From Lytechinus pictus (taxonomy: Eukaryota), in the NCBI RefSeq assembly GCF_037042905.1, contig NC_087250.1:22446001-22510000 (forward strand): DNA of 64,000 nt, given 5' to 3'. Of this stretch, positions 1 to 64,000 are shown in pieces. How positions within the stretch are numbered: the stretch's first letter is position 1; every line of letters begins with the position of its first letter. Made by a program: the position numbers and the translations under genes. The notes under the pieces were generated by a model. That model had not been told where the DNA came from. It searched no databases and saw nothing but the letters and a program-made list of their open reading frames with translations.

Positions 1-113
1 TGGCAAAGTGTGGATTGACGCCTTGCCAAAGGACGCTAGGCCATGGTGGGATTCAAACACACAATCCTCTGATTGCAAGGCGAGAGTCAGAACCCCTACA
101 CCACGGCACTTCC
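1..113 (-). mobile_element. tRNA-derived SINE, 5' head (truncated by window edge)
   Basis: Reverse strand shows A-box/B-box-like GTGGTGTAGGGG...GTTTGAATCCC; similar to the copy at about 3350-3450. Confidence 0.65.
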
Positions 114-798
114 ACATTTCCATTTAGTTTTCTCCCACGTGGTCTCGCCCTATTAGTCTATCTACTTTTTGGTCTAATTATCACTTGGTTTACATCCACT
201 ATAATTTCGGGTCTTCCGTTTTCAAAGTGTTGACGCTCTCTAGTTTGTCGTTCTGTATTTTATACTGCCGGGAATAGGCGATCTAAATTTCTGTATATGA
301 TAGGCTTTTATGATGCTGTACTTTCGTCTTATGAGAAGATATCAATTATATTAACCCTTTTGATATCTACAAACATAGAGGCCAGCTATAGTGTATTTAC
401 CATCAGTGCCGTTGACACCCTCTGCGTTCTTTTTCTTGCAATTTATACCGACAGGTATAATAATTGACCTAAATGTCTGATAGACTCATATGGTACCTTA
501 ATGAGGTGAAGATATCAATGAAATTAATCATATCTGCTAACTTACAGGCCGTCTATACTATGTTTACAATCAGTTCTGTTGACGCCCCCTATGTTCATTT
601 CTTGACATTTTATACTGACAGTTATAGGTGACCTACATGTAAATGTGTATGTGATAGACTCATATGTTACTTTCACCTTATTAAGAGAAGATATCAGTGA
701 AATTAGCCTCTTGATATCTGCAAACTTAGAGGCTGTCACAATATTTGAAAAATGTTAATGCCCTCTACCCTATTATTTTTTACATTTTATACTGACAG

Positions 799-929
799 GT
801 ATAGGTGACCTAAACGTCTATGTGATAGATTCATCTGGTACATTTACCCTTGTATGGCAGATGACAGGAGATCAAGGGGATGTGTGGCTGAAGGGAGAGG
901 CTCAAGTCCCAAGTACAGATGAATACCAG
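799..929 (+). CDS. MAM/LDLa gene exon 1 in window (MAM A)
   Basis: [13 protein letters not shown]...[23 protein letters not shown]. Confidence 0.85.
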
Positions 930-3900
930 GTGATTTACTCTAATTGCCAAGTTCACTTTCAACTTTATTATACAAGCCAGTCAAACAATCTAACGTATAC
1001 ATTTAAATAGCAAAAACTAGTAATAATGATTGTACTTGCTTATATAGCTCTTAACACTTTATCAGAAGTGTCTTATTATGCTTCAGTAATGCAGCATAAT
1101 TGCCCTGACTTTAGCAGAGCAGCTGTTAAGCGCACTGTGCTTCAAGGAATGAATTTCTATTAGGTACCCATTCACTTTACCTGGGTTGAGTGCAGCACAA
1201 TGTGAATAAATTTCTTGCTGAAGGAAACTACGCCATGGTTGGAAAATTCAAACAAACAACCTTCTGTTTCATAGTCCAGAGACATATCCACTGGGCCACA
1301 ACGCTCCACATATACTTGTAGAGTATTGAATTACAGAGAAACATAAAGATCTCATCGTTGAAAGAATGCATAAAGTAAAAAGCTGCAAACACATAAAATC
1401 TCTCTTACACAAACATTTTATACTTTTCAAACTGTTATAAACAGGTGTGAATTCAAGTTCTTGGTTGCTCCTCATGTGATAACTGAATACGAGATTTGAG
1501 TAACTTAAAACATACATATAAACAAATTACACGACATGAAAATTATAATGATAATACAAAACATTTATAGGGCGCTTGCTATGGGCATCTTTAAGCATGC
1601 TGTTATTTGTGTATGATTAATATTTGGGGGCAAAAGAAATGGGCATGCTAAAACAAATATCATTAAGTAATGAATTATGAAATAAATAATAATAATATTA
1701 AATGCTGATGTGCACAAACAATTTACTGAGCTACAACTAGAAATCGTATGATAATTAATTGTAATGCGTTATGCTAATTAATAGTATTTTTGTTACATCA
1801 TCAGATTGCATTTGAAGCTGTGTCAACTGGTGCGTTAAAGGGAGATATAGCAATTGATGACGTCGATGTAGACCCATACTCTTGTGGAACTAGTCCTTCC
1901 TCCATTCCAGTAATTTGTAAGTATAGTTTTATATATTAATAGCTAAAGCGTTTACTGAACATATTCTGTATGTTATATTTCCATCATAGCTTGTATGATT
2001 GTCTATGACTATACTTATGGTATAATTACCCATGACATCACTTTTTTTGTATTTTATTGTTTTGTATACCTTTTAATCTAAGGTAGATATGAAAGTAGAA
2101 TCACTCAAGTTTATCTAAGGTAGATATTCAGTAGAATTACTTTACTTTATCTAAGGTAGACATTAAATTAGAATTACTTAACTTTATCAGAGGAAGGTAT
2201 TTAAGTAGAATCACTTGTGTCACTAAGGTAGATATGAAAGTGGAATCACTTAAATGTATCTTAGGTAGATATGAAAGTAGAATCAATTAATTCTACCTTA
2301 GATAGATATGAAAGTAGAATCACATAAGTTTATCTTAGGTAGATATGAAAGTAGAATCATTTAAGTTTATCTTAGGTAGATATGAAAGTAGAATCACTTT
2401 AGTCTATCTTAGGTGGATATAAAAGAAGACTCACTGAGTTTATTTAGGTAGATACTACATCTTTAACATCTCTGAAAAAAGCCACTTAAAGTGGAATTAG
2501 TGCATTACAAATTTGATTGTTTTTTATTTTTATTAAACCCATAACAAGCATTAAAGCTTAGATTTTGAGAAAATATTTGTATGAAATAAATATGCAACCA
2601 AACTTTCAGCATTTTCACCTTTTGTGCGTTACTCCTCTTTAAGCAATGGACTGTACCTTTGAGCTCGACACATGCCCCTACTCACAGCTCAGCAGTGACG
2701 ATTTTGATTGGACAAGAAACCAGCAAACCACGCCCAGTATAGAAACAGGCCCCACCTTCGACCACACCACCGGGTCAGGCTGGTACATGTACATCGAAGC
2801 GTCCAACGGCATTAATGCTGGTGACCGCGCCCAACTCCTCGGCCCTGCCCAGAACCCAACGGGAGATGCGCCCAAATGTCTGGTGTTCTGGCTGCACATG
2901 TACGGTCCACATATCAATCGGTTTAATGCGTACATGCAAAGAGAGGGGCAGCAAGATGTGAAGCTCTACACTAAATATGGCTCGCAGGGAAGCAATTGGT
3001 TTAAAGCTCAGAAAGAGATTGTGTCATCAATAAACTGGAATGTAAGTAATTGCAATTGTTGTGGATTAGTTTGGCCAATTAGCTAATTTGTAACTATCAT
3101 TTATCTTTTATTTTTCGAAATACTGAGATAATGATAATAATGATAATCCGTTTGATATAGTGATTTATGCATCGCAACACATACATGTGTATAGTATTAC
3201 TCTGGTCATTGGGTCTTTGTTATTGCTTGCACATATGCAATGTATGCACCTTCTCCACTCTCAGGAATCATTCCAACAAGAATTTCCAAACTCAACAGAT
3301 ATGCATAATACGTAGACTTCAGCATTCTATTGGGTACCCATTTAACATGGGTGGCAGAATAACGGATTGCCAAAGGACACTAGGCCGTGCTTGGGATTTG
3401 ACCTCATGACCCTCTGATTCCAAGCAAGAGTCTGAACCGTTACATCACGATGCATTCACAATGAATTGAACAGTTTATGTTGCAGAAACGTAATATTCAC
3501 TAATCATAAGACTCGTATGATGAAGTGCAAATTTTTCAAACTGATGATTTTCTTTTATCATAGATCCTGTTTGAAGGCGTGGTTGGAGATAATTACTTAG
3601 GAGACATCGCTCTTGATGATGTGATATTGTATGAGGGAGCATGCCCACAAGAAGGTTTGTTTATAAAAGATTACCTGCAAAATATTTGTTTAAAATAATC
3701 TGTTAAATAATGATGGAGTGAAAGATGGAGGAGATGAAGAAGAACAAAAAGAAAAGAAAAAGAAATAGAGGAAGAAGAAACCTAACTTTTGTGTTGCAAA
3801 TCTTTATCGAATTCCATCTAAAGTTTTCTCCAAACACCCCCATATTCTGCTTGTTTATTTCATTCTGTTGCTTGGAAATATCGAAACTTGACAAGTGTGT

Positions 3901-6900
3901 ACCCCCACCCCACTGTCAGGAAAAAATTATTTCATACAACAATGCTTGAATAAAAGAGTGGCAGTATCATATTTTGACGCAGGCCAAGAAGTTCGAATGG
4001 TTACATTATTTGACTGTAATAAATTACAGGGACATCCATGCTCTTTCACTTTTTATTTCATTTGTTTTTCCTCCACACCTTTTCCTTGAACTATCATTAC
4101 CCCTGCTTACCCTACCCCCGCTCCCTAGTAGCAGTACACCTAAATACATAACATACGCTTTTGTTTGACGAATCACAAATCATTTACAACTCTGAAAGCT
4201 AAAAATATCCCCTTTTTTCATATCATCTTTTCAGTTACCTGTGACTTTGAGCTGGACTTCTGCGGCTGGACCCAGGACCAGACCGATGAGTTTGATTGGA
4301 CCAGGGATGCAAGAGGGACAGGATCTAGTAATACAGGACCAAGTTACGACCATTCGACAGGCACAGCAGAAGGTACATTTGCTTTGAATTAAATTCAATA
4401 ATATGCTGCTGCTGTCAACGTAAATGGAAATGGCCAACTCAAGGACACGGTGCTTAGCCGTCCTTACACCCTCCTGCTGCTACGTTAGGAATCAGGCCAA
4501 TAATACATTGACTTCAGTGGGGCTAATTATATATTCATGAGGTCACATCTTGGGGCCCCATAAACCTATTCCCACCATATTTGGGTTGTGGGGGTTTTTC
4601 ATCATGCTCTACAAAAAAATAATGATATCAAGAAACGTTGATATGCAAAACGTGAAAATTGATGGTGTCACACTTCGGTACTCTATATTATAGCATTTTT
4701 TATTGGATAGTATTACCCTTTTTACATCGTATCCTGTTTAATTTCATTACGCCTTTTTAGCATGTTATACTTTCTTTATTTCTGTTCAAGCTACTCTGTA
4801 TGAATTTTTGTGAATAGATAAATAATATTTTAAAAAATAAAAGATACCACTGCCAACAATAACCAACGATATTCCTAGCATTGAGAAAAATCAAAAGTTA
4901 GAGGCCAATGGGTGTCCATGTTTTCAAATGGTGACAATTCAAATTCATCATGTTATTAAAGCTTGCAATAGCAAATCGATGAGAAGTCTATTGGAAAAAG
5001 TAGGAATGGAGGGAAGTCACTGTGGGTGCAAAGAGAATGACCGGGCAAAATGCGACAACTTACGTGAGATGTCGCAATTCAAAAACAAAAAAAATCATGA
5101 TATCCACTGTTTTTATACAACCTATGGGCTGTTTAACAAACAGTAAAGTATGAATTAGAGGCGTACTTAAACGCCGATGCGCACATATGATTCAACGTAT
5201 AATCTGATTGATGGATACGCGGTAGTGCGCGTCCCGTGCGCATGATCTGACCAATGTGGTGATTTGTTCTATTCGCACATAACTGGCGTTTAAGTGCAAC
5301 TTTTAAGTCCTACTTAAATCTTTGTGAAACACCCCCCCCCCCACTCCCGATCCCCTGTCCTGTTTTCTCATTACAGGTTTCTACGCGTTTATTGAAGTTT
5401 CATCACCGAGAGTACAGGGTGACCGAGCGATCCTCATCAGTCCCACATACCAAGATACAAGTAGTGAATGCTTCAGACTCTGGTATCATCTACTGGGGAA
5501 AGCTATAGGAGAGCTGAATGTCTATATCAAGGATGAGGTGACAGGGACAACGACCGCTCCACTGTTCAGTAAATCAGGTCAGTTCTTAAAAATAACCATT
5601 ATGATAATGATGATAAGTTCATTTCATTTCGTTTATTTCCATTTCCAACATTTTCAATAATTGCGTTTTGTTCCATACATCTTGATGTATATAGAAGCAA
5701 AGAAGATTTATATGTACATTAAATCAAGATAATCATATAAGCAGGTTTGGAATGGAGGAGGCTGCTAAAAAGCAGAGCTTGTAGTGTGCAGCCTCCTACT
5801 GAAGAATAATCGAGTGTGGATTTGTATATGCTACTATATGGCAGGGATTCCAAGATTAAGATAACAGCAAAACCCCTTTACTTACTTTACATTATTCATT
5901 AATAATCATATAGTTTACGATCTTCCGTCAATTTGGTAGCTATCATTTGAATTGGTTTTGTATAAAATGTGAATATTTTGTTAACTAATTTTAGCCTGAT
6001 GAATATTTTTGAAATGTTCGTGAAGTTTGGACACCTCATTATAATTATCTGTTATTTTAAAATGAGTAAGTTGGCGCATCATCCCTGTTTTTTTTTTTTA
6101 ATAAACAGGTCCTCCTTCAGATGCCTGGCGCTTTGCTCAAATTGACATCTCCTCGCCCCATCGCTACCGGATCCTTGTTGAGGGGGTCAGAGGTAGTGGT
6201 GTACAGGGGGATATCGCTATTGACGATATTGAGGTCATCCCAGGAGCCTGTCCAAAGCAAGGTATGAAAGAAAAATCACAAGAATTTGCTGTCGAGTACA
6301 AGCTGTAAGCCACAATTTGTTTCGAGTAATAATTCACAAAGATGTAGGACTGAGTTTCCATATTCAGTCATCCATAATTAAACCATAGATTGAAGCCAAG
6401 TTGTTGTTGGTAAAGTTTTGGGCAAATCCGTCAGTTTTACTATAATTTGCCATGGTGTCACACTCTTTACCTATTTAGATCATATGTAGATGCTTGTAAG
6501 GTGAAAATGTGCATATTTATGTATTTATTGTAGTTCAATTATTTTTTTTGCATGCATGATAACTATTCCAAGGGAAAGGAAAATGTATGGAATGTTGTTT
6601 TAACAATGAGGTAGTGTCAGGGTGCTTCATAAGCACTTGCCCAATTGCCAGGGGCAAGTAAAAGTTAGAGTCGGACAAGTGTTTTGAAGTAAAGACCAAA
6701 ACTACTTTCCCCGAATTGGGCAAGTAAAATTCTCACAGTAGAATGACCAAAATTAGGGTTGATATGATATATCGGCCTTAATTTTGGTCATGGCAGGCAA
6801 GATAAAATTACTTTGGAAAAATAAATGGAATAACAAAGTAGGTCTAGATCAGTTCATGTCAAAAGGGAGAAAAAGGGCAATGGTTTATAAAACCGCAAAA

Positions 6901-9900
6901 CTTTCTTTTGAAGATGTAAAAAAAAAATTCAATGATTTTTTTCGGGCAAGTGAAATAGATTTTTGGGCAAGTATATTCCACCTGTTTTAAAATTTACTTG
7001 CCCGACCGGGCAAGTGCTTCTAAAACGTTATGTAGCACCCTGAGTGTAGTCATTCATTGTGTTTTTAGGGTGAAGCTAATGTTTCAGATTAAGGATTTTG
7101 GTTTACATGTACCGGTAGTTATATGTTGAGTTAAAGAAAATAATAAGGCAACATTTATACAACACTTATTACAATTTGTCTTAGCACTTCATACTATTAC
7201 TATCATTGAGCTGCCTTTCGAATATTTGTTTTCTAACAGGGTCATGTGACTTTGAAGATGGACTATGTGGCTGGTCTCAAGAGGTCCAGAATGATGTATT
7301 TGATTGGCTCAGGACCAGTGGGTCTACACCTAGTGGAGGAACGGGACCTAGTCAGGATCACACTACAGGATCAGCTGCAGGTGTGTATGATAAATAGTGT
7401 TGTGGGTATAACCCCATTGGTTAGAACACAGTGTGTACACAGTGTATTCACAGGGTGTTCACAGTGTGTTTACAGTGTGTTCAGTGTATTCACAGTGTGT
7501 TTACAGTGTATTCACAGGGTGTTCACAGTGTGTTTATGTTGTATTAATAGTGTGTTCACAGTGTGTTTACAGTGTATTCACAGTGTGTTCACAGTGTGTT
7601 TACATTGTATTAATAGTGTGTTCACAGTGTATTCACAGTGTCTGTATTCACAGTGTGTTCAGTGTGTTTATGCTCTGTTCATTGTATGTTCACAGTGTGT
7701 TCAAAGTGTGTTTACATTGTATTAATAGTGTGTTCACAGTGTGTTTACAGTGTATTCACAGGGTGTTCACAGTGTGTTTACATTGTATTAATAGTGTGTT
7801 CACAGTGTGTTTACAGTGTATTCACATTGTCTGTATTCACAGTGTGTTCAGTGTATTCACAGGGTGTTCACAGTGTGTTTACATTGTATTAATAGTGTGT
7901 TCACAGTGTGTTTACAGTGTATTCACATTGTCTGTATTCACAGTGTGTTCAGTGTGTTTACGCTCTGTTCATTGTATGTTCACAGTGTGTCTACAGTGTA
8001 TTAACAGTGTGTTCAAAGTGTGTTTACAGTGTATTAACAGTGTGTTCACACTGTGTTTACTGTGTATTAAAGGTGTGATCACAGTGTGTTCATGGTGTGT
8101 TCATAGTGTTTACAGTGTGTTCATTGTGAGTTCAAAGTATATTCACAATGTGTTCATATTGTGGATTACGTGAAAATATGCCTCATACTTTGAAAATGCT
8201 TAAATTCATCATTGTAGAAATAATTTTATGCAATGGATGCCTCTCCAGTGTGAATATTCAGTGTGTTCACATAGTTGACTATGTGAAAATGTGATTTAAA
8301 CTGTTACATTGCCTAAATTTAAAAATGTGGAGATAAATTAACACTGTGGAAATCTTTACAGTGTGTGTTCACATTATGTTCACAAAGTGGACTATGTAAA
8401 ACTTTGATTCACACTTTTTAAATGCTAAATTCAATTAAATTCAGCAAGGAGATAATTTCGCACTGTGACTACCTCAAATGTGTAAATATCCACAGTGTGT
8501 TCACATAGTTGACTATGTGAATATGTAATTTACATTGTTAAATTACTCAAATTTAACATTGTACAGATAATTTCACACTGTGAATACCCTACACAGTGAG
8601 TTTTCACAGTATGGAGATAATATTATACTGTGGACATCTCTACACTGTACATGTTAACAGTGTGAACAAATAGTGGACTACATGCCTGACAATCTTCAAA
8701 TTCTCAAATTTAAGAAGTTTGGATATAATTTCATAGTGTTGACACCTCGACTTTGTGCATGTGCACAGTATGTTCACATAATGTACTATGTGAAGATGTT
8801 ATTCATACCGTTGAAATGCTCAAGCTTAAAAAAAAAATTACTGTAGAGTGCTTACAGCCTTCTAATTAATAAAAAGTGCCAGATAGGCCTGTGTGATTGT
8901 TATCATTGTTTGGGGAATTTCGTGTCAATTGATTTGAAAATATATTTATTTCCAGTGGACATTAAATCCTTTTATATCTGTTATGAACAGTTTGTAATGT
9001 TATTCATATCCATTTATTGTTCTATTCTCTTGGATGATTGCGTTCATTAACTATTATGCACCAATCAATATTTTCTAGCTTCTCTTCTTCATGATAATAT
9101 AGCATTTGTATAGTGCACGTATCCACCTTGCTAGGTGCTCAAGGCGCTCCTATATTACCCCGGCTAAGCTAGTCTAACGATTCTGGTGTGCACAGCTTTT
9201 TGGGGAATTACTTCCTGCCAGTACCCATTTACCTCACCTGGGTCGAGTGCAGCACAGTGTGGATAAATTTCTTGCTGAAGGAAAACACGCCATGGCTAGG
9301 ATTCGAATCCACGACCCTCTGTTTGAAAGACGAGAGTCAGAACCACTAGACCACGATGCAGCATTCACATTATGATATTTCCTAGTTTAATGTTTTTCAA
9401 TTGGATATTACATATACTTTGAGGCATTGCATTCATTGTATTTAAAATGTATTAAACTGTGTTACTTTTGACTTGTAATAACCTATTGTAATATGTATGA
9501 AGTTCATAATTATTTTGCACCAATCGGTATATCCTTCTTTCACTTGTTTTTAAATAGGATATTACGTATACTTTGAGACCTCTCTGCCATCCATTCAGTC
9601 CAGTGACAATGCAGTGCTAAACAGTGAACATTTTGACCCCACCAATGAAGGCTGTCTTACTATGTGGTATCATATGTATGGTGCAGGTAAGCTGAATTTG
9701 CCCAGATTTTGATATATCTTTTGTGACACTATTTGATTATTGATGGCATATTTCATACAGTATTATTTATTATGATCTACATTCGGCGCATATTGTAGGC
9801 TTAAGTCTTTCATGACTAAAATTTGTTTAACTTAAGCTAATCATTGCACACTCCAAATTGGCAACACAATGAAAACAATTAAATCACTATCTAAAAATGC

Positions 9901-11196
9901 AAGTTGGCATCTATTCAGTAGATTCATTTGTTTATCATTAATTTGTATCCATACGTAAGCCGTTAAACTTGAGCTAATCATTATACACTCTAAATTGGCA
10001 ACACAATGAAAGCACCTCAATCACTTTTTAAAACACAAATTGGCAACTTTTCAATAAATTTTACTCATGCTCTATCCATATTTTACTTCAAAATAAGAAA
10101 ATTATTGTTGCCAATTTGAGGAAGAAAAGTAGATTAATTTTTAATGTATAAAAGCTGTTTGCCTCTAGGTGTCAATCAAATTTCCTGTTTCTTCCAATGC
10201 AGGTGTTGGTGAGTTGAATGTGTATTCAGTGAATAACTCAGGATCACAGGTTCAGCTATGGTCTAAAAGTGGTGATCAAGGAAATGTGTGGCTGAAAGGA
10301 CAGGTTCCTCTTTCAAGTGATACTGAATTCAGGGTAAGACTGTGTTATTAATCCATTTTCTTCACTTTGCATTGTGAATTGCAATGTAGGACCAAGATAT
10401 GTTGCATAAGAATTATGTGTTTTTGATGTTTCTTGATTCAATTTATAAAAATATTAGGCTAGGCCATTTTCGTTAGTCAGGTTGGGTGACTTACGAAAAT
10501 GGCCTAGCCAAATATTTTCAAAAACTGGGTCTGTATTTTTTCATTTCATGCTGATTTATTCATAACTTGAAATCAGAATTTCTCTTATAAATCAAGCAAA
10601 TAAATAGACCTGAAGGTCAAAGTATTCTTACTTTGTGGTCCACATACTCTCTTCATTGATTTTAGCAAGTCTATCTAGATGATGTAACAATAATAAACTT
10701 TCCTTTGTGGTTTGTTGTTTATATATTTCATATGCATTTCAATGTTTCTCTTTTGTTTTCAATTACTAAAAATATGGTAAGATTTCAGCCAATTTTAAAT
10801 TCTTAAAAGATTTTTATTGATGTTGTTGCGTTCCTTGTAGATCCAACTAGAAGCTGTCTATCTTATTGACTCAACTGGAGACATTGCCATTGATGATGTA
10901 GATGTTGAAATGGTACCGTGCTCTCAACTCACGACTGCAGCACCAATCCCCTCCATGACACCAACACCAGGTATTGTGTTTGTACACCATTCTCTTCCAC
11001 AATTTACCAGTATCTTTCATCTGTTTTCATCAAAACCATTGTAATAGGATATAGATTAAAAAATCTAGAAAATTTAGTCAAAAATTTGCCATACATTGGT
11101 TGTGCATTTATTATCATATGATCTCTACCTATAAGATAAATTTTATATCCTATTGGAATGAAAATTATAATGTTTTTAGCAAAAGGGCAAGTGATC

Positions 11197-11259
<63 letters not shown>

Positions 11260-14200
11260 TTCTCTCTTTTGAAGACTGTCTTGGTTAACTATTTCTGTTT
11301 CATAAAGTGTAAAAGGCAGAAATAGTAACGAGTTGCCGATTAATAAGGCTACATTTATTTATTTGGAAGGAGGAAAAGCAAAACTTAAAAGAACTTGTTT
11401 TTATTAAGTAACTGCAAAGGGTTATGTTTCTTTTTTTTTATTTTTATTGAAGGAAGTATTCAACATCTTATTTTTATTCATCCCATCATATTTCCTCATG
11501 ATGATATGTTTATTTTATCACTACAAATCTTGAATATCATATTTTACCGTACATAGAGACTGCCTCGACAGAACCTTTGTTTTGTTCTTTTGCAGCTTCC
11601 ATTTCATGTTCATTTTTATGCATGTACTGTAAATAGCCTCTGTACAATCTTTGCTTTCTTATCTTACTTGCATCTTACTATGTATGTTTGTTTCTTCTTT
11701 TTTTTTTATTGTTTGTGTGTTTTTTACCGTTTTTATATGCTCAATGTATTTTAATGGACTTGAATAAATCATGAATTGAAATTTAAAAAAATGAAAAAGT
11801 ATATTAATTGCATTTTCTTCCTTTTTTCTACCTTTATCATCTTAAAGCTCCAGTCATATCTTTCTGTACATTTGAGATTGATATGTGTGATTTCACCCAG
11901 GATGATGTAGGCGATGATTTTGATTGGCTACGGACTTCCGGGGCCACACCCACTCTAGGGACTGGTCCACAGGTTGACCACACCCTCAGAAACATTAATG
12001 GTAACCTTTCAGAAATGTTCTCATTTATAATTAATTTTTCATATTTTTGTTATGTAGCTACTTTTTGGGAGTGGTTTTCACTGTACTTAGATATTTCTTT
12101 TTTCTCAATACACGAGTTTGGCATCAACTAACTATAGAAAGATCCCAAACATAAAAATACTTTGTGTAACCAATTTCTTTGTAAGTTTCTTGACTTTGCT
12201 ATGTTATGTTAGTATTTTCATTTCACTGAAATAAAAATTTCAGTCTACAAGGGATAAATCTTTTTGTATAAATTTGTAGATCTGATTTTCTCAACAATTA
12301 TTTTTTTATATTAATCATTTACATGTACCTTATGATTTTTTTAACATATATATCAAAACTAAATGCCATAACTTACAGACTTCATTGGAATTCTCATTAA
12401 TTCACTTAGTAAAGAAAAATAATATTAACTGAATATTAACTGAAATAATTAAGACCTACCTTCTGATAAGAGTCAAATGGATGCTAACCATGCATAACTA
12501 ATACTGGGCAGCGTGGCTTGCACATATTACAGCCACATTGATGAAGTAATGAATTGATGTAGAGGTCAGATGTTGAGCCGTAGGTCAGGACTTATAAATG
12601 AAAAATTGGTTCCAGGGCCGCGTCTTACAAAGAGATACGATTGATCCGATCAATCGTAACTTTATGGAAATCCATCAGTGTCATAATTTTTTCTACGAAA
12701 AATTTGCACAATGTCCTTTGTATGCAAAGAGAAGCACAGTGAACTTTCAAGAAAACAATGAATGCATGAATATACATCATCGCTAGAAAATATTTTGAAC
12801 AAACGTGCATAATAGATGTTGACGTTGCTGGCCATCCATAGTTGCGTTCGATCGGATCAATCGTAACTCTTTGTAAGATGGGGCCCAGGTGTACATCATA
12901 ACTGGCTAATAGACATCCGTTTAAAACTCATTTATAACAAAGAACTTTTCTCCTTTTCAATCAGGGTATTACATGTACGCGGAAGCCGATGGACATCTAC
13001 TCGGTGAGCATGCATCACTTCTGTCAGTTCCCATGGCGACAGGCTCCCAAGGAATGTGTGTTACATGGTGGTATCATATGTATGGTCCGGATGTGAATCG
13101 TCTGGAGGTCTACGCCCAGAGGAGCGGGGGCGGTGATGAGGTGTTGTGGAGTAGATCCGGAGACCAGGGCAATGAGTGGATGGTTGGACAGGTTTATGTG
13201 ACCGGAGATTTTACAGTGAGTGATATATATATATATATATTTCAATTTTGATTCAGTCTATTGGTTGTAGGCTAGAGTTGTTGAAAGCGAGTGGAGCACC
13301 TTCTCCACCCCCTGCCTATACTGTTAACTTCCCGAATTATGTCATTGATGGCTCCATTGGGCATGGAAGCAAATGCTCACCCCCCCACCCCTACCTCCCA
13401 TGTAGAATCTTAGAAGGCTGAAAAAGTGTACATAGTAGTAAATAAGTCTAAACACTATGAGAGGCATATTATTTAAATAGTAAAGTGATATAAGGCATCA
13501 AATTCTACTATTACTCCTTACCAATTCAAAATGTTGTATTTAGTATAACCACATTATGTGTGATATCTTATTCTTAGCTTGGAGATTATGGTTTGTATCC
13601 TAATTGATAATAATTATATATGTGATTTGTAATGCGCCAAATACACTCGGCAGAGTGCCCAAGGCGCAGTGAATTATCTCCTAGATTATACAAAGTTTAC
13701 TGCTGGTATTCAAGCTGTAATGTGAACTATAGCATCCAATTTATTACTACCCCTTACCATTTCAATTTGTAATGGTAATGGTAATGACCCTGTGATCTAA
13801 AGTATTATCTTGTTCTTGCCTTGTTGATTATGGTTAATATTATAATTCTATACGCTCTAGATAAAGTTTACTGGCGTTGTTGGAAATGGTGCGAGAGGGG
13901 ACATAGCTCTTGATGACATCACAATGAGCAGTGGTCAATGCCCTTCATCAGGTGAGTGTAAAATTAATATTGATTTTTCTGAATTTCTGGATCGCATGAA
14001 GCAGGGGCAGATACAGGATTTTCCAAAATGGGGGGGGGCACATTTTCCCTAGGAAAATTTGACAACCAAAAAAAACAAGGTCCTCACTTCTGTATGAACG
14101 TCATATTCCCATTAAAAATATATGTGACCTACCACCCTAAAACCACCAATAAGTCGCCAGGTAAGGTTCTCCGTAAATAGCCAAAATAGTTATTTAGTCT

Positions 14201-17200
14201 CCAAAAACCAAAAATTAAAAAAAAGGTTATCTGAAAAAGCAATTCCTCTTCTTCATACTGTGAAATTTTGAAGTCATTGAGTTGAATAAAAGAAAAGATA
14301 CAAGAGTTTCTTGGACACTACTTTTTCAGACTGCTTGGAAGTCGGAGATTACACAATGTGCACATCTCATGCTTGAGTGAACCCTGAACTTCAAACCTTG
14401 TTTTCTCTTTATATTTTAAGCTCTTCCTGAATTTCCTCTGCATTCAATCAAGTACTTGTAATGGTTATTTTTTGTCAATTCTAACATATCATATATAATT
14501 TTAAAGCTTAGGGAATGAATTTTCAAGCTCACTAAATATCTCAATATTCATTTTGGTCGACTTATTGTTGGTTTTGGGGTGGCAGGTCACATATGCTCTG
14601 CCCCCACCCCTTCGACCCGCTATTATCCTGAAGAGAATTTGATAGCATGATAGCACACTGCAATTTTCTCTTTTTTTTGTACTTTGGGTACACCATAGCA
14701 CAAACATATTGATCAAAGTAATCATCAATTCCTATATCATATCATGCATTTACATCACCTATGTGACTCTTGGCATGTTGACCTGTATTGATTATTGCTG
14801 TATTTTTGAATATCTTGAAAAGAATATGGTCTTATTTTTGTATTAGTTTGTTTGAGCACACCATAACATCAACATATTGATTAAAAAAATTAATCAATTC
14901 CTTTTTCATCCCATCTATTTTACATACATCATATTGTGAATTTCAGCATATGGTGACCTATGTTAATTCCATGAGTGGTATTTGGAACATGTTGGAAAGG
15001 AGCTCACTGCAATTTTCTCTAATAAATGTTTTGAGCCTACAGTGGCACCAGCATATTGATCAAAGTAGCCATCAATCCGTATTTTATTTCATTTTTTTTT
15101 GTCTCACCTGCATAGCAGAGTGAGACTATAGGCGCCGCTTTTCCGACGGCGGCGGCGACGGCGGCGGCGGCGGCGGCGGCGGCGTCAACACCAAATCTTA
15201 ACCTGAGGTTAAGTTTTTGAAATGACAGCATAACTTAGAAAGTATATGGACCTAGTTCATGAAACTTGGCCATAAGGTTAATCAAGTATTACTGAACATC
15301 CTGCCTGAGTTTCATGTCACATGACCAAGGTCAAAGGTCATTTAGGGTCAATGAACTTAGACCATGTTGGGGGAATCAACATCAAAATCTTAACCTAAGG
15401 TTAAGTTTTTGAAATGTCATCATAACTTAGAAAATATATGGACCTAGTTCATGAAACTTATACATAAGGTTAATCAAGTATCACTGAACATCTTGCATGA
15501 GTTTCACGTCACATGACCAAGGTCAAAGGTCATTTAGGGTCAATGAACTTTGGCCGAATTGGGGGTATCTGTTGAATTACCATCATAACTTTAAAAGTTT
15601 ATGGATCTGATTCATGAAACTTGGACATAATAGTAATCAAGTATTACTGAACATCCTGTGCAAGTTTCAGGTCACATGATCAAGGTCAAAGGTCATTTAG
15701 GGTCAATGAACTTTGGCCAAATTGGGGTATTTGTTGAATTACAGCCATAAATTTGAAAGTGTGTTGGTCTAGTTCATAAAACTTGGACATAAGAGTAATC
15801 AAGTATCACTGAACATCCTGTGCGAGTTTCAGGTCACATGATCAAGGTCAAAGGTCATGTAAGGTCAAAGAACTTTGGCCACGTTGGGGGTATTTGTTGA
15901 ATTGCCATCATATCTCTATAAGTGTATTGGTCTAGTTCATAAAACGTGGAAATAAGAGTAACCAAGTATCACTGAACATCTTGTGCGAGTTATAGTAGTT
16001 TTCAAAATCAGCACTGCTGCTATATTGAATCGCGTGATGCAGGTGAGACGGCCAGAGGCATTCCACTTGTTTATTCATGTTTTACTTCACATTTGTATTA
16101 TCATGTGATTTTGAGCATAGTGATTTTCTGCTTCTTCCTCTCAATACAGACCCATGTTGATTCCAGCTGTGTTTTGGAATATTTTGAAAAGAACATGATT
16201 TTCCCTATTTTAGTTTGTTATAGCATGCCATAATACCAACATAGTAAGAACTTATAATAATGTATTCTATATAATGTAGTATCCTGTGACTTTGAGCAAA
16301 GTGATCGTTGTTGATTCCAGCTGCATTTTCTAGTATCTTTGTAAAGCTCATTGCCATTTTCTTCTTTTTTTATTAGTTTATTTAAGCACACCATAATCTA
16401 CCAACATTTTGATCAACATATTCATCAATTCAAATTCATTTATTTCACATCTCTAAAAAAACATACAAGATACAATACATCGAGATCAATCAAAATGATT
16501 CCATAGTAATAGAGTAATGAATATTGTAAAATTACAAATTAACAAAAATAACAAATTACATAGGGTTATGAATGCAATGTGAGGGAATAGCAAAAGCCAA
16601 ATAGACCCATCTAGGCTACTCCCTAATTAACATTCATTACTGAATTGATTATCATGTATTCCATATGTGTAGTATCATGTGATTTTGAACATGGTGACCT
16701 GTGTGGATTCCAGCAAGATGTAACGGATGATGGAGATTGGAGCCTAGGTACAGGTGCATCGATGAACCTGATATATGGTCCTGAAGTAGACAGTACATAC
16801 CAAACAGCACAAGGTACGGAAAATCTTCTTCTTTTTTTCTTTACTAATGCATGTTTGTATTTAAAAAATCGGATCAAATCTCAGTATTTACAGGTATTCA
16901 AAGTCTGTGATGAAGAACTTAATTACAGGCAATTTAAATTCTTTCAAAAGCTAACCAATTCTAAACATAATAGTGTAGTGCAAGAAATAAACATGGTTTA
17001 AAACATTATTTTTCATATTTATTTTTTGTTAAACAATGACGTCAAAAAAAGGTAGGTACTTACCAAAAACATTTATAAAACATATTCATAAAACTTAATA
17101 GAAATAAATGAAAATATACAAACATGTACATGATCAGGGATTCATTATAATCTGGTATTTCACACTAACTATTTGAAATCTTGTTTAGTAGTTAGGAAAA

Positions 17201-20200
17201 AATTATCTGCTGACATCCCTGCTTTCAATTGAGTTACAAGAAGGCTGTCTTACTGGCGAGCGTTTCATCAACATTTACGTCTGACAAGTTGTCAGATCTA
17301 ACAACTTTCCTTGATTTTGATTGGCTGATAGGCACTATTACCATAGTAACTGTTGGATAAGACATTACTTGTCAGATAAAACATTCGACAAGTCCTTTCA
17401 TTAAGCGTTCCCCAGGTTTTGTCATTCCAATTGAATAATTAAAGAGAAAGAAGATTGATATATTTTTTTATCAGTTTCTTTGTATTGAAGATTAGTTACC
17501 ATAGTTACCATAGTAACAGTGCTTCTCAGCCAATCAAAACAAAGGATAGAACTGAAAATGTCAGAGTTACAATGTAGTATTACCAACATTCATAAAATGC
17601 CCCTTCCTCTCCCTCCAGAAGATGCCTATGATAATACCAGTAAGTTTTTAGATTCTGAGTGTGACTTGAGTTACTGAAATTTCATGTTAATGTATTACTT
17701 TATATATTTGATGATATTGTTGAATATCTCATAATGGATTATTACCCCAAAGCTCTGATCCTTTCTTTTCTGTGACAGGCCATTTCCTGTATGTTGACAA
17801 CATCCAGAACACGCCAGCAGATAAAATCCGTCTAATCTCTCCAGTGTACCCCTCCACCTATCAACGATGCATTCGATTTTGGTTTTATCACGCCGGAACT
17901 GTTGCCTCGTATCTACGGGTCTCTCTCAATGTTGGTGGCGTCCCGGTGCAGTACTTGGTCGATGGAGGGCTCCCTCTCATGGGCAATTTGTGGACAGTGA
18001 TGGAGGCATCTTTGTCAAGTGCACTAGAATACACAGTGAGACTAAAGCTTTTTACTTCCATATGCAAGTCTGGATCAAGGGGATAGCGGAATGTGCAGGT
18101 GCATCCGTTAAAATGTGAAAATATAATGGTGCATAGAATGCCTAAATTGTGCAACTGTTGTGATGGCCTTTTTTTTCAAAATTTTGGGAAAGTTCACACC
18201 CCGTAAAAGTCCAACTCTGGATTTATGCCTGCATAGGTGTACAGTTCGTATCAAAAAGGTTTACTTTAGTGTTCTAGATATTGGTATTTAAATGTAACAT
18301 AAATCACTTTCAGACGTTGGACATATTAGTCATACACTTGGTTCTTAACCCTAACAAGTTTGGGATGATATGTCCAATAATAATGTGTATTGGTGACAAC
18401 TCTCATGTGAAACCAGATTTCTGGTGAAATAGGAACACGATTTCAAAATGTCTAAAGTTTTTCTTTATTTCGTTAATTGCATGTATTGCTGAAACATTGA
18501 TGTTGAGAAAATGATGGCATAGACAACAAATTCACTATTTGAATGTTCACTTCCATTAGGATTTATAGAGGGCCTATTTTTTATTAAGGGAAATTTTCAG
18601 CAAAGGTTTATTTTGATAAATCAATTAAGGTTTCTTCTACTCTCCTAATTTTGTGAATTTGATGAAAAACAGTGATAATTAATGCAAGTATATTTCAAGT
18701 CATTTGTAGCACCGCCCAAAAGGAAAAATGACCGCTATTAATGATATTCACATAACATATTTTCCTTTTTAGATTGTCTTTGAAGCCACAGTTAGCCAAG
18801 ATGGCATCTTAGCCCTGGATGACCTTGACCTTACCAAGGACACCTGTGCTCCACCTGGGTCATGTGACTTTGAATCGGACATGTGTACATACGTCAACAT
18901 CCCGTCCAACTGGCTTGGGCAACAAGGGACAAACATTGACCAGTTTGATTGGTTACGTCATAGTGGTCCAACACTTGCATCAGGAACAGGTCCTTCCACA
19001 GACCATACTCTCGGGACACCCCTAGGTAAATATGATAAAATGAAAGGTCATCTTCTGTATCTGAATTTGTTAAGCAACTCTTTTGGGTCTTTTCCATGAG
19101 ATAATCAAACTTTTTATGTCTGACCCACATTCCTCTACATTCTTCACTTTATGAACTGCTCAATTTTTAGATTACAAATTTTCATACCAACAAGAAGCTG
19201 TCTAGGTTTGACTTAAAAGCATCAGTAAAATTAAATCTGAGCTGAATCTATATCCCAATTCACCCAGGTTAATACATTTACACTCGCTCCTCCCGACCCT
19301 TTCTTGCTGACAACACTGCATGCCCTGTTCATGTTAGCTGACTTTAGGCTGACTTTTGCCTGAAATGCAAAGCCCAAACTGAATACAATCCTAATTCTGT
19401 TTCAAATTCACCCAGGTTACTATATGTACATTGACTCCTCTCCACCACGCCTTGCTGATGACTCTGCCCTATTCATGTCAGAGACAATCATTGCCCAAGG
19501 TGACATGTGTCTCTCTTTCTGGTACCATCTATACGGCTCTGGGACGCTGACGGCCTGGGTTCGAGCCGGTTATGATCTCAGTGACTGGAGCAGTGTCTGG
19601 TCCATTTCATCAGACCAGGGAGACAGGTGGAACCATGGCCTTGTGACATTAGCAGACATGGGGACTAATTATGAGGTGAATGTTATTTTGGTACTTTTTT
19701 TTTGGCCCCTCTGGAACCAAGTGATCCCCTTACAAAGCTAACTAGTCTTACAGAACTGAGATGTCAACAAGCTAAGAAGCTTGTTAATTATTAAATGTTG
19801 GTGATAAGTATGATAATAATGTGATTTAGAAAGCCCCAACTCAAGAGGTTTTTTAAACCAACATGAGTTGTCGAATGATAATGTTTAAGTATATGAGTGA
19901 ATAAATTGATTACTAATTTTATATCAAATAAGTTAATGTTAATTATTATTATCCATGTTGCTATTTGCTTGCAAGGAACAGAACAGTTTCCAATAATATA
20001 CAATGTAATGTATAGTTGGATTTCATGAGCAGACTTTAGTATAAAGCAATGTAATCTAGCTATCATATTGTAGCATTATATTATTTAACATAGGATAATA
20101 GTGTAATTCAATGAATGAATAATTATTTCAATTTCTTATACTTTTTATTTGTGAAATGCAGAGATTAATTTTATGCACGTTCCATATCATCATCATACAT

Positions 20201-23200
20201 CCGTACTTAATTTCTTTTACATTCCTCCCATTAGATCATCTTTGAAGGACAGGTTAGAGCACCCTCTACCAGCGATATTGGTTTGGATGATATAAGCCTA
20301 TACGAAGGGGCATGTTCCACCCCCACCCCTGCCCCGCCGTGTCAGTTCTACTGTGGAAACGGAGAATGTCTTGCGGATGCAGCTCTGGTCTGTAATTTCC
20401 AAGATGACTGTGGCGACAACAGCGATGAGATGAACTGCGGTCCGTGTGACTTTGAGTCTGGCCTGTGCAACTACACAGATGTCAGTGACGGCAGTTTCAA
20501 GTGGTTAATCGCCTCTGGAGCCACGCCCACAGATAACACCGGACCGTCGTACGACCACACCCTCGGCACATCCTTAGGACACTACCTATATGTGGACTCC
20601 AGCCAGGGATCGGGATACAGTAAAGCTATCCTAATGTCCCCTGAGCTTCATGATGCCAGCCCGTCTTGCCTGATGGAGATATGGGTCCATCTCTATGGAA
20701 CAGGTATGAAATGCTTTTGTTATGCCATATATGCTTTTCACACTATAGAAATTTTCCTTAACCCCAGGAAATAGGTGGGGCTAAGGGAGGGCCTTAGCCC
20801 CACCAATTTTCCGGGGTTAGTATAGACAACTTCGGTTTCACACTACGTTTAACGAAAGTGGGCTAGCACGGTAAATAGTATAGTACTATCTGGCCCTGCT
20901 AAAAAGCAGGGTTAGCCGGCGTATTGTGGTGCTAAGAACTGCAGTGTGAAACCAAACTGTGCTAAGGAAACGTGGGGCCAAGCATTGCCAATCAGTGAAG
21001 CTGGAATTTCACGTTAATCAATGTGTGGTAAAAATCAATATTTATGAGCTGTGTAGTAGTCCTGGTCTAAAGCATTAACCCCAGCTAAGCAAGTAGTATG
21101 GGATTAACAAAGAGAGTCTGAAACTAAAAAAAAGATAGTATGGGGTTAAGGATATTCTGGGGTAAGGGATTAAGGAAATGCACTGTGAAAAGCATATTTG
21201 AGTTACACAGCTGACGTAGGGTCAACATTTACTCTTCATTTCCTCCTCAAATTGGCAACAATTGATAATTTTCTATCAATTTTCATATTTTTAAATAATT
21301 ACATATGGATTCAACATGGTTCAAACTTGATAACCAAGCAGTCAATATGATGAAAAGTTGCAAATTTTTCTTTTTAAATAGTGATTTTATTGTTTAGACC
21401 ATGTTGCCAATTTAGAATGTGTAATGATTGGTTCAAATTAAACAGCTTTATAAATAAGCCAGTTCACGGTTAGCTCATGATCAACTTTTCTTGCATGACC
21501 TTTGTGATTTTTCACTAGGATAAGCACTACCATTTTCAAATGTAGATGTTGCGTAAGCTTTACCGGTAGAGTATTCAAATTCTAAGAACAAAAGGCATTG
21601 TATAGACCAGGTGACTAGAATAGTACATCAGGGATAAAGTTTGGAAATCTGTATTATTGTCTGCTTTTGGCACATTTGACTATTGTTTAGGCTACTGTCA
21701 AATACCAGTGATTATGAAGGCTCTATTTATTACTCTTCAGCTTGGATGTGATAAAATGAACCTTTTGAAAGGAATACATGAATAATCATCAAATCACAAA
21801 TGCCTATGTCAGTGAATTTGAAAGCCACCTTCATGGTTTATCTCAAAGACCTTTTTCTGCTCGTGCGCAGTTTACAACCGTGAACAGGCTTATTAAGGGC
21901 ACTGCGTGTTGCAATGGGAGAAATATATTTTATCAGAACATTTCTTCTTTTCGTCGCTAGCAATTCAGAAAATATAGAAACTGAAAACAAAATTACAGTT
22001 CGTTTTCATATTTTTTTGCCACAATTGTTCACTGGTGGGTATATACATCTAATTCAAAAACATTTTTTAAACAGAAATTCTTAAAATGTTTAATCTTATC
22101 CTAAAACAGAAACAATCAAACTATCATTGTCTATTGCTCATGAACGAATATGAATCCCCATCATCATGGCATTCCATAATAAAAAAAAAATGTTTTCATT
22201 TTTTTCCAGATGTTGGAAGCCTTGGAGTGTTTTTGAAGTCCGGTCTCTCCAAAACTCTTCTCATCTATCTATCAGAAGATCTTGGCAACCAATGGACCAA
22301 AATTGAGCTTGGTATTGGAAGAGTACGCGGTGCATTCCAGATACAATACGATGCAACCCGTTCATTTGATGTCCTTGGTGATATTGCAGTGGACGATATT
22401 GCATTCATGGGGTGCGGGTTTCCTGGTCCTTTGGCGCCTTGTAGTGTATCAGATTTTGAGTGTTCCAATCAGGTGTGCATTGATTCCTCACGTGTGTGTG
22501 ATCTGACTGATGACTGTGGAGACCTATCAGACGAGATGCAATGTGGTAAGAACTCGTTCTTCTTTCATATGTAGAATTTGTGGAATTCATGTTATTTTTT
22601 GTACTTATTCTTTGTAGTATACTTTCTTACATTCTTAGTAGTAATTTTTAGTATTTTGTTTGACATTCAACCCCATCTCCGGGTATGAGAGCTCAAAAAT
22701 ATGTCTAAATTCCAAAGACCTACATGAATTTGAGAGCAAATTTTTTACAAATATAATATGGACCTTTATATTTCTCAACCATGACTGAATATGATATTAA
22801 TATATATAATTCAAAGTAACAAAATTAGCATTTTACATGATATCTTTGATATGTTGAATTTATTTATGATTTGTGATGCCAATCATATATTTTGTCTTCA
22901 CGAAATCATGAATCCTCAAATTTGATCCATATGCTATATTTCATTAGATTCCTACAACCAGTGTGATTTTGAGACGGGTATATGCAGCTGGGAGCAGTTA
23001 GGTAACGATGAGCTTGATTGGTACCGGTTTGCTGGGATCACCCCTAGCACCTGGACCGGTCCAACCCGAGACCACACTACAGGACTAGAAACAGGAACCT
23101 ATCTGTATCTCGAGGCCTCAAACGGCAAATTCGGTGACCGAGCCCGTCTGGGCAGCCCCGTACTCCTCCCCATCCCCCAGGGGTCTGCAACACAATGTGA

Positions 23201-26200
23201 GCTACGATTTTACTACCACATGTATGGAGAAAACATCAACACTCTGACGGTATACACCAGGGAAATCATCAACGGTCCACTGACGGTGCTTTGGCAGCGA
23301 AGTGGGGAGATCGGTGACTTTTACGAGAGAGCGAATATTGTCCTCACGAACCGGACTCCATTCCAGGTTATTATCGAAGCCACCAGGGGTGACAATGTCC
23401 GCGGTGACATCGCCATTGATGACACAAGCTTTAGCTCTGCCTGTCAGATCAGCCCCACACCCTTGCCTGATGTATCAACCATTGCCCCCACCGTTCCACT
23501 CACCACATTGCCTCCATGTGATCCCAACTCATACCAATGTAGGAATGGTAGCTGTATCGATATAGACCTGAGATGTGACGGGACACCAGACTGCCCAGAG
23601 AATGAAGATGAAATGAATTGCGGTGAGAGCATACCTTTCAATCTATCACAATTTTAGATTTGAATTTCAGATTTCAAACAATTTTAAACAATAAAATTTT
23701 TAATTTTCTTTTTTTTTCATTACATTAGCCTGTATTTTCTCAGTGTCTGTCTGTTTATTATGTAAAATTTAAGTTCATGTTAATTTAAATCTTGTTCAAA
23801 AGTTGTTTTAATCTTTTCATGATAACATCACATTTCCATTATAATCTTTTTGTAAATTTTCACGGATATACATTTAACATCTAGCTATGTTGCTTGTTAT
23901 ATCTTTTTAATGAAAATGTTGAAATTCAATTCCATTCTGAATTCTATGCATGACTTAAATTAGATTCACTAAAGAATTATCTATTTATTTACTATATGGT
24001 CTTCCATTTACTACATGTATATAGCTCTATCCTAAAGGAGACACACTCTACATTTGTCTCATTAAGGCTAAATTCACTAGCAAATTGCCTCAATACCATG
24101 TCACTAACCCACAGGAGATTGCGACTTTGAGAGTGGCACTTGCGATTGGACCAGTTTTGACAACGGGCTCTACGTTTGGCACCGCACCGCAGCTCAGGAC
24201 TCTCCAGCCGGTAGGGCTCCCTCTGTTGACCACACTTTGGGTTCTGCTGCTGGTTCATACGTCTTTGTGGATAGTTCGTCAGGGACGTTTGGCGTGACAG
24301 CATTACTGGTTAGCCCTTCTCAGCTTGGTCGCACTGGTCAGAGGTATGTACATGTATAAAAAACTGTCTTTCAATCGGTTCACACAGAACTACTTTTACC
24401 TTCTCCGGTCTTTGGTACGTATCAGTACTTTTTGGAGGGCAATAGATATCTATTAATTGAATTTTCGTTTTACTATTTAACCCTAATTCTCCCGGGGGGG
24501 CCATAATGCCCCCCCCTCAACAATTTCTGCGATATATCTGCTGCGCAAAATTTTTTAACCTCGCCGCTCACTGACTTTTTACTTTCAAGTCTCGCGCAAA
24601 TTTTGAGACCAAATTTGTGACGCCCGGGTACGCGATTACGACATTACGCAACATTTTGTTAGTGCATGTCAGACCCCAAATTGCTCATAAACGTGATTTC
24701 ATGTACAAATCCAATGCAGATTGTGTATTAGCCAAAATTCATAAATGTATCATTATTTCTACTTTTACTGATTAAACTTAATTAATTTTGCCTTGTTTAT
24801 GATCAGAATTAAGTCTCAAACGATTTCCATTGAAAAAACAATAAAAAACAAAAAGTAAAAAAACAAAGAAATACTTAAGAAATTTAAAAAACAATAAAAT
24901 ACATAAGAAATCGGTCTTGGTACCAGGATTTTTCTCGTTCACAATTGTGAGGAATGCTATAAAGAATATTTTCACCAAAAAAATAGCATTCTAGGAGCTT
25001 TATTTAGTGAATCAGAGCAAAAAGTATGATTTCATGAATAAATTAGCATAATTAATTCATATCAAATAAAAATATATGAATTCAGTGAAATTTACCAATG
25101 CAAGTGCGTAGATTACGTCATTCTCTACCATCATGCAAATTTTCGTTGTGATCGCGCAATCCGCGGCTGAGATCTTAAGGGGGGGCCATAATGGCCCCCC
25201 CCCCCCCCCCCCCCCCCCGGTAATGACAAGAATCAAAATACCCCGGAGATTTAGGGTTAAATTGGTTTACATTTTTTTCAATCTTAGGTAGATATGTACA
25301 TGTATGTATCATTGAACAAAGCAAATATTGGATTTGAATTTTGTTAATCTTCAGTAGGTGTGTACTCATCAGTATTTTTTATCTTCAATGAATCGCTGTA
25401 TACTTTTAATATTATTAGTATACTGTTATTATACTATTAGTTTTTATCTTCAATCTTTGGTAGATGTGTACATATTAGTGAATTATTTATTCCAAATATT
25501 TTATTGAATCACCCAGTACTAACTTCTTCAATCTTTGGTACATGTGTACACATCAGTGATATTTTTTCTGAATATATTTGATTGATTCTTCATGCATCCT
25601 TTACATTGGTATCTACAAAGTGGACACTTGAAATAGGAGTGAAAATATAATCTAACATTTCAACAGTTAATTGATCAATTATTTTAATTCTTTTCTGTCA
25701 ACCCTATACAAGTTCTCATTGTACATTACATCATACCAGTAATAATAATAATAATGATAGCTATTTTTATAAAGCACTTTTCCCATAATGGCCCAAAGTT
25801 CTTTACAGCATATTATTACCCAGGTCATCGGATCCCTGCGTGACCGCATGCAATGTATGCACCTTCTCCACTCCCTGGGGAGCATCCCAACAAGAGTTCC
25901 CAGACTCAATTGCTAGGCATACTACATAGGCTTTCGCATCCTACCGGGTACCAATTTAGCACATGGGTCCAGAGTGGCAAAGTGTGGATAACGTGAAATC
26001 CTTTGCCCAAGAACATTCTCATGCTGTTTTGACTGCTTTTTTTAGTCAAATGATAAAACTATTATGCATACTCACCTTGAAAAATCACTTTTGATTTCTT
26101 AACTATGCACGAGCTTGTAACCCCTACCGAGGCGCTTCGGACCTCGGCGGTTACTTAGCGACGCTTGGCTATTTTTCAGATATCCATGAAACAAATTGTT

Positions 26201-29200
26201 AAAAAAACAATATTTTTGCCTTTTACATTCATAGGTGTGAGCTGCAGTTCTATTATCATATGTTAGGTGGCAACGCTGGCACGCTATTGGTTGCTCTCTA
26301 TGACAACAACATCCTTGATCCCTCCTACGTCACTATCGCGGGTGACCATGGCAACCAGTGGAATATGGGAAGCCTGTCAGTGGGACCCAGGAACGCTGGC
26401 CAGTATTATGTGAGTTTATCGTGTCAGTGGTTTGTGTTTTACTGTATTTTTTTTCACAGCAATCAGCATCTGCAAGTGAAACTGTTACTAAATGCATTAG
26501 TGTGCCTTTGAAATTAGGATTGAGTTAAATGATGCACAGCGCAGATTCGGCAGTAGATATTAGTTCAATTCCCTCATTGTCTCCCACCACCTTTCTCTAC
26601 TCTTTTTTACTCCCTTTTTTTTTTAAACCATTAGTTATACAATTCTTTTTATTTACAGTATTAAACTGTACTGGCCCATTTCAATTCCAACCCCATCCTC
26701 TTTCTCTCTTTCTCTCTCACACACACACTCTGTTGTGCAATGTCTCTTTCTCTTTCTAATCTAATCTTTCCTTATTATCACATTCTTCCTCCTTCAATCA
26801 GTTTCCCAACTTTTGCAATCAATTATGATAATATGATTTTTACCTATCAAAAATAGGATTTTCTGATTTATCTGAATGATTTCCTTTCTAGTTTTAATTA
26901 TTCCTGTATTTTTTATACCTTATTCTTTTCTCCATTTTAATTCTTTATCTTTTTATATTTTTTAAATATAGATGATTTCTTTTTAATATCTGTTAATGAT
27001 CTATGTCATCAGTTCATTTCAATTTATCTCCCCTTAAAGAAAACCAAAGTGCAGATCAATATAATACAATATTCAATACATATAGTAGCGGGGTGTCATG
27101 AAAAACACATATTTACAGGATATATCATATAAAGTCTATTATGAACATTTCTACATGACTTTACTGACTATTCTTTCTTTTCTATAGATCCGGTTTGAAG
27201 CCTCCCCTGGTATTGGTTTCAATGATGCCTCACAGACAACAGACATTGCTCTAGATGATATATCATTCATTAATTGTGCAGATACTGACGGTCAGCCAAT
27301 ATTTTATTCTAGATTTTTGTTATATTTATATTTCCCCTTAAATAGTATCCGCCTTATATATTTTTAATTCAAAGCTTTATAAGTGAACATTGTAATATAA
27401 CAATTGCCCTTTATGAATCACTCATGAAATTCCATAGATGATTAATGATGATTTTTAACTAGCAAGTAATAAATATGTGTGTTATTGAGAAGTGTTTTAT
27501 CATTACCTTTGATTCAATTATCCAATGTTTTATTTTCATTTTGTATCAGTTATTATTTACCCATAAGATTTGTTTCATAATGCATGTAAATCTTATTTGT
27601 TTGAAGTACATGTGCATAAATGTATAATATTCCTTCTTTGCAAATCGCATGGTGAGACTCTTGTCTAAAATGTGAGTCATAGTTATTATTATCATTATAT
27701 ATCACTTAATTGTCATATTTCTAATAAATTATGGATACTTATTTCTGACAAAAAATGTGGTAAATTAATTTCCTTAAAAAAAATCAAGAATAATTCTTTG
27801 TGAAAAGCTTGAAAACTGATCAAATAACCTTCAGTAAAAGAACACCATTATGATCATACCCCTTTACAGATGTATCATGTGACTTTGGAGCTGGCGATAC
27901 GTCAGGCACGCTCTGCGGATGGACCCAGGATACAAGTGATATATTTGATTGGGTCATTAGAAAGGGAAGCACGCCCTCATCTTACACCGGGCCAGCCAAT
28001 GACCACACAACTGGAGATGGTGTGTCATCATCAATTTTCCATTTTTGCATGTCTGCGTTTTTTATGTGACCTCATGAATACATAATTAACCCCATTGAAG
28101 TCAATGTATCATTGGGCTGGTTCTAAATGTTAGGAACCAGGGCCCGTATTCCATAAACGAGATAAGCATGCTTAAGTCAAAAATCTAAGCATTTTGTCTT
28201 AGTTTTCTGTCTAAGACAAAATTCTTAGCCAAAACGCGTATTCCATAAAGAATTGGCTAAGAATTTTGTCTAAGAATTTGGCTAAGAATTTTTGCGCGAC
28301 TAAGACAGATTTAGGATGAATGGCTAAGTAACTTTTCTTAAATATGCAGAGTCTGTATTTCATAAATTCTACATGGCTAAGAATTTTGCCCTAACCTTAA
28401 GACAGTTGTGAGTTGTCTTAATTGCTTTAAGACAACGTTTAAATCCAACAAATCATGGCCAATTTTTTTTTAGAATTTATACCTTTATTGCATTTCGAGC
28501 TACTTCCTCAGTTTTTAACAAATTTTCATGAAATTTGGAACACACATTGGTCTTAAGGTAAGGAGGTGTAAGAATTTTTTTTTTGCTTTTTCAGAAATTG
28601 TGTTGCCATGGTAACAGTATATTATGGCCAAAATTTAAAATTTAAATTACTTCATCGGTTTTCTACCAATTCTCATGAAAGTTGGCTCACACATTGGATT
28701 TGAGGAAAAGATGTGCAAGACACAATTTTGCATGTGTCGGAAATTGTGTTGCCATGGTAACAGTATATTATGGCAAAAATTATGTATAAATCTTGCTATT
28801 CCAACTACTTCCTCAGTTTTTAACCAATTCTCATGAAATGTGGCACAAACATTAGTCTTGATGTGAAGATGTGCAAAACATATTTTATGCCTATATACAA
28901 AAATTGCGTTGCCATGGTAACAACATATTAAATAACGAAAATTAGGTGAAAAATTTGTGGTTTTAACAAGTTTACAATATTTCAACCACTTCTCATGATG
29001 TTTGCCACAGACATAAGTCTTGAGGTAAAGATGTGCAAGACACATTTTAGCATGTGTCGGAAATTGTGTTGCCATGGTAACGGTATATTAGGGCAAAAAT
29101 TATGTAAAATTCTTGCAGTTCCAACGACTTCTTCAGTTTTTAATCAATTCTCATGAAATGTGGCACAAACGTTAGTCTTGATGTGAAGATGTGCAAAGTA

Positions 29201-32200
29201 TATTTTATGCCTTTATAAAAAATTGCGTTGCCATGGCAACAAATGAAATAACAAAAACTAGATGAAAATCTTGTAATTTAATTGAATTACTTTATCAGTT
29301 TTCAACTGGTCAATTCTCCTAAAATGTTGGCGCACACAATAGTCTTGAGTTGAAGATGTCTAAGATATACTTTTGCCTGTATCAGAATTCGTGTTGCTAT
29401 GGTAACAACATATTATATAAAGAAATTAGGTGAAAATCTTATGGTTTGAATCCATTTATTAGTTTTACCAATTCTTATAAAAGTTGGCTCACACATTGAT
29501 TTTGAGGTGTAGATCTGCAAGACATATATTTGAAAATTTGTTGCCATGGTAACAGCATATCAGATCAATAAATGTGTAAACAGCATGATGAGTATTGAAC
29601 TACTTCTTCATTTTATGACATTGGCCTATATGTCCATGAAATGTAGGTTTTGAGCTAAAATAATCTGCAAGACACATTTTCTCATTCATCAAAATATGTG
29701 TTTGTATGATAACTACATGTATACGCCAAAAAAGATTAAGACAATGGTCAATGCTAACTTTTGTTTGGCTACATAGATAACTACATGTAGCTGAGGGCTT
29801 AGACAGGAATAACCGTCGTTTCTGGGGATTTATTCAACAATTTCTGACAGTTTACTGTAATCCCCATGTATGGTTAGTGGAGCCAACGTAGTTCAGCGGA
29901 ACAACCAAAATACAGAGACTGAAGCTTTTGGTCTACTGAGGGCTTAGTTCTAGTTTTTTTTTTTTTTTTTTTTTGGGGGGGGGGGGGGGCTAGACATCAA
30001 GATTTCGAACTACAGCCCCTAGTTTAGATCTAAGCCTAGATCAAGATTCTTTAGTCCTAGAAATAACCCAATGCTAGATCCCTAGCCTACTTCCTTTCTC
30101 AGGCCTAACGTTAGATGAGTAGAACTAGACTAGATCTAGCCTACATTTACTATTTTTAGATCTAGAATCTACATTGAGATAGAGTCTACAAGTCTCTAGA
30201 TCTACAATATGACCCTATGTACACCTAGATTGGTATAGTTCTAGATCTAGATAGGGTCTAACTTTTAGTCTAAGTGAGTAAGTCATTTAGTCTAGATCTA
30301 GGCCTAGGTTAGAGATTTCTAGATCAAACAGTAGACTAGATCAGCCAGTCCTAACGTTAGGGCTACCGGATAGGCTAGAAATAAAATCTAGAATGAATAG
30401 AAGAAAGCACAGGCTAGGCCGCCTAGGCCCTAGATCTAAATTCTTATATAAATCTAGGCCCTAGTCTAGACTGAGCTGTTGCCAGTGTTGGTCTAGGTTT
30501 AGGCCTGTTTTCTAGTCCTGGAAACCTAGATCTAAACAAGTCCTCAAAATGTATAAAATAAAAACTCCAAACAAACAGATGGACCTAAAGCAGGAGTAGA
30601 TCTAGATAGATGTCTAGACTACTACTAGGACTAGATCTAACTTTAGGCATAGTTGGCAAGCAATGCATAGCGATATATCTAGCACTGTTGACAGGAATAA
30701 CCGTCGTTTCTGGGGATTTATTTAAAAGTTTCTGACATTTACTGTCATATCACATTGGTGAGACTAGGCCAACGTAACGTTAGACTGTTTAGTGTCGTAC
30801 TCGTAATACTAAAATAGCGGAACAACCAAAATACAGTCGGAGACTGAAGCTTTTGGTCTAAGTCAGATCTATTCTAAACCTACATGTAGATCTAGATAGA
30901 TCTATCCCTGTCTTAAGGCTAAGCCAGGCTAAGTCCTGCATGTTCTAGGCCTAGACCAATACTAATATAGGTCTATCGTTAGATCTAGGCCTAGTATGTA
31001 GCTTCAGTGTCAGTTGCTCCACTACGGCACTAGACTAACAAAGTTACGTTTTGCTTCAGCCTTCAGGAAAGTAAAAAGTAAAAACAATGTTCGATTCTCC
31101 TCCAAACAGACGGATATTAGTTGTAGATCTTGGGCCTAGGCTAGATCTAGGCCTAATGTTAGACCCAAGACTAGTCTCAAAAGTTACAAATGTTTTCCCT
31201 TAGACCCTAGGTCTACTTCAACTGAAGTAGAATAAAGATGTCGAGAGGAATATATCCTATCCCATTTAGATTTTGACAAACAATACATGAAAAGTAATGA
31301 ATGGGACTGATACATAAAAAACTGTGCAAGTCACTCGGTTTGGGATTGAAATGTTTTGGTAATTAACAAAATATAGAATAATCTGAATAAAGAATTCTTA
31401 CCATATATGGGTGATGAATGCTCTTCTTTTACTACAATAGTTGTAATTAGTTTCAATAAAATCAAACTTGTTAAGAAAAAACAACTTCAATGACATTTTT
31501 GCTATTTTGTTGCAGTCACCCCTGCAGCAGTTTAGAAGGTCATAGAATTTGACTTTGAGACTTTGGCTTAGCCATATCGTCTGACTTGAGACAAATGTCT
31601 TAAAGTTTATAGAATATCGTTAGGGAAGATTTCTTAGACAAGCAAAATGCTAAGACAAATTGCTAAGACTTAAGCAAAAAGCTTATCTCGTTTATGGAAT
31701 ACGGGCCCAGGCCAATAATACATTGACTTCAATGGGGTTAGTTAAGTATTCATAAGGTCATATCTTAGGCCCCCATGGACCGATTCCCACCAAATTTAGG
31801 TAGTGGGGTTATTTTCATCATGCTCTACCAACACATGGTATAAAAAATGCTGAAATGCAACAAAGTAATGTGACATCATCACTTTGGTACTCTATATTTC
31901 CTTCTTAAAAGTTATATGTGTCTGTAAGGTCTCACGAAAGAAATGAATTAAACGTGCAATAAATAAGATAGAATTGAATGTGTAATGTGGACATATAAAT
32001 GTGAGAGAATTATGGCCTTTGGTAAAAAAACTTATAAAGTCCATGTTATATAGCTTTTACTCAAGCCATGCTTTGAATTGTTATTGTTTCCATTATTTAT
32101 TATGTTAGTTATTATTTCAAGCACTCGATTCCAAAAGGCATTCTCTTCTGTTGATTCCAGTCAGCACTCATGTACAAATAAATGATGCATATTCAAATTT

Positions 32201-35200
32201 ATCTACCTCATAATATACAATCTTTTATCCAACATTGTTCTCAGCACACTCATTGATGCCTTTAAAATTGTTGAATTTGTTTTGAGTTTTTTTCCATTGT
32301 TTTGAGATTCAACTCTAAATTTTCCATTTCAACTTAAATCCACAGGATACTACACTTACATAGAAGCATCATCTCCTCGGGTGATTGGAGACAATGCTCG
32401 ACTGCTCTCCGGGTCACTGAGGTCAACCAGGGGTCAACCATACTGTCTGTCGCTATGGTATCATATGTTTGGAAGCGATATTGGTAGTCTAGCTATCTAT
32501 ATCAGGGATACAGATGGCACAAATGAAAGAGTTGTAAGTGTAGTTTAACTTTTCATGAAATTTGTTATTAATAATTAGAATGTGACCCTCCACATTCACT
32601 ATCACTGGTCTCACCATTTGCCTCTGCGTTTTGTCATTTTAAAAAATGATTATAAAATTCAGATGCATACCTAGCGCAAATTTTAATGAAGTAACTAAGT
32701 CATCTAAAATAGGAGATAAGTGGGTAGAATGAGAAGAAAAGTTTTGAAAATCATTTTATTTGAACATATATTTATATCATGATTTCAAAAATCTGAAATT
32801 ATGAACTATATATGTACATACTCTGGGAAAATATAAGGATCATCTTTGGAATATGGAAGATTTAACACCATGCCCATTTAACATTTAGGTTGACTGCATT
32901 ATGTTTATATCCCCAGTTCCTTTTTCAAGAAATACAGGGGAAATGTTAATGAATATTTTTACAATTTTTTTCAGATTTGGACAAAATCAAGAACCCAAGA
33001 GAATGATTGGCATCTTGGCCACTACACACTCTCCACAATGACTAACTATGAGCTGGTGATAGAGGGCGTTATAGGACAGAGCTGGTACGGAGATATCTCT
33101 ATAGATGATATCAGTCTCTCAGAAGGAGAGTGTCCACCATCAGGTAAATGTTATCTATCATCCAGTTAATAGTATTTATATTGACTGTTATATTGACAGT
33201 TCTTTGTATCTGGTTAATAGTATTAATAATATTTTCATTATTTCATACTTGTGTGAATAATATGTCTCCCTTATAATGAAATAAGTTGCAGCAATAAATA
33301 TCTAATGCACTAAATCAGTTGCCAATCCAATTTTTCTAGTTCTTGGAGAAAAAAAATTGAATAAACCTAATTTCATATAATAAAATACAAAAGAACAAGT
33401 GGGGATGTAACATCATCAGGCCACCTAATGAATATTCATGACACTGTTTTCACAAAATATTGCTAAACTTTAAAATTCAATAACTTTGTAATTTGTTATC
33501 CGATTTTGATGAAATTTTCGGCAATTTGCTTAGTGAATTCTACTCTATTTATTACGTTATAAATATTTTCAGCGCGGACCATCCCTTTAAGCTGTCGAAG
33601 CTCTTACATTTAAATTCCCTTTTATATCTTTATGATTTAGGTCCTTCCTCTACTTTGTAAGGCATTAACATTAGACAAAAAAAAAATAATAATAATCCGC
33701 CCAAAAGGTGCTTCAAGTTTTCGATGATCATCACCATTACTAATTCGCTTCACAATTTGTTGCTAGGATTTCACTATAAAGACTTAACTAATATTTTTGT
33801 ATTTTGTACAGCTGAGTGTGACTTTGAAGTTGACCTCTGTGATTGGATGAATATTGACAGCAACGATTTTGATTGGTCAAGAGGATCAGGATCTAGCAGT
33901 GATGGTCCTTCTGTGGATCATACTACCAATACTGCTTCAGGTTTGTAATTTTGAAATTATGAACTAACTTTTTTTGCTTTTAACTTGATAACTGAATATT
34001 GTTTTGGTTTAATTTTGGTTTAGTATATTAACTCAATCACCCTCCTGGAAGCATTTCATCAACACTTATTGTTTTTTTTTTTGCCTCCAATTAGAGGATT
34101 TATTTACACCATCGCAACATAACACATTATAAAAATGAACATACATGAGATGACAGGACATTTTAAAAAATTATATTGATACAAAACAATTACATAGTTA
34201 TGCAATCATCCAATAATCTTATATAAGTTATAACATATCAAAGACATAAAATGAAAACAAAAGATTTACTGAGTTTCATACGTATTCGGTAATTTCTGTG
34301 GGTAAATAAACATATCTTTTTCTGTACCGAGCTTTCATTTCTACTCTAATTTCTATTTCTCTTAATATAAATTTCAGATTATCTCTCTATTCTTTTCCAG
34401 ATATGTTTCTTGAAACAATGACTTTGTGAATACACCAAAGTGCAATGGTCAGAAGTAAAACCAAATTTTTTAATTGATATTTCATAGAAAACTTGTAGAA
34501 ATCAATAATTGAAATAAATGAAATAGAGAATAATTACTCATTGAATGTTACATCCACAGGTCACTATGCATACGCTTCCATCTTGGGTCAACCATCTGGC
34601 TCTACCGCCCTCCTTGGCAGCAAGGAGTACAGTCCATCAGGGTCGCAGTGCCTCTTCTTTTTCTATCACTTGAGCGGTTTGGATGTAGGGAGCTTGACCG
34701 TTTACAGGCAGGATGATGACGATACGTTCGTTAGACCGAGCTGGACTATGTCCGGTGATCAAGGAGATGTGTGGCGGTCAGCAAGGGTCGATATCTCCCC
34801 TACTGCAGATAGTAATTACAAGGTATGGTATAGTGGAAGATCTCACATACGTTATCTTATATTTGGCAATGTAATCCCCCAAAGTATTTTTTTATTTGAA
34901 TTATAGATTGTTCATATTTGATAGAGTATAAATTCAGAATTATAAATTCTACATTGCTTTTGGGTGCCCTGTTAAAGTAACCTCTTGATGACCAATGGTA
35001 TATTGAGAATTGTTGTTTCTATGAAAGGAATGTTTTCCTTCTTCTAATTTATACCTTTTCATATATTTTAGTGGAAATGTATTTTCCAAGAAAGGAAGCA
35101 AAACAAATATGATTCCTTTTATTTGATCATCTCAATTTGTAAATGCAGATTTTGGTAGTTTTTTACTTGATAAATCAGCACAGAAGGTTTAAGGTCATCT

Positions 35201-38200
35201 CCAAGGGAACTGTCAATAATGAAATGCCTGCGAAAGGGTACTAGCGTACCAACATGGGAATAAAACGGAGATCACCAGAATTAAAAACCACCTCTCTACT
35301 GCCTAGGACATTATGGCCCATATTCTGAAGTCGGGTTCAACTTAAACTCAGGTTTAAAGTTGTGGTTTAAGTATGGATAACCAAAAGTATCAAAATTTTT
35401 TATTAAGTTTTATCTTTCTTATGTTTACTGTGCTCTTTCCTGATTCATCGATGGTGAAGACAATCATCTATTTATACTTCCTAGACAATTATGAATTATT
35501 TCAGAGCCAAATGAGCTGAAATGTGATATCTCTACCGTTAGTGATTTATGTAACAATTGGCTATCCATACTTAAACCACAACTTTAAACCTGAGTTTAAG
35601 TTAAACTTGACTTCAGAATACGGGCCTATGCATCCTTGATGATGATTTCAAGGATGATTTTAAATTTGTATATCTATCCATCTATTCATTACATTTTATT
35701 CTCTTGCACATTTCTGTTTTGTTGAAATATCTACTTAACATACATGTAATATTCAAATTACATATTTGTGTGACAATATGATATTCAACACTTTAATTTT
35801 CAATATATGCGTATTATCTTGTCTTTGTAAAGGATTACAAATTCAGATGCAATTCTACAATGTATGATGTTTTATACCACAATAGATAATTTTATGAATT
35901 TTGTACATATATTATGCATTTTTGTGTAAGTATGTTTATTGCTATTCAGGGCCCCGTCGAAGACCACGACTTATTGGATAGTTGGCTACAAGAGATCATA
36001 AATTAATAAATAAAATAAATTATCAAAAATAATACTGAAATTGCTCATTTGTTTCATTTTTTGTTTCCTTGGCTATCCGCACAGATCTACTTTGAGGCCA
36101 TTTCCGGGGGTGCTACTTCCAACGCAGACATTGCCATTGACGATATCCACTTCCGTGGATTCCCATGCCCACAAGAGGGCGCTTGTGATTTTGAGCGGGG
36201 TTATTGCAGCTGGACCAATGACTATGTCAGCGATGATTTTGATTGGCTGAGAGGGAATTCAGAGACGCTGTCTGGTTACACTGGCCCAACCTTTGACCAC
36301 ACCCTTCAGAACTCCTATGGTGGGTCCAATACATTATAATTTTCTTCCATAGAGCTAATTGCATAATTGTTTATATCTTGTTTTATGTGTTATTTTTACA
36401 CAACAAACTCTTATTGTTGGTCCAAAACAATGTAATTTCCTTCTATAGGGCCAATTGCAGGATTGTTTTTTCTTCTTTTATGCTATTTACTCTACAATGG
36501 TGAGTCAATTTTTCTTACTTTTTTAAACATCCTTTTCTTCAAAAGTGCAATTTGAAGAATGCTTATTTCTTTGTTTTATGTATTCTTTATCCTTTACTAC
36601 AAACGCCTCTGATGGGTCCAAAACGGTATTTGGAACAGCATTTTCCTTCCAAATGGAATTTTGAAGAATTTCTTTACTCTTTCTTTGTTTAACTTTTTGC
36701 ATGATTTTAAAAAAGCTCAATAAATTTTAAAAATATGTATAATGTGTTCCTCAGGTGGAAATTTCATATGATTATACATTTCAATAATTTAGTGACTGTA
36801 AAAATTTTTCTACCAACCATACATTCACATATCGCACTTTGTATCATTTGTTTCATTTCTTACTTTGATTTGAATGTTTGCAACAGGTCACTTTGCATTC
36901 ATTGAAAGCTCTTCCCCTCGTGTCATGGGTCAAAAGGCTTGGCTTGTCAGTGAACATTTAGAGAGTACCAGTGGTAAGTATTTGACATTCTTTTGTTCAA
37001 ATACATGTATCAAGATTAATCCCATTTTTCTCCTCAATTTAGCAGCAATATTTGTTTATATATTCCCTTTTCCCATTTCAAGTTAAATAAAATGAGGATA
37101 CAACATCAGTCAGAATATATATCAAGAAAATTGAAAATGAAAATTTGCTGGTTTGCATTTTTTTTCTTTTAGTTTTGTTAAGTTGCCAATTTAGTGTGTG
37201 TATGCAATGATTGCCTTCAATTTAAGTAGGTTTTATTCAAGAATTGCAATGCATATTTACCCTTTTCTTCTACTTTTCATCCACCTCCAGGGCGTTGTTT
37301 TGAGATGTGGTATCATATGTACGGCCAAGGTACGGGCTTGCTTAGGGTCCACACCCAAACCGCCGACACACAGCCTCAGCTGATGTGGTCCCAGACGGGT
37401 AACCAAGGCAACGTCTGGAAACACACAATGATGACAGTGTCATCTTCCGATCAGTTCTGGGTATGTCTAATGCAACATTGCATGAAACTTGATAAGTAGT
37501 TCACCCTGAGGTAAAGTTTGTTGTAAAAATAACATAAAAATATTGACAAAGGTTTGAGGAAAATCAATCAAAGCTTAAGAAATTCATTAAAATTGTAAAT
37601 TTTTGCTTTGTGACTCATACCATAGCTGCTGCCATATATGTCATTTAATAAATATGAAATACATTAATTTAAAATTTTCAATGGTCCATGATGACTATTT
37701 TTTTTCAGGAGTGGATGTAGTAATGAAATAACATGTAACATTTTCAGTACCTATTTTTCCTACCTAACCATATTCCATACTTAATTGCTAGTAAAACAGC
37801 AAATATGTCTCCTGAAGCCAACACTGTAAATCTATAGGATAACAAAATAAAAGGCATTAATCATTGCAGTAAATACATTGTTTGTTACCTCTTCATTGTT
37901 TTAGATTATCGTGGAAGGAATAATTGGATATAACTACACCAGTGATACAGCTATTGATGACATCATGCTGTATGATAGCCCATGTGGATCAACCCAAGCC
38001 CCACCCACAACTATACCTACATTTGGTAAGTCTAGACAATGTGTATCAATCAGCTTATCCAGGATAGACCACAAGGGGGACAACACTTCATAAATTCTAT
38101 GAAAAGAAATAAACATCCCTTCCAGTCACTTACCTGGGTGACCATTTCAGCACCCCCCCCCCCCCCCGCCGTGGCATTTTTTTTTTCGCAATATATTGGC

Positions 38201-41200
38201 TGTGGAAATATTTTGACTGCGCCACTCGCTGACTCTTTACCTTAAAGTCTCGCGCAACTTCTGAGACCAAATTTGTGATACCCAGACACGCAGTTATAAA
38301 ATTAAGCTCACAAAGAGGGGTCAATGTCAATCGACCCATTCAATTAATATGTATTTGTACATTTTCTTGAAAAATTGTGCTGCAAAGAAAAGTGGTCTTG
38401 CCCTTGAAATACCAAAATTTAAGGCCTGTTTTTTCTTTTGTTCCGTTGTCAGCCCCTGATTCCCATGATTGTGATTTTGAGAGCGGCCTTTGTACCTGGA
38501 CCCAGGATCCATACAATGACTTCAACTGGACCAGGGCTTCAGGAACCACTGGAAGCGCTGGAACAGGTCCTGCTGGGGACCATACAACTGGGGACTCAAC
38601 TGGTAAGGGTGTCTTCTCCGTTCAATTTCTTCTTCAATACATTAAGACACTTTGTCAATAGTCAGAGTCGTGTCTTTCGTGCAGGAATCCCACAAGCATT
38701 TTTTTCATTTACCAATATTCACATTTCATCTTACACAAGAAAATTGGGAATGTAGGAATGCAGGAAAGCCACTCTGAAAAGACAAATAATGCCTTATAGT
38801 AGGAATCCTGCAAAAACATGTTGTACAGACTTTTGACAAGGTACCTAAAAATAATAAAATACACATGTATTATCCTCTTGGTTAAGAGACAAACGGGTAT
38901 TCAGCCTCACCAATTATTTTCTTTGTTGGGTGTTTGTGAGTTTTGAACTGATTAGTGAGATTGAAGATCTGTTGGTCAGTTGGATTCTATTTGCCCTAGC
39001 CACTAACTCATCTCTGTGGCCTAGTGGTTATAAAGTACTGGCATTCTAAGCTTTGGGCTCAGTTTTGATTCTAAAGCTTCAAACCAAAAATTCTAGAACG
39101 AAATATGAAATGTATTTGCTGTAGGAAATTACAAATTTGATAAATTCTTATATTTATTTTTGATGAAATTGTGAAAATGTGCTGGATTTTTTATTAATTT
39201 TTGCATTTTTTTTTTTTCTTTTTTTAAAACAAACAGGTTACTACATTTATCTTGAAATGACCGGTGGCAACCCGGGAGACACTGCCAGACTGAATTCCAA
39301 CGTTTTGCGGAGCTCTGACGATTCGGGCTACTGCATGGACTTCTGGTTCCAGATGTATGGAAAACATCTTGGCAATTTTTCCATTTACACGTCCAGTGGA
39401 GGGTCAGAGATGCTGATCTGGACCGAGTCGGAACCAAGGGGTCCATTCTGGGTACAGGGCCAGATCCATTTTACAGGAACAGACTCATATACAGTAAGTT
39501 TATACGTAATAGCTATCATCTGCCTTCAGGAATGAATGAAAATGAACGGAAAAATTAAAAATCTTATTGGGAGCCTAACTGCAGACAAAAGTTTCTCTTA
39601 TTTTAGGATTATTTTGATTTTGTCTCTCTTCAGGTGATATTTGAAGGAGTTAGAGGATCTGATTACATGGGGGATATTGCAGTAGATGATATAGTCTTCC
39701 ACCCAGGCTCATGTCCAACACCAGGTCAGGATACACATTTTTAGTTTCTTTCTTGCGTTTGTATCTATTTAACAAAAAGCTTTTTTTTCTTTTTTTTTCT
39801 AACTCTCAGTCAGCAATGGTTATGAGTGAAGTATGTGTATTGTAGTGGATGTTTTACTGCACACAATTAATTCTCCAAATCAAGTAGAATAAATTCAATC
39901 TTCCTCTTAGCCATAATAAAGGACTGGTCATGTGATGTATTTCAGCCAATCATTTAATTGGGATCCCTATCACCATTTTATTTTTATATTGATGTAATTT
40001 TTCCTGTTAGCTGGAACAAAAGATTGGGCAGGTGATACATATATTTCAGCAAATCATTTGATTTGGATCCATGTCACCATCTAATCATTATTGATGTGAT
40101 ATTCCTGTGAATTAGAATAAATGACTGGTCACATGGTTTATTTCAGCCAATCATTTTATTAGAATCCATATACCATTTTATCAATATTGATGTGATTTAT
40201 TCTGTAGACTGAAAGAAATGAATGGCAATGTGAGGCTTTGCCTCCAATCGTTTGATTAGGACTGTCACCGTTTTATCAATATTGATGTGATTTTTTTTTC
40301 ACTAAAATAGGTGACTGGTCTGTGATATATTTCATCCAATCAGGATCCTTATCATCATTTGATAACTATTGATATTCATTAAAACCCATTGCGTTTCAGA
40401 CCTTTGTGACTTTGAAAATGGTAACTGTGGATTCAGTCAGATGACCTCTGACACGTTCGATTGGGAACTGATTCAGGCCAACACAAGAGGAACAGGTCCT
40501 ATTGTAGACTACACTTACAAGACTAGTTATGGTGAGCTGCAATTGATGATACCCTACCTCATGTAACATGCACCCGTTTGATACCATTATTTCATTTAGT
40601 CACATGTAGTTTTGACTTTGCTCAAGTCCTTTACTTTCTTTTTCTTTTTATTTCTTGTATATCTGATTATATGTCTTTTATTTTCAAATTATGTTTTTGA
40701 TGACACTAAAGCTTTGATTTCATGAAGGTCAGTAGTCTATTGTAGCAAAGAAAATTGTGTGTTTCCAAACATCAATTCCAAGTGCCTGATATAATATTTA
40801 TTCAATATATTTTGTTTTTATTTTGGTTTGAACCTCTGTTTCAAAATTACCAATGTAGAAGACGAGAACAAACAAATCCATAAGTTTGGAATGACAAGAC
40901 AAGAATAATCACTTTTTTTTCTTTATTGTCTGGTTTTAATCCAAGCATTCAATCTTGAAATATTTTTCCACACTTCTGAACATTTTGTTATACAATAATT
41001 TCATCATGCCAGCCATATTCTGGATGTCACTAATTTAGGTCATTTAGTAAATATGTAATGTGAAACCAAACTATGAACATAATTCAAGTTCTTTTTAATT
41101 CTTTTAAAGGACACTTCATGTTTGCTGATATGACCAGTCTCTCTTCACCTAATGACTATGCAACGGTTCAGACTGGGTTTTATGACCCCACCCCTACCCC

Positions 41201-44200
41201 TCAGTGTATGAAGTTCTCATACTATATGGGCACATCACAGGCTTCTGTTCTCCAGGTACATGTAATTGTCCTTTTATAGATTCGTTCATAGGATCAGAAA
41301 TATGCTTACAATGGCAAAACATATGGGTGTTGTCTTACAAATTGTTGCAAATTGATCCAAACAACCACAACTATATGAAAATCCATTATTGTCATCATTT
41401 TTTTTACAGAAAACATGCACAACGTCCTTAGTAAACAAAAAGAAGCACACTGAATTTTCAAGAAAACAATGAATGTATGAATATATCGAGAAAGTATCAT
41501 AGACAAACATGCATTTAGGATTTTGGTGTTTGATAGCTTTCAATAGCTGTGGATGATCAGATCAATCAGATCAAATTAAAACTTAACGCTGAAGGTGATT
41601 TGATTCACTCACCATCCTTGCGTAAAATGCATCTTCTCCACTCAAACATTTAATCCAGATCCTACTTTACAACCAAATACACATTAGTCTTATCACAGTG
41701 GGGTTTTCATCTTACCTAGATATGTTTTATAAAGCTTTGTAACATAGCGTCCTGGTACTCATTTTACACCTGGGTGGAGAGTGGCAAATTTGGATTAATG
41801 TAGGGCTTAATGCCAATATCTTGGGTAGATGTGGACATATTGTTTGAGGTAAGGATCTAGTTTTTTTTTCAAGGGTTTCAAAGTAGGAAATGGATATTGT
41901 ACATTTAGAAAAGTGTATAAACATTATGTTTGAAACAATGAAATATCAAATCTGCTTGTGATGAAATAAAAAGGGGAAGAAACTACCTCAAACTGATCTG
42001 ACATACCTCCCATCTTTGATAAGTCTATATATTAGTTTAAACTATTTTTGCTAATAATATCTGGATCTGTAGTTATTCAATTTTCTTGAAATATAGTGAT
42101 ATATCTCTCGTAGTTCTTAAATGAAATGTTACTTTCTACATTTTGTGTGTTTGAACAATAATGTTGTGGTAAGAAACCCGTTAAAAAGGTTATTGTTTCT
42201 TTCAAAAATTCTTGTTTTTCTTTTATTCATAAGAATATTGTATTATACATGTTCCAATATAACGATTGTTCTTTAAGTACACTTGCATTTGTGAAATTAA
42301 AGAACAACAGCAAAAATAGTACAGCTGAATATAAATGAGTCAATATCTTATACTCATGATTGAAATTAGGTGCAATCAAATAAATGTTTCCTCATTGCTT
42401 TAAAAACAGTTTCGCTCACATTTCAAGCTCATTTCTTTTTATCATTCTAACAAAACAAATATTCGTATTACACTGATAAGGTTTATCTACATGAAAGGAG
42501 CATTGGAGACTCGAGAATGTGGCAGATGAATACGGTCACAGGACCAGATGAATGGCATGTAGCTGAGATTAATTATACCAGCGCAGACTCTCATAGGGTA
42601 AGATGAATAAATAGGTAAAGATGATGGTGTGTGGTGGTGATTGTGGTAGTGGTGGCGATGTTGGTGATGATCGTGGTAAAGATGATGAGGATGATGGTGA
42701 TGTTTGGGATGGTGGTGTTGATGGCGGTGATGATGATGATTGTGATGATGATGTTGGTGGTGATGGTGATGGTGTTAGTATTTATAGTAAAAGTGGTTGT
42801 GGCAATAATGATGGAAGTGATGATAATGCTGGTGATGGAGGTGGTGATAGCAAATGGCCGGGATGATGGTGATGTTGACTGTGCTAGTGATTCTGCTGGT
42901 GGTGGTGGTGGAGGTGCTGACAATGTTAGCTGTGGAGAGATGGCTCCTATAAACACTGATGATGGTAAACAACAAGATTGAAACCTAGTACACTGAATGC
43001 TAATGTGTTTTGATTAGCAACATAGTCATAGATATAACAATGGGGGCATTCCTAGAAACTCACAATCAACTGCAAGTCTATTTTGTGTTCAATGCTCAAT
43101 CATAAATTTCTTATGATTATAAATTTGCTCTTGATTACTGATCTGCTTCTGGAAACCAGGGGGTGTTTCACAAAGATTTAAGTATAACTTAGAGTCGCAC
43201 TTGAATGCATAGTTGTGTTTGGTATAAAAGACATCACCGTATTGGTCAGATCATGCAAAGAGTATAAACACTACGTATTGATCAATAAGATATTGCGTTG
43301 CGTATCATATACACTTCGGTATCTAAGTGCGACTCTGAGTCATACTTAAATCTTTGTGAAACACCCCCCATGAGTGTAACTTATTGACTATTGCTAAAAC
43401 AGATCTATTAACTATAAGATTGCAACATAGATTTGCAAGAGATTGCAAATATTTTCTTCTTATACCCACTTAGTGTTCTTCAAAAAGCTTATACTGGTAT
43501 CTTTTTCAACTGTCACTGAATTATAGTTCCGATTCCAAGCCTCAAGCAATCAGTTCCAAGTCAGCTCTGGCGTTGCAATCGATGACATTATAATATCAAC
43601 AGAACCGTGCAATCCGTTTGGTTCGTGCTCCTTTGAGAATGGGCTGTGTACTTGGAAGAATGATCAGAACATGGACGACTTTGATTGGCTACTCATACAT
43701 GGAAGGACGCCCTCAGACGACACGGGGCCAGGAGTCGACCATACTCTTGGAACACCATATGGTAATTTTTAAATGTCTCTGGAGCATTGTCCATCAATGC
43801 GTAAACATGTGTATGCATTTTAGTATGTAAGTGCGATCACCTTTCTCCACTAAACGTGTAGAGTATTTCATGTTGCAGTAGTAACAGTTAAATTTTACAA
43901 TAAATTACTAATCAGTAGTGATGAAATTATGTTAAAGGATGTCTTTTGGGAGTGTTCTGTCTCATTAATTTCAACCTAAGCACAACCAATATCCCATTTT
44001 CAGATACTTCTCTTTCTCAAATCTTGATTTGTCATTACTTTATCATTAGGAACCTATGTATACGTTGAAGCCACTGGTCGCTCAGAGGGTGATGTCACAA
44101 TCCTCAAGTCTAGTGACTTCCTGGCTGTGTCTCCCCAGTGCTTGGAGTTTTACTATCACATGGGCGGAGCAGATGTTGGTTCCCTTGAGGTCCAGACCTG

Positions 44201-47200
44201 GCCAGATAGTGCCACTTCACCAAGCACCAAATGGTCCCAGGACCAGGACACTGGGGACTATTGGAGACAAGTCCAGGTACTGGATGGGCTTGGTCCTAAA
44301 ATGAGCTATATCCACTTTTACTGATAATCGAAACACAGGCTTCTGCCATTAAATATTAATACTCTATGGTATTAATGATATACAAACAATGATATTGATT
44401 GAAATATGGTATATTGCTTTATCATGTATTGGTGATAATCAGTTATTGGCTTAAGGTTAGAATGTGAACAGTTTTTCATTTTATTATTGTTTTAGCTAAC
44501 AGTCAAATTTGTGAATGACTTGGTTTTAAGATTAGGATGATCTATCAGATAACACGACCTTCTTCACTATGTTATAAAACATTTTATACTCATCATTTTG
44601 CTCGGGCATTAGAATTACGCACACTTTTACTTTTGAAACAATCCAAATGCCCTCAGCTGTACCTGGGCTGTGTTAGAACTGTTCAAACAGTACCTTATGC
44701 ATATAGTTTATATAAATGCCCTCAATAATATGTATTATTATAGATATATGGACTGCTTTGAGAGGCATGGTTGTTTCTAGAGGCTCAAGGGGACCACAAC
44801 GCGACTATGCCCGAGGGCTTTGCCCGAGGGCATGGTCTGGCCGATGCGGTACCCGCGAGCCGAATTGAAACAACCATGACTCGAATATAAAAGCAGTCCA
44901 TATATATTTTATGAACCGAATTATTAAACATAAACGTTAGCCTGGTCTAGGTTTAGATCTAGTAAAACTAAAACAAAAAAGCCTGCCCCTGGCCTAGGCC
45001 CAGAGCTAACGTAAGGTCTAGGCCCTTACTTAGCCCTGCCCTGAAGTTAGGTCTCAAAATCGAATATCAAAGCAGTTCCCGAGCAGTTCATACCGATAGG
45101 CCCTACTAGGCCTAGGCTATATATTTTTAGGAACCAAATTAGGGTTTGATTCTGAATAGGGTCTAGGGCCTACAGTGTAGCTAGATCTAAAGTTCAGTCT
45201 TAAAATTTAGACTAGAGTATAATCTAACGTTAGATCTAGTCGACTAAACCTACGTCCTAACGTTAGATCTAAAGTCTACTCTTAACTTCTTAGCTAACGA
45301 CAATTAACATTAGATCTACCCGTCCTAACGTTGTCGTTTGTCAATACCTAACTGTCCCAGGCTATAAGGTTAAGTAACGACATGAACGAGTTAAACGTTT
45401 ATTGTTAGAAAGTGCAGTGACCGTCTAATCTTTTCACCTGACTCACCTTTTGCGAGCATGCATTTGTGCGAACTTCCCCAAGACTTGATGATTGATATAC
45501 ATCCGTTATGTCCTTAATAAGCTAGTTTTATTTTCAATAAATGCCATATATTTTATCAGGAATTAACAAGCAAAAGTCAAAGATCGGCATCGTTCCATCG
45601 ATATGTCATATCCGTTGCGCGCACTTGCGCAATAAGCGCGTAAATGCGCGAATTGTCTAAAACTTTCGATCAAATCGCGCGGATATTTATGGTATCCGTA
45701 ATTACCGCAGAAAGCAACATTTTGCATGCAATCAAATGGGGATTTCAGCCAAATTTTGCTATGCCCGTCGTTAAGGGGCGGGTCAGGGGGCAACGGGCAG
45801 AAATCTTGTTAACTATGCCCGTTGCCCTTGGTTACCACCTTAGTTCGTTGTTTTGAAGGCATGGTCGTTTACATGACCTCAGTTTTGACCAATCAGAGGA
45901 ACGGATTATTCGACATTCTTAAAGAGAGGTTTATAATTTATACTATTTCTCCTAGATTACTTTGGATGCTATTCCTTCAGCCTATTCCTATGAGGTTCTA
46001 TTCAAGGGTACAGTTGGATCTTCCTTCATGAGTGATATATCATTAGATGATATCATGTTTTATGATGGGGAATGTTCTGGTAAGTTGGTTGGTTGGTTGA
46101 TAGATTGATAGATTGGTTGGTTGGTTGGTTGGTTGGTTGGTTGGTTGGTTGGTTGGTCGGTCGGTCGGTCGGTCGGTTATTGATGGTTTGATCGTTTGCT
46201 TGTTTAGTCAATTACTTGATTAACTAATTTATTTTTTATTTATCAATACAAACAGAATATGTTTATTTGATATATGTCACTGTTATATGTATTCAAATCA
46301 GCTTTCTAAAAATTTAACAAGAATGCAGTTAAAGAGTTCATGACATTTAATACAATACGATCGATAAGGACAAGACCCACGAGATGACATAATATGTAAT
46401 ATGTTTCTGGATGCCCTAAATGTACAAATGTACAATTAGTTCAATAAAATGACATTTCAAATCAATCTGATGCAAGAACATGACAACAAGATATAAAAGA
46501 TACTATAACACACATTACAAACTCACAAACTTCCATGAAGACCATATTATAAAAAGACATGCGTTGCCAGTATTGAATTTTAACTGTATATGATAATAAA
46601 ATCACTTAGAAAAGATACTAAACAATTTACAAAGAATCAATATGGAAGAGGAACAGTCATTTTTTATTGCATCTTCTTTTCTTCTAGATCCTCCTACTGA
46701 CTGTGACTTTGTGTGTAACGATGGAACTGACAAATGTCTACCCAATAAGCAGGTCTGTGATTTTGTATCGCAGTGTGGGAATGGCAATGATGAATTGGAC
46801 TGCGGTAAGTTTTGGTGCTTGGAGCACTTCAATGGTTAGCAATGTAGACCCTGTTACTGTTAGTGTATATTATATTCTACATAAATCAAATACTGTAGTC
46901 TGATTGGTCTAAATAGTGTCATGTGACGAAGCATATTCTCACTATTTTGCGATGAAGATGAAAATGAAATACCCACTGAAGAAAATTTACTACTCCGTGA
47001 CATCAACAGTGCACTATTCCATCATTGACATCACAGGTCATTGACACAGATCATGCAATCTCTCGGGCGCACTGGTCAGCGAGGTGATTCTACCGGGCAA
47101 GTCTTCCTACAGATAAAATTGATCTATCCGTTGTCAAATTGAAACCGAATAATTGCAATTGACTACATATATTTTCTTGCAACACCCCCTATGTATAATT

Positions 47201-50200
47201 TGTTACAGGTACAACTTGTACATTTGAAGTGGACACCTGTCGTTGGTGGAATGCAGGTCACGGTACGCACAAGTTCAAACGTAACCAGGGATCTACTCCC
47301 GATAGTAACACTGGTCCTGCTTATGATCACACTACACTCACTTCTGCTGGTAATATTTCTCTCTTTCTCTATAATTGATGAATGTAAGATTTATAGTGAA
47401 TGTGAAATGTTTGTCGTTTCCTCTTTTCATTTGATTGCTAAACCCTGTCTTCTGAAGTCAGAGTTGCCTAACTCTGTACTACATGTATAATTATGGGAAG
47501 CCAAAAATGTCCACATCTGTGAAAAAGTTTGTGTTTCTTATGTTCACTGTGCTCTTTAATCATGCTATAACGGGGAATAAAACTGATTCAGATATTAGTC
47601 CCAGACATTTATGGATGATTTGTGTGACAGATGAGCTGATAGATTGAACCTGTACTATTAAACATTTGTGGCACAATTTGCTATCCATATTTACACTCTG
47701 ACCTTAGAACAAAGTTTAAATGAATCCAGAGTTCAGAATATGGGCCTCAGAATATAAGTACACATTAAGAATCCCATACAGAATACAATTATCACAATCA
47801 TGTACTGTTGATTTGAATAAGATTCCATTGTACTGTTCCATGCTGTGGAGATAAGTGGAATAATAATAGAAAGATCTAGGGAGAGAAATCGTATTGGTAG
47901 AAATAGATGTAACAGTATTAAACAGGGCTGATTTTTGTCTTGCCTGCGTAGCGGAGCGAGACATAGGTATCACTATTTCCGGCATCGTCGTCGTCAACAA
48001 TTGTGTTGTACACCCAATAATTTTCTATAGCTTTGAGGTGGGATCACCAAATTCATACCAGAGGTCCATCTCCTAAAGGCACAGGTTAAGTTCGAATATG
48101 AGTCGAATTTGAATAAGGTCAAAGGTCAATGAACTTTCCATGACTGGCACTGTGCTGTGTTGTACACATAATAACTTTCTATATCTTCGAGGTGGGATCA
48201 CCAAATTCATACCAGAGGTCCTTCTCCTGAAGGCACAGGTCAAGTTCGAATATGAGTCGAATTTGAATAAGGTCAAAGGTGCTGTGTTGTACACATAATA
48301 ACTTTTTATAACTTTGAGGTAGGATTGCCAAATTCAAACAAGAGGTCCATCTCTTGAAGGTGCAGGTCAAGTTCGAATGTGAGTTGAATTTGATTAAGGT
48401 CAATGAACTTTCCATGACTGGCACTGTGCTGTGTTGTACACACAATAACTTTCTATAGCTTCGAGGTGGGATCGCCAAACTCGTAACAGAGGTCCATCTA
48501 AGTCATATAGCATACATGTAGTTTTGACATGCAGTCTCTTCATGACTGCAATATGCAGGCGAGACAACGCTTGGCGTTTACCTTGTTTAAAACTGATGGC
48601 GGCAGTAGATATTATAAGAAAGTTTTTTTTAATTAACATAACCTTGCATGTATTTTAATTCTTGAATGTTTTAAAGGATGGTCTATATGCTATGTATGTA
48701 CCATGCACAATTACATTATTACCACTTCAAAATAGTATGAGCGAATTACGACACTTCCATAAAAAACATACTTCTTTTCCCACATAGACCAGTATTAAAG
48801 AAAAATCAATGTTTAAAATGTTCAATATCTCTCCCATTATCACCATAATCTTATTCTGATTAATCTAACTTTATAAAGGATGGTACATGTATGTCGGCAC
48901 CACGCCTAACAGCGGTGCAGCCTACGCTGTCTTATCCTCTCGTATGCACCGGAATGCTGCAGCCACCTGTGAGGTCCGGTTCTGGTATCATATGCTTGGT
49001 GACAACATTGGGAACCTACAGCTTTGGGTACAAGAACAGTACTTCTTGATGCTACCTTGGTTTAAGTCCGGGGATCAAGGAGACCGCTGGCAGGAGGGAA
49101 TCGCTGGACTGGGTCGCATCCATGGCGGCTTCAATGTAAGTCTCTAAAATTATGGCTAAGGGGACTATTTCATGAAAATGGTCGGCACTGGCAAGATTAT
49201 CATTATCATCATTATCTAACGGTTACCATACATGTCAGACACCTGCCCTTCCGTGTCAGCCAAAGTGAAAGAAACTTGTCAGATCGGACAACTTGTCAGA
49301 AAATAAATGTTAATGAGATGCTCATTTGATGAAGATAACCATCGGGATCAGGCTCCTTACCAAGAAGTCTCTGAGGCATCCTTCTGCAAGGTTCCTGCTA
49401 TGAAGAACTATAAGCCAATCCATAGACAATTACAGTAAAACCTGCAAATTGACGACCACAGTTTAAACCAAGAGACAAAATCCTCGTTCTAGCTCCCAAC
49501 CTGCGTATGACAAAAAAAAGTCTGGTCAAAATTTACACAAGGGATTTTTACTGATAATCAAGGAGGAACTGTCAAAGAATGCTTAACTCTTAACAGAATA
49601 CTTGTGTCTTATTAAGAGGATAAGTATTCTCTTCTCTTGAATATTTTCATTCTATTCACTTAAGATTTCATATTTTTAAAAGACTTTCCTCCAATAACTT
49701 TACTCTAATTGATACTTAACTCTTGTATATTTGTATAGAATACTTTTCTGTTACGTACTTCATTTCATATTACTCAATGTCAATTTGTAGGTGAAGTTCC
49801 AGTCCATACGTAACTTTGATGTTTTAGGGGATGTGGCCATAGATGACATAAGAATGGAGAGATGTGGTCTTCCAGGTAAGTCACTCCATTAGATTTAATG
49901 TGATTTCTGTTAATCGATGGTTATTTATAGGCTACATGCTCTTTTTGTCGAGCCCTCATTGTCAGAAATACTTTTTGTACATTATGACAATGCACTGTTT
50001 CCATTATTTTATGTTCATCTTATCTTCTCTTTTTTTTGTCAGTTCTTTTTGAGAATGAAAATATTTTGAATTGAATTATGCATCGTCTGTATTTTTAGCT
50101 GCCATCCTGAAGGGCCATTTTGTATTCAGTCAATAAATGTATTGCTGTACAATATCATGGGAAACCATATTCTAGATCTATTTTCCCCTTTCCCTATATG

Positions 50201-53200
50201 TTTTAGGGACTCATGGCATGCCACAGTCACAAACTTGCATCATATGATATGCAGAAATCTCATACAAACTAAATTTCAATAATATAACTTTAAAAATTGT
50301 TGAAGGTTCTTTGTTATTAAGTATAAAAGTAAAGGTCCAAGATCTGATAAAAGGTCCTTTTGTCTAATAAAGTGCACTTTCTGTGATGTACTGTGGTAAC
50401 TCAACAGTACTTTAAAGTTGATCAAAACCAATAAGAAGGCAAATATATATAATAATATTGCTCTGAGATTATCACCAGCACAAACTTCTTAATGTTTGTT
50501 TTTATCATAACCAGCTGAGCAGTCTTCTGCATGTGCCAGTGATGAGTTCCGTTGTACCCGCAATGCATGCATTAACATCCATCGTCTGTGTGACTTCACT
50601 GATGATTGTGGGGACGGCTCTGATGAAGACCCCGCCATCTGTGGTAATTATTACTCAAATAGTCTTTCTTGGTATTTATTTTCCATTCAGCGCAAGCATA
50701 TGTTATTGTAGAGTAAATTGGATCAGTAATCAGATTCTTTAAGAATTATTATATGAATGGAGCAAAGCAATTTCACAAAGTATGTTCGTCTGATCCCCCA
50801 GATGGGAACCTCTCTATAAGTTTTGTAGTTTGTATAAATAGGTTTATTATTCTTAATGGGTTTAGCACTACATGTACTTGAAGTGAATTCAATAAACAGG
50901 AACATGGGGGTGAGGAATAGACAAAAATTGATTATTTCAAGGAATTGCCTAGCACAAGCTCGATTGCTCAATTTTACATCTTTTGAAGATCCCGCCATCT
51001 GTGGTAACTATTACCCCATTGTCTTTTTGGTATTTCTTTTCATTTGGAAGGTTTTGTCAGCATTATTATATTTTCATTCAGCAGAAACATAATGTCCTGT
51101 CATTGTGGAGTAAATTAGATCTGTAATCAGATTCTTTAAGAATCATGATATGAATGTAGCAAACCAACTCCACAAAATATGTTCATCTGATCCCCCATTT
51201 TGGGACCTCTCAGAATTAAAAGTTTTCTAGTTTGTATAAATGGGTTTATTGTTATCAATGGCTTTGGTACTACTTGAAGTAAATTCAATAAAGAGGATTA
51301 AAGGGTTAGGAATAGACAAAAGTCAATTATTTTATGGAATTGCTTAGCACAAGCTCGATTGCTCAAATTTTTTATCTTCTTTTCTTTCTGCAGGAGGATA
51401 CGACCAGTGCAGTTTTGAAGATGACTTTTGTGATTGGACCCAAGATGTCTATGATGATACTGACTTCATCAGAAAGACGGGACCATCGGATACAGAAAAC
51501 TATGCTACAGGACCATATAGAGATCATACAACACAGTATACAGGTAGGCCATCTAATAAGTAAAGTGGAACCAGATTGACTATCAGTGGCAAGTAACAGT
51601 CTTGGTGCTCTACAACAACATAATATTACTGATTGGCGTCATCTTTCATTTTTGAAAGACAGAAGTACTAGGGTTCTGAAAGAATCACATTATTCATATT
51701 TCAGATAAATATTTGAATGATTTAATGTGCAACAATTAGAAGAAAAAATACTGTCTTGAAAAAATATATGTGAAATAGACATATATACATGTATGTTCAA
51801 ATTAAATCATCAAAGGACTACATACATTTTATTACATGTGTTTGTGGGCCATTTCAAATCTTACTTTTTGGAATGATAAGATTTTGTTTTTACTGTACCA
51901 ACCCTAAATCACTGGATGCTTTTATACCAAGTATGCATAAAAAATTGTTATATGTACCACATGCAGGCTTCTATACATGTATGTTCAAATTAAATCACAA
52001 AAGTACTACATATTACATGGGTCTGTGGGCTGCTTCAAATCATATCTTATAAAGATTATGCATATTTTGTATAATAAGATATAAAAATATCTTTATTATA
52101 CCAAGTATGCATAATCTTTTTATGTAAAACATGCAGGCTTCTATCTGGTAATGGACTCAAGCGAGCAAGGTTTGTCAGAAGGAGATAAAGCAAGATTGTT
52201 CAGTCCTGCTTATCAACAAGTCAATCAGAACAGATACTGCAGGGTAAGACCTGGGGAGTGTTTCATGTAGCATCTTGTTAATGATTTTTCACTGGAAAAC
52301 TTGCTCTGAGCCAATCAGATGCAAGGATTTTAGTAGCTTGTAACAAATATTCAGTGAAAATCACTGACTGATTGTTTTGATGAGATGGTTTCATGAGATT
52401 ATGTTACTTTCTGTGCATTGTTTTAGTATCATTTTGTTTGTTCACCACAAATACCGTAAGCTTCTTTGAAAATTCTGAGATTTTTTTGTCAAAGTATGAT
52501 AATTTGGATACTGTTTAATGATATTAGGGTTGCCTTAATTTCAGCAGGTTTGCTTGAAAATACCAGGGTTGATTTTGTCACAATGTGACATTTCTCAACT
52601 TCGATCTATGTAGTATTTTCTAATGATTCAATTTAATGGCATATTTCAGCAAGTTTCTCAAAAAATACTTTTGTTTTATTATTTTGCATGTACTGCTTGT
52701 TGAAAATTCTAAGAGAGAAAACATATTGACATTATATCCCCAAAGGAATATGAAAAACAGATAAAAATTTTCTCTCAGACTGATGGATGTATTTTTTTTC
52801 TTTTTTGCTAGAATCATCCCACCCCTGTCACCAAAATTTCCCATTCAAATATGTGCTCCAAACATCCCATTCATAAATAAATATGCTTTGTAGACTTCAA
52901 CTGTCAAATCAAATCAACTTTTCATATTTGGAAAGCCAGGAAGCTTTGTCACCAATCCGCCTGATGGTGTTGTTGATGAATCTGTCCATGAAATCGTATC
53001 AATTGTTTTAAATTGTGTTTTACGCCATTTTTGTAAAGAACTTGACTAGTCTAGATATTTCTGTTCCCTAATATTCTAACAAAGATCATATTTAAAGCAA
53101 CTTTATACAAGAAATGGTGCTCAACCTGTTACTCAAATTTGTCAAATCTTTGGAATATTCATATCATCTCTCGTTAGTTCCGTGTATGGTACCACATGTT

Positions 53201-56200
53201 CGGGAGTGACCTTGGAACCTTTAACATTTACTACCGGGTCGGCATTGGAGCCTATCTCACACCCCTCTTCTCAAAGACTGGGCATTCCAATGACTACTGG
53301 GAGCTTGCAGATGTTGAAGTCACATCAGACCTAAATTTCCAGGTAATATTTATTGATATATCACAGGTATCACTCTTTATCAATGTAATGACTACTGGGA
53401 ATGTACAGTTGTTGATGTTATATCAGATATAATTTTCAGGTAATATTTATGGCTATATCACAGATAGAATTTTGTATCACTCTAATGATCATTGGGAGCT
53501 TACAGGTGTTGAGTCATAACAGATCTGATTGTCCAGGTAATATATAATGTTATGTCACAGAGCAATTCCTCTGCTGAATAAACATGTATGTAAATACTTG
53601 ATGCATGTACCTGCTTAAAGATGTTACAAAACTAAACAAAATGTACCTTAGACTTCAATGCATTTTATAGACCTTTCTGCTTTATGAACTAATGTCATTT
53701 AAAGTTGTAGATACATGTATTGCAGAAGTCATAAGAAAATTCTAGGAATAATCCAAAAGATATTTTTTTCTAATTTGATTGAATTAGTTATACATGTATC
53801 TTTTTTGTCCCTGTTTAATGTGAAAAAGGCTGTTTTACCCCCAGAAATGGTGAATTATGCTTCCTTCAACATACTACACACACCAATATTTGTTTATACA
53901 CACCAAGGTCCCGTAACTTAAAGGTTAGCGATTAATCGTAAGCTTGATTTTACGATTGATTGTACATTGTAGTCAATGGAATCTATCATGGAAAAATGTT
54001 CTACGATCATTGCTAAGCTTTGTGTTACGGGCCCCAAGTCTTTGTTTTGTGTTATGTTTTCCTAAGATTGCTATTGAAGATGTAAGGAGAAAGAGTCCAG
54101 TTGGCATTCTCTTCATACATGTATGTTGCTATTCTTTTCTTTTCTTAGATTGTCATTGAAGCTCTAAGAGGCAACGGTCCAGCTGGCGATATTGCAATTG
54201 ATGACACATCTATAACATCAGATTGCATCAGATCACCAAGTGAGTTCAAACCTTAGCATTCTAAAATCAAGTTAACACAGATATTATGTGCATACCGGAT
54301 GTCCCCCTCCGTCTAAAAATATCCTGTTGTTATCAAAACTTCTCAACAACAATGCTGATTTTTCCTCACAAAAAGTGGATGAAATGCTTTTATGTTGCAT
54401 ACATATAATATTTTGCATATCCAATAGATAAACTTGTTCCAGTGATAGTGTTCTAACCTTCAGATTTAAGGGCACAAGAAAACTCCTATCTAATATTTTG
54501 GTAAATTTTTAGATTATTTTACTTTTCTATGTATCTTTACATTCTGTAATCTCTTCAACCAAGTATGTTGGTACTATTTTCTTCATTTTGATGTTTAACA
54601 CTTGCTTTAATTCTGTCTTTTTTTTCCCAACCCATCTTTTACAGCTGAGCTACAACCAGGTGCTACGTCGCCCCCTATAGTTACATACGGTCCATGTGGG
54701 CAGGGCAAATGGCAATGTGCTGATCTTAGCTGTATTGACTTGGATCTCTTCTGTAACTATGAGGCTGATTGCTTGGGAGGGGAGGATGAGGCTTCGTGTG
54801 GTAAGGATATGAAGAAGGGCATATCTATGATGGAAGGGAAATGGAAGAGGGGTGTAAAAGTGAGGCAAAGACTGTAGAATGTCCTGTTGTAAAACTGTCT
54901 CTCCCCCCCCCCCCATAAAAAAAGCAATCACTTTCTTGGAAAACTTACAAAGAAGAAAATGTGATTTCTTCCCATTTATCCCATGAGAGCAGGAGAGATA
55001 CACCACACAGTTTGGGGTCAAAGGGGGCATTGTGCACTCTCACCCCCCCCCCCTCCTTCATTTGACCCAACATTAAGCTTACTGTGAAAAACCTATTGCC
55101 TATTGTCTGAATATAAAGCCTAACTGCCCTGATAGGGACTTCGCATAGAAGGTCCCTCTCAACAAGTAGTTTTCGTACTAGCCTTGTATCAAGACCAACT
55201 AGTTGATTAATTTGACCAGTCATTTAAATATTCTGATTAATTTATGTTGTTAATTGATTGCATGCCTGACATATCATGTGTGATAAGTATGTTTAGTAAC
55301 ATATTCAGATTCTAAAAAAATATGGTACTCTCAACAATTACCTGAAAGCTTTCTGTACTGACTGCACAGAAACATTGTTAGCGATAACAGAGGCCCTGTT
55401 ACAATCTTTACTTTGGCAGCGATGCCTAAAGTTACAACAATGCATTGCTTCTGTAACTATGAGGCTGATTGCTTGGGAGGGGAGGATGAGGCTTCGTGTG
55501 GTAAGGATATGAAGAAGGGCATATCTATGATGATTGAAATAAATGTTTTGACTTAATAATTCGAAAGATGTGGCTGGGCTTACTCTTGACGCTCTGTTAG
55601 GCTAACAACATTTGTGTGCGACCGGCACTGAAGGATTGCCTGACATAGCAACCACAGAGGCGTGCCAACTAGATTCCATGTATTTTAGTTTATTCATTAC
55701 TAACAGAAATGCCTTATTACATGCTTCCAAGGAAGACACATGCATTAATAATAATTATAATAATAGCTGGACTTATATAGCGCTTTTTGCCAGAGGATAC
55801 AAAGCGCTTGCTATTATTACCCTGGCTTTAGCATGAGCTACCATCACCGGCGCTCAGTGCATGCAAGGAATTAATCGTACCGGGTACCATTCACCTCACC
55901 TGGGTCGAGTGCAGCACAGTGGATAAATTTCTTGCTGAAAGAAAACACGCCATGGCTAGGATTTGAACCCACGACCCTCTGTTTGAAAGGCGAGAGTGAG
56001 AACCACTAGACCACGACGCACCCACATTAAAGTTTAATCACGTAATAGACAGAACTATAATTATTATGTAATGTTTTTAGGATCGTGTGACTTTGAGAGT
56101 GGTCAGTGTGGTTACCAGGATGATAGCTATGGAAGCTTTGCTTGGAGTAGAGACCAGGGGAGTCTGATCAAAGATGCTGGAGGTAAGATGATTTAATATG

Positions 56201-59200
56201 ATTGCAATTTAGTTACAAAAAAAAGGGAAGGTGGTGAAGAAGAAGCAAAAGAAGAAGAAAAGGAAGAGAAGAAGAGGAAGAAAAAAGGATGAAAAAGAAG
56301 AAGAAGAGAAAGAAGAAAAGGGGGAGAAGAAAAGGAGGAGTGTGGTGAAGAAGAAAATAAGAGAACTCGGTGAAGGAGAAGAGAATAAAGGAAAATATAT
56401 TTTTAAAAGGGAGGTGAAGAGAAGAAAATGAAAGAGAAAAATTTGGAAGATTAGTTTTGAAGAGGAACAAGTAAAATGTTGAAAAGTTTCTAATCATATC
56501 TTTTTCAAATTTGTAGGCAAATTATTTAAAGAAGAAGGTACTGTGGTACAAACAGCCTGACTATAGGCTAGTCATATTTTAGAAGTTTTTTGAAGATGCT
56601 GGTGTGATGATCTCAGGTTGCCAGCTAGTGCATAAGGCATGATTAGATCTTTTTAATATTTTGTCACCATTCCATTTAAATCTTTCCATTTAAGAAGTTC
56701 GACTATTATGTGTCATTTTTTATATCAAGGTTTCTACATGACAGTTGGCAGTGGCAATGGACAGTTCAATGAACCAGCTAGACTTGTGAGTACAGTCCTT
56801 CCTGACACTGCACCAGCTTGTACCCTGACATTCTGGTACATTTATCAGGTAAGAGACTGTATATTAAGGCTATTCTTTAAAACACTTGCTGATATACTTT
56901 TTTCGATTTTTTGCATTTAAAAAAAATCTAAATTCTAAAAGCTAAACTTTATTTACAGACGGTTGAAAATAATGCAAATGAAAACTGTAATGATAAGTAT
57001 ATTTTAAAGCAATTACTGCAACATTAGTACCCCACCTTCAGTGTAGCAAGATATAAAGCAGATCAAAATAACTACCCCCCTCCCCAAAGGGACAGCAATG
57101 GTGAATGGTAAAACTTTAGGAGAGGCTAGTAATTATGGTTTATTGCAGAAAATTACAGCTCCAAAAATTTTCAGAATTGCATGTTTGGGATTGCTTTTGA
57201 TTTCTTGAGTTGTATATCAAACGCAATCTTTTCTGTTACTGACCCAGATTAGTTTCAGTTGGATTGCAATATAGAAATAATATGGTTTCTTTGGGAGCAT
57301 TTCATGAAACAAAATTGATTTTACTGACTTGTTAAAAGCTACTGCGAATCCTTTATTCTGATTGGATAAGAGCAAATTATGAAGTTTTTCATTTCATGAA
57401 ACACCCTCATTTTCATTTCTAAGGTGTCAACTGCTGCGAATGTCCCTCTTACTGAGTTCTACATGCAAGTTGCAAATGCTAGTGATCCAGCGGATTCTGC
57501 AGATTTATGGAGGGCTCCCCCAACATCAGTGGCAACATGGACTCAAGCTACAGTCGGACTAGGAAGACAAATATCAAGCTATCAGGTAAAAAGAGTGTAC
57601 ACCTGTCAAAATATGTGCAGGGTCATATGGCAATGCTCCCCCACCCCAACCCCAAACAAAAGAATGATTATCATAAATGAATGTATAAATTGATAAATAG
57701 ATAAATGAGTAAATAAATAAGTTTAATGAAATTCAGAATTTAAAAAGAAATTTAAAATTCAAAAGATAATTCTGTAATTTGTCTTTGGTGAAACTACAAA
57801 AATCAATGAACTTGAACACCAACAAGAAATACAGCCCCAGTCCAAAATGCTTAGCATTTATCCTTTCAGTACACACCCTGATAATTTCTTTTAACCAACC
57901 CAGAAGTTGGTTTGATGTGAACAGACCAATTGTTGATTACGAAAATTGCAATACATTTTTGCATTCGATTTTGCGTTAACCAACAGTTAACCAAGGATAG
58001 CTAAGCGATTTCTGTGGTTCAACCAACAGTTAGTAAGGGTAGATAAACACTTTTTGTGTCTTAACCAACAGTAAGGATAGCTGAACAATTTCTGAGAAGG
58101 AATGAAATCTTCAGAAGCCTTGTTGCTCAACAATTATGAGAGTTTTTTATGACAAATTTATTCATTTCATGATGGAGTTATTGTGCGTAATTTTTGTACC
58201 ATATTCAGAGTGCATTTCATCTTTTTTTGTATGATATGTACATCCAGTGGCTTGTAACACAATCATAGCAACCATCGTAAAACTTTTTTTACGATTGATT
58301 GAATTGACTACATGAAAATCAATCTTATAATCAATTGCTAGCCTTTGTTTTACAGAACCCTGGTATGGTTTACTATTGCTACTTGTACTTTCTCCTCCCA
58401 ACAGATTAAATTTGTTGTTGTCATTTCGGATGATGACGATGTCATTGCTGTCGATGACATCATGCTCACTGGCTGCAAGGTGGAATCCTATAGCCCGTGT
58501 GAGGTTCAATGCGACAACCTACTTTGTGTTCCGTTCTCAGAGAAATGTGACTACTCCGATGATTGCACAGATGGGACGGATGAAAGGACATGCGGTGAGA
58601 GTCCATTTGCTTTATTGTAAATTTTTTTGCAGCTCTGATCCATCTGCGTAATATTAAAAAAAACACAGCTAGCACGTGCTTCAAGTAATCAATGTGTACA
58701 CACTAGTGCATACATTAAGCAAACTATCAGATTATGCAGCTCTTAAGCAGAGAGCGATATGACCTTGGTAAATATACCGTCGACATTTACAATGCAATTA
58801 TATTCACCGAGGTGACATCAAAACTTGGAATATAACAAATGCGATCCTTGCAGCTATGATCATGTGATGGCATATTGATCTATCACTTATTTGAATCTAC
58901 ACAAGCATCTATTGATTCCTTGACTATCAGATTCCATAATTTCCATGTATAAAAGGTTTGTACATGGACCCTCAGGCTAAACAATAAAGAAAAAATATTT
59001 TTAAACTTTGTACAATCTCTAGTAGATATGAACCAATTCTTGCATACATGAGCAAAGCACGAAGCACCAGTGAGTGTTGGCTTGAGTCATGGATATACAC
59101 ATCCATATTAACTAACTATTTACTAAATGAATCAGTTTTCCTTTCCTCAAATTGGCAACATTCATTTTTTTAACCCTCTTACATACAGTAGTCTGAAAAA

Positions 59201-62200
59201 AAATATGGAGACGATCTAGGTCAAAATGAAGGATAATGGTAAAATATTATTCAAGAATTGCCAATTTGCACTTTTCAATAGTGATGATATATTTTTCATT
59301 GCATTGCAAATTTTGGAGTGCAATGACTAGGGTTAGTCGCATGGTTTTTATTCAGGAATGGCCCAAAAATTATTTATTTAACATAAAAGATTTCTCTTTC
59401 TGATGATGTACATCTATTAAGTGTCTTATCTGATTGTTTAAACTATATGCTTCTTAGCACAAGCCAGTGCAAGATGCAGATATTGTAATATCCTCGATGT
59501 TTTTTTTTTGTTCTCAGATTCATATCAGAGATGTGACTTTGAAGCTAATCTTTGTGACTGGAGCCAGAACAGGGAAGATGATCTTGACTGGTTGTGGATG
59601 ACGGGTAATCAAGGGGCGCAGGGTGGTGCCCCTGGTGTTGACCACACCCTAAATACTCCCTCAGGTGAGTGTTTATTGGTGATTGGTTGTGAATGAAGGG
59701 TAATTAGAGGGCGCAGGGTGGTCGCTCTCGTGTTGACGACATACTAAATACTCCATTAGGGGAGTGGTTATTAGAGATGATCTTGATTGCTTGAGGATGA
59801 AGGGTAACCAAGGGGTGCAGGATGGCACACCTGGTGTTGATTACACCCTAAATACTCCATCAGGTGAGTGTTTAATGAAGATTAGTTGTGGATGAATTGT
59901 AATCAACAGGGACGGGGTGGCAGCCAACTAGTGCCAATCTCACCCTGAATAATCATATTGGATGAGAGTGTAATGGAGGTGATCTCGATTGGTTATGGAT
60001 ACTGGGTAGTCAAGGGGCGCTGGGAGGGCGCCCCTGGTGTTCACCACACCCTAAATACTTCTTCAGGTAAGTGTTTATAGGAGACTATCTTGAAGTTTGT
60101 TGATACCGGTATTCAAGGGATGCCGATTGGTGCCCCTGGTGTTGACCACCCCCTGAATACTCCATTGGTTGAGATGCTGACACCAGTTGTTTACACATTA
60201 CTCTTGAACTTACTAACTTTCTCAACAGGTTTCTCCTTATTCTCTATGTTATTGTTTATTCTGGTTTTTCTCCCTCTTCTTCTTCTTGTTCTTTATCTTT
60301 TCCTTCTCATTCTTCTTCTTTTCCTTCTCATCTTCTATTCTTTTGCTTCTCGTATACTGTTTCTCCTTCTCTTTCTCTTCTTCTTTTCCTTTTCCTTTTT
60401 TCTTTCTCTGCTTTATCTTTTTCCCTTCTCCTCTTCCTCCTTCTATGATATGAAGTGGGACTAATATAAATTATCCTCTTTCACGATTGATCTTCTTTAC
60501 AGGACACTATCTCTACCTCTATACCTACGACACCGATGTCAACAAGAGAGCAAGACTTGATGGTCTTATTTATTCCCAGCCGAATACTGCTGGTGATTGC
60601 CAGGTAGGATGACATATTTTATTATATTTCATTACTAACTTTTGAAATATGTTCTTACCTTGAGGAAATATTTTAATGGTTTCTTTAATTTTATTCGAAA
60701 TGGTGGCACTCACACATTGAATACAATTAGAAAGAGGAAAATGTGCTTGGAATTGAGCTGTTCCTAAATGCAAACCATTAGTCATAACTGCTCTTTAAAC
60801 ACTCTTTTATTGCATTACAATTTAAAAAAAAATACTGTTTATAAATGCCTTTTTTAATAGAACACTGCCATCTTCTTAAACATTGAGTCTTGTTAAATGA
60901 TATTTATTTGATTGAATTTTGTATTGAACTACTTTTGTCAAGAAAAAGCACTCCAAAATTACAAAGGGAAGGGATGGCCTGTCATAGCGCCAAGCAATAG
61001 GCTGTGTCACATGATGAAAAGTTTTCAATGACTGACCTTTGCCTGAGTAATATAGACACATTATTTCATGAATGCTCCTGATCAAAAGAGGCTACTGAAG
61101 CATGTGAATGAGAATAAACGAAGGAATGATTCCAAAAATCGAAATATCCAACCTTTTTTAGCAACATTGTGTTATCATCATTATCATAAGGCTATCTGTG
61201 TTATCAATATCATCAATTGTTATCAATATCGATCTTTGATTATTTTTTTTCAATCTTCCACACAGATGAGGTTCTGGTACCACATGAACGGTGCTAATGT
61301 TGGTACACTGAGGGTCATGACCCTGATATCCCTCTCTGATTACCCACAATCCATCTGGTCAAAATCAGGCCCACAGGGAGATGTATGGCTGAGAGGCATC
61401 GTTGACCTTGACCCAGGAAGTAGATTCCAGGTAAGAAATTGGTGATTTGTGGCCCGTCGCAGAAAAGTTACTATTATGTTAGCTTTGCCATTCAATGGTA
61501 ACTACCACGCTGCCCAACTATGGCAAAAGGAAGCAAGTGACACATCAGTGAAATTTGAGTTTTTGTTGTTTCTGAAACACCCTTTGTATGTTGCACGTTC
61601 AGACATGCAAATTTCGGGGAAGAAATGATCGTTCTATGGAAAGATATTGTAGAAAATATGCTGTTAAATTTCATTGATGCCTATGTAATGACGAACACAT
61701 ATTGCTCATTTACAACAAATGATACTTTTGTAACTTGCATCCTTTTTGCCAAAGTATGGCAGCATGGTAATGATGATCAACAGCCAATCAGAATCAAGGA
61801 TTTCATGCAAGTTACCAATGGATTGTAAAGTTAACATAATGGCAACTTTTATGCAACGGGGCCTTGGGCCAGTATTCAATTTGATACTTAAACAAAAAAT
61901 TTGAATATTTTACTCAGTACTTTGCTCAAGTAAAATACTTAACCATCTTTGGTATCCAATTGCATCTTTTAAGTGATATATTTTGGGGGAATGGGTGAAT
62001 GTATGTTCAAGTGAGGTTTTCATTTATTCTATTTTTCCCTTTAGGTTCTACTAGAGGGTGTGGCAGGTGGTAGTGATGGTCATATGAGCCTTGATGATAT
62101 ATCATTTACACCTGGATGTGTAGTCTCACCAGACCAGACCCTACCCATTAAGGTTACTCCTTCAAGTAAGTACTGCCATTAATTTTACAACACAATGTTG

Positions 62201-63236
62201 CATTACTAGATACGCACATTTATGTTTTCCACTAATTTGTTTTTTAATGTTAAATGAAGATTTAGTTTACACAGGATGTGGTCACACCAAATGAGACCCT
62301 ACTTTTCGAATAAATATATCCTTGTATTGTACAACATTACAACGTTGTATTACTAGATATGCACATTTATGCTCTGAATGTGGAACAGTGTGAAGTTTGC
62401 ATCGGATGAGTAATCTCACCCGATCAGACCCTACACACTCCTGCCAATAAGTGTATCAATGAATTGTACAACCACACACGTTTCTGCTCTAAAAAAAATT
62501 GTGAATGTTTAACAATGATAAAATTTGAAGGATGGAATAAAAATATTATTGATTGTTATCTGTTTATTTCAAGGTGCCCCTCACTGCAACACAGGTGAAC
62601 GAGCTTGTGATGATGGATCCTGTCTTGATATTACTAAATTCTGTGACTTCAAGTTTGATTGCAACGATGGCAGTGATGAGAAAGAATGTCGTAAGTTGGC
62701 AAAGCGTAATTTTAGGTTAATATGTATATTTTGTAATATTTGTAGCTTGTTTTATATACATGAAATCTGATATTCAGTTAGCGCCATAAGTGTCACTGGA
62801 GAGGGTGTTCACTCTTTAAATCCGCACCACTATTATTAATAACAATAATATTTTTTTCTTTTGAAATTGAGTACTGTAAGCTATATTGTTCATAGCCTAA
62901 AGATAAAGAAAAAATTAACCAAAATTCACTTTTGTTTTTATTTTTTACAGCCTCAGTATGTAGATTTTAATGTGATATGTACTCATATCTATTATTTATT
63001 TTTATCACCTTAATATTTGTATTCCAGTGTTGTTCATCGTCTAAGAGTAGAAGAAAAAATCAACCCAAATTCAATTTTGTTTTGCTCTTTTACAGCTTCG
63101 GTATGTACATTTGAAAATGATATGTGCTCCTGGGAGCAATCTCTAAACGATGATTTTGATTGGCTGAAACACAATGACTCTGATTCGTTGGAATACCTTG
63201 GACCAGATACAGATCACACAATGAATAGTCCAGATG
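799..63236 (+). CDS. MALRD1: Partial multi-exon gene (62 exons in window, open at both ends): giant MAM and LDL-receptor class A domain-containing protein (MALRD1-like / apical endosomal glycoprotein-like)
   Basis: Repeated MAM motifs (CDFExxxCxW, DFDW, GPxxDHT, GxY, FWYHMYG, GDQGxxW, GDIAIDD) interspersed with LDLa modules (CxNGxCI...CD...DCxDxSDExxC). All junctions are GT-AG with compatible phases and the summed exon length of 10,902 nt is a multiple of 3. The symbol is a family-level assignment; orthology was not tested. Confidence 0.9.
1020..1310 (-). mobile_element. tRNA-derived SINE
   Basis: Shares the core GGTACCCATT..ACCTGGGT.GAGTGCAGCAC..AAATTTCTTGCTGAAGGAAA with 9090-9360 and 55747-56024; AAT-rich tail at left. 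Confidence 0.65.
1805..1916 (+). CDS. exon 2 (MAM A end)
   Basis: [35 protein letters not shown]. Confidence 0.85.
2075..2455. repeat. Minisatellite, about 38-bp unit (TATCTTAGGTAGATATGAAAGTAGAATCACTTAAGTT), about 10 copies
   Basis: Head-to-tail degenerate copies with no unique spacers. Confidence 0.85.
2644..3041 (+). CDS. exon 3 (MAM B)
   Basis: [10 protein letters not shown]...FWLHMYG...SSINWN; AG/GTAAGT. Confidence 0.9.
3125..3455 (-). mobile_element. tRNA-derived SINE (second subfamily)
   Basis: (AAT)n tail, core ATGCAATGTATGCACCTTCTCCACTC shared with 25738-25995, tRNA-like head at right. Confidence 0.65.
3564..3654 (+). CDS. exon 4 (MAM B end)
   Basis: [30 protein letters not shown]. 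Confidence 0.85.
4235..4372 (+). CDS. exon 5 (MAM C)
   Basis: [21 protein letters not shown]...DHSTGTAE. Confidence 0.85.
5124..5342. mobile_element. Degenerate MITE, same family as 43159-43368
   Basis: Right end TACTTAAATCTTTGTGAAACACCCCC identical to that of 43159-43368; left TIR decayed. Confidence 0.55.
5377..5577 (+). CDS. exon 6 (MAM C)
   Basis: [23 protein letters not shown]...[10 protein letters not shown]. Confidence 0.85.
6109..6261 (+). CDS. exon 7 (MAM C end)
   Basis: [11 protein letters not shown]...[18 protein letters not shown]. Confidence 0.85.
6618..7042. mobile_element. Non-autonomous hAT-like DNA transposon, 5-bp TSD AGTGT
   Basis: TIRs CAGGGTGCTTCATAA / TTATGTAGCACCCTG; subterminal GGGCAAGT/ACTTGCCC repeats; AGTGT at 6613-6617 and 7043-7047. 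Confidence 0.75.
7240..7380 (+). CDS. exon 8 (MAM D)
   Basis: [14 protein letters not shown]...[12 protein letters not shown]. Confidence 0.85.
7425..8830. repeat. CACAGTGTGTT-type satellite/low-complexity tract, homogeneous at left and diverged at right
   Basis: Dozens of 10-11 bp CACAGTGTGTT/TACAGTGTATT units with higher-order blocks. Confidence 0.9.
9090..9360 (-). mobile_element. tRNA-derived SINE
   Basis: Reverse strand: GTGGTCTAGTGG (A box)...GGATTCGAATCC (B box), conserved core, tail at left. Confidence 0.75.
9558..9686 (+). CDS. exon 9 (MAM D)
   Basis: GYYVYFETS...[11 protein letters not shown]. Confidence 0.85.
10203..10333 (+). CDS. exon 10 (MAM D)
   Basis: GVGELNVYS...[21 protein letters not shown]. 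Confidence 0.85.
10841..10970 (+). CDS. exon 11 (MAM D end + Pro/Thr linker)
   Basis: [27 protein letters not shown]...TPTP. Confidence 0.85.
11199..11256. repeat. (TA)n microsatellite
   Basis: Direct reading. Confidence 0.95.
11848..12000 (+). CDS. exon 12 (MAM E)
   Basis: [18 protein letters not shown]...DHTLRNIN; alternative in-frame acceptor 6 nt downstream. Confidence 0.8.
12616..12885. mobile_element. MITE, PIF/Harbinger-like, 3-bp TSD CAG
   Basis: About 35-bp TIRs GGCCGCGTCTTACAAAGAGATACGATTGATCCGATC; CAG at 12613-15 and 12886-88; decayed relative at about 41325-41570. Confidence 0.8.
12965..13215 (+). CDS. exon 13 (MAM E)
   Basis: [10 protein letters not shown]...WWYHMYG...TGDFT. 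Confidence 0.88.
13861..13951 (+). CDS. exon 14 (MAM E end)
   Basis: [30 protein letters not shown]. Confidence 0.85.
14124..14590. mobile_element. Non-autonomous TIR element flanked by ATAT, nested in an older GC-ended MITE (about 14003-14622)
   Basis: TIRs GTGACCTACCACCCTAAAACCACCAATAAGTCG / CGACTTATTGTTGGTTTTGGGGTGGCAGGTCAC; ATAT on both sides. Confidence 0.75.
15096..16069 (+). mobile_element. Helentron/DINE-1/Tsp-like non-autonomous element
   Basis: Inserted in a T-run; subterminal IR GTCTCACCTGCA (15101) / TGCAGGTGAGAC (16038); (GGC)n microsatellite; 4-5 tandem core repeats of about 160-190 bp containing GGTCAAAGGTCA. Confidence 0.75.
16673..16813 (+). CDS. exon 15 (MAM F)
   Basis: [15 protein letters not shown]...DSTYQTAQ. 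Confidence 0.85.
17253..17415. mobile_element. Short MITE (related elements about 52250-52390, 57290-57410)
   Basis: Imperfect TIR CTGGCGAGCGTTTCAT / ATTAAGCGTTCCCCAG; internal GATTGG(CCAAT) motif shared by the relatives. Confidence 0.5.
17779..18035 (+). CDS. exon 16 (MAM F)
   Basis: GHFLYVD...[10 protein letters not shown]...ALEYT. Confidence 0.85.
18773..19025 (+). CDS. exon 17 (MAM F end / MAM G start)
   Basis: [17 protein letters not shown]...[10 protein letters not shown]...DHTLGTPL. Confidence 0.88.
19416..19675 (+). CDS. exon 18 (MAM G)
   Basis: [11 protein letters not shown]...FWYHLYG...GTNYE. Confidence 0.88.
20235..20703 (+). CDS. exon 19 (MAM G end, LDLa, MAM H start)
   Basis: IIFEGQV...[10 protein letters not shown]...[18 protein letters not shown]...WVHLYGT. 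Confidence 0.9.
20733..21193. mobile_element. Non-autonomous TIR element flanked by ATAT
   Basis: GCTTTTCACA...TTTCCTTAA at left, TTAAGGAAA...TGTGAAAAGC at right; ATAT on both sides. Confidence 0.6.
22210..22545 (+). CDS. exon 20 (MAM H end, LDLa)
   Basis: DVGSLGVF...[11 protein letters not shown]...[16 protein letters not shown]. Confidence 0.9.
22948..23622 (+). CDS. exon 21 (whole MAM I + LDLa)
   Basis: [15 protein letters not shown]...FYYHMYG...[16 protein letters not shown]. Confidence 0.9.
24115..24343 (+). CDS. exon 22 (MAM J)
   Basis: [12 protein letters not shown]...[20 protein letters not shown]; phase-2 donor. Confidence 0.85.
24481..25256. mobile_element. Non-autonomous piggyBac-like element, TTAA TSD
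   Basis: TTAA|CCCTAATTCTCCCGGGG...CCCCGGAGATTTAGGG|TTAA; internal GGGGGGCCATAATG(G)CCCCCC hairpins near both ends; related fragment at about 38150-38310. Confidence 0.85.
25738..25995 (-). mobile_element. 5'-truncated SINE
   Basis: (AAT)n tail and core similar to 3125-3455. Confidence 0.65.
26235..26409 (+). CDS. exon 23 (MAM J)
   Basis: [12 protein letters not shown]...GDHGNQW...GQYY. Confidence 0.85.
27188..27290 (+). CDS. exon 24 (MAM J end)
   Basis: IRFEASPG...[16 protein letters not shown]. Confidence 0.82.
27870..28019 (+). CDS. exon 25 (MAM K)
   Basis: DVSCDFGAG...[14 protein letters not shown]...DHTTGD. Confidence 0.85.
28141..31707. mobile_element. 3.57-kb non-autonomous PIF/Harbinger-like transposon, TSD CAG
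   Basis: Perfect 27-bp TIR GGCCCGTATTCCATAAACGAGATAAGC; subterminal CTAAG/CTTAG repeats; CAG at 28138-40 and 31708-10; no transposase ORF. Confidence 0.88.
28460..29720. repeat. Internal tandem array (about 150-bp subunits / about 320-bp dimers) with GTTGCCATGGTAAC motif
   Basis: GTTGCCATGG(T/C)AAC and GATGTGCAA recur about 7 times. Confidence 0.75.
32346..32533 (+). CDS. exon 26 (MAM K)
   Basis: [20 protein letters not shown]...[10 protein letters not shown]. Confidence 0.85.
32975..33143 (+). CDS. exon 27 (MAM K end)
   Basis: [12 protein letters not shown]...[18 protein letters not shown]. Confidence 0.85.
33812..33940 (+). CDS. exon 28 (MAM L)
   Basis: [12 protein letters not shown]...[11 protein letters not shown]. 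Confidence 0.85.
34560..34822 (+). CDS. exon 29 (MAM L)
   Basis: GHYAYAS...[10 protein letters not shown]...GDQGDVW...SNYK. Confidence 0.88.
35315..35626. mobile_element. MITE, Harbinger-like, TSD TAT
   Basis: About 65-bp TIRs starting GGCCC(A/G)TATTCTGAAGTC; TAT at 35312-14 and 35627-29; decayed relative at about 47443-47746. Confidence 0.82.
36085..36319 (+). CDS. exon 30 (MAM L end / MAM M start)
   Basis: IYFEAISGG...DIAIDD...[12 protein letters not shown]...DHTLQNSY. Confidence 0.88.
36887..36973 (+). CDS. exon 31 (MAM M)
   Basis: [29 protein letters not shown]. Confidence 0.85.
37291..37460 (+). CDS. exon 32 (MAM M)
   Basis: [12 protein letters not shown]...GNQGNVW...DQFW. Confidence 0.85.
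37905..38025 (+). CDS. exon 33 (MAM M end + linker)
   Basis: IIVEGIIG...DTAIDD...PPTTIPTF. Confidence 0.85.
38453..38602 (+). CDS. exon 34 (MAM N)
   Basis: [16 protein letters not shown]...DHTTGDST. Confidence 0.85.
39237..39493 (+). CDS. exon 35 (MAM N)
   Basis: [11 protein letters not shown]...FWFQMYG...TDSYT. Confidence 0.88.
39634..39724 (+). CDS. exon 36 (MAM N end)
   Basis: [30 protein letters not shown]. Confidence 0.85.
39915..40380. repeat. Degenerate tandem repeat, about 95-100 bp unit, 5 copies
   Basis: GACTGGTCA..TGAT..ATTTCAGCCAATCATTT...CACCATTTTA...ATTGATGTGAT recurs. Confidence 0.75.
40400..40531 (+). CDS. exon 37 (MAM O)
   Basis: [12 protein letters not shown]...[12 protein letters not shown]. 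Confidence 0.85.
41110..41255 (+). CDS. exon 38 (MAM O)
   Basis: GHFMFADM...[10 protein letters not shown]...VLQ. Confidence 0.82.
42481..42597 (+). CDS. exon 39 (MAM O)
   Basis: [39 protein letters not shown]. Confidence 0.8.
42615..42965. repeat. (GAT/GGT)n degenerate microsatellite
   Basis: Direct reading. Confidence 0.85.
43159..43368. mobile_element. MITE with about 50-bp TIRs
   Basis: GGGGGTGTTTCACAAAGATTTAAGTATAACTTAGAGTCGCACTT / AAGTGCGACTCTGAGTCATACTTAAATCTTTGTGAAACACCCCC. Confidence 0.8.
43527..43761 (+). CDS. exon 40 (MAM O end / MAM P start)
   Basis: FRFQASS...VAIDDII...[12 protein letters not shown]...DHTLGTPY. Confidence 0.85.
44050..44276 (+). CDS. exon 41 (MAM P)
   Basis: [10 protein letters not shown]...[10 protein letters not shown]...WRQVQ. 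Confidence 0.85.
44737..45937. mobile_element. Putative non-autonomous DNA element with a long terminal hairpin (possibly Crypton-like)
   Basis: ATTATA...TATAAT ends; about 165-bp foldback at left (ATATATGGACTGCTTT/AAAGCAGTCCATATAT, CATGGTTGTTTC/GAAACAACCATG); CpG-rich right part. Confidence 0.5.
45956..46079 (+). CDS. exon 42 (MAM P end)
   Basis: [18 protein letters not shown]...[16 protein letters not shown]. Confidence 0.82.
46084..46178. repeat. (TTGG)n/(TCGG)n microsatellite
   Basis: Direct reading. Confidence 0.9.
46688..46804 (+). CDS. exon 43 (LDLa)
   Basis: [17 protein letters not shown]...[16 protein letters not shown]. Confidence 0.85.
47209..47349 (+). CDS. exon 44 (MAM Q)
   Basis: [14 protein letters not shown]...[12 protein letters not shown]. 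Confidence 0.85.
47932..48585 (+). mobile_element. Second Helentron/Tsp-like element
   Basis: T-run insertion; subterminal IR GTCTTGCCTGC / GCAGGCGAGAC; (GTC)n; 3-4 tandem cores with AAGGTCAA; 3' hairpin AACGC-TTG-GCGTT then CTTG|TT. Confidence 0.72.
48879..49135 (+). CDS. exon 45 (MAM Q)
   Basis: GWYMYVG...[11 protein letters not shown]...GDQGDRW...GGFN. Confidence 0.88.
49791..49875 (+). CDS. exon 46 (MAM Q end)
   Basis: [28 protein letters not shown]. Confidence 0.85.
50515..50643 (+). CDS. exon 47 (LDLa)
   Basis: [15 protein letters not shown]...[18 protein letters not shown]. Confidence 0.85.
51394..51543 (+). CDS. exon 48 (MAM R)
   Basis: [15 protein letters not shown]...[11 protein letters not shown]. 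Confidence 0.85.
52137..52243 (+). CDS. exon 49 (MAM R)
   Basis: [11 protein letters not shown]...GDKARLFSP...YCR. Confidence 0.82.
53178..53342 (+). CDS. exon 50 (MAM R)
   Basis: [13 protein letters not shown]...DLNFQ. Confidence 0.85.
53907..54034. mobile_element. 128-bp MITE, TSD CAA
   Basis: TIR GGTCCCGTAACTTAAAGGTTAGC / GCTAAGCTTTGTGTTACGGGCCC; CAA at 53904-06 and 54035-37; inverted decayed relative at about 58250-58362. Confidence 0.75.
54149..54239 (+). CDS. exon 51 (MAM R end)
   Basis: [30 protein letters not shown]. Confidence 0.85.
54645..54800 (+). CDS. exon 52 (linker + LDLa)
   Basis: [37 protein letters not shown]. Confidence 0.85.
55747..56024 (-). mobile_element. tRNA-derived SINE
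   Basis: Highly similar to 9210-9360; A/B boxes on the reverse strand; (AAT)n tail. Confidence 0.75.
56081..56182 (+). CDS. exon 53 (MAM S)
   Basis: [22 protein letters not shown]. Confidence 0.82.
56215..56470. repeat. Purine-rich low-complexity tract
   Basis: GAA/AAG-rich. Confidence 0.8.
56730..56848 (+). CDS. exon 54 (MAM S)
   Basis: GFYMTVGSG...ARLVS...[10 protein letters not shown]. Confidence 0.82.
57424..57585 (+). CDS. exon 55 (MAM S)
   Basis: VSTAANVP...[16 protein letters not shown]. Confidence 0.8.
58405..58594 (+). CDS. exon 56 (MAM S end + LDLa)
   Basis: IKFVVV...[11 protein letters not shown]...[16 protein letters not shown]. Confidence 0.85.
59518..59664 (+). CDS. exon 57 (MAM T)
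   Basis: [15 protein letters not shown]...[11 protein letters not shown]. Confidence 0.85.
60230..60445. repeat. Pyrimidine-rich low-complexity tract
   Basis: CTT/TTC-rich. Confidence 0.8.
60503..60603 (+). CDS. exon 58 (MAM T)
   Basis: [10 protein letters not shown]...RARLDG...GDCQ. Confidence 0.82.
61266..61430 (+). CDS. exon 59 (MAM T)
   Basis: [13 protein letters not shown]...GPQGDVW...SRFQ. Confidence 0.85.
61450..61863. mobile_element. MITE, Harbinger-like, TSD TTG
   Basis: TIR GGCCCGTCGCAGAAAAGTTACTATTATGTTA / TAACATAATGGCAACTTTTATGCAACGGGGCC; TTG at 61447-49 and 61864-66. Confidence 0.72.
62045..62165 (+). CDS. exon 60 (MAM T end)
   Basis: [25 protein letters not shown]. Confidence 0.85.
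62574..62690 (+). CDS. exon 61 (LDLa)
   Basis: [17 protein letters not shown]...[16 protein letters not shown]. Confidence 0.85.
63096..63236 (+). CDS. exon 62 (MAM U start)
   Basis: [14 protein letters not shown]...[12 protein letters not shown]. Confidence 0.85.
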
Positions 63237-63469
63237 GTGAGTTATTAAATCTCCTCTCACTCTCTATTTTTCCTTCTCTCCCTCCCTCCCTTCCTCCCCC
63301 CCCCCCCCCTCTCCCTCCAAAACAAAATTTGTATTCTGGAAAACAAAAAAAATTTGCTGTTGTCAAACCTATGTTCTCGCAACGCTGCTAGCACTGAATG
63401 ATGTCACAGACTTTGGGATGGTGATTTTTTTTTGCCTGTTTGCTGAGACATGAATGCATGTAAGCAAGC

Positions 63470-63610
63470 AAACACCCAAGATCCTCTCTGAGGGACCTGG
63501 TAATGAGGATATTAAAATGCCGTACTAGCACTAGCGCATTAAGGGGGAATCAAACCCGGGTCACCAGAATCCGAATCCCCCATTCTATCGACTGAGCTAG
63601 AAACCTCCAT
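63470..63610 (-). mobile_element. Degenerate tRNA-derived SINE head (related fragment at 35205-35312)
   Basis: Reverse strand TAGCTCAGTCGATAGA...GGTTTGATTCCC; shares ACTAGCG and TCACCAGAAT motifs with 35240-35281. Confidence 0.45.
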
Positions 63611-64000
63611 ATAGGACAGTGAAAAGTGCAAGATAGCCCAATTTCGAAACCTGCTTCTTTGAGTTATTATCAAGTAAAAGGCTTGACTGTCAAGCAATGA
63701 GAGTATATAAGCCTAGCTGCCTTGAATTGTTATGTTTTGTAATAACTTATAAAATAGCTCATAAGCTGTTAATTGGTATATGATTTGTCATTTTCACATT
63801 ATATAGCTCATAAGAAGGACAGACCTTGATAGGTCATTGTCCTACTGTCTGCCCCTCACATCTGCCTTATGATAGTTTTAACCTTGCTTTGTTTTTTGTT
63901 TTTTGTTTTTTGCTTATTGTGCTGTATATATATTATTTTGATATGTTCTTTGTCATTTTTGAGAGATGTGAATTAAGTTGAATTTAATTGAATTCAATAA

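Follow-up and report, generated by a model that had tools for sequence, protein, structure and literature searches.

Copied exon edges in the introns of an echinoderm MALRD1-like gene: mirage-type tandem arrays and one likely repair-mediated insertion

The introns of a long echinoderm gene contain copies of the edges of 13 of its 62 exons (seven acceptor and six donor events), a set that consists of tandem arrays of the type called mirages, reportedly first described in a paper on amphioxus Adh3, and of one likely repair-mediated insertion. The set is real and dense, and it belongs to an already known kind. The copies are probably genomic segments spanning an exon–intron junction that arose as short local duplications of the ordinary kind and have since decayed neutrally within introns. 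The window analysed (64,000 nt of Lytechinus pictus, contig NC_087250.1, positions 22,446,001 to 22,510,000) holds 62 coding exons of a MALRD1-like gene at 799–63236 (+), with exon coordinates set by hand from the sequence and with both gene ends lying beyond the window limits. When joined, the exons give 10902 nt, i.e., 3633 codons without a single stop. All splice sites have their AG or GT, and the introns have a median length of 645 nt (range 140–4326 nt). Pfam MAM was matched by all four exons tested, three of which also matched the LDL-receptor class A domain (Ldl_recept_a), and the best protein matches of exon 21 (55–58% identity, among candidates of at most 2000 aa) are MAM/LDL-receptor class A domain-containing proteins of a brittle star, a crinoid and sea urchins. 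Judging from these matches, the predicted product is a large protein with repeated MAM and LDL-receptor class A domains. Exons 19–21 (20235–23622) are long and devoid of introns where most other MAM repeats have one, which suggests clustered intron loss.

The window also harbours several other repeats: a 37-nt minisatellite of 10 units (2073–2454), an 11-nt minisatellite decaying into longer-period repeats toward its 3' end (7427–8830), CTAG-rich low-complexity sequence in long introns with inverted repeats at its borders (28064–31900 and 44744–45840) and a very abundant repeat at 55760–56030, which has a sharp end at 56015 and further copies at 1–130, 1096–1311 and 9225–9372. The latter has a strong and strand-biased presence in RNA run X15 (depth ~3000 vs. 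440).

The original prediction had reported copied junctions at about 12 of the 62 exons, with acceptor copies upstream of exons 1, 15, 18, 49, 51 and 62 and donor copies downstream of exons 30, 47, 50, 52, 57 and 60. Self-BLAST and alignments recovered all 12 of them, each on the side claimed, and exon 9 was added as the 13th. The exon numbering of that prediction coincides with that of our model. The copies, one weak candidate and the purely intronic arrays used as comparators are the following:

219–677 (+): exon 1 acceptor, three tandem copies of ~174 nt with the intron end and the first 46–50 exonic nt; AG kept in 2/3
9357–9437 (+): exon 9 acceptor, one copy, AG lost; additional to the earlier list
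9022–9089: exon 9, further partial copy of the intron end
14652–16431 (+): exon 15 acceptor, decayed array with units of ~155–170 nt; AG kept in one of the four scored
19197–19337 (+): exon 18 acceptor, copy including 66 exonic nt, offset 148; AG kept
36406–36701 (+): exon 30 donor, three copies of ~96 nt with only ~10 exonic nt; GT kept in 2/3
48632–48706 (+): exon 45 acceptor, weak candidate (score 42), excluded from the enrichment count
50979–51370 (+): exon 47 donor, last 25 exonic nt and ~330 nt of intron; GT kept
51777–51974 (+): exon 49 acceptor, end of intron 48 and 8 exonic nt; AG kept
53387–53560 (+): exon 50 donor, two copies of 97–98 nt of the exon end with its donor; GT kept in both
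54042–54124 (+): exon 51 acceptor, decayed copy with the exon start, offset 82; AG kept
55448–55532 (+): exon 52 donor, 85 nt identical to 54748–54832, with 53 exonic nt, the donor and 32 intronic nt
59680–60173 (+): exon 57 donor, five copies of 95–105 nt with the last 80–89 exonic nt; GT kept in 2/5
62255–62470 (+): exon 60 donor, two copies of the exon end; GT lost in both
62875–62984 (+): exon 62 acceptor, copy with 34 exonic nt, offset 144; AG kept
39898–40373 (+; units of 97–100 nt), 9825–10060, 13470–13847, 25261–25588 and 57969–58120: five purely intronic arrays

The exon 15 array is interrupted at ~15100–16058 by a repeat element, and must thus be older than that insertion. This element has inverted ends and an internal tandem array (period ~163–192 nt), and the repeat elements at 28485–29718 (period 158 nt) and 48002–48499 (127–154 nt) also contain internal tandem arrays, all periods being approximate. 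A weak 43-nt match (54550–54592, score 46) to the intron end before exon 51 (54108–54150) is sited downstream, in the next intron. Purely intronic tandem duplications, whose occurrence had been noted earlier, are confirmed by the five arrays listed; the one at 13470–13847 stops 14 nt short of the exon 14 acceptor, and the one at 39898–40373 stops 27 nt short of the exon 37 acceptor.

Twelve of the 13 events are head-to-tail direct arrays of two to six units of ~80–380 nt that combine exon and intron sequence, and in these 12 arrays the working junction is the exon-proximal end. Short duplications of this size do build intron sequence out of exon ends, as had been proposed, and account for 3.7 kb of 53 kb. 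An empirical p ≤ 0.02 (null distribution from 200 distant windows) was reached by 18 of the 124 junction probes, including those of all 13 events; of the other five, one belongs to exon 45, one reflects a microsatellite at exon 42 and three are weak matches. With a 60-nt probe, scores of at least 40 were obtained in 10% of local windows vs. 0.14% of distant control windows. Weak probe matches at exons 27, 39, 42 and 55 were discarded as chance or microsatellite, as was a match to the exon 9 donor at 6467, whose score (43) is about chance level. All exonic probes with an intronic copy came from the exon ends listed above. Copies of spliced (cDNA-derived) junctions were found for none of the 61 junctions, which points to a genomic or unspliced template. 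There was no convincing case of an inverted copy, the single match adjoining a TA run, and a search with positions 1–12000 of the window found no look-alike windows in other genomes. Divergence had been described as ranging from heavy decay to complete identity: one copy is indeed 100% identical (exon 52, not tandem), and the rest are ~70–86% like the real junction. Likewise, the process had been called recurrent and ongoing; recurrence holds, given 13 separate events, while “ongoing” is weak, since the tandem arrays are of old date and unhomogenised, and the one copy in its favour (exon 52) was probably made by another route.

Might the copies be assembly artefacts, i.e., uncollapsed haplotypes? 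One of them (exon 52) is 100% identical to its source, none of the contigs listed bridges that insert and no run contains half of the sampled words. However, the other 12 of the 13 are 14–30% diverged and lie in ordered arrays, and the window contains no N. DNA contigs of a second organism (organism B), ~90–96% like the window, cover 51041 (exon 47 copy) and 60150 (exon 57 copies), and one of them runs from within an exon 50 copy (53512) into unique intron (53805); among the pieces listed, the presence of copies in this organism is readable for exons 47, 50 and 57. Two DNA runs have contigs on the copies of exons 47 and 57. The contigs of organism B argue against an assembly artefact and for the age of the copies. 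We regard the artefact explanation as highly improbable.

Under the explanation we favour, tandem duplication (by slippage, unequal exchange or break repair) would strike all positions. Events within an exon or over a whole exon would be purged, and an event over one exon edge would be tolerated, as it leaves one intact junction. The spliceosome would then take the site nearest the exon, leaving acceptor copies upstream and donor copies downstream, a side rule that tandem geometry would impose, given the need to retain one intact exon. Moreover, junction copies would remain identifiable for a longer time than intronic pairs, since selection presumably holds one of the two partners and near-exon deletions are presumably purged, and much of the apparent junction bias may come from that. 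For the exon 52 copy, a different origin is likely, in which DNA from nearby served as the template for an insertion at a break in a repeat.

A bias of the duplications towards exon–intron junctions had been suggested earlier, and in this window junction overlap does exceed the background expectation. Our census of local duplications with units of at least 80 nt, which excludes microsatellites and the 11- and 37-nt minisatellites, comprises 13 junction events (exon 52 in, exon 45 out), five intronic arrays and three arrays inside repeat elements, the last being counted in one scenario only (n = 21, not in n = 18); both census and repeat mask were drawn by hand, in one window picked for this trait. 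With random placement on a collapsed layout, exon-internal and whole-exon events being excluded, junction overlap is 13/18 vs. 6.6 expected without the repeats (P = 0.0019) and 13/21 vs. 5.7 expected with them (P = 0.0008). When 20 exonic nt are required, 11 junction events remain vs. 5.9 or 5.1 expected (P = 0.005–0.011). In a forward simulation, junction copies were visible 1.36 times as long, and purging large exon-touching deletions gave a visible lifetime of 1.29–1.94 times, under rates that are assumed and uncalibrated, especially near 2. For survival odds of 1.3, 1.5 and 2, the P values become 0.010, 0.021 and 0.074 with repeats excluded, and 0.005, 0.012 and 0.055 with repeats included. 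The excess, about two-fold over random placement, thus stands here, but longer copy survival explains it partly or mostly. Our preferred conclusion, which we hold to be likely, is that the junction excess is real in the window and is due to survival and to the selection of the window.

The alternative is that duplications arise preferentially at exon–intron junctions, the excess being mutational and going beyond the survival effect, owing for example to breaks at a step in composition or nucleosome occupancy, or to transcription-linked breaks. Besides the overlap counts given above, including those requiring 20 exonic nt, the units of exons 30, 47 and 49 speak for it, as they are mostly intronic and would be visible even without their exon part. 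Yet the counts come from a single trait-selected window with a hand-drawn census and mask, the survival bias amounts to 1.3–1.9, the exonic share of the units spreads from 0.04 to 0.89 without clustering, and duplicated sequence per base has no peak at junctions, a measure that counts the copies themselves and is not a test of origin. Such a mutational preference is therefore doubtful in our eyes. Just as tentative is the broader claim that, in this echinoderm lineage, short duplications are made preferentially at junctions (about twice the random rate), with junction copies at around a fifth of the exons of long genes and with exon edges as a main source of new intron sequence. If that were true, the decay series would be a naturally occurring test of how the spliceosome passes over perfect rival sites, and a bias holding genome-wide among young events would link splicing architecture to mutation.

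Within the arrays, the copies of exon 57 are 70–85% like the real exon vs. 64–76% like each other, and those of exon 30 are 74–82% like the real junction vs. 69–73% like each other; the arrays of exons 57, 50 and 30 display no homogenisation. Several observations nevertheless count against local duplication followed by neutral decay: the junction excess is not fully removed at survival odds of 1.3–2; the pooled identity of exon parts (81%) is barely above that of intron parts (79%), a gap smaller than a fully frozen exon predicts; two of the five intronic arrays stop within 30 nt of an acceptor; and the exon 1 array has no star pattern.

The copies had also been proposed to create decoy or alternative splice sites and to feed variation of MAM loops. 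Many of them do keep their AG or GT (16/27, the exon 45 candidate included), as had been said, but this is what local identity alone would predict (17.1 expected), and splicing at any of the 27 copied sites produces a frame shift or a stop (27/27). Mismatches relative to the real exon amount to 16.4, 16.9 and 24.0% at codon positions 1, 2 and 3, respectively. The third-position excess (p = 0.002, with non-independent copies) fits synonymous change in the real exon, while the high mismatch at positions 1 and 2 argues against coding constraint on the copies. GC-to-AT substitutions reach 21.5% vs. 9.7% for AT-to-GC.

Regarding actual use, two contigs of run X1 (presumed RNA) follow the model cDNA at an unchanged offset over exons 48–50 and 55–59, so the exon 49 acceptor and the exon 57 donor in those contigs are the real sites. 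This check of transcript junctions, which covers one run and the main form over these exons, as contigs drop rare forms, agrees with the use of real sites; in the raw RNA run X15, depth on exons is below 1, too low to show rare splice forms. Selection might still have kept the copies as decoy or alternative sites, for control by unproductive splicing or for protein variation: the exon 57 copied donors with GT score 12.7 and 13.3 vs. 12.7 for the real one, the exon 30 copied donor scores 10.3 vs. 7.0, and the bin of the exon 49 copy (51702–52135) has a small, unexplained X1 depth of 0.73. However, the introns abound in high-scoring sites anyway (24 resembling donors and 45 resembling acceptors exceed the median score of the real sites), AG and GT are retained at the neutral rate, no copy yields an open in-frame extension (0/27), and X1 depth is zero in two bins (50834–51267 and 53438–53871) and equals the amount expected from the exon alone in three more (59514–59947, 62118–62551 and 62552–62985). 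Hence, we consider selected decoys very unlikely, and neither the decoy or alternative sites, given neutral retention and X1 joins at real sites, nor the MAM-loop variation is supported. By every test applied, the copies look neutral, and they probably represent innocuous side products of local DNA duplication.

Nor do we find support for the idea that the copies are raw material for intron gain or sliding (see PMC3488318 for general background on the latter). According to PMC3087553, the Rogers model of intron gain by tandem duplication was proposed for mirages, and the present copies might be remnants of intron gain or sliding of this type. Its signature (intron start resembling the next exon and intron end resembling the previous exon) is present in none of the 61 introns. 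Furthermore, the shadowed introns 8, 17, 30, 44, 48 and 57 have one column and phase common to 15 MAM repeats, the position of intron 50 is common to 14 MAM repeats, and introns 14, 52 and 61 lie at shared domain starts; intron 60 stands alone in a linker column, and the aligned windows did not reach intron 47. Homologues align without gaps through the junction in 8 of the 9 comparisons shown, the exception being one protein with an extra module. Altogether, the shared positions suggest that the introns predate the copies, and remnants of intron gain or sliding are improbable in the extreme.

The exon 52 copy differs from the 12 arrays. Identity between 54748–54832 and 55448–55532 extends over exactly 85 nt with unrelated flanks, and the copy sits 700 nt downstream of its source, inside a multi-copy repeat, without poly(A). 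In reads or contigs of all four runs, the flanks are joined without the insert (55445–55450 to 55533); among the joints listed, the joint 55450–55533 is found in 66 reads of X15, four contigs of X10 at depth 219 and six of X9 at depth 262. DNA contig depth at the flanks is ~100–300 vs. 25–60 for single-copy contigs. Direct joining and high depth together identify the flanks as a multi-copy repeat, other copies of which lack the insert. Several of these other copies have at the joint 5–12 letters that are absent from the copy with the insert. Among the contigs listed, none bridges the insert; contig 9 of X10 ends 18 nt before it with 56 unmatched letters, which is compatible with absence.

Pace et al. 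(2009; PMC2671141) describe repair-mediated duplications in vertebrates as the capture of proximal DNA and recognise them by an insert of at least 50 nt interrupting a repeat, with a donor within 5 kb. The inserts have a mean length of 162 nt, and in four cases out of 824 the donor is partial exon/intron. The exon 52 copy has these features (an insert of at least 50 nt in a dispersed repeat, with a donor 50 nt–5 kb away), and its 85 nt, its donor 700 nt away, its lack of poly(A) and the repeat copies without insert resemble the cases in PMC2671141, from which it differs in its echinoderm host and as only one of the 13 events here. Given this structure, the likely origin of the copy is a break within the repeat that received an insertion templated on nearby DNA.

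What the window adds is a densely populated instance of a repeat type that has a name but has received little study. It also allows a first, rough comparison of the junction excess with a null model that takes survival into account, and it contributes one clear-cut case of likely templated insertion. On the practical side, gene predictors and read mappers can be misled by such junction copies. Our literature search, which was largely confined to main texts outside subscription journals, returned mirages with amphioxus, no relevant echinoderm or sea-urchin report and no test of junction enrichment. In human duplicated genes, variable internal tandem repeats at exon–intron boundaries can create introns (PMC2812944). 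Those repeats and the Rogers model share with our set short internal duplications involving splice junctions, but they change splicing or create introns, whereas here there is neither a new intron nor an open extension, nor any sign of use in the transcript contigs examined. In amphioxus (lancelet), mirages are reported for Adh3, the globins BflGb6 and BflGb9, troponin C and PGBD5, and are described as non-interfering with splicing (PMC3087553 and PMC3902484). The present set resembles them in its tandem units duplicated head-to-tail across the boundary (12 of the 13 events, not exon 52), at either exon end (seven acceptor and six donor events), in unit length (80–180 nt vs. 150–160 nt in the amphioxus globins), in the retention of AG or GT by many but not all units (16/27) and in the persistence of normal splicing (main form, run X1, exons 48–50 and 55–59). 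In contrast to the amphioxus cases in these sources, it comprises 12 arrays of two to six units in one gene of an echinoderm, and its arrays are old and unhomogenised, with identities of 64–86% vs. 81–100% under concerted evolution in BflGb6.
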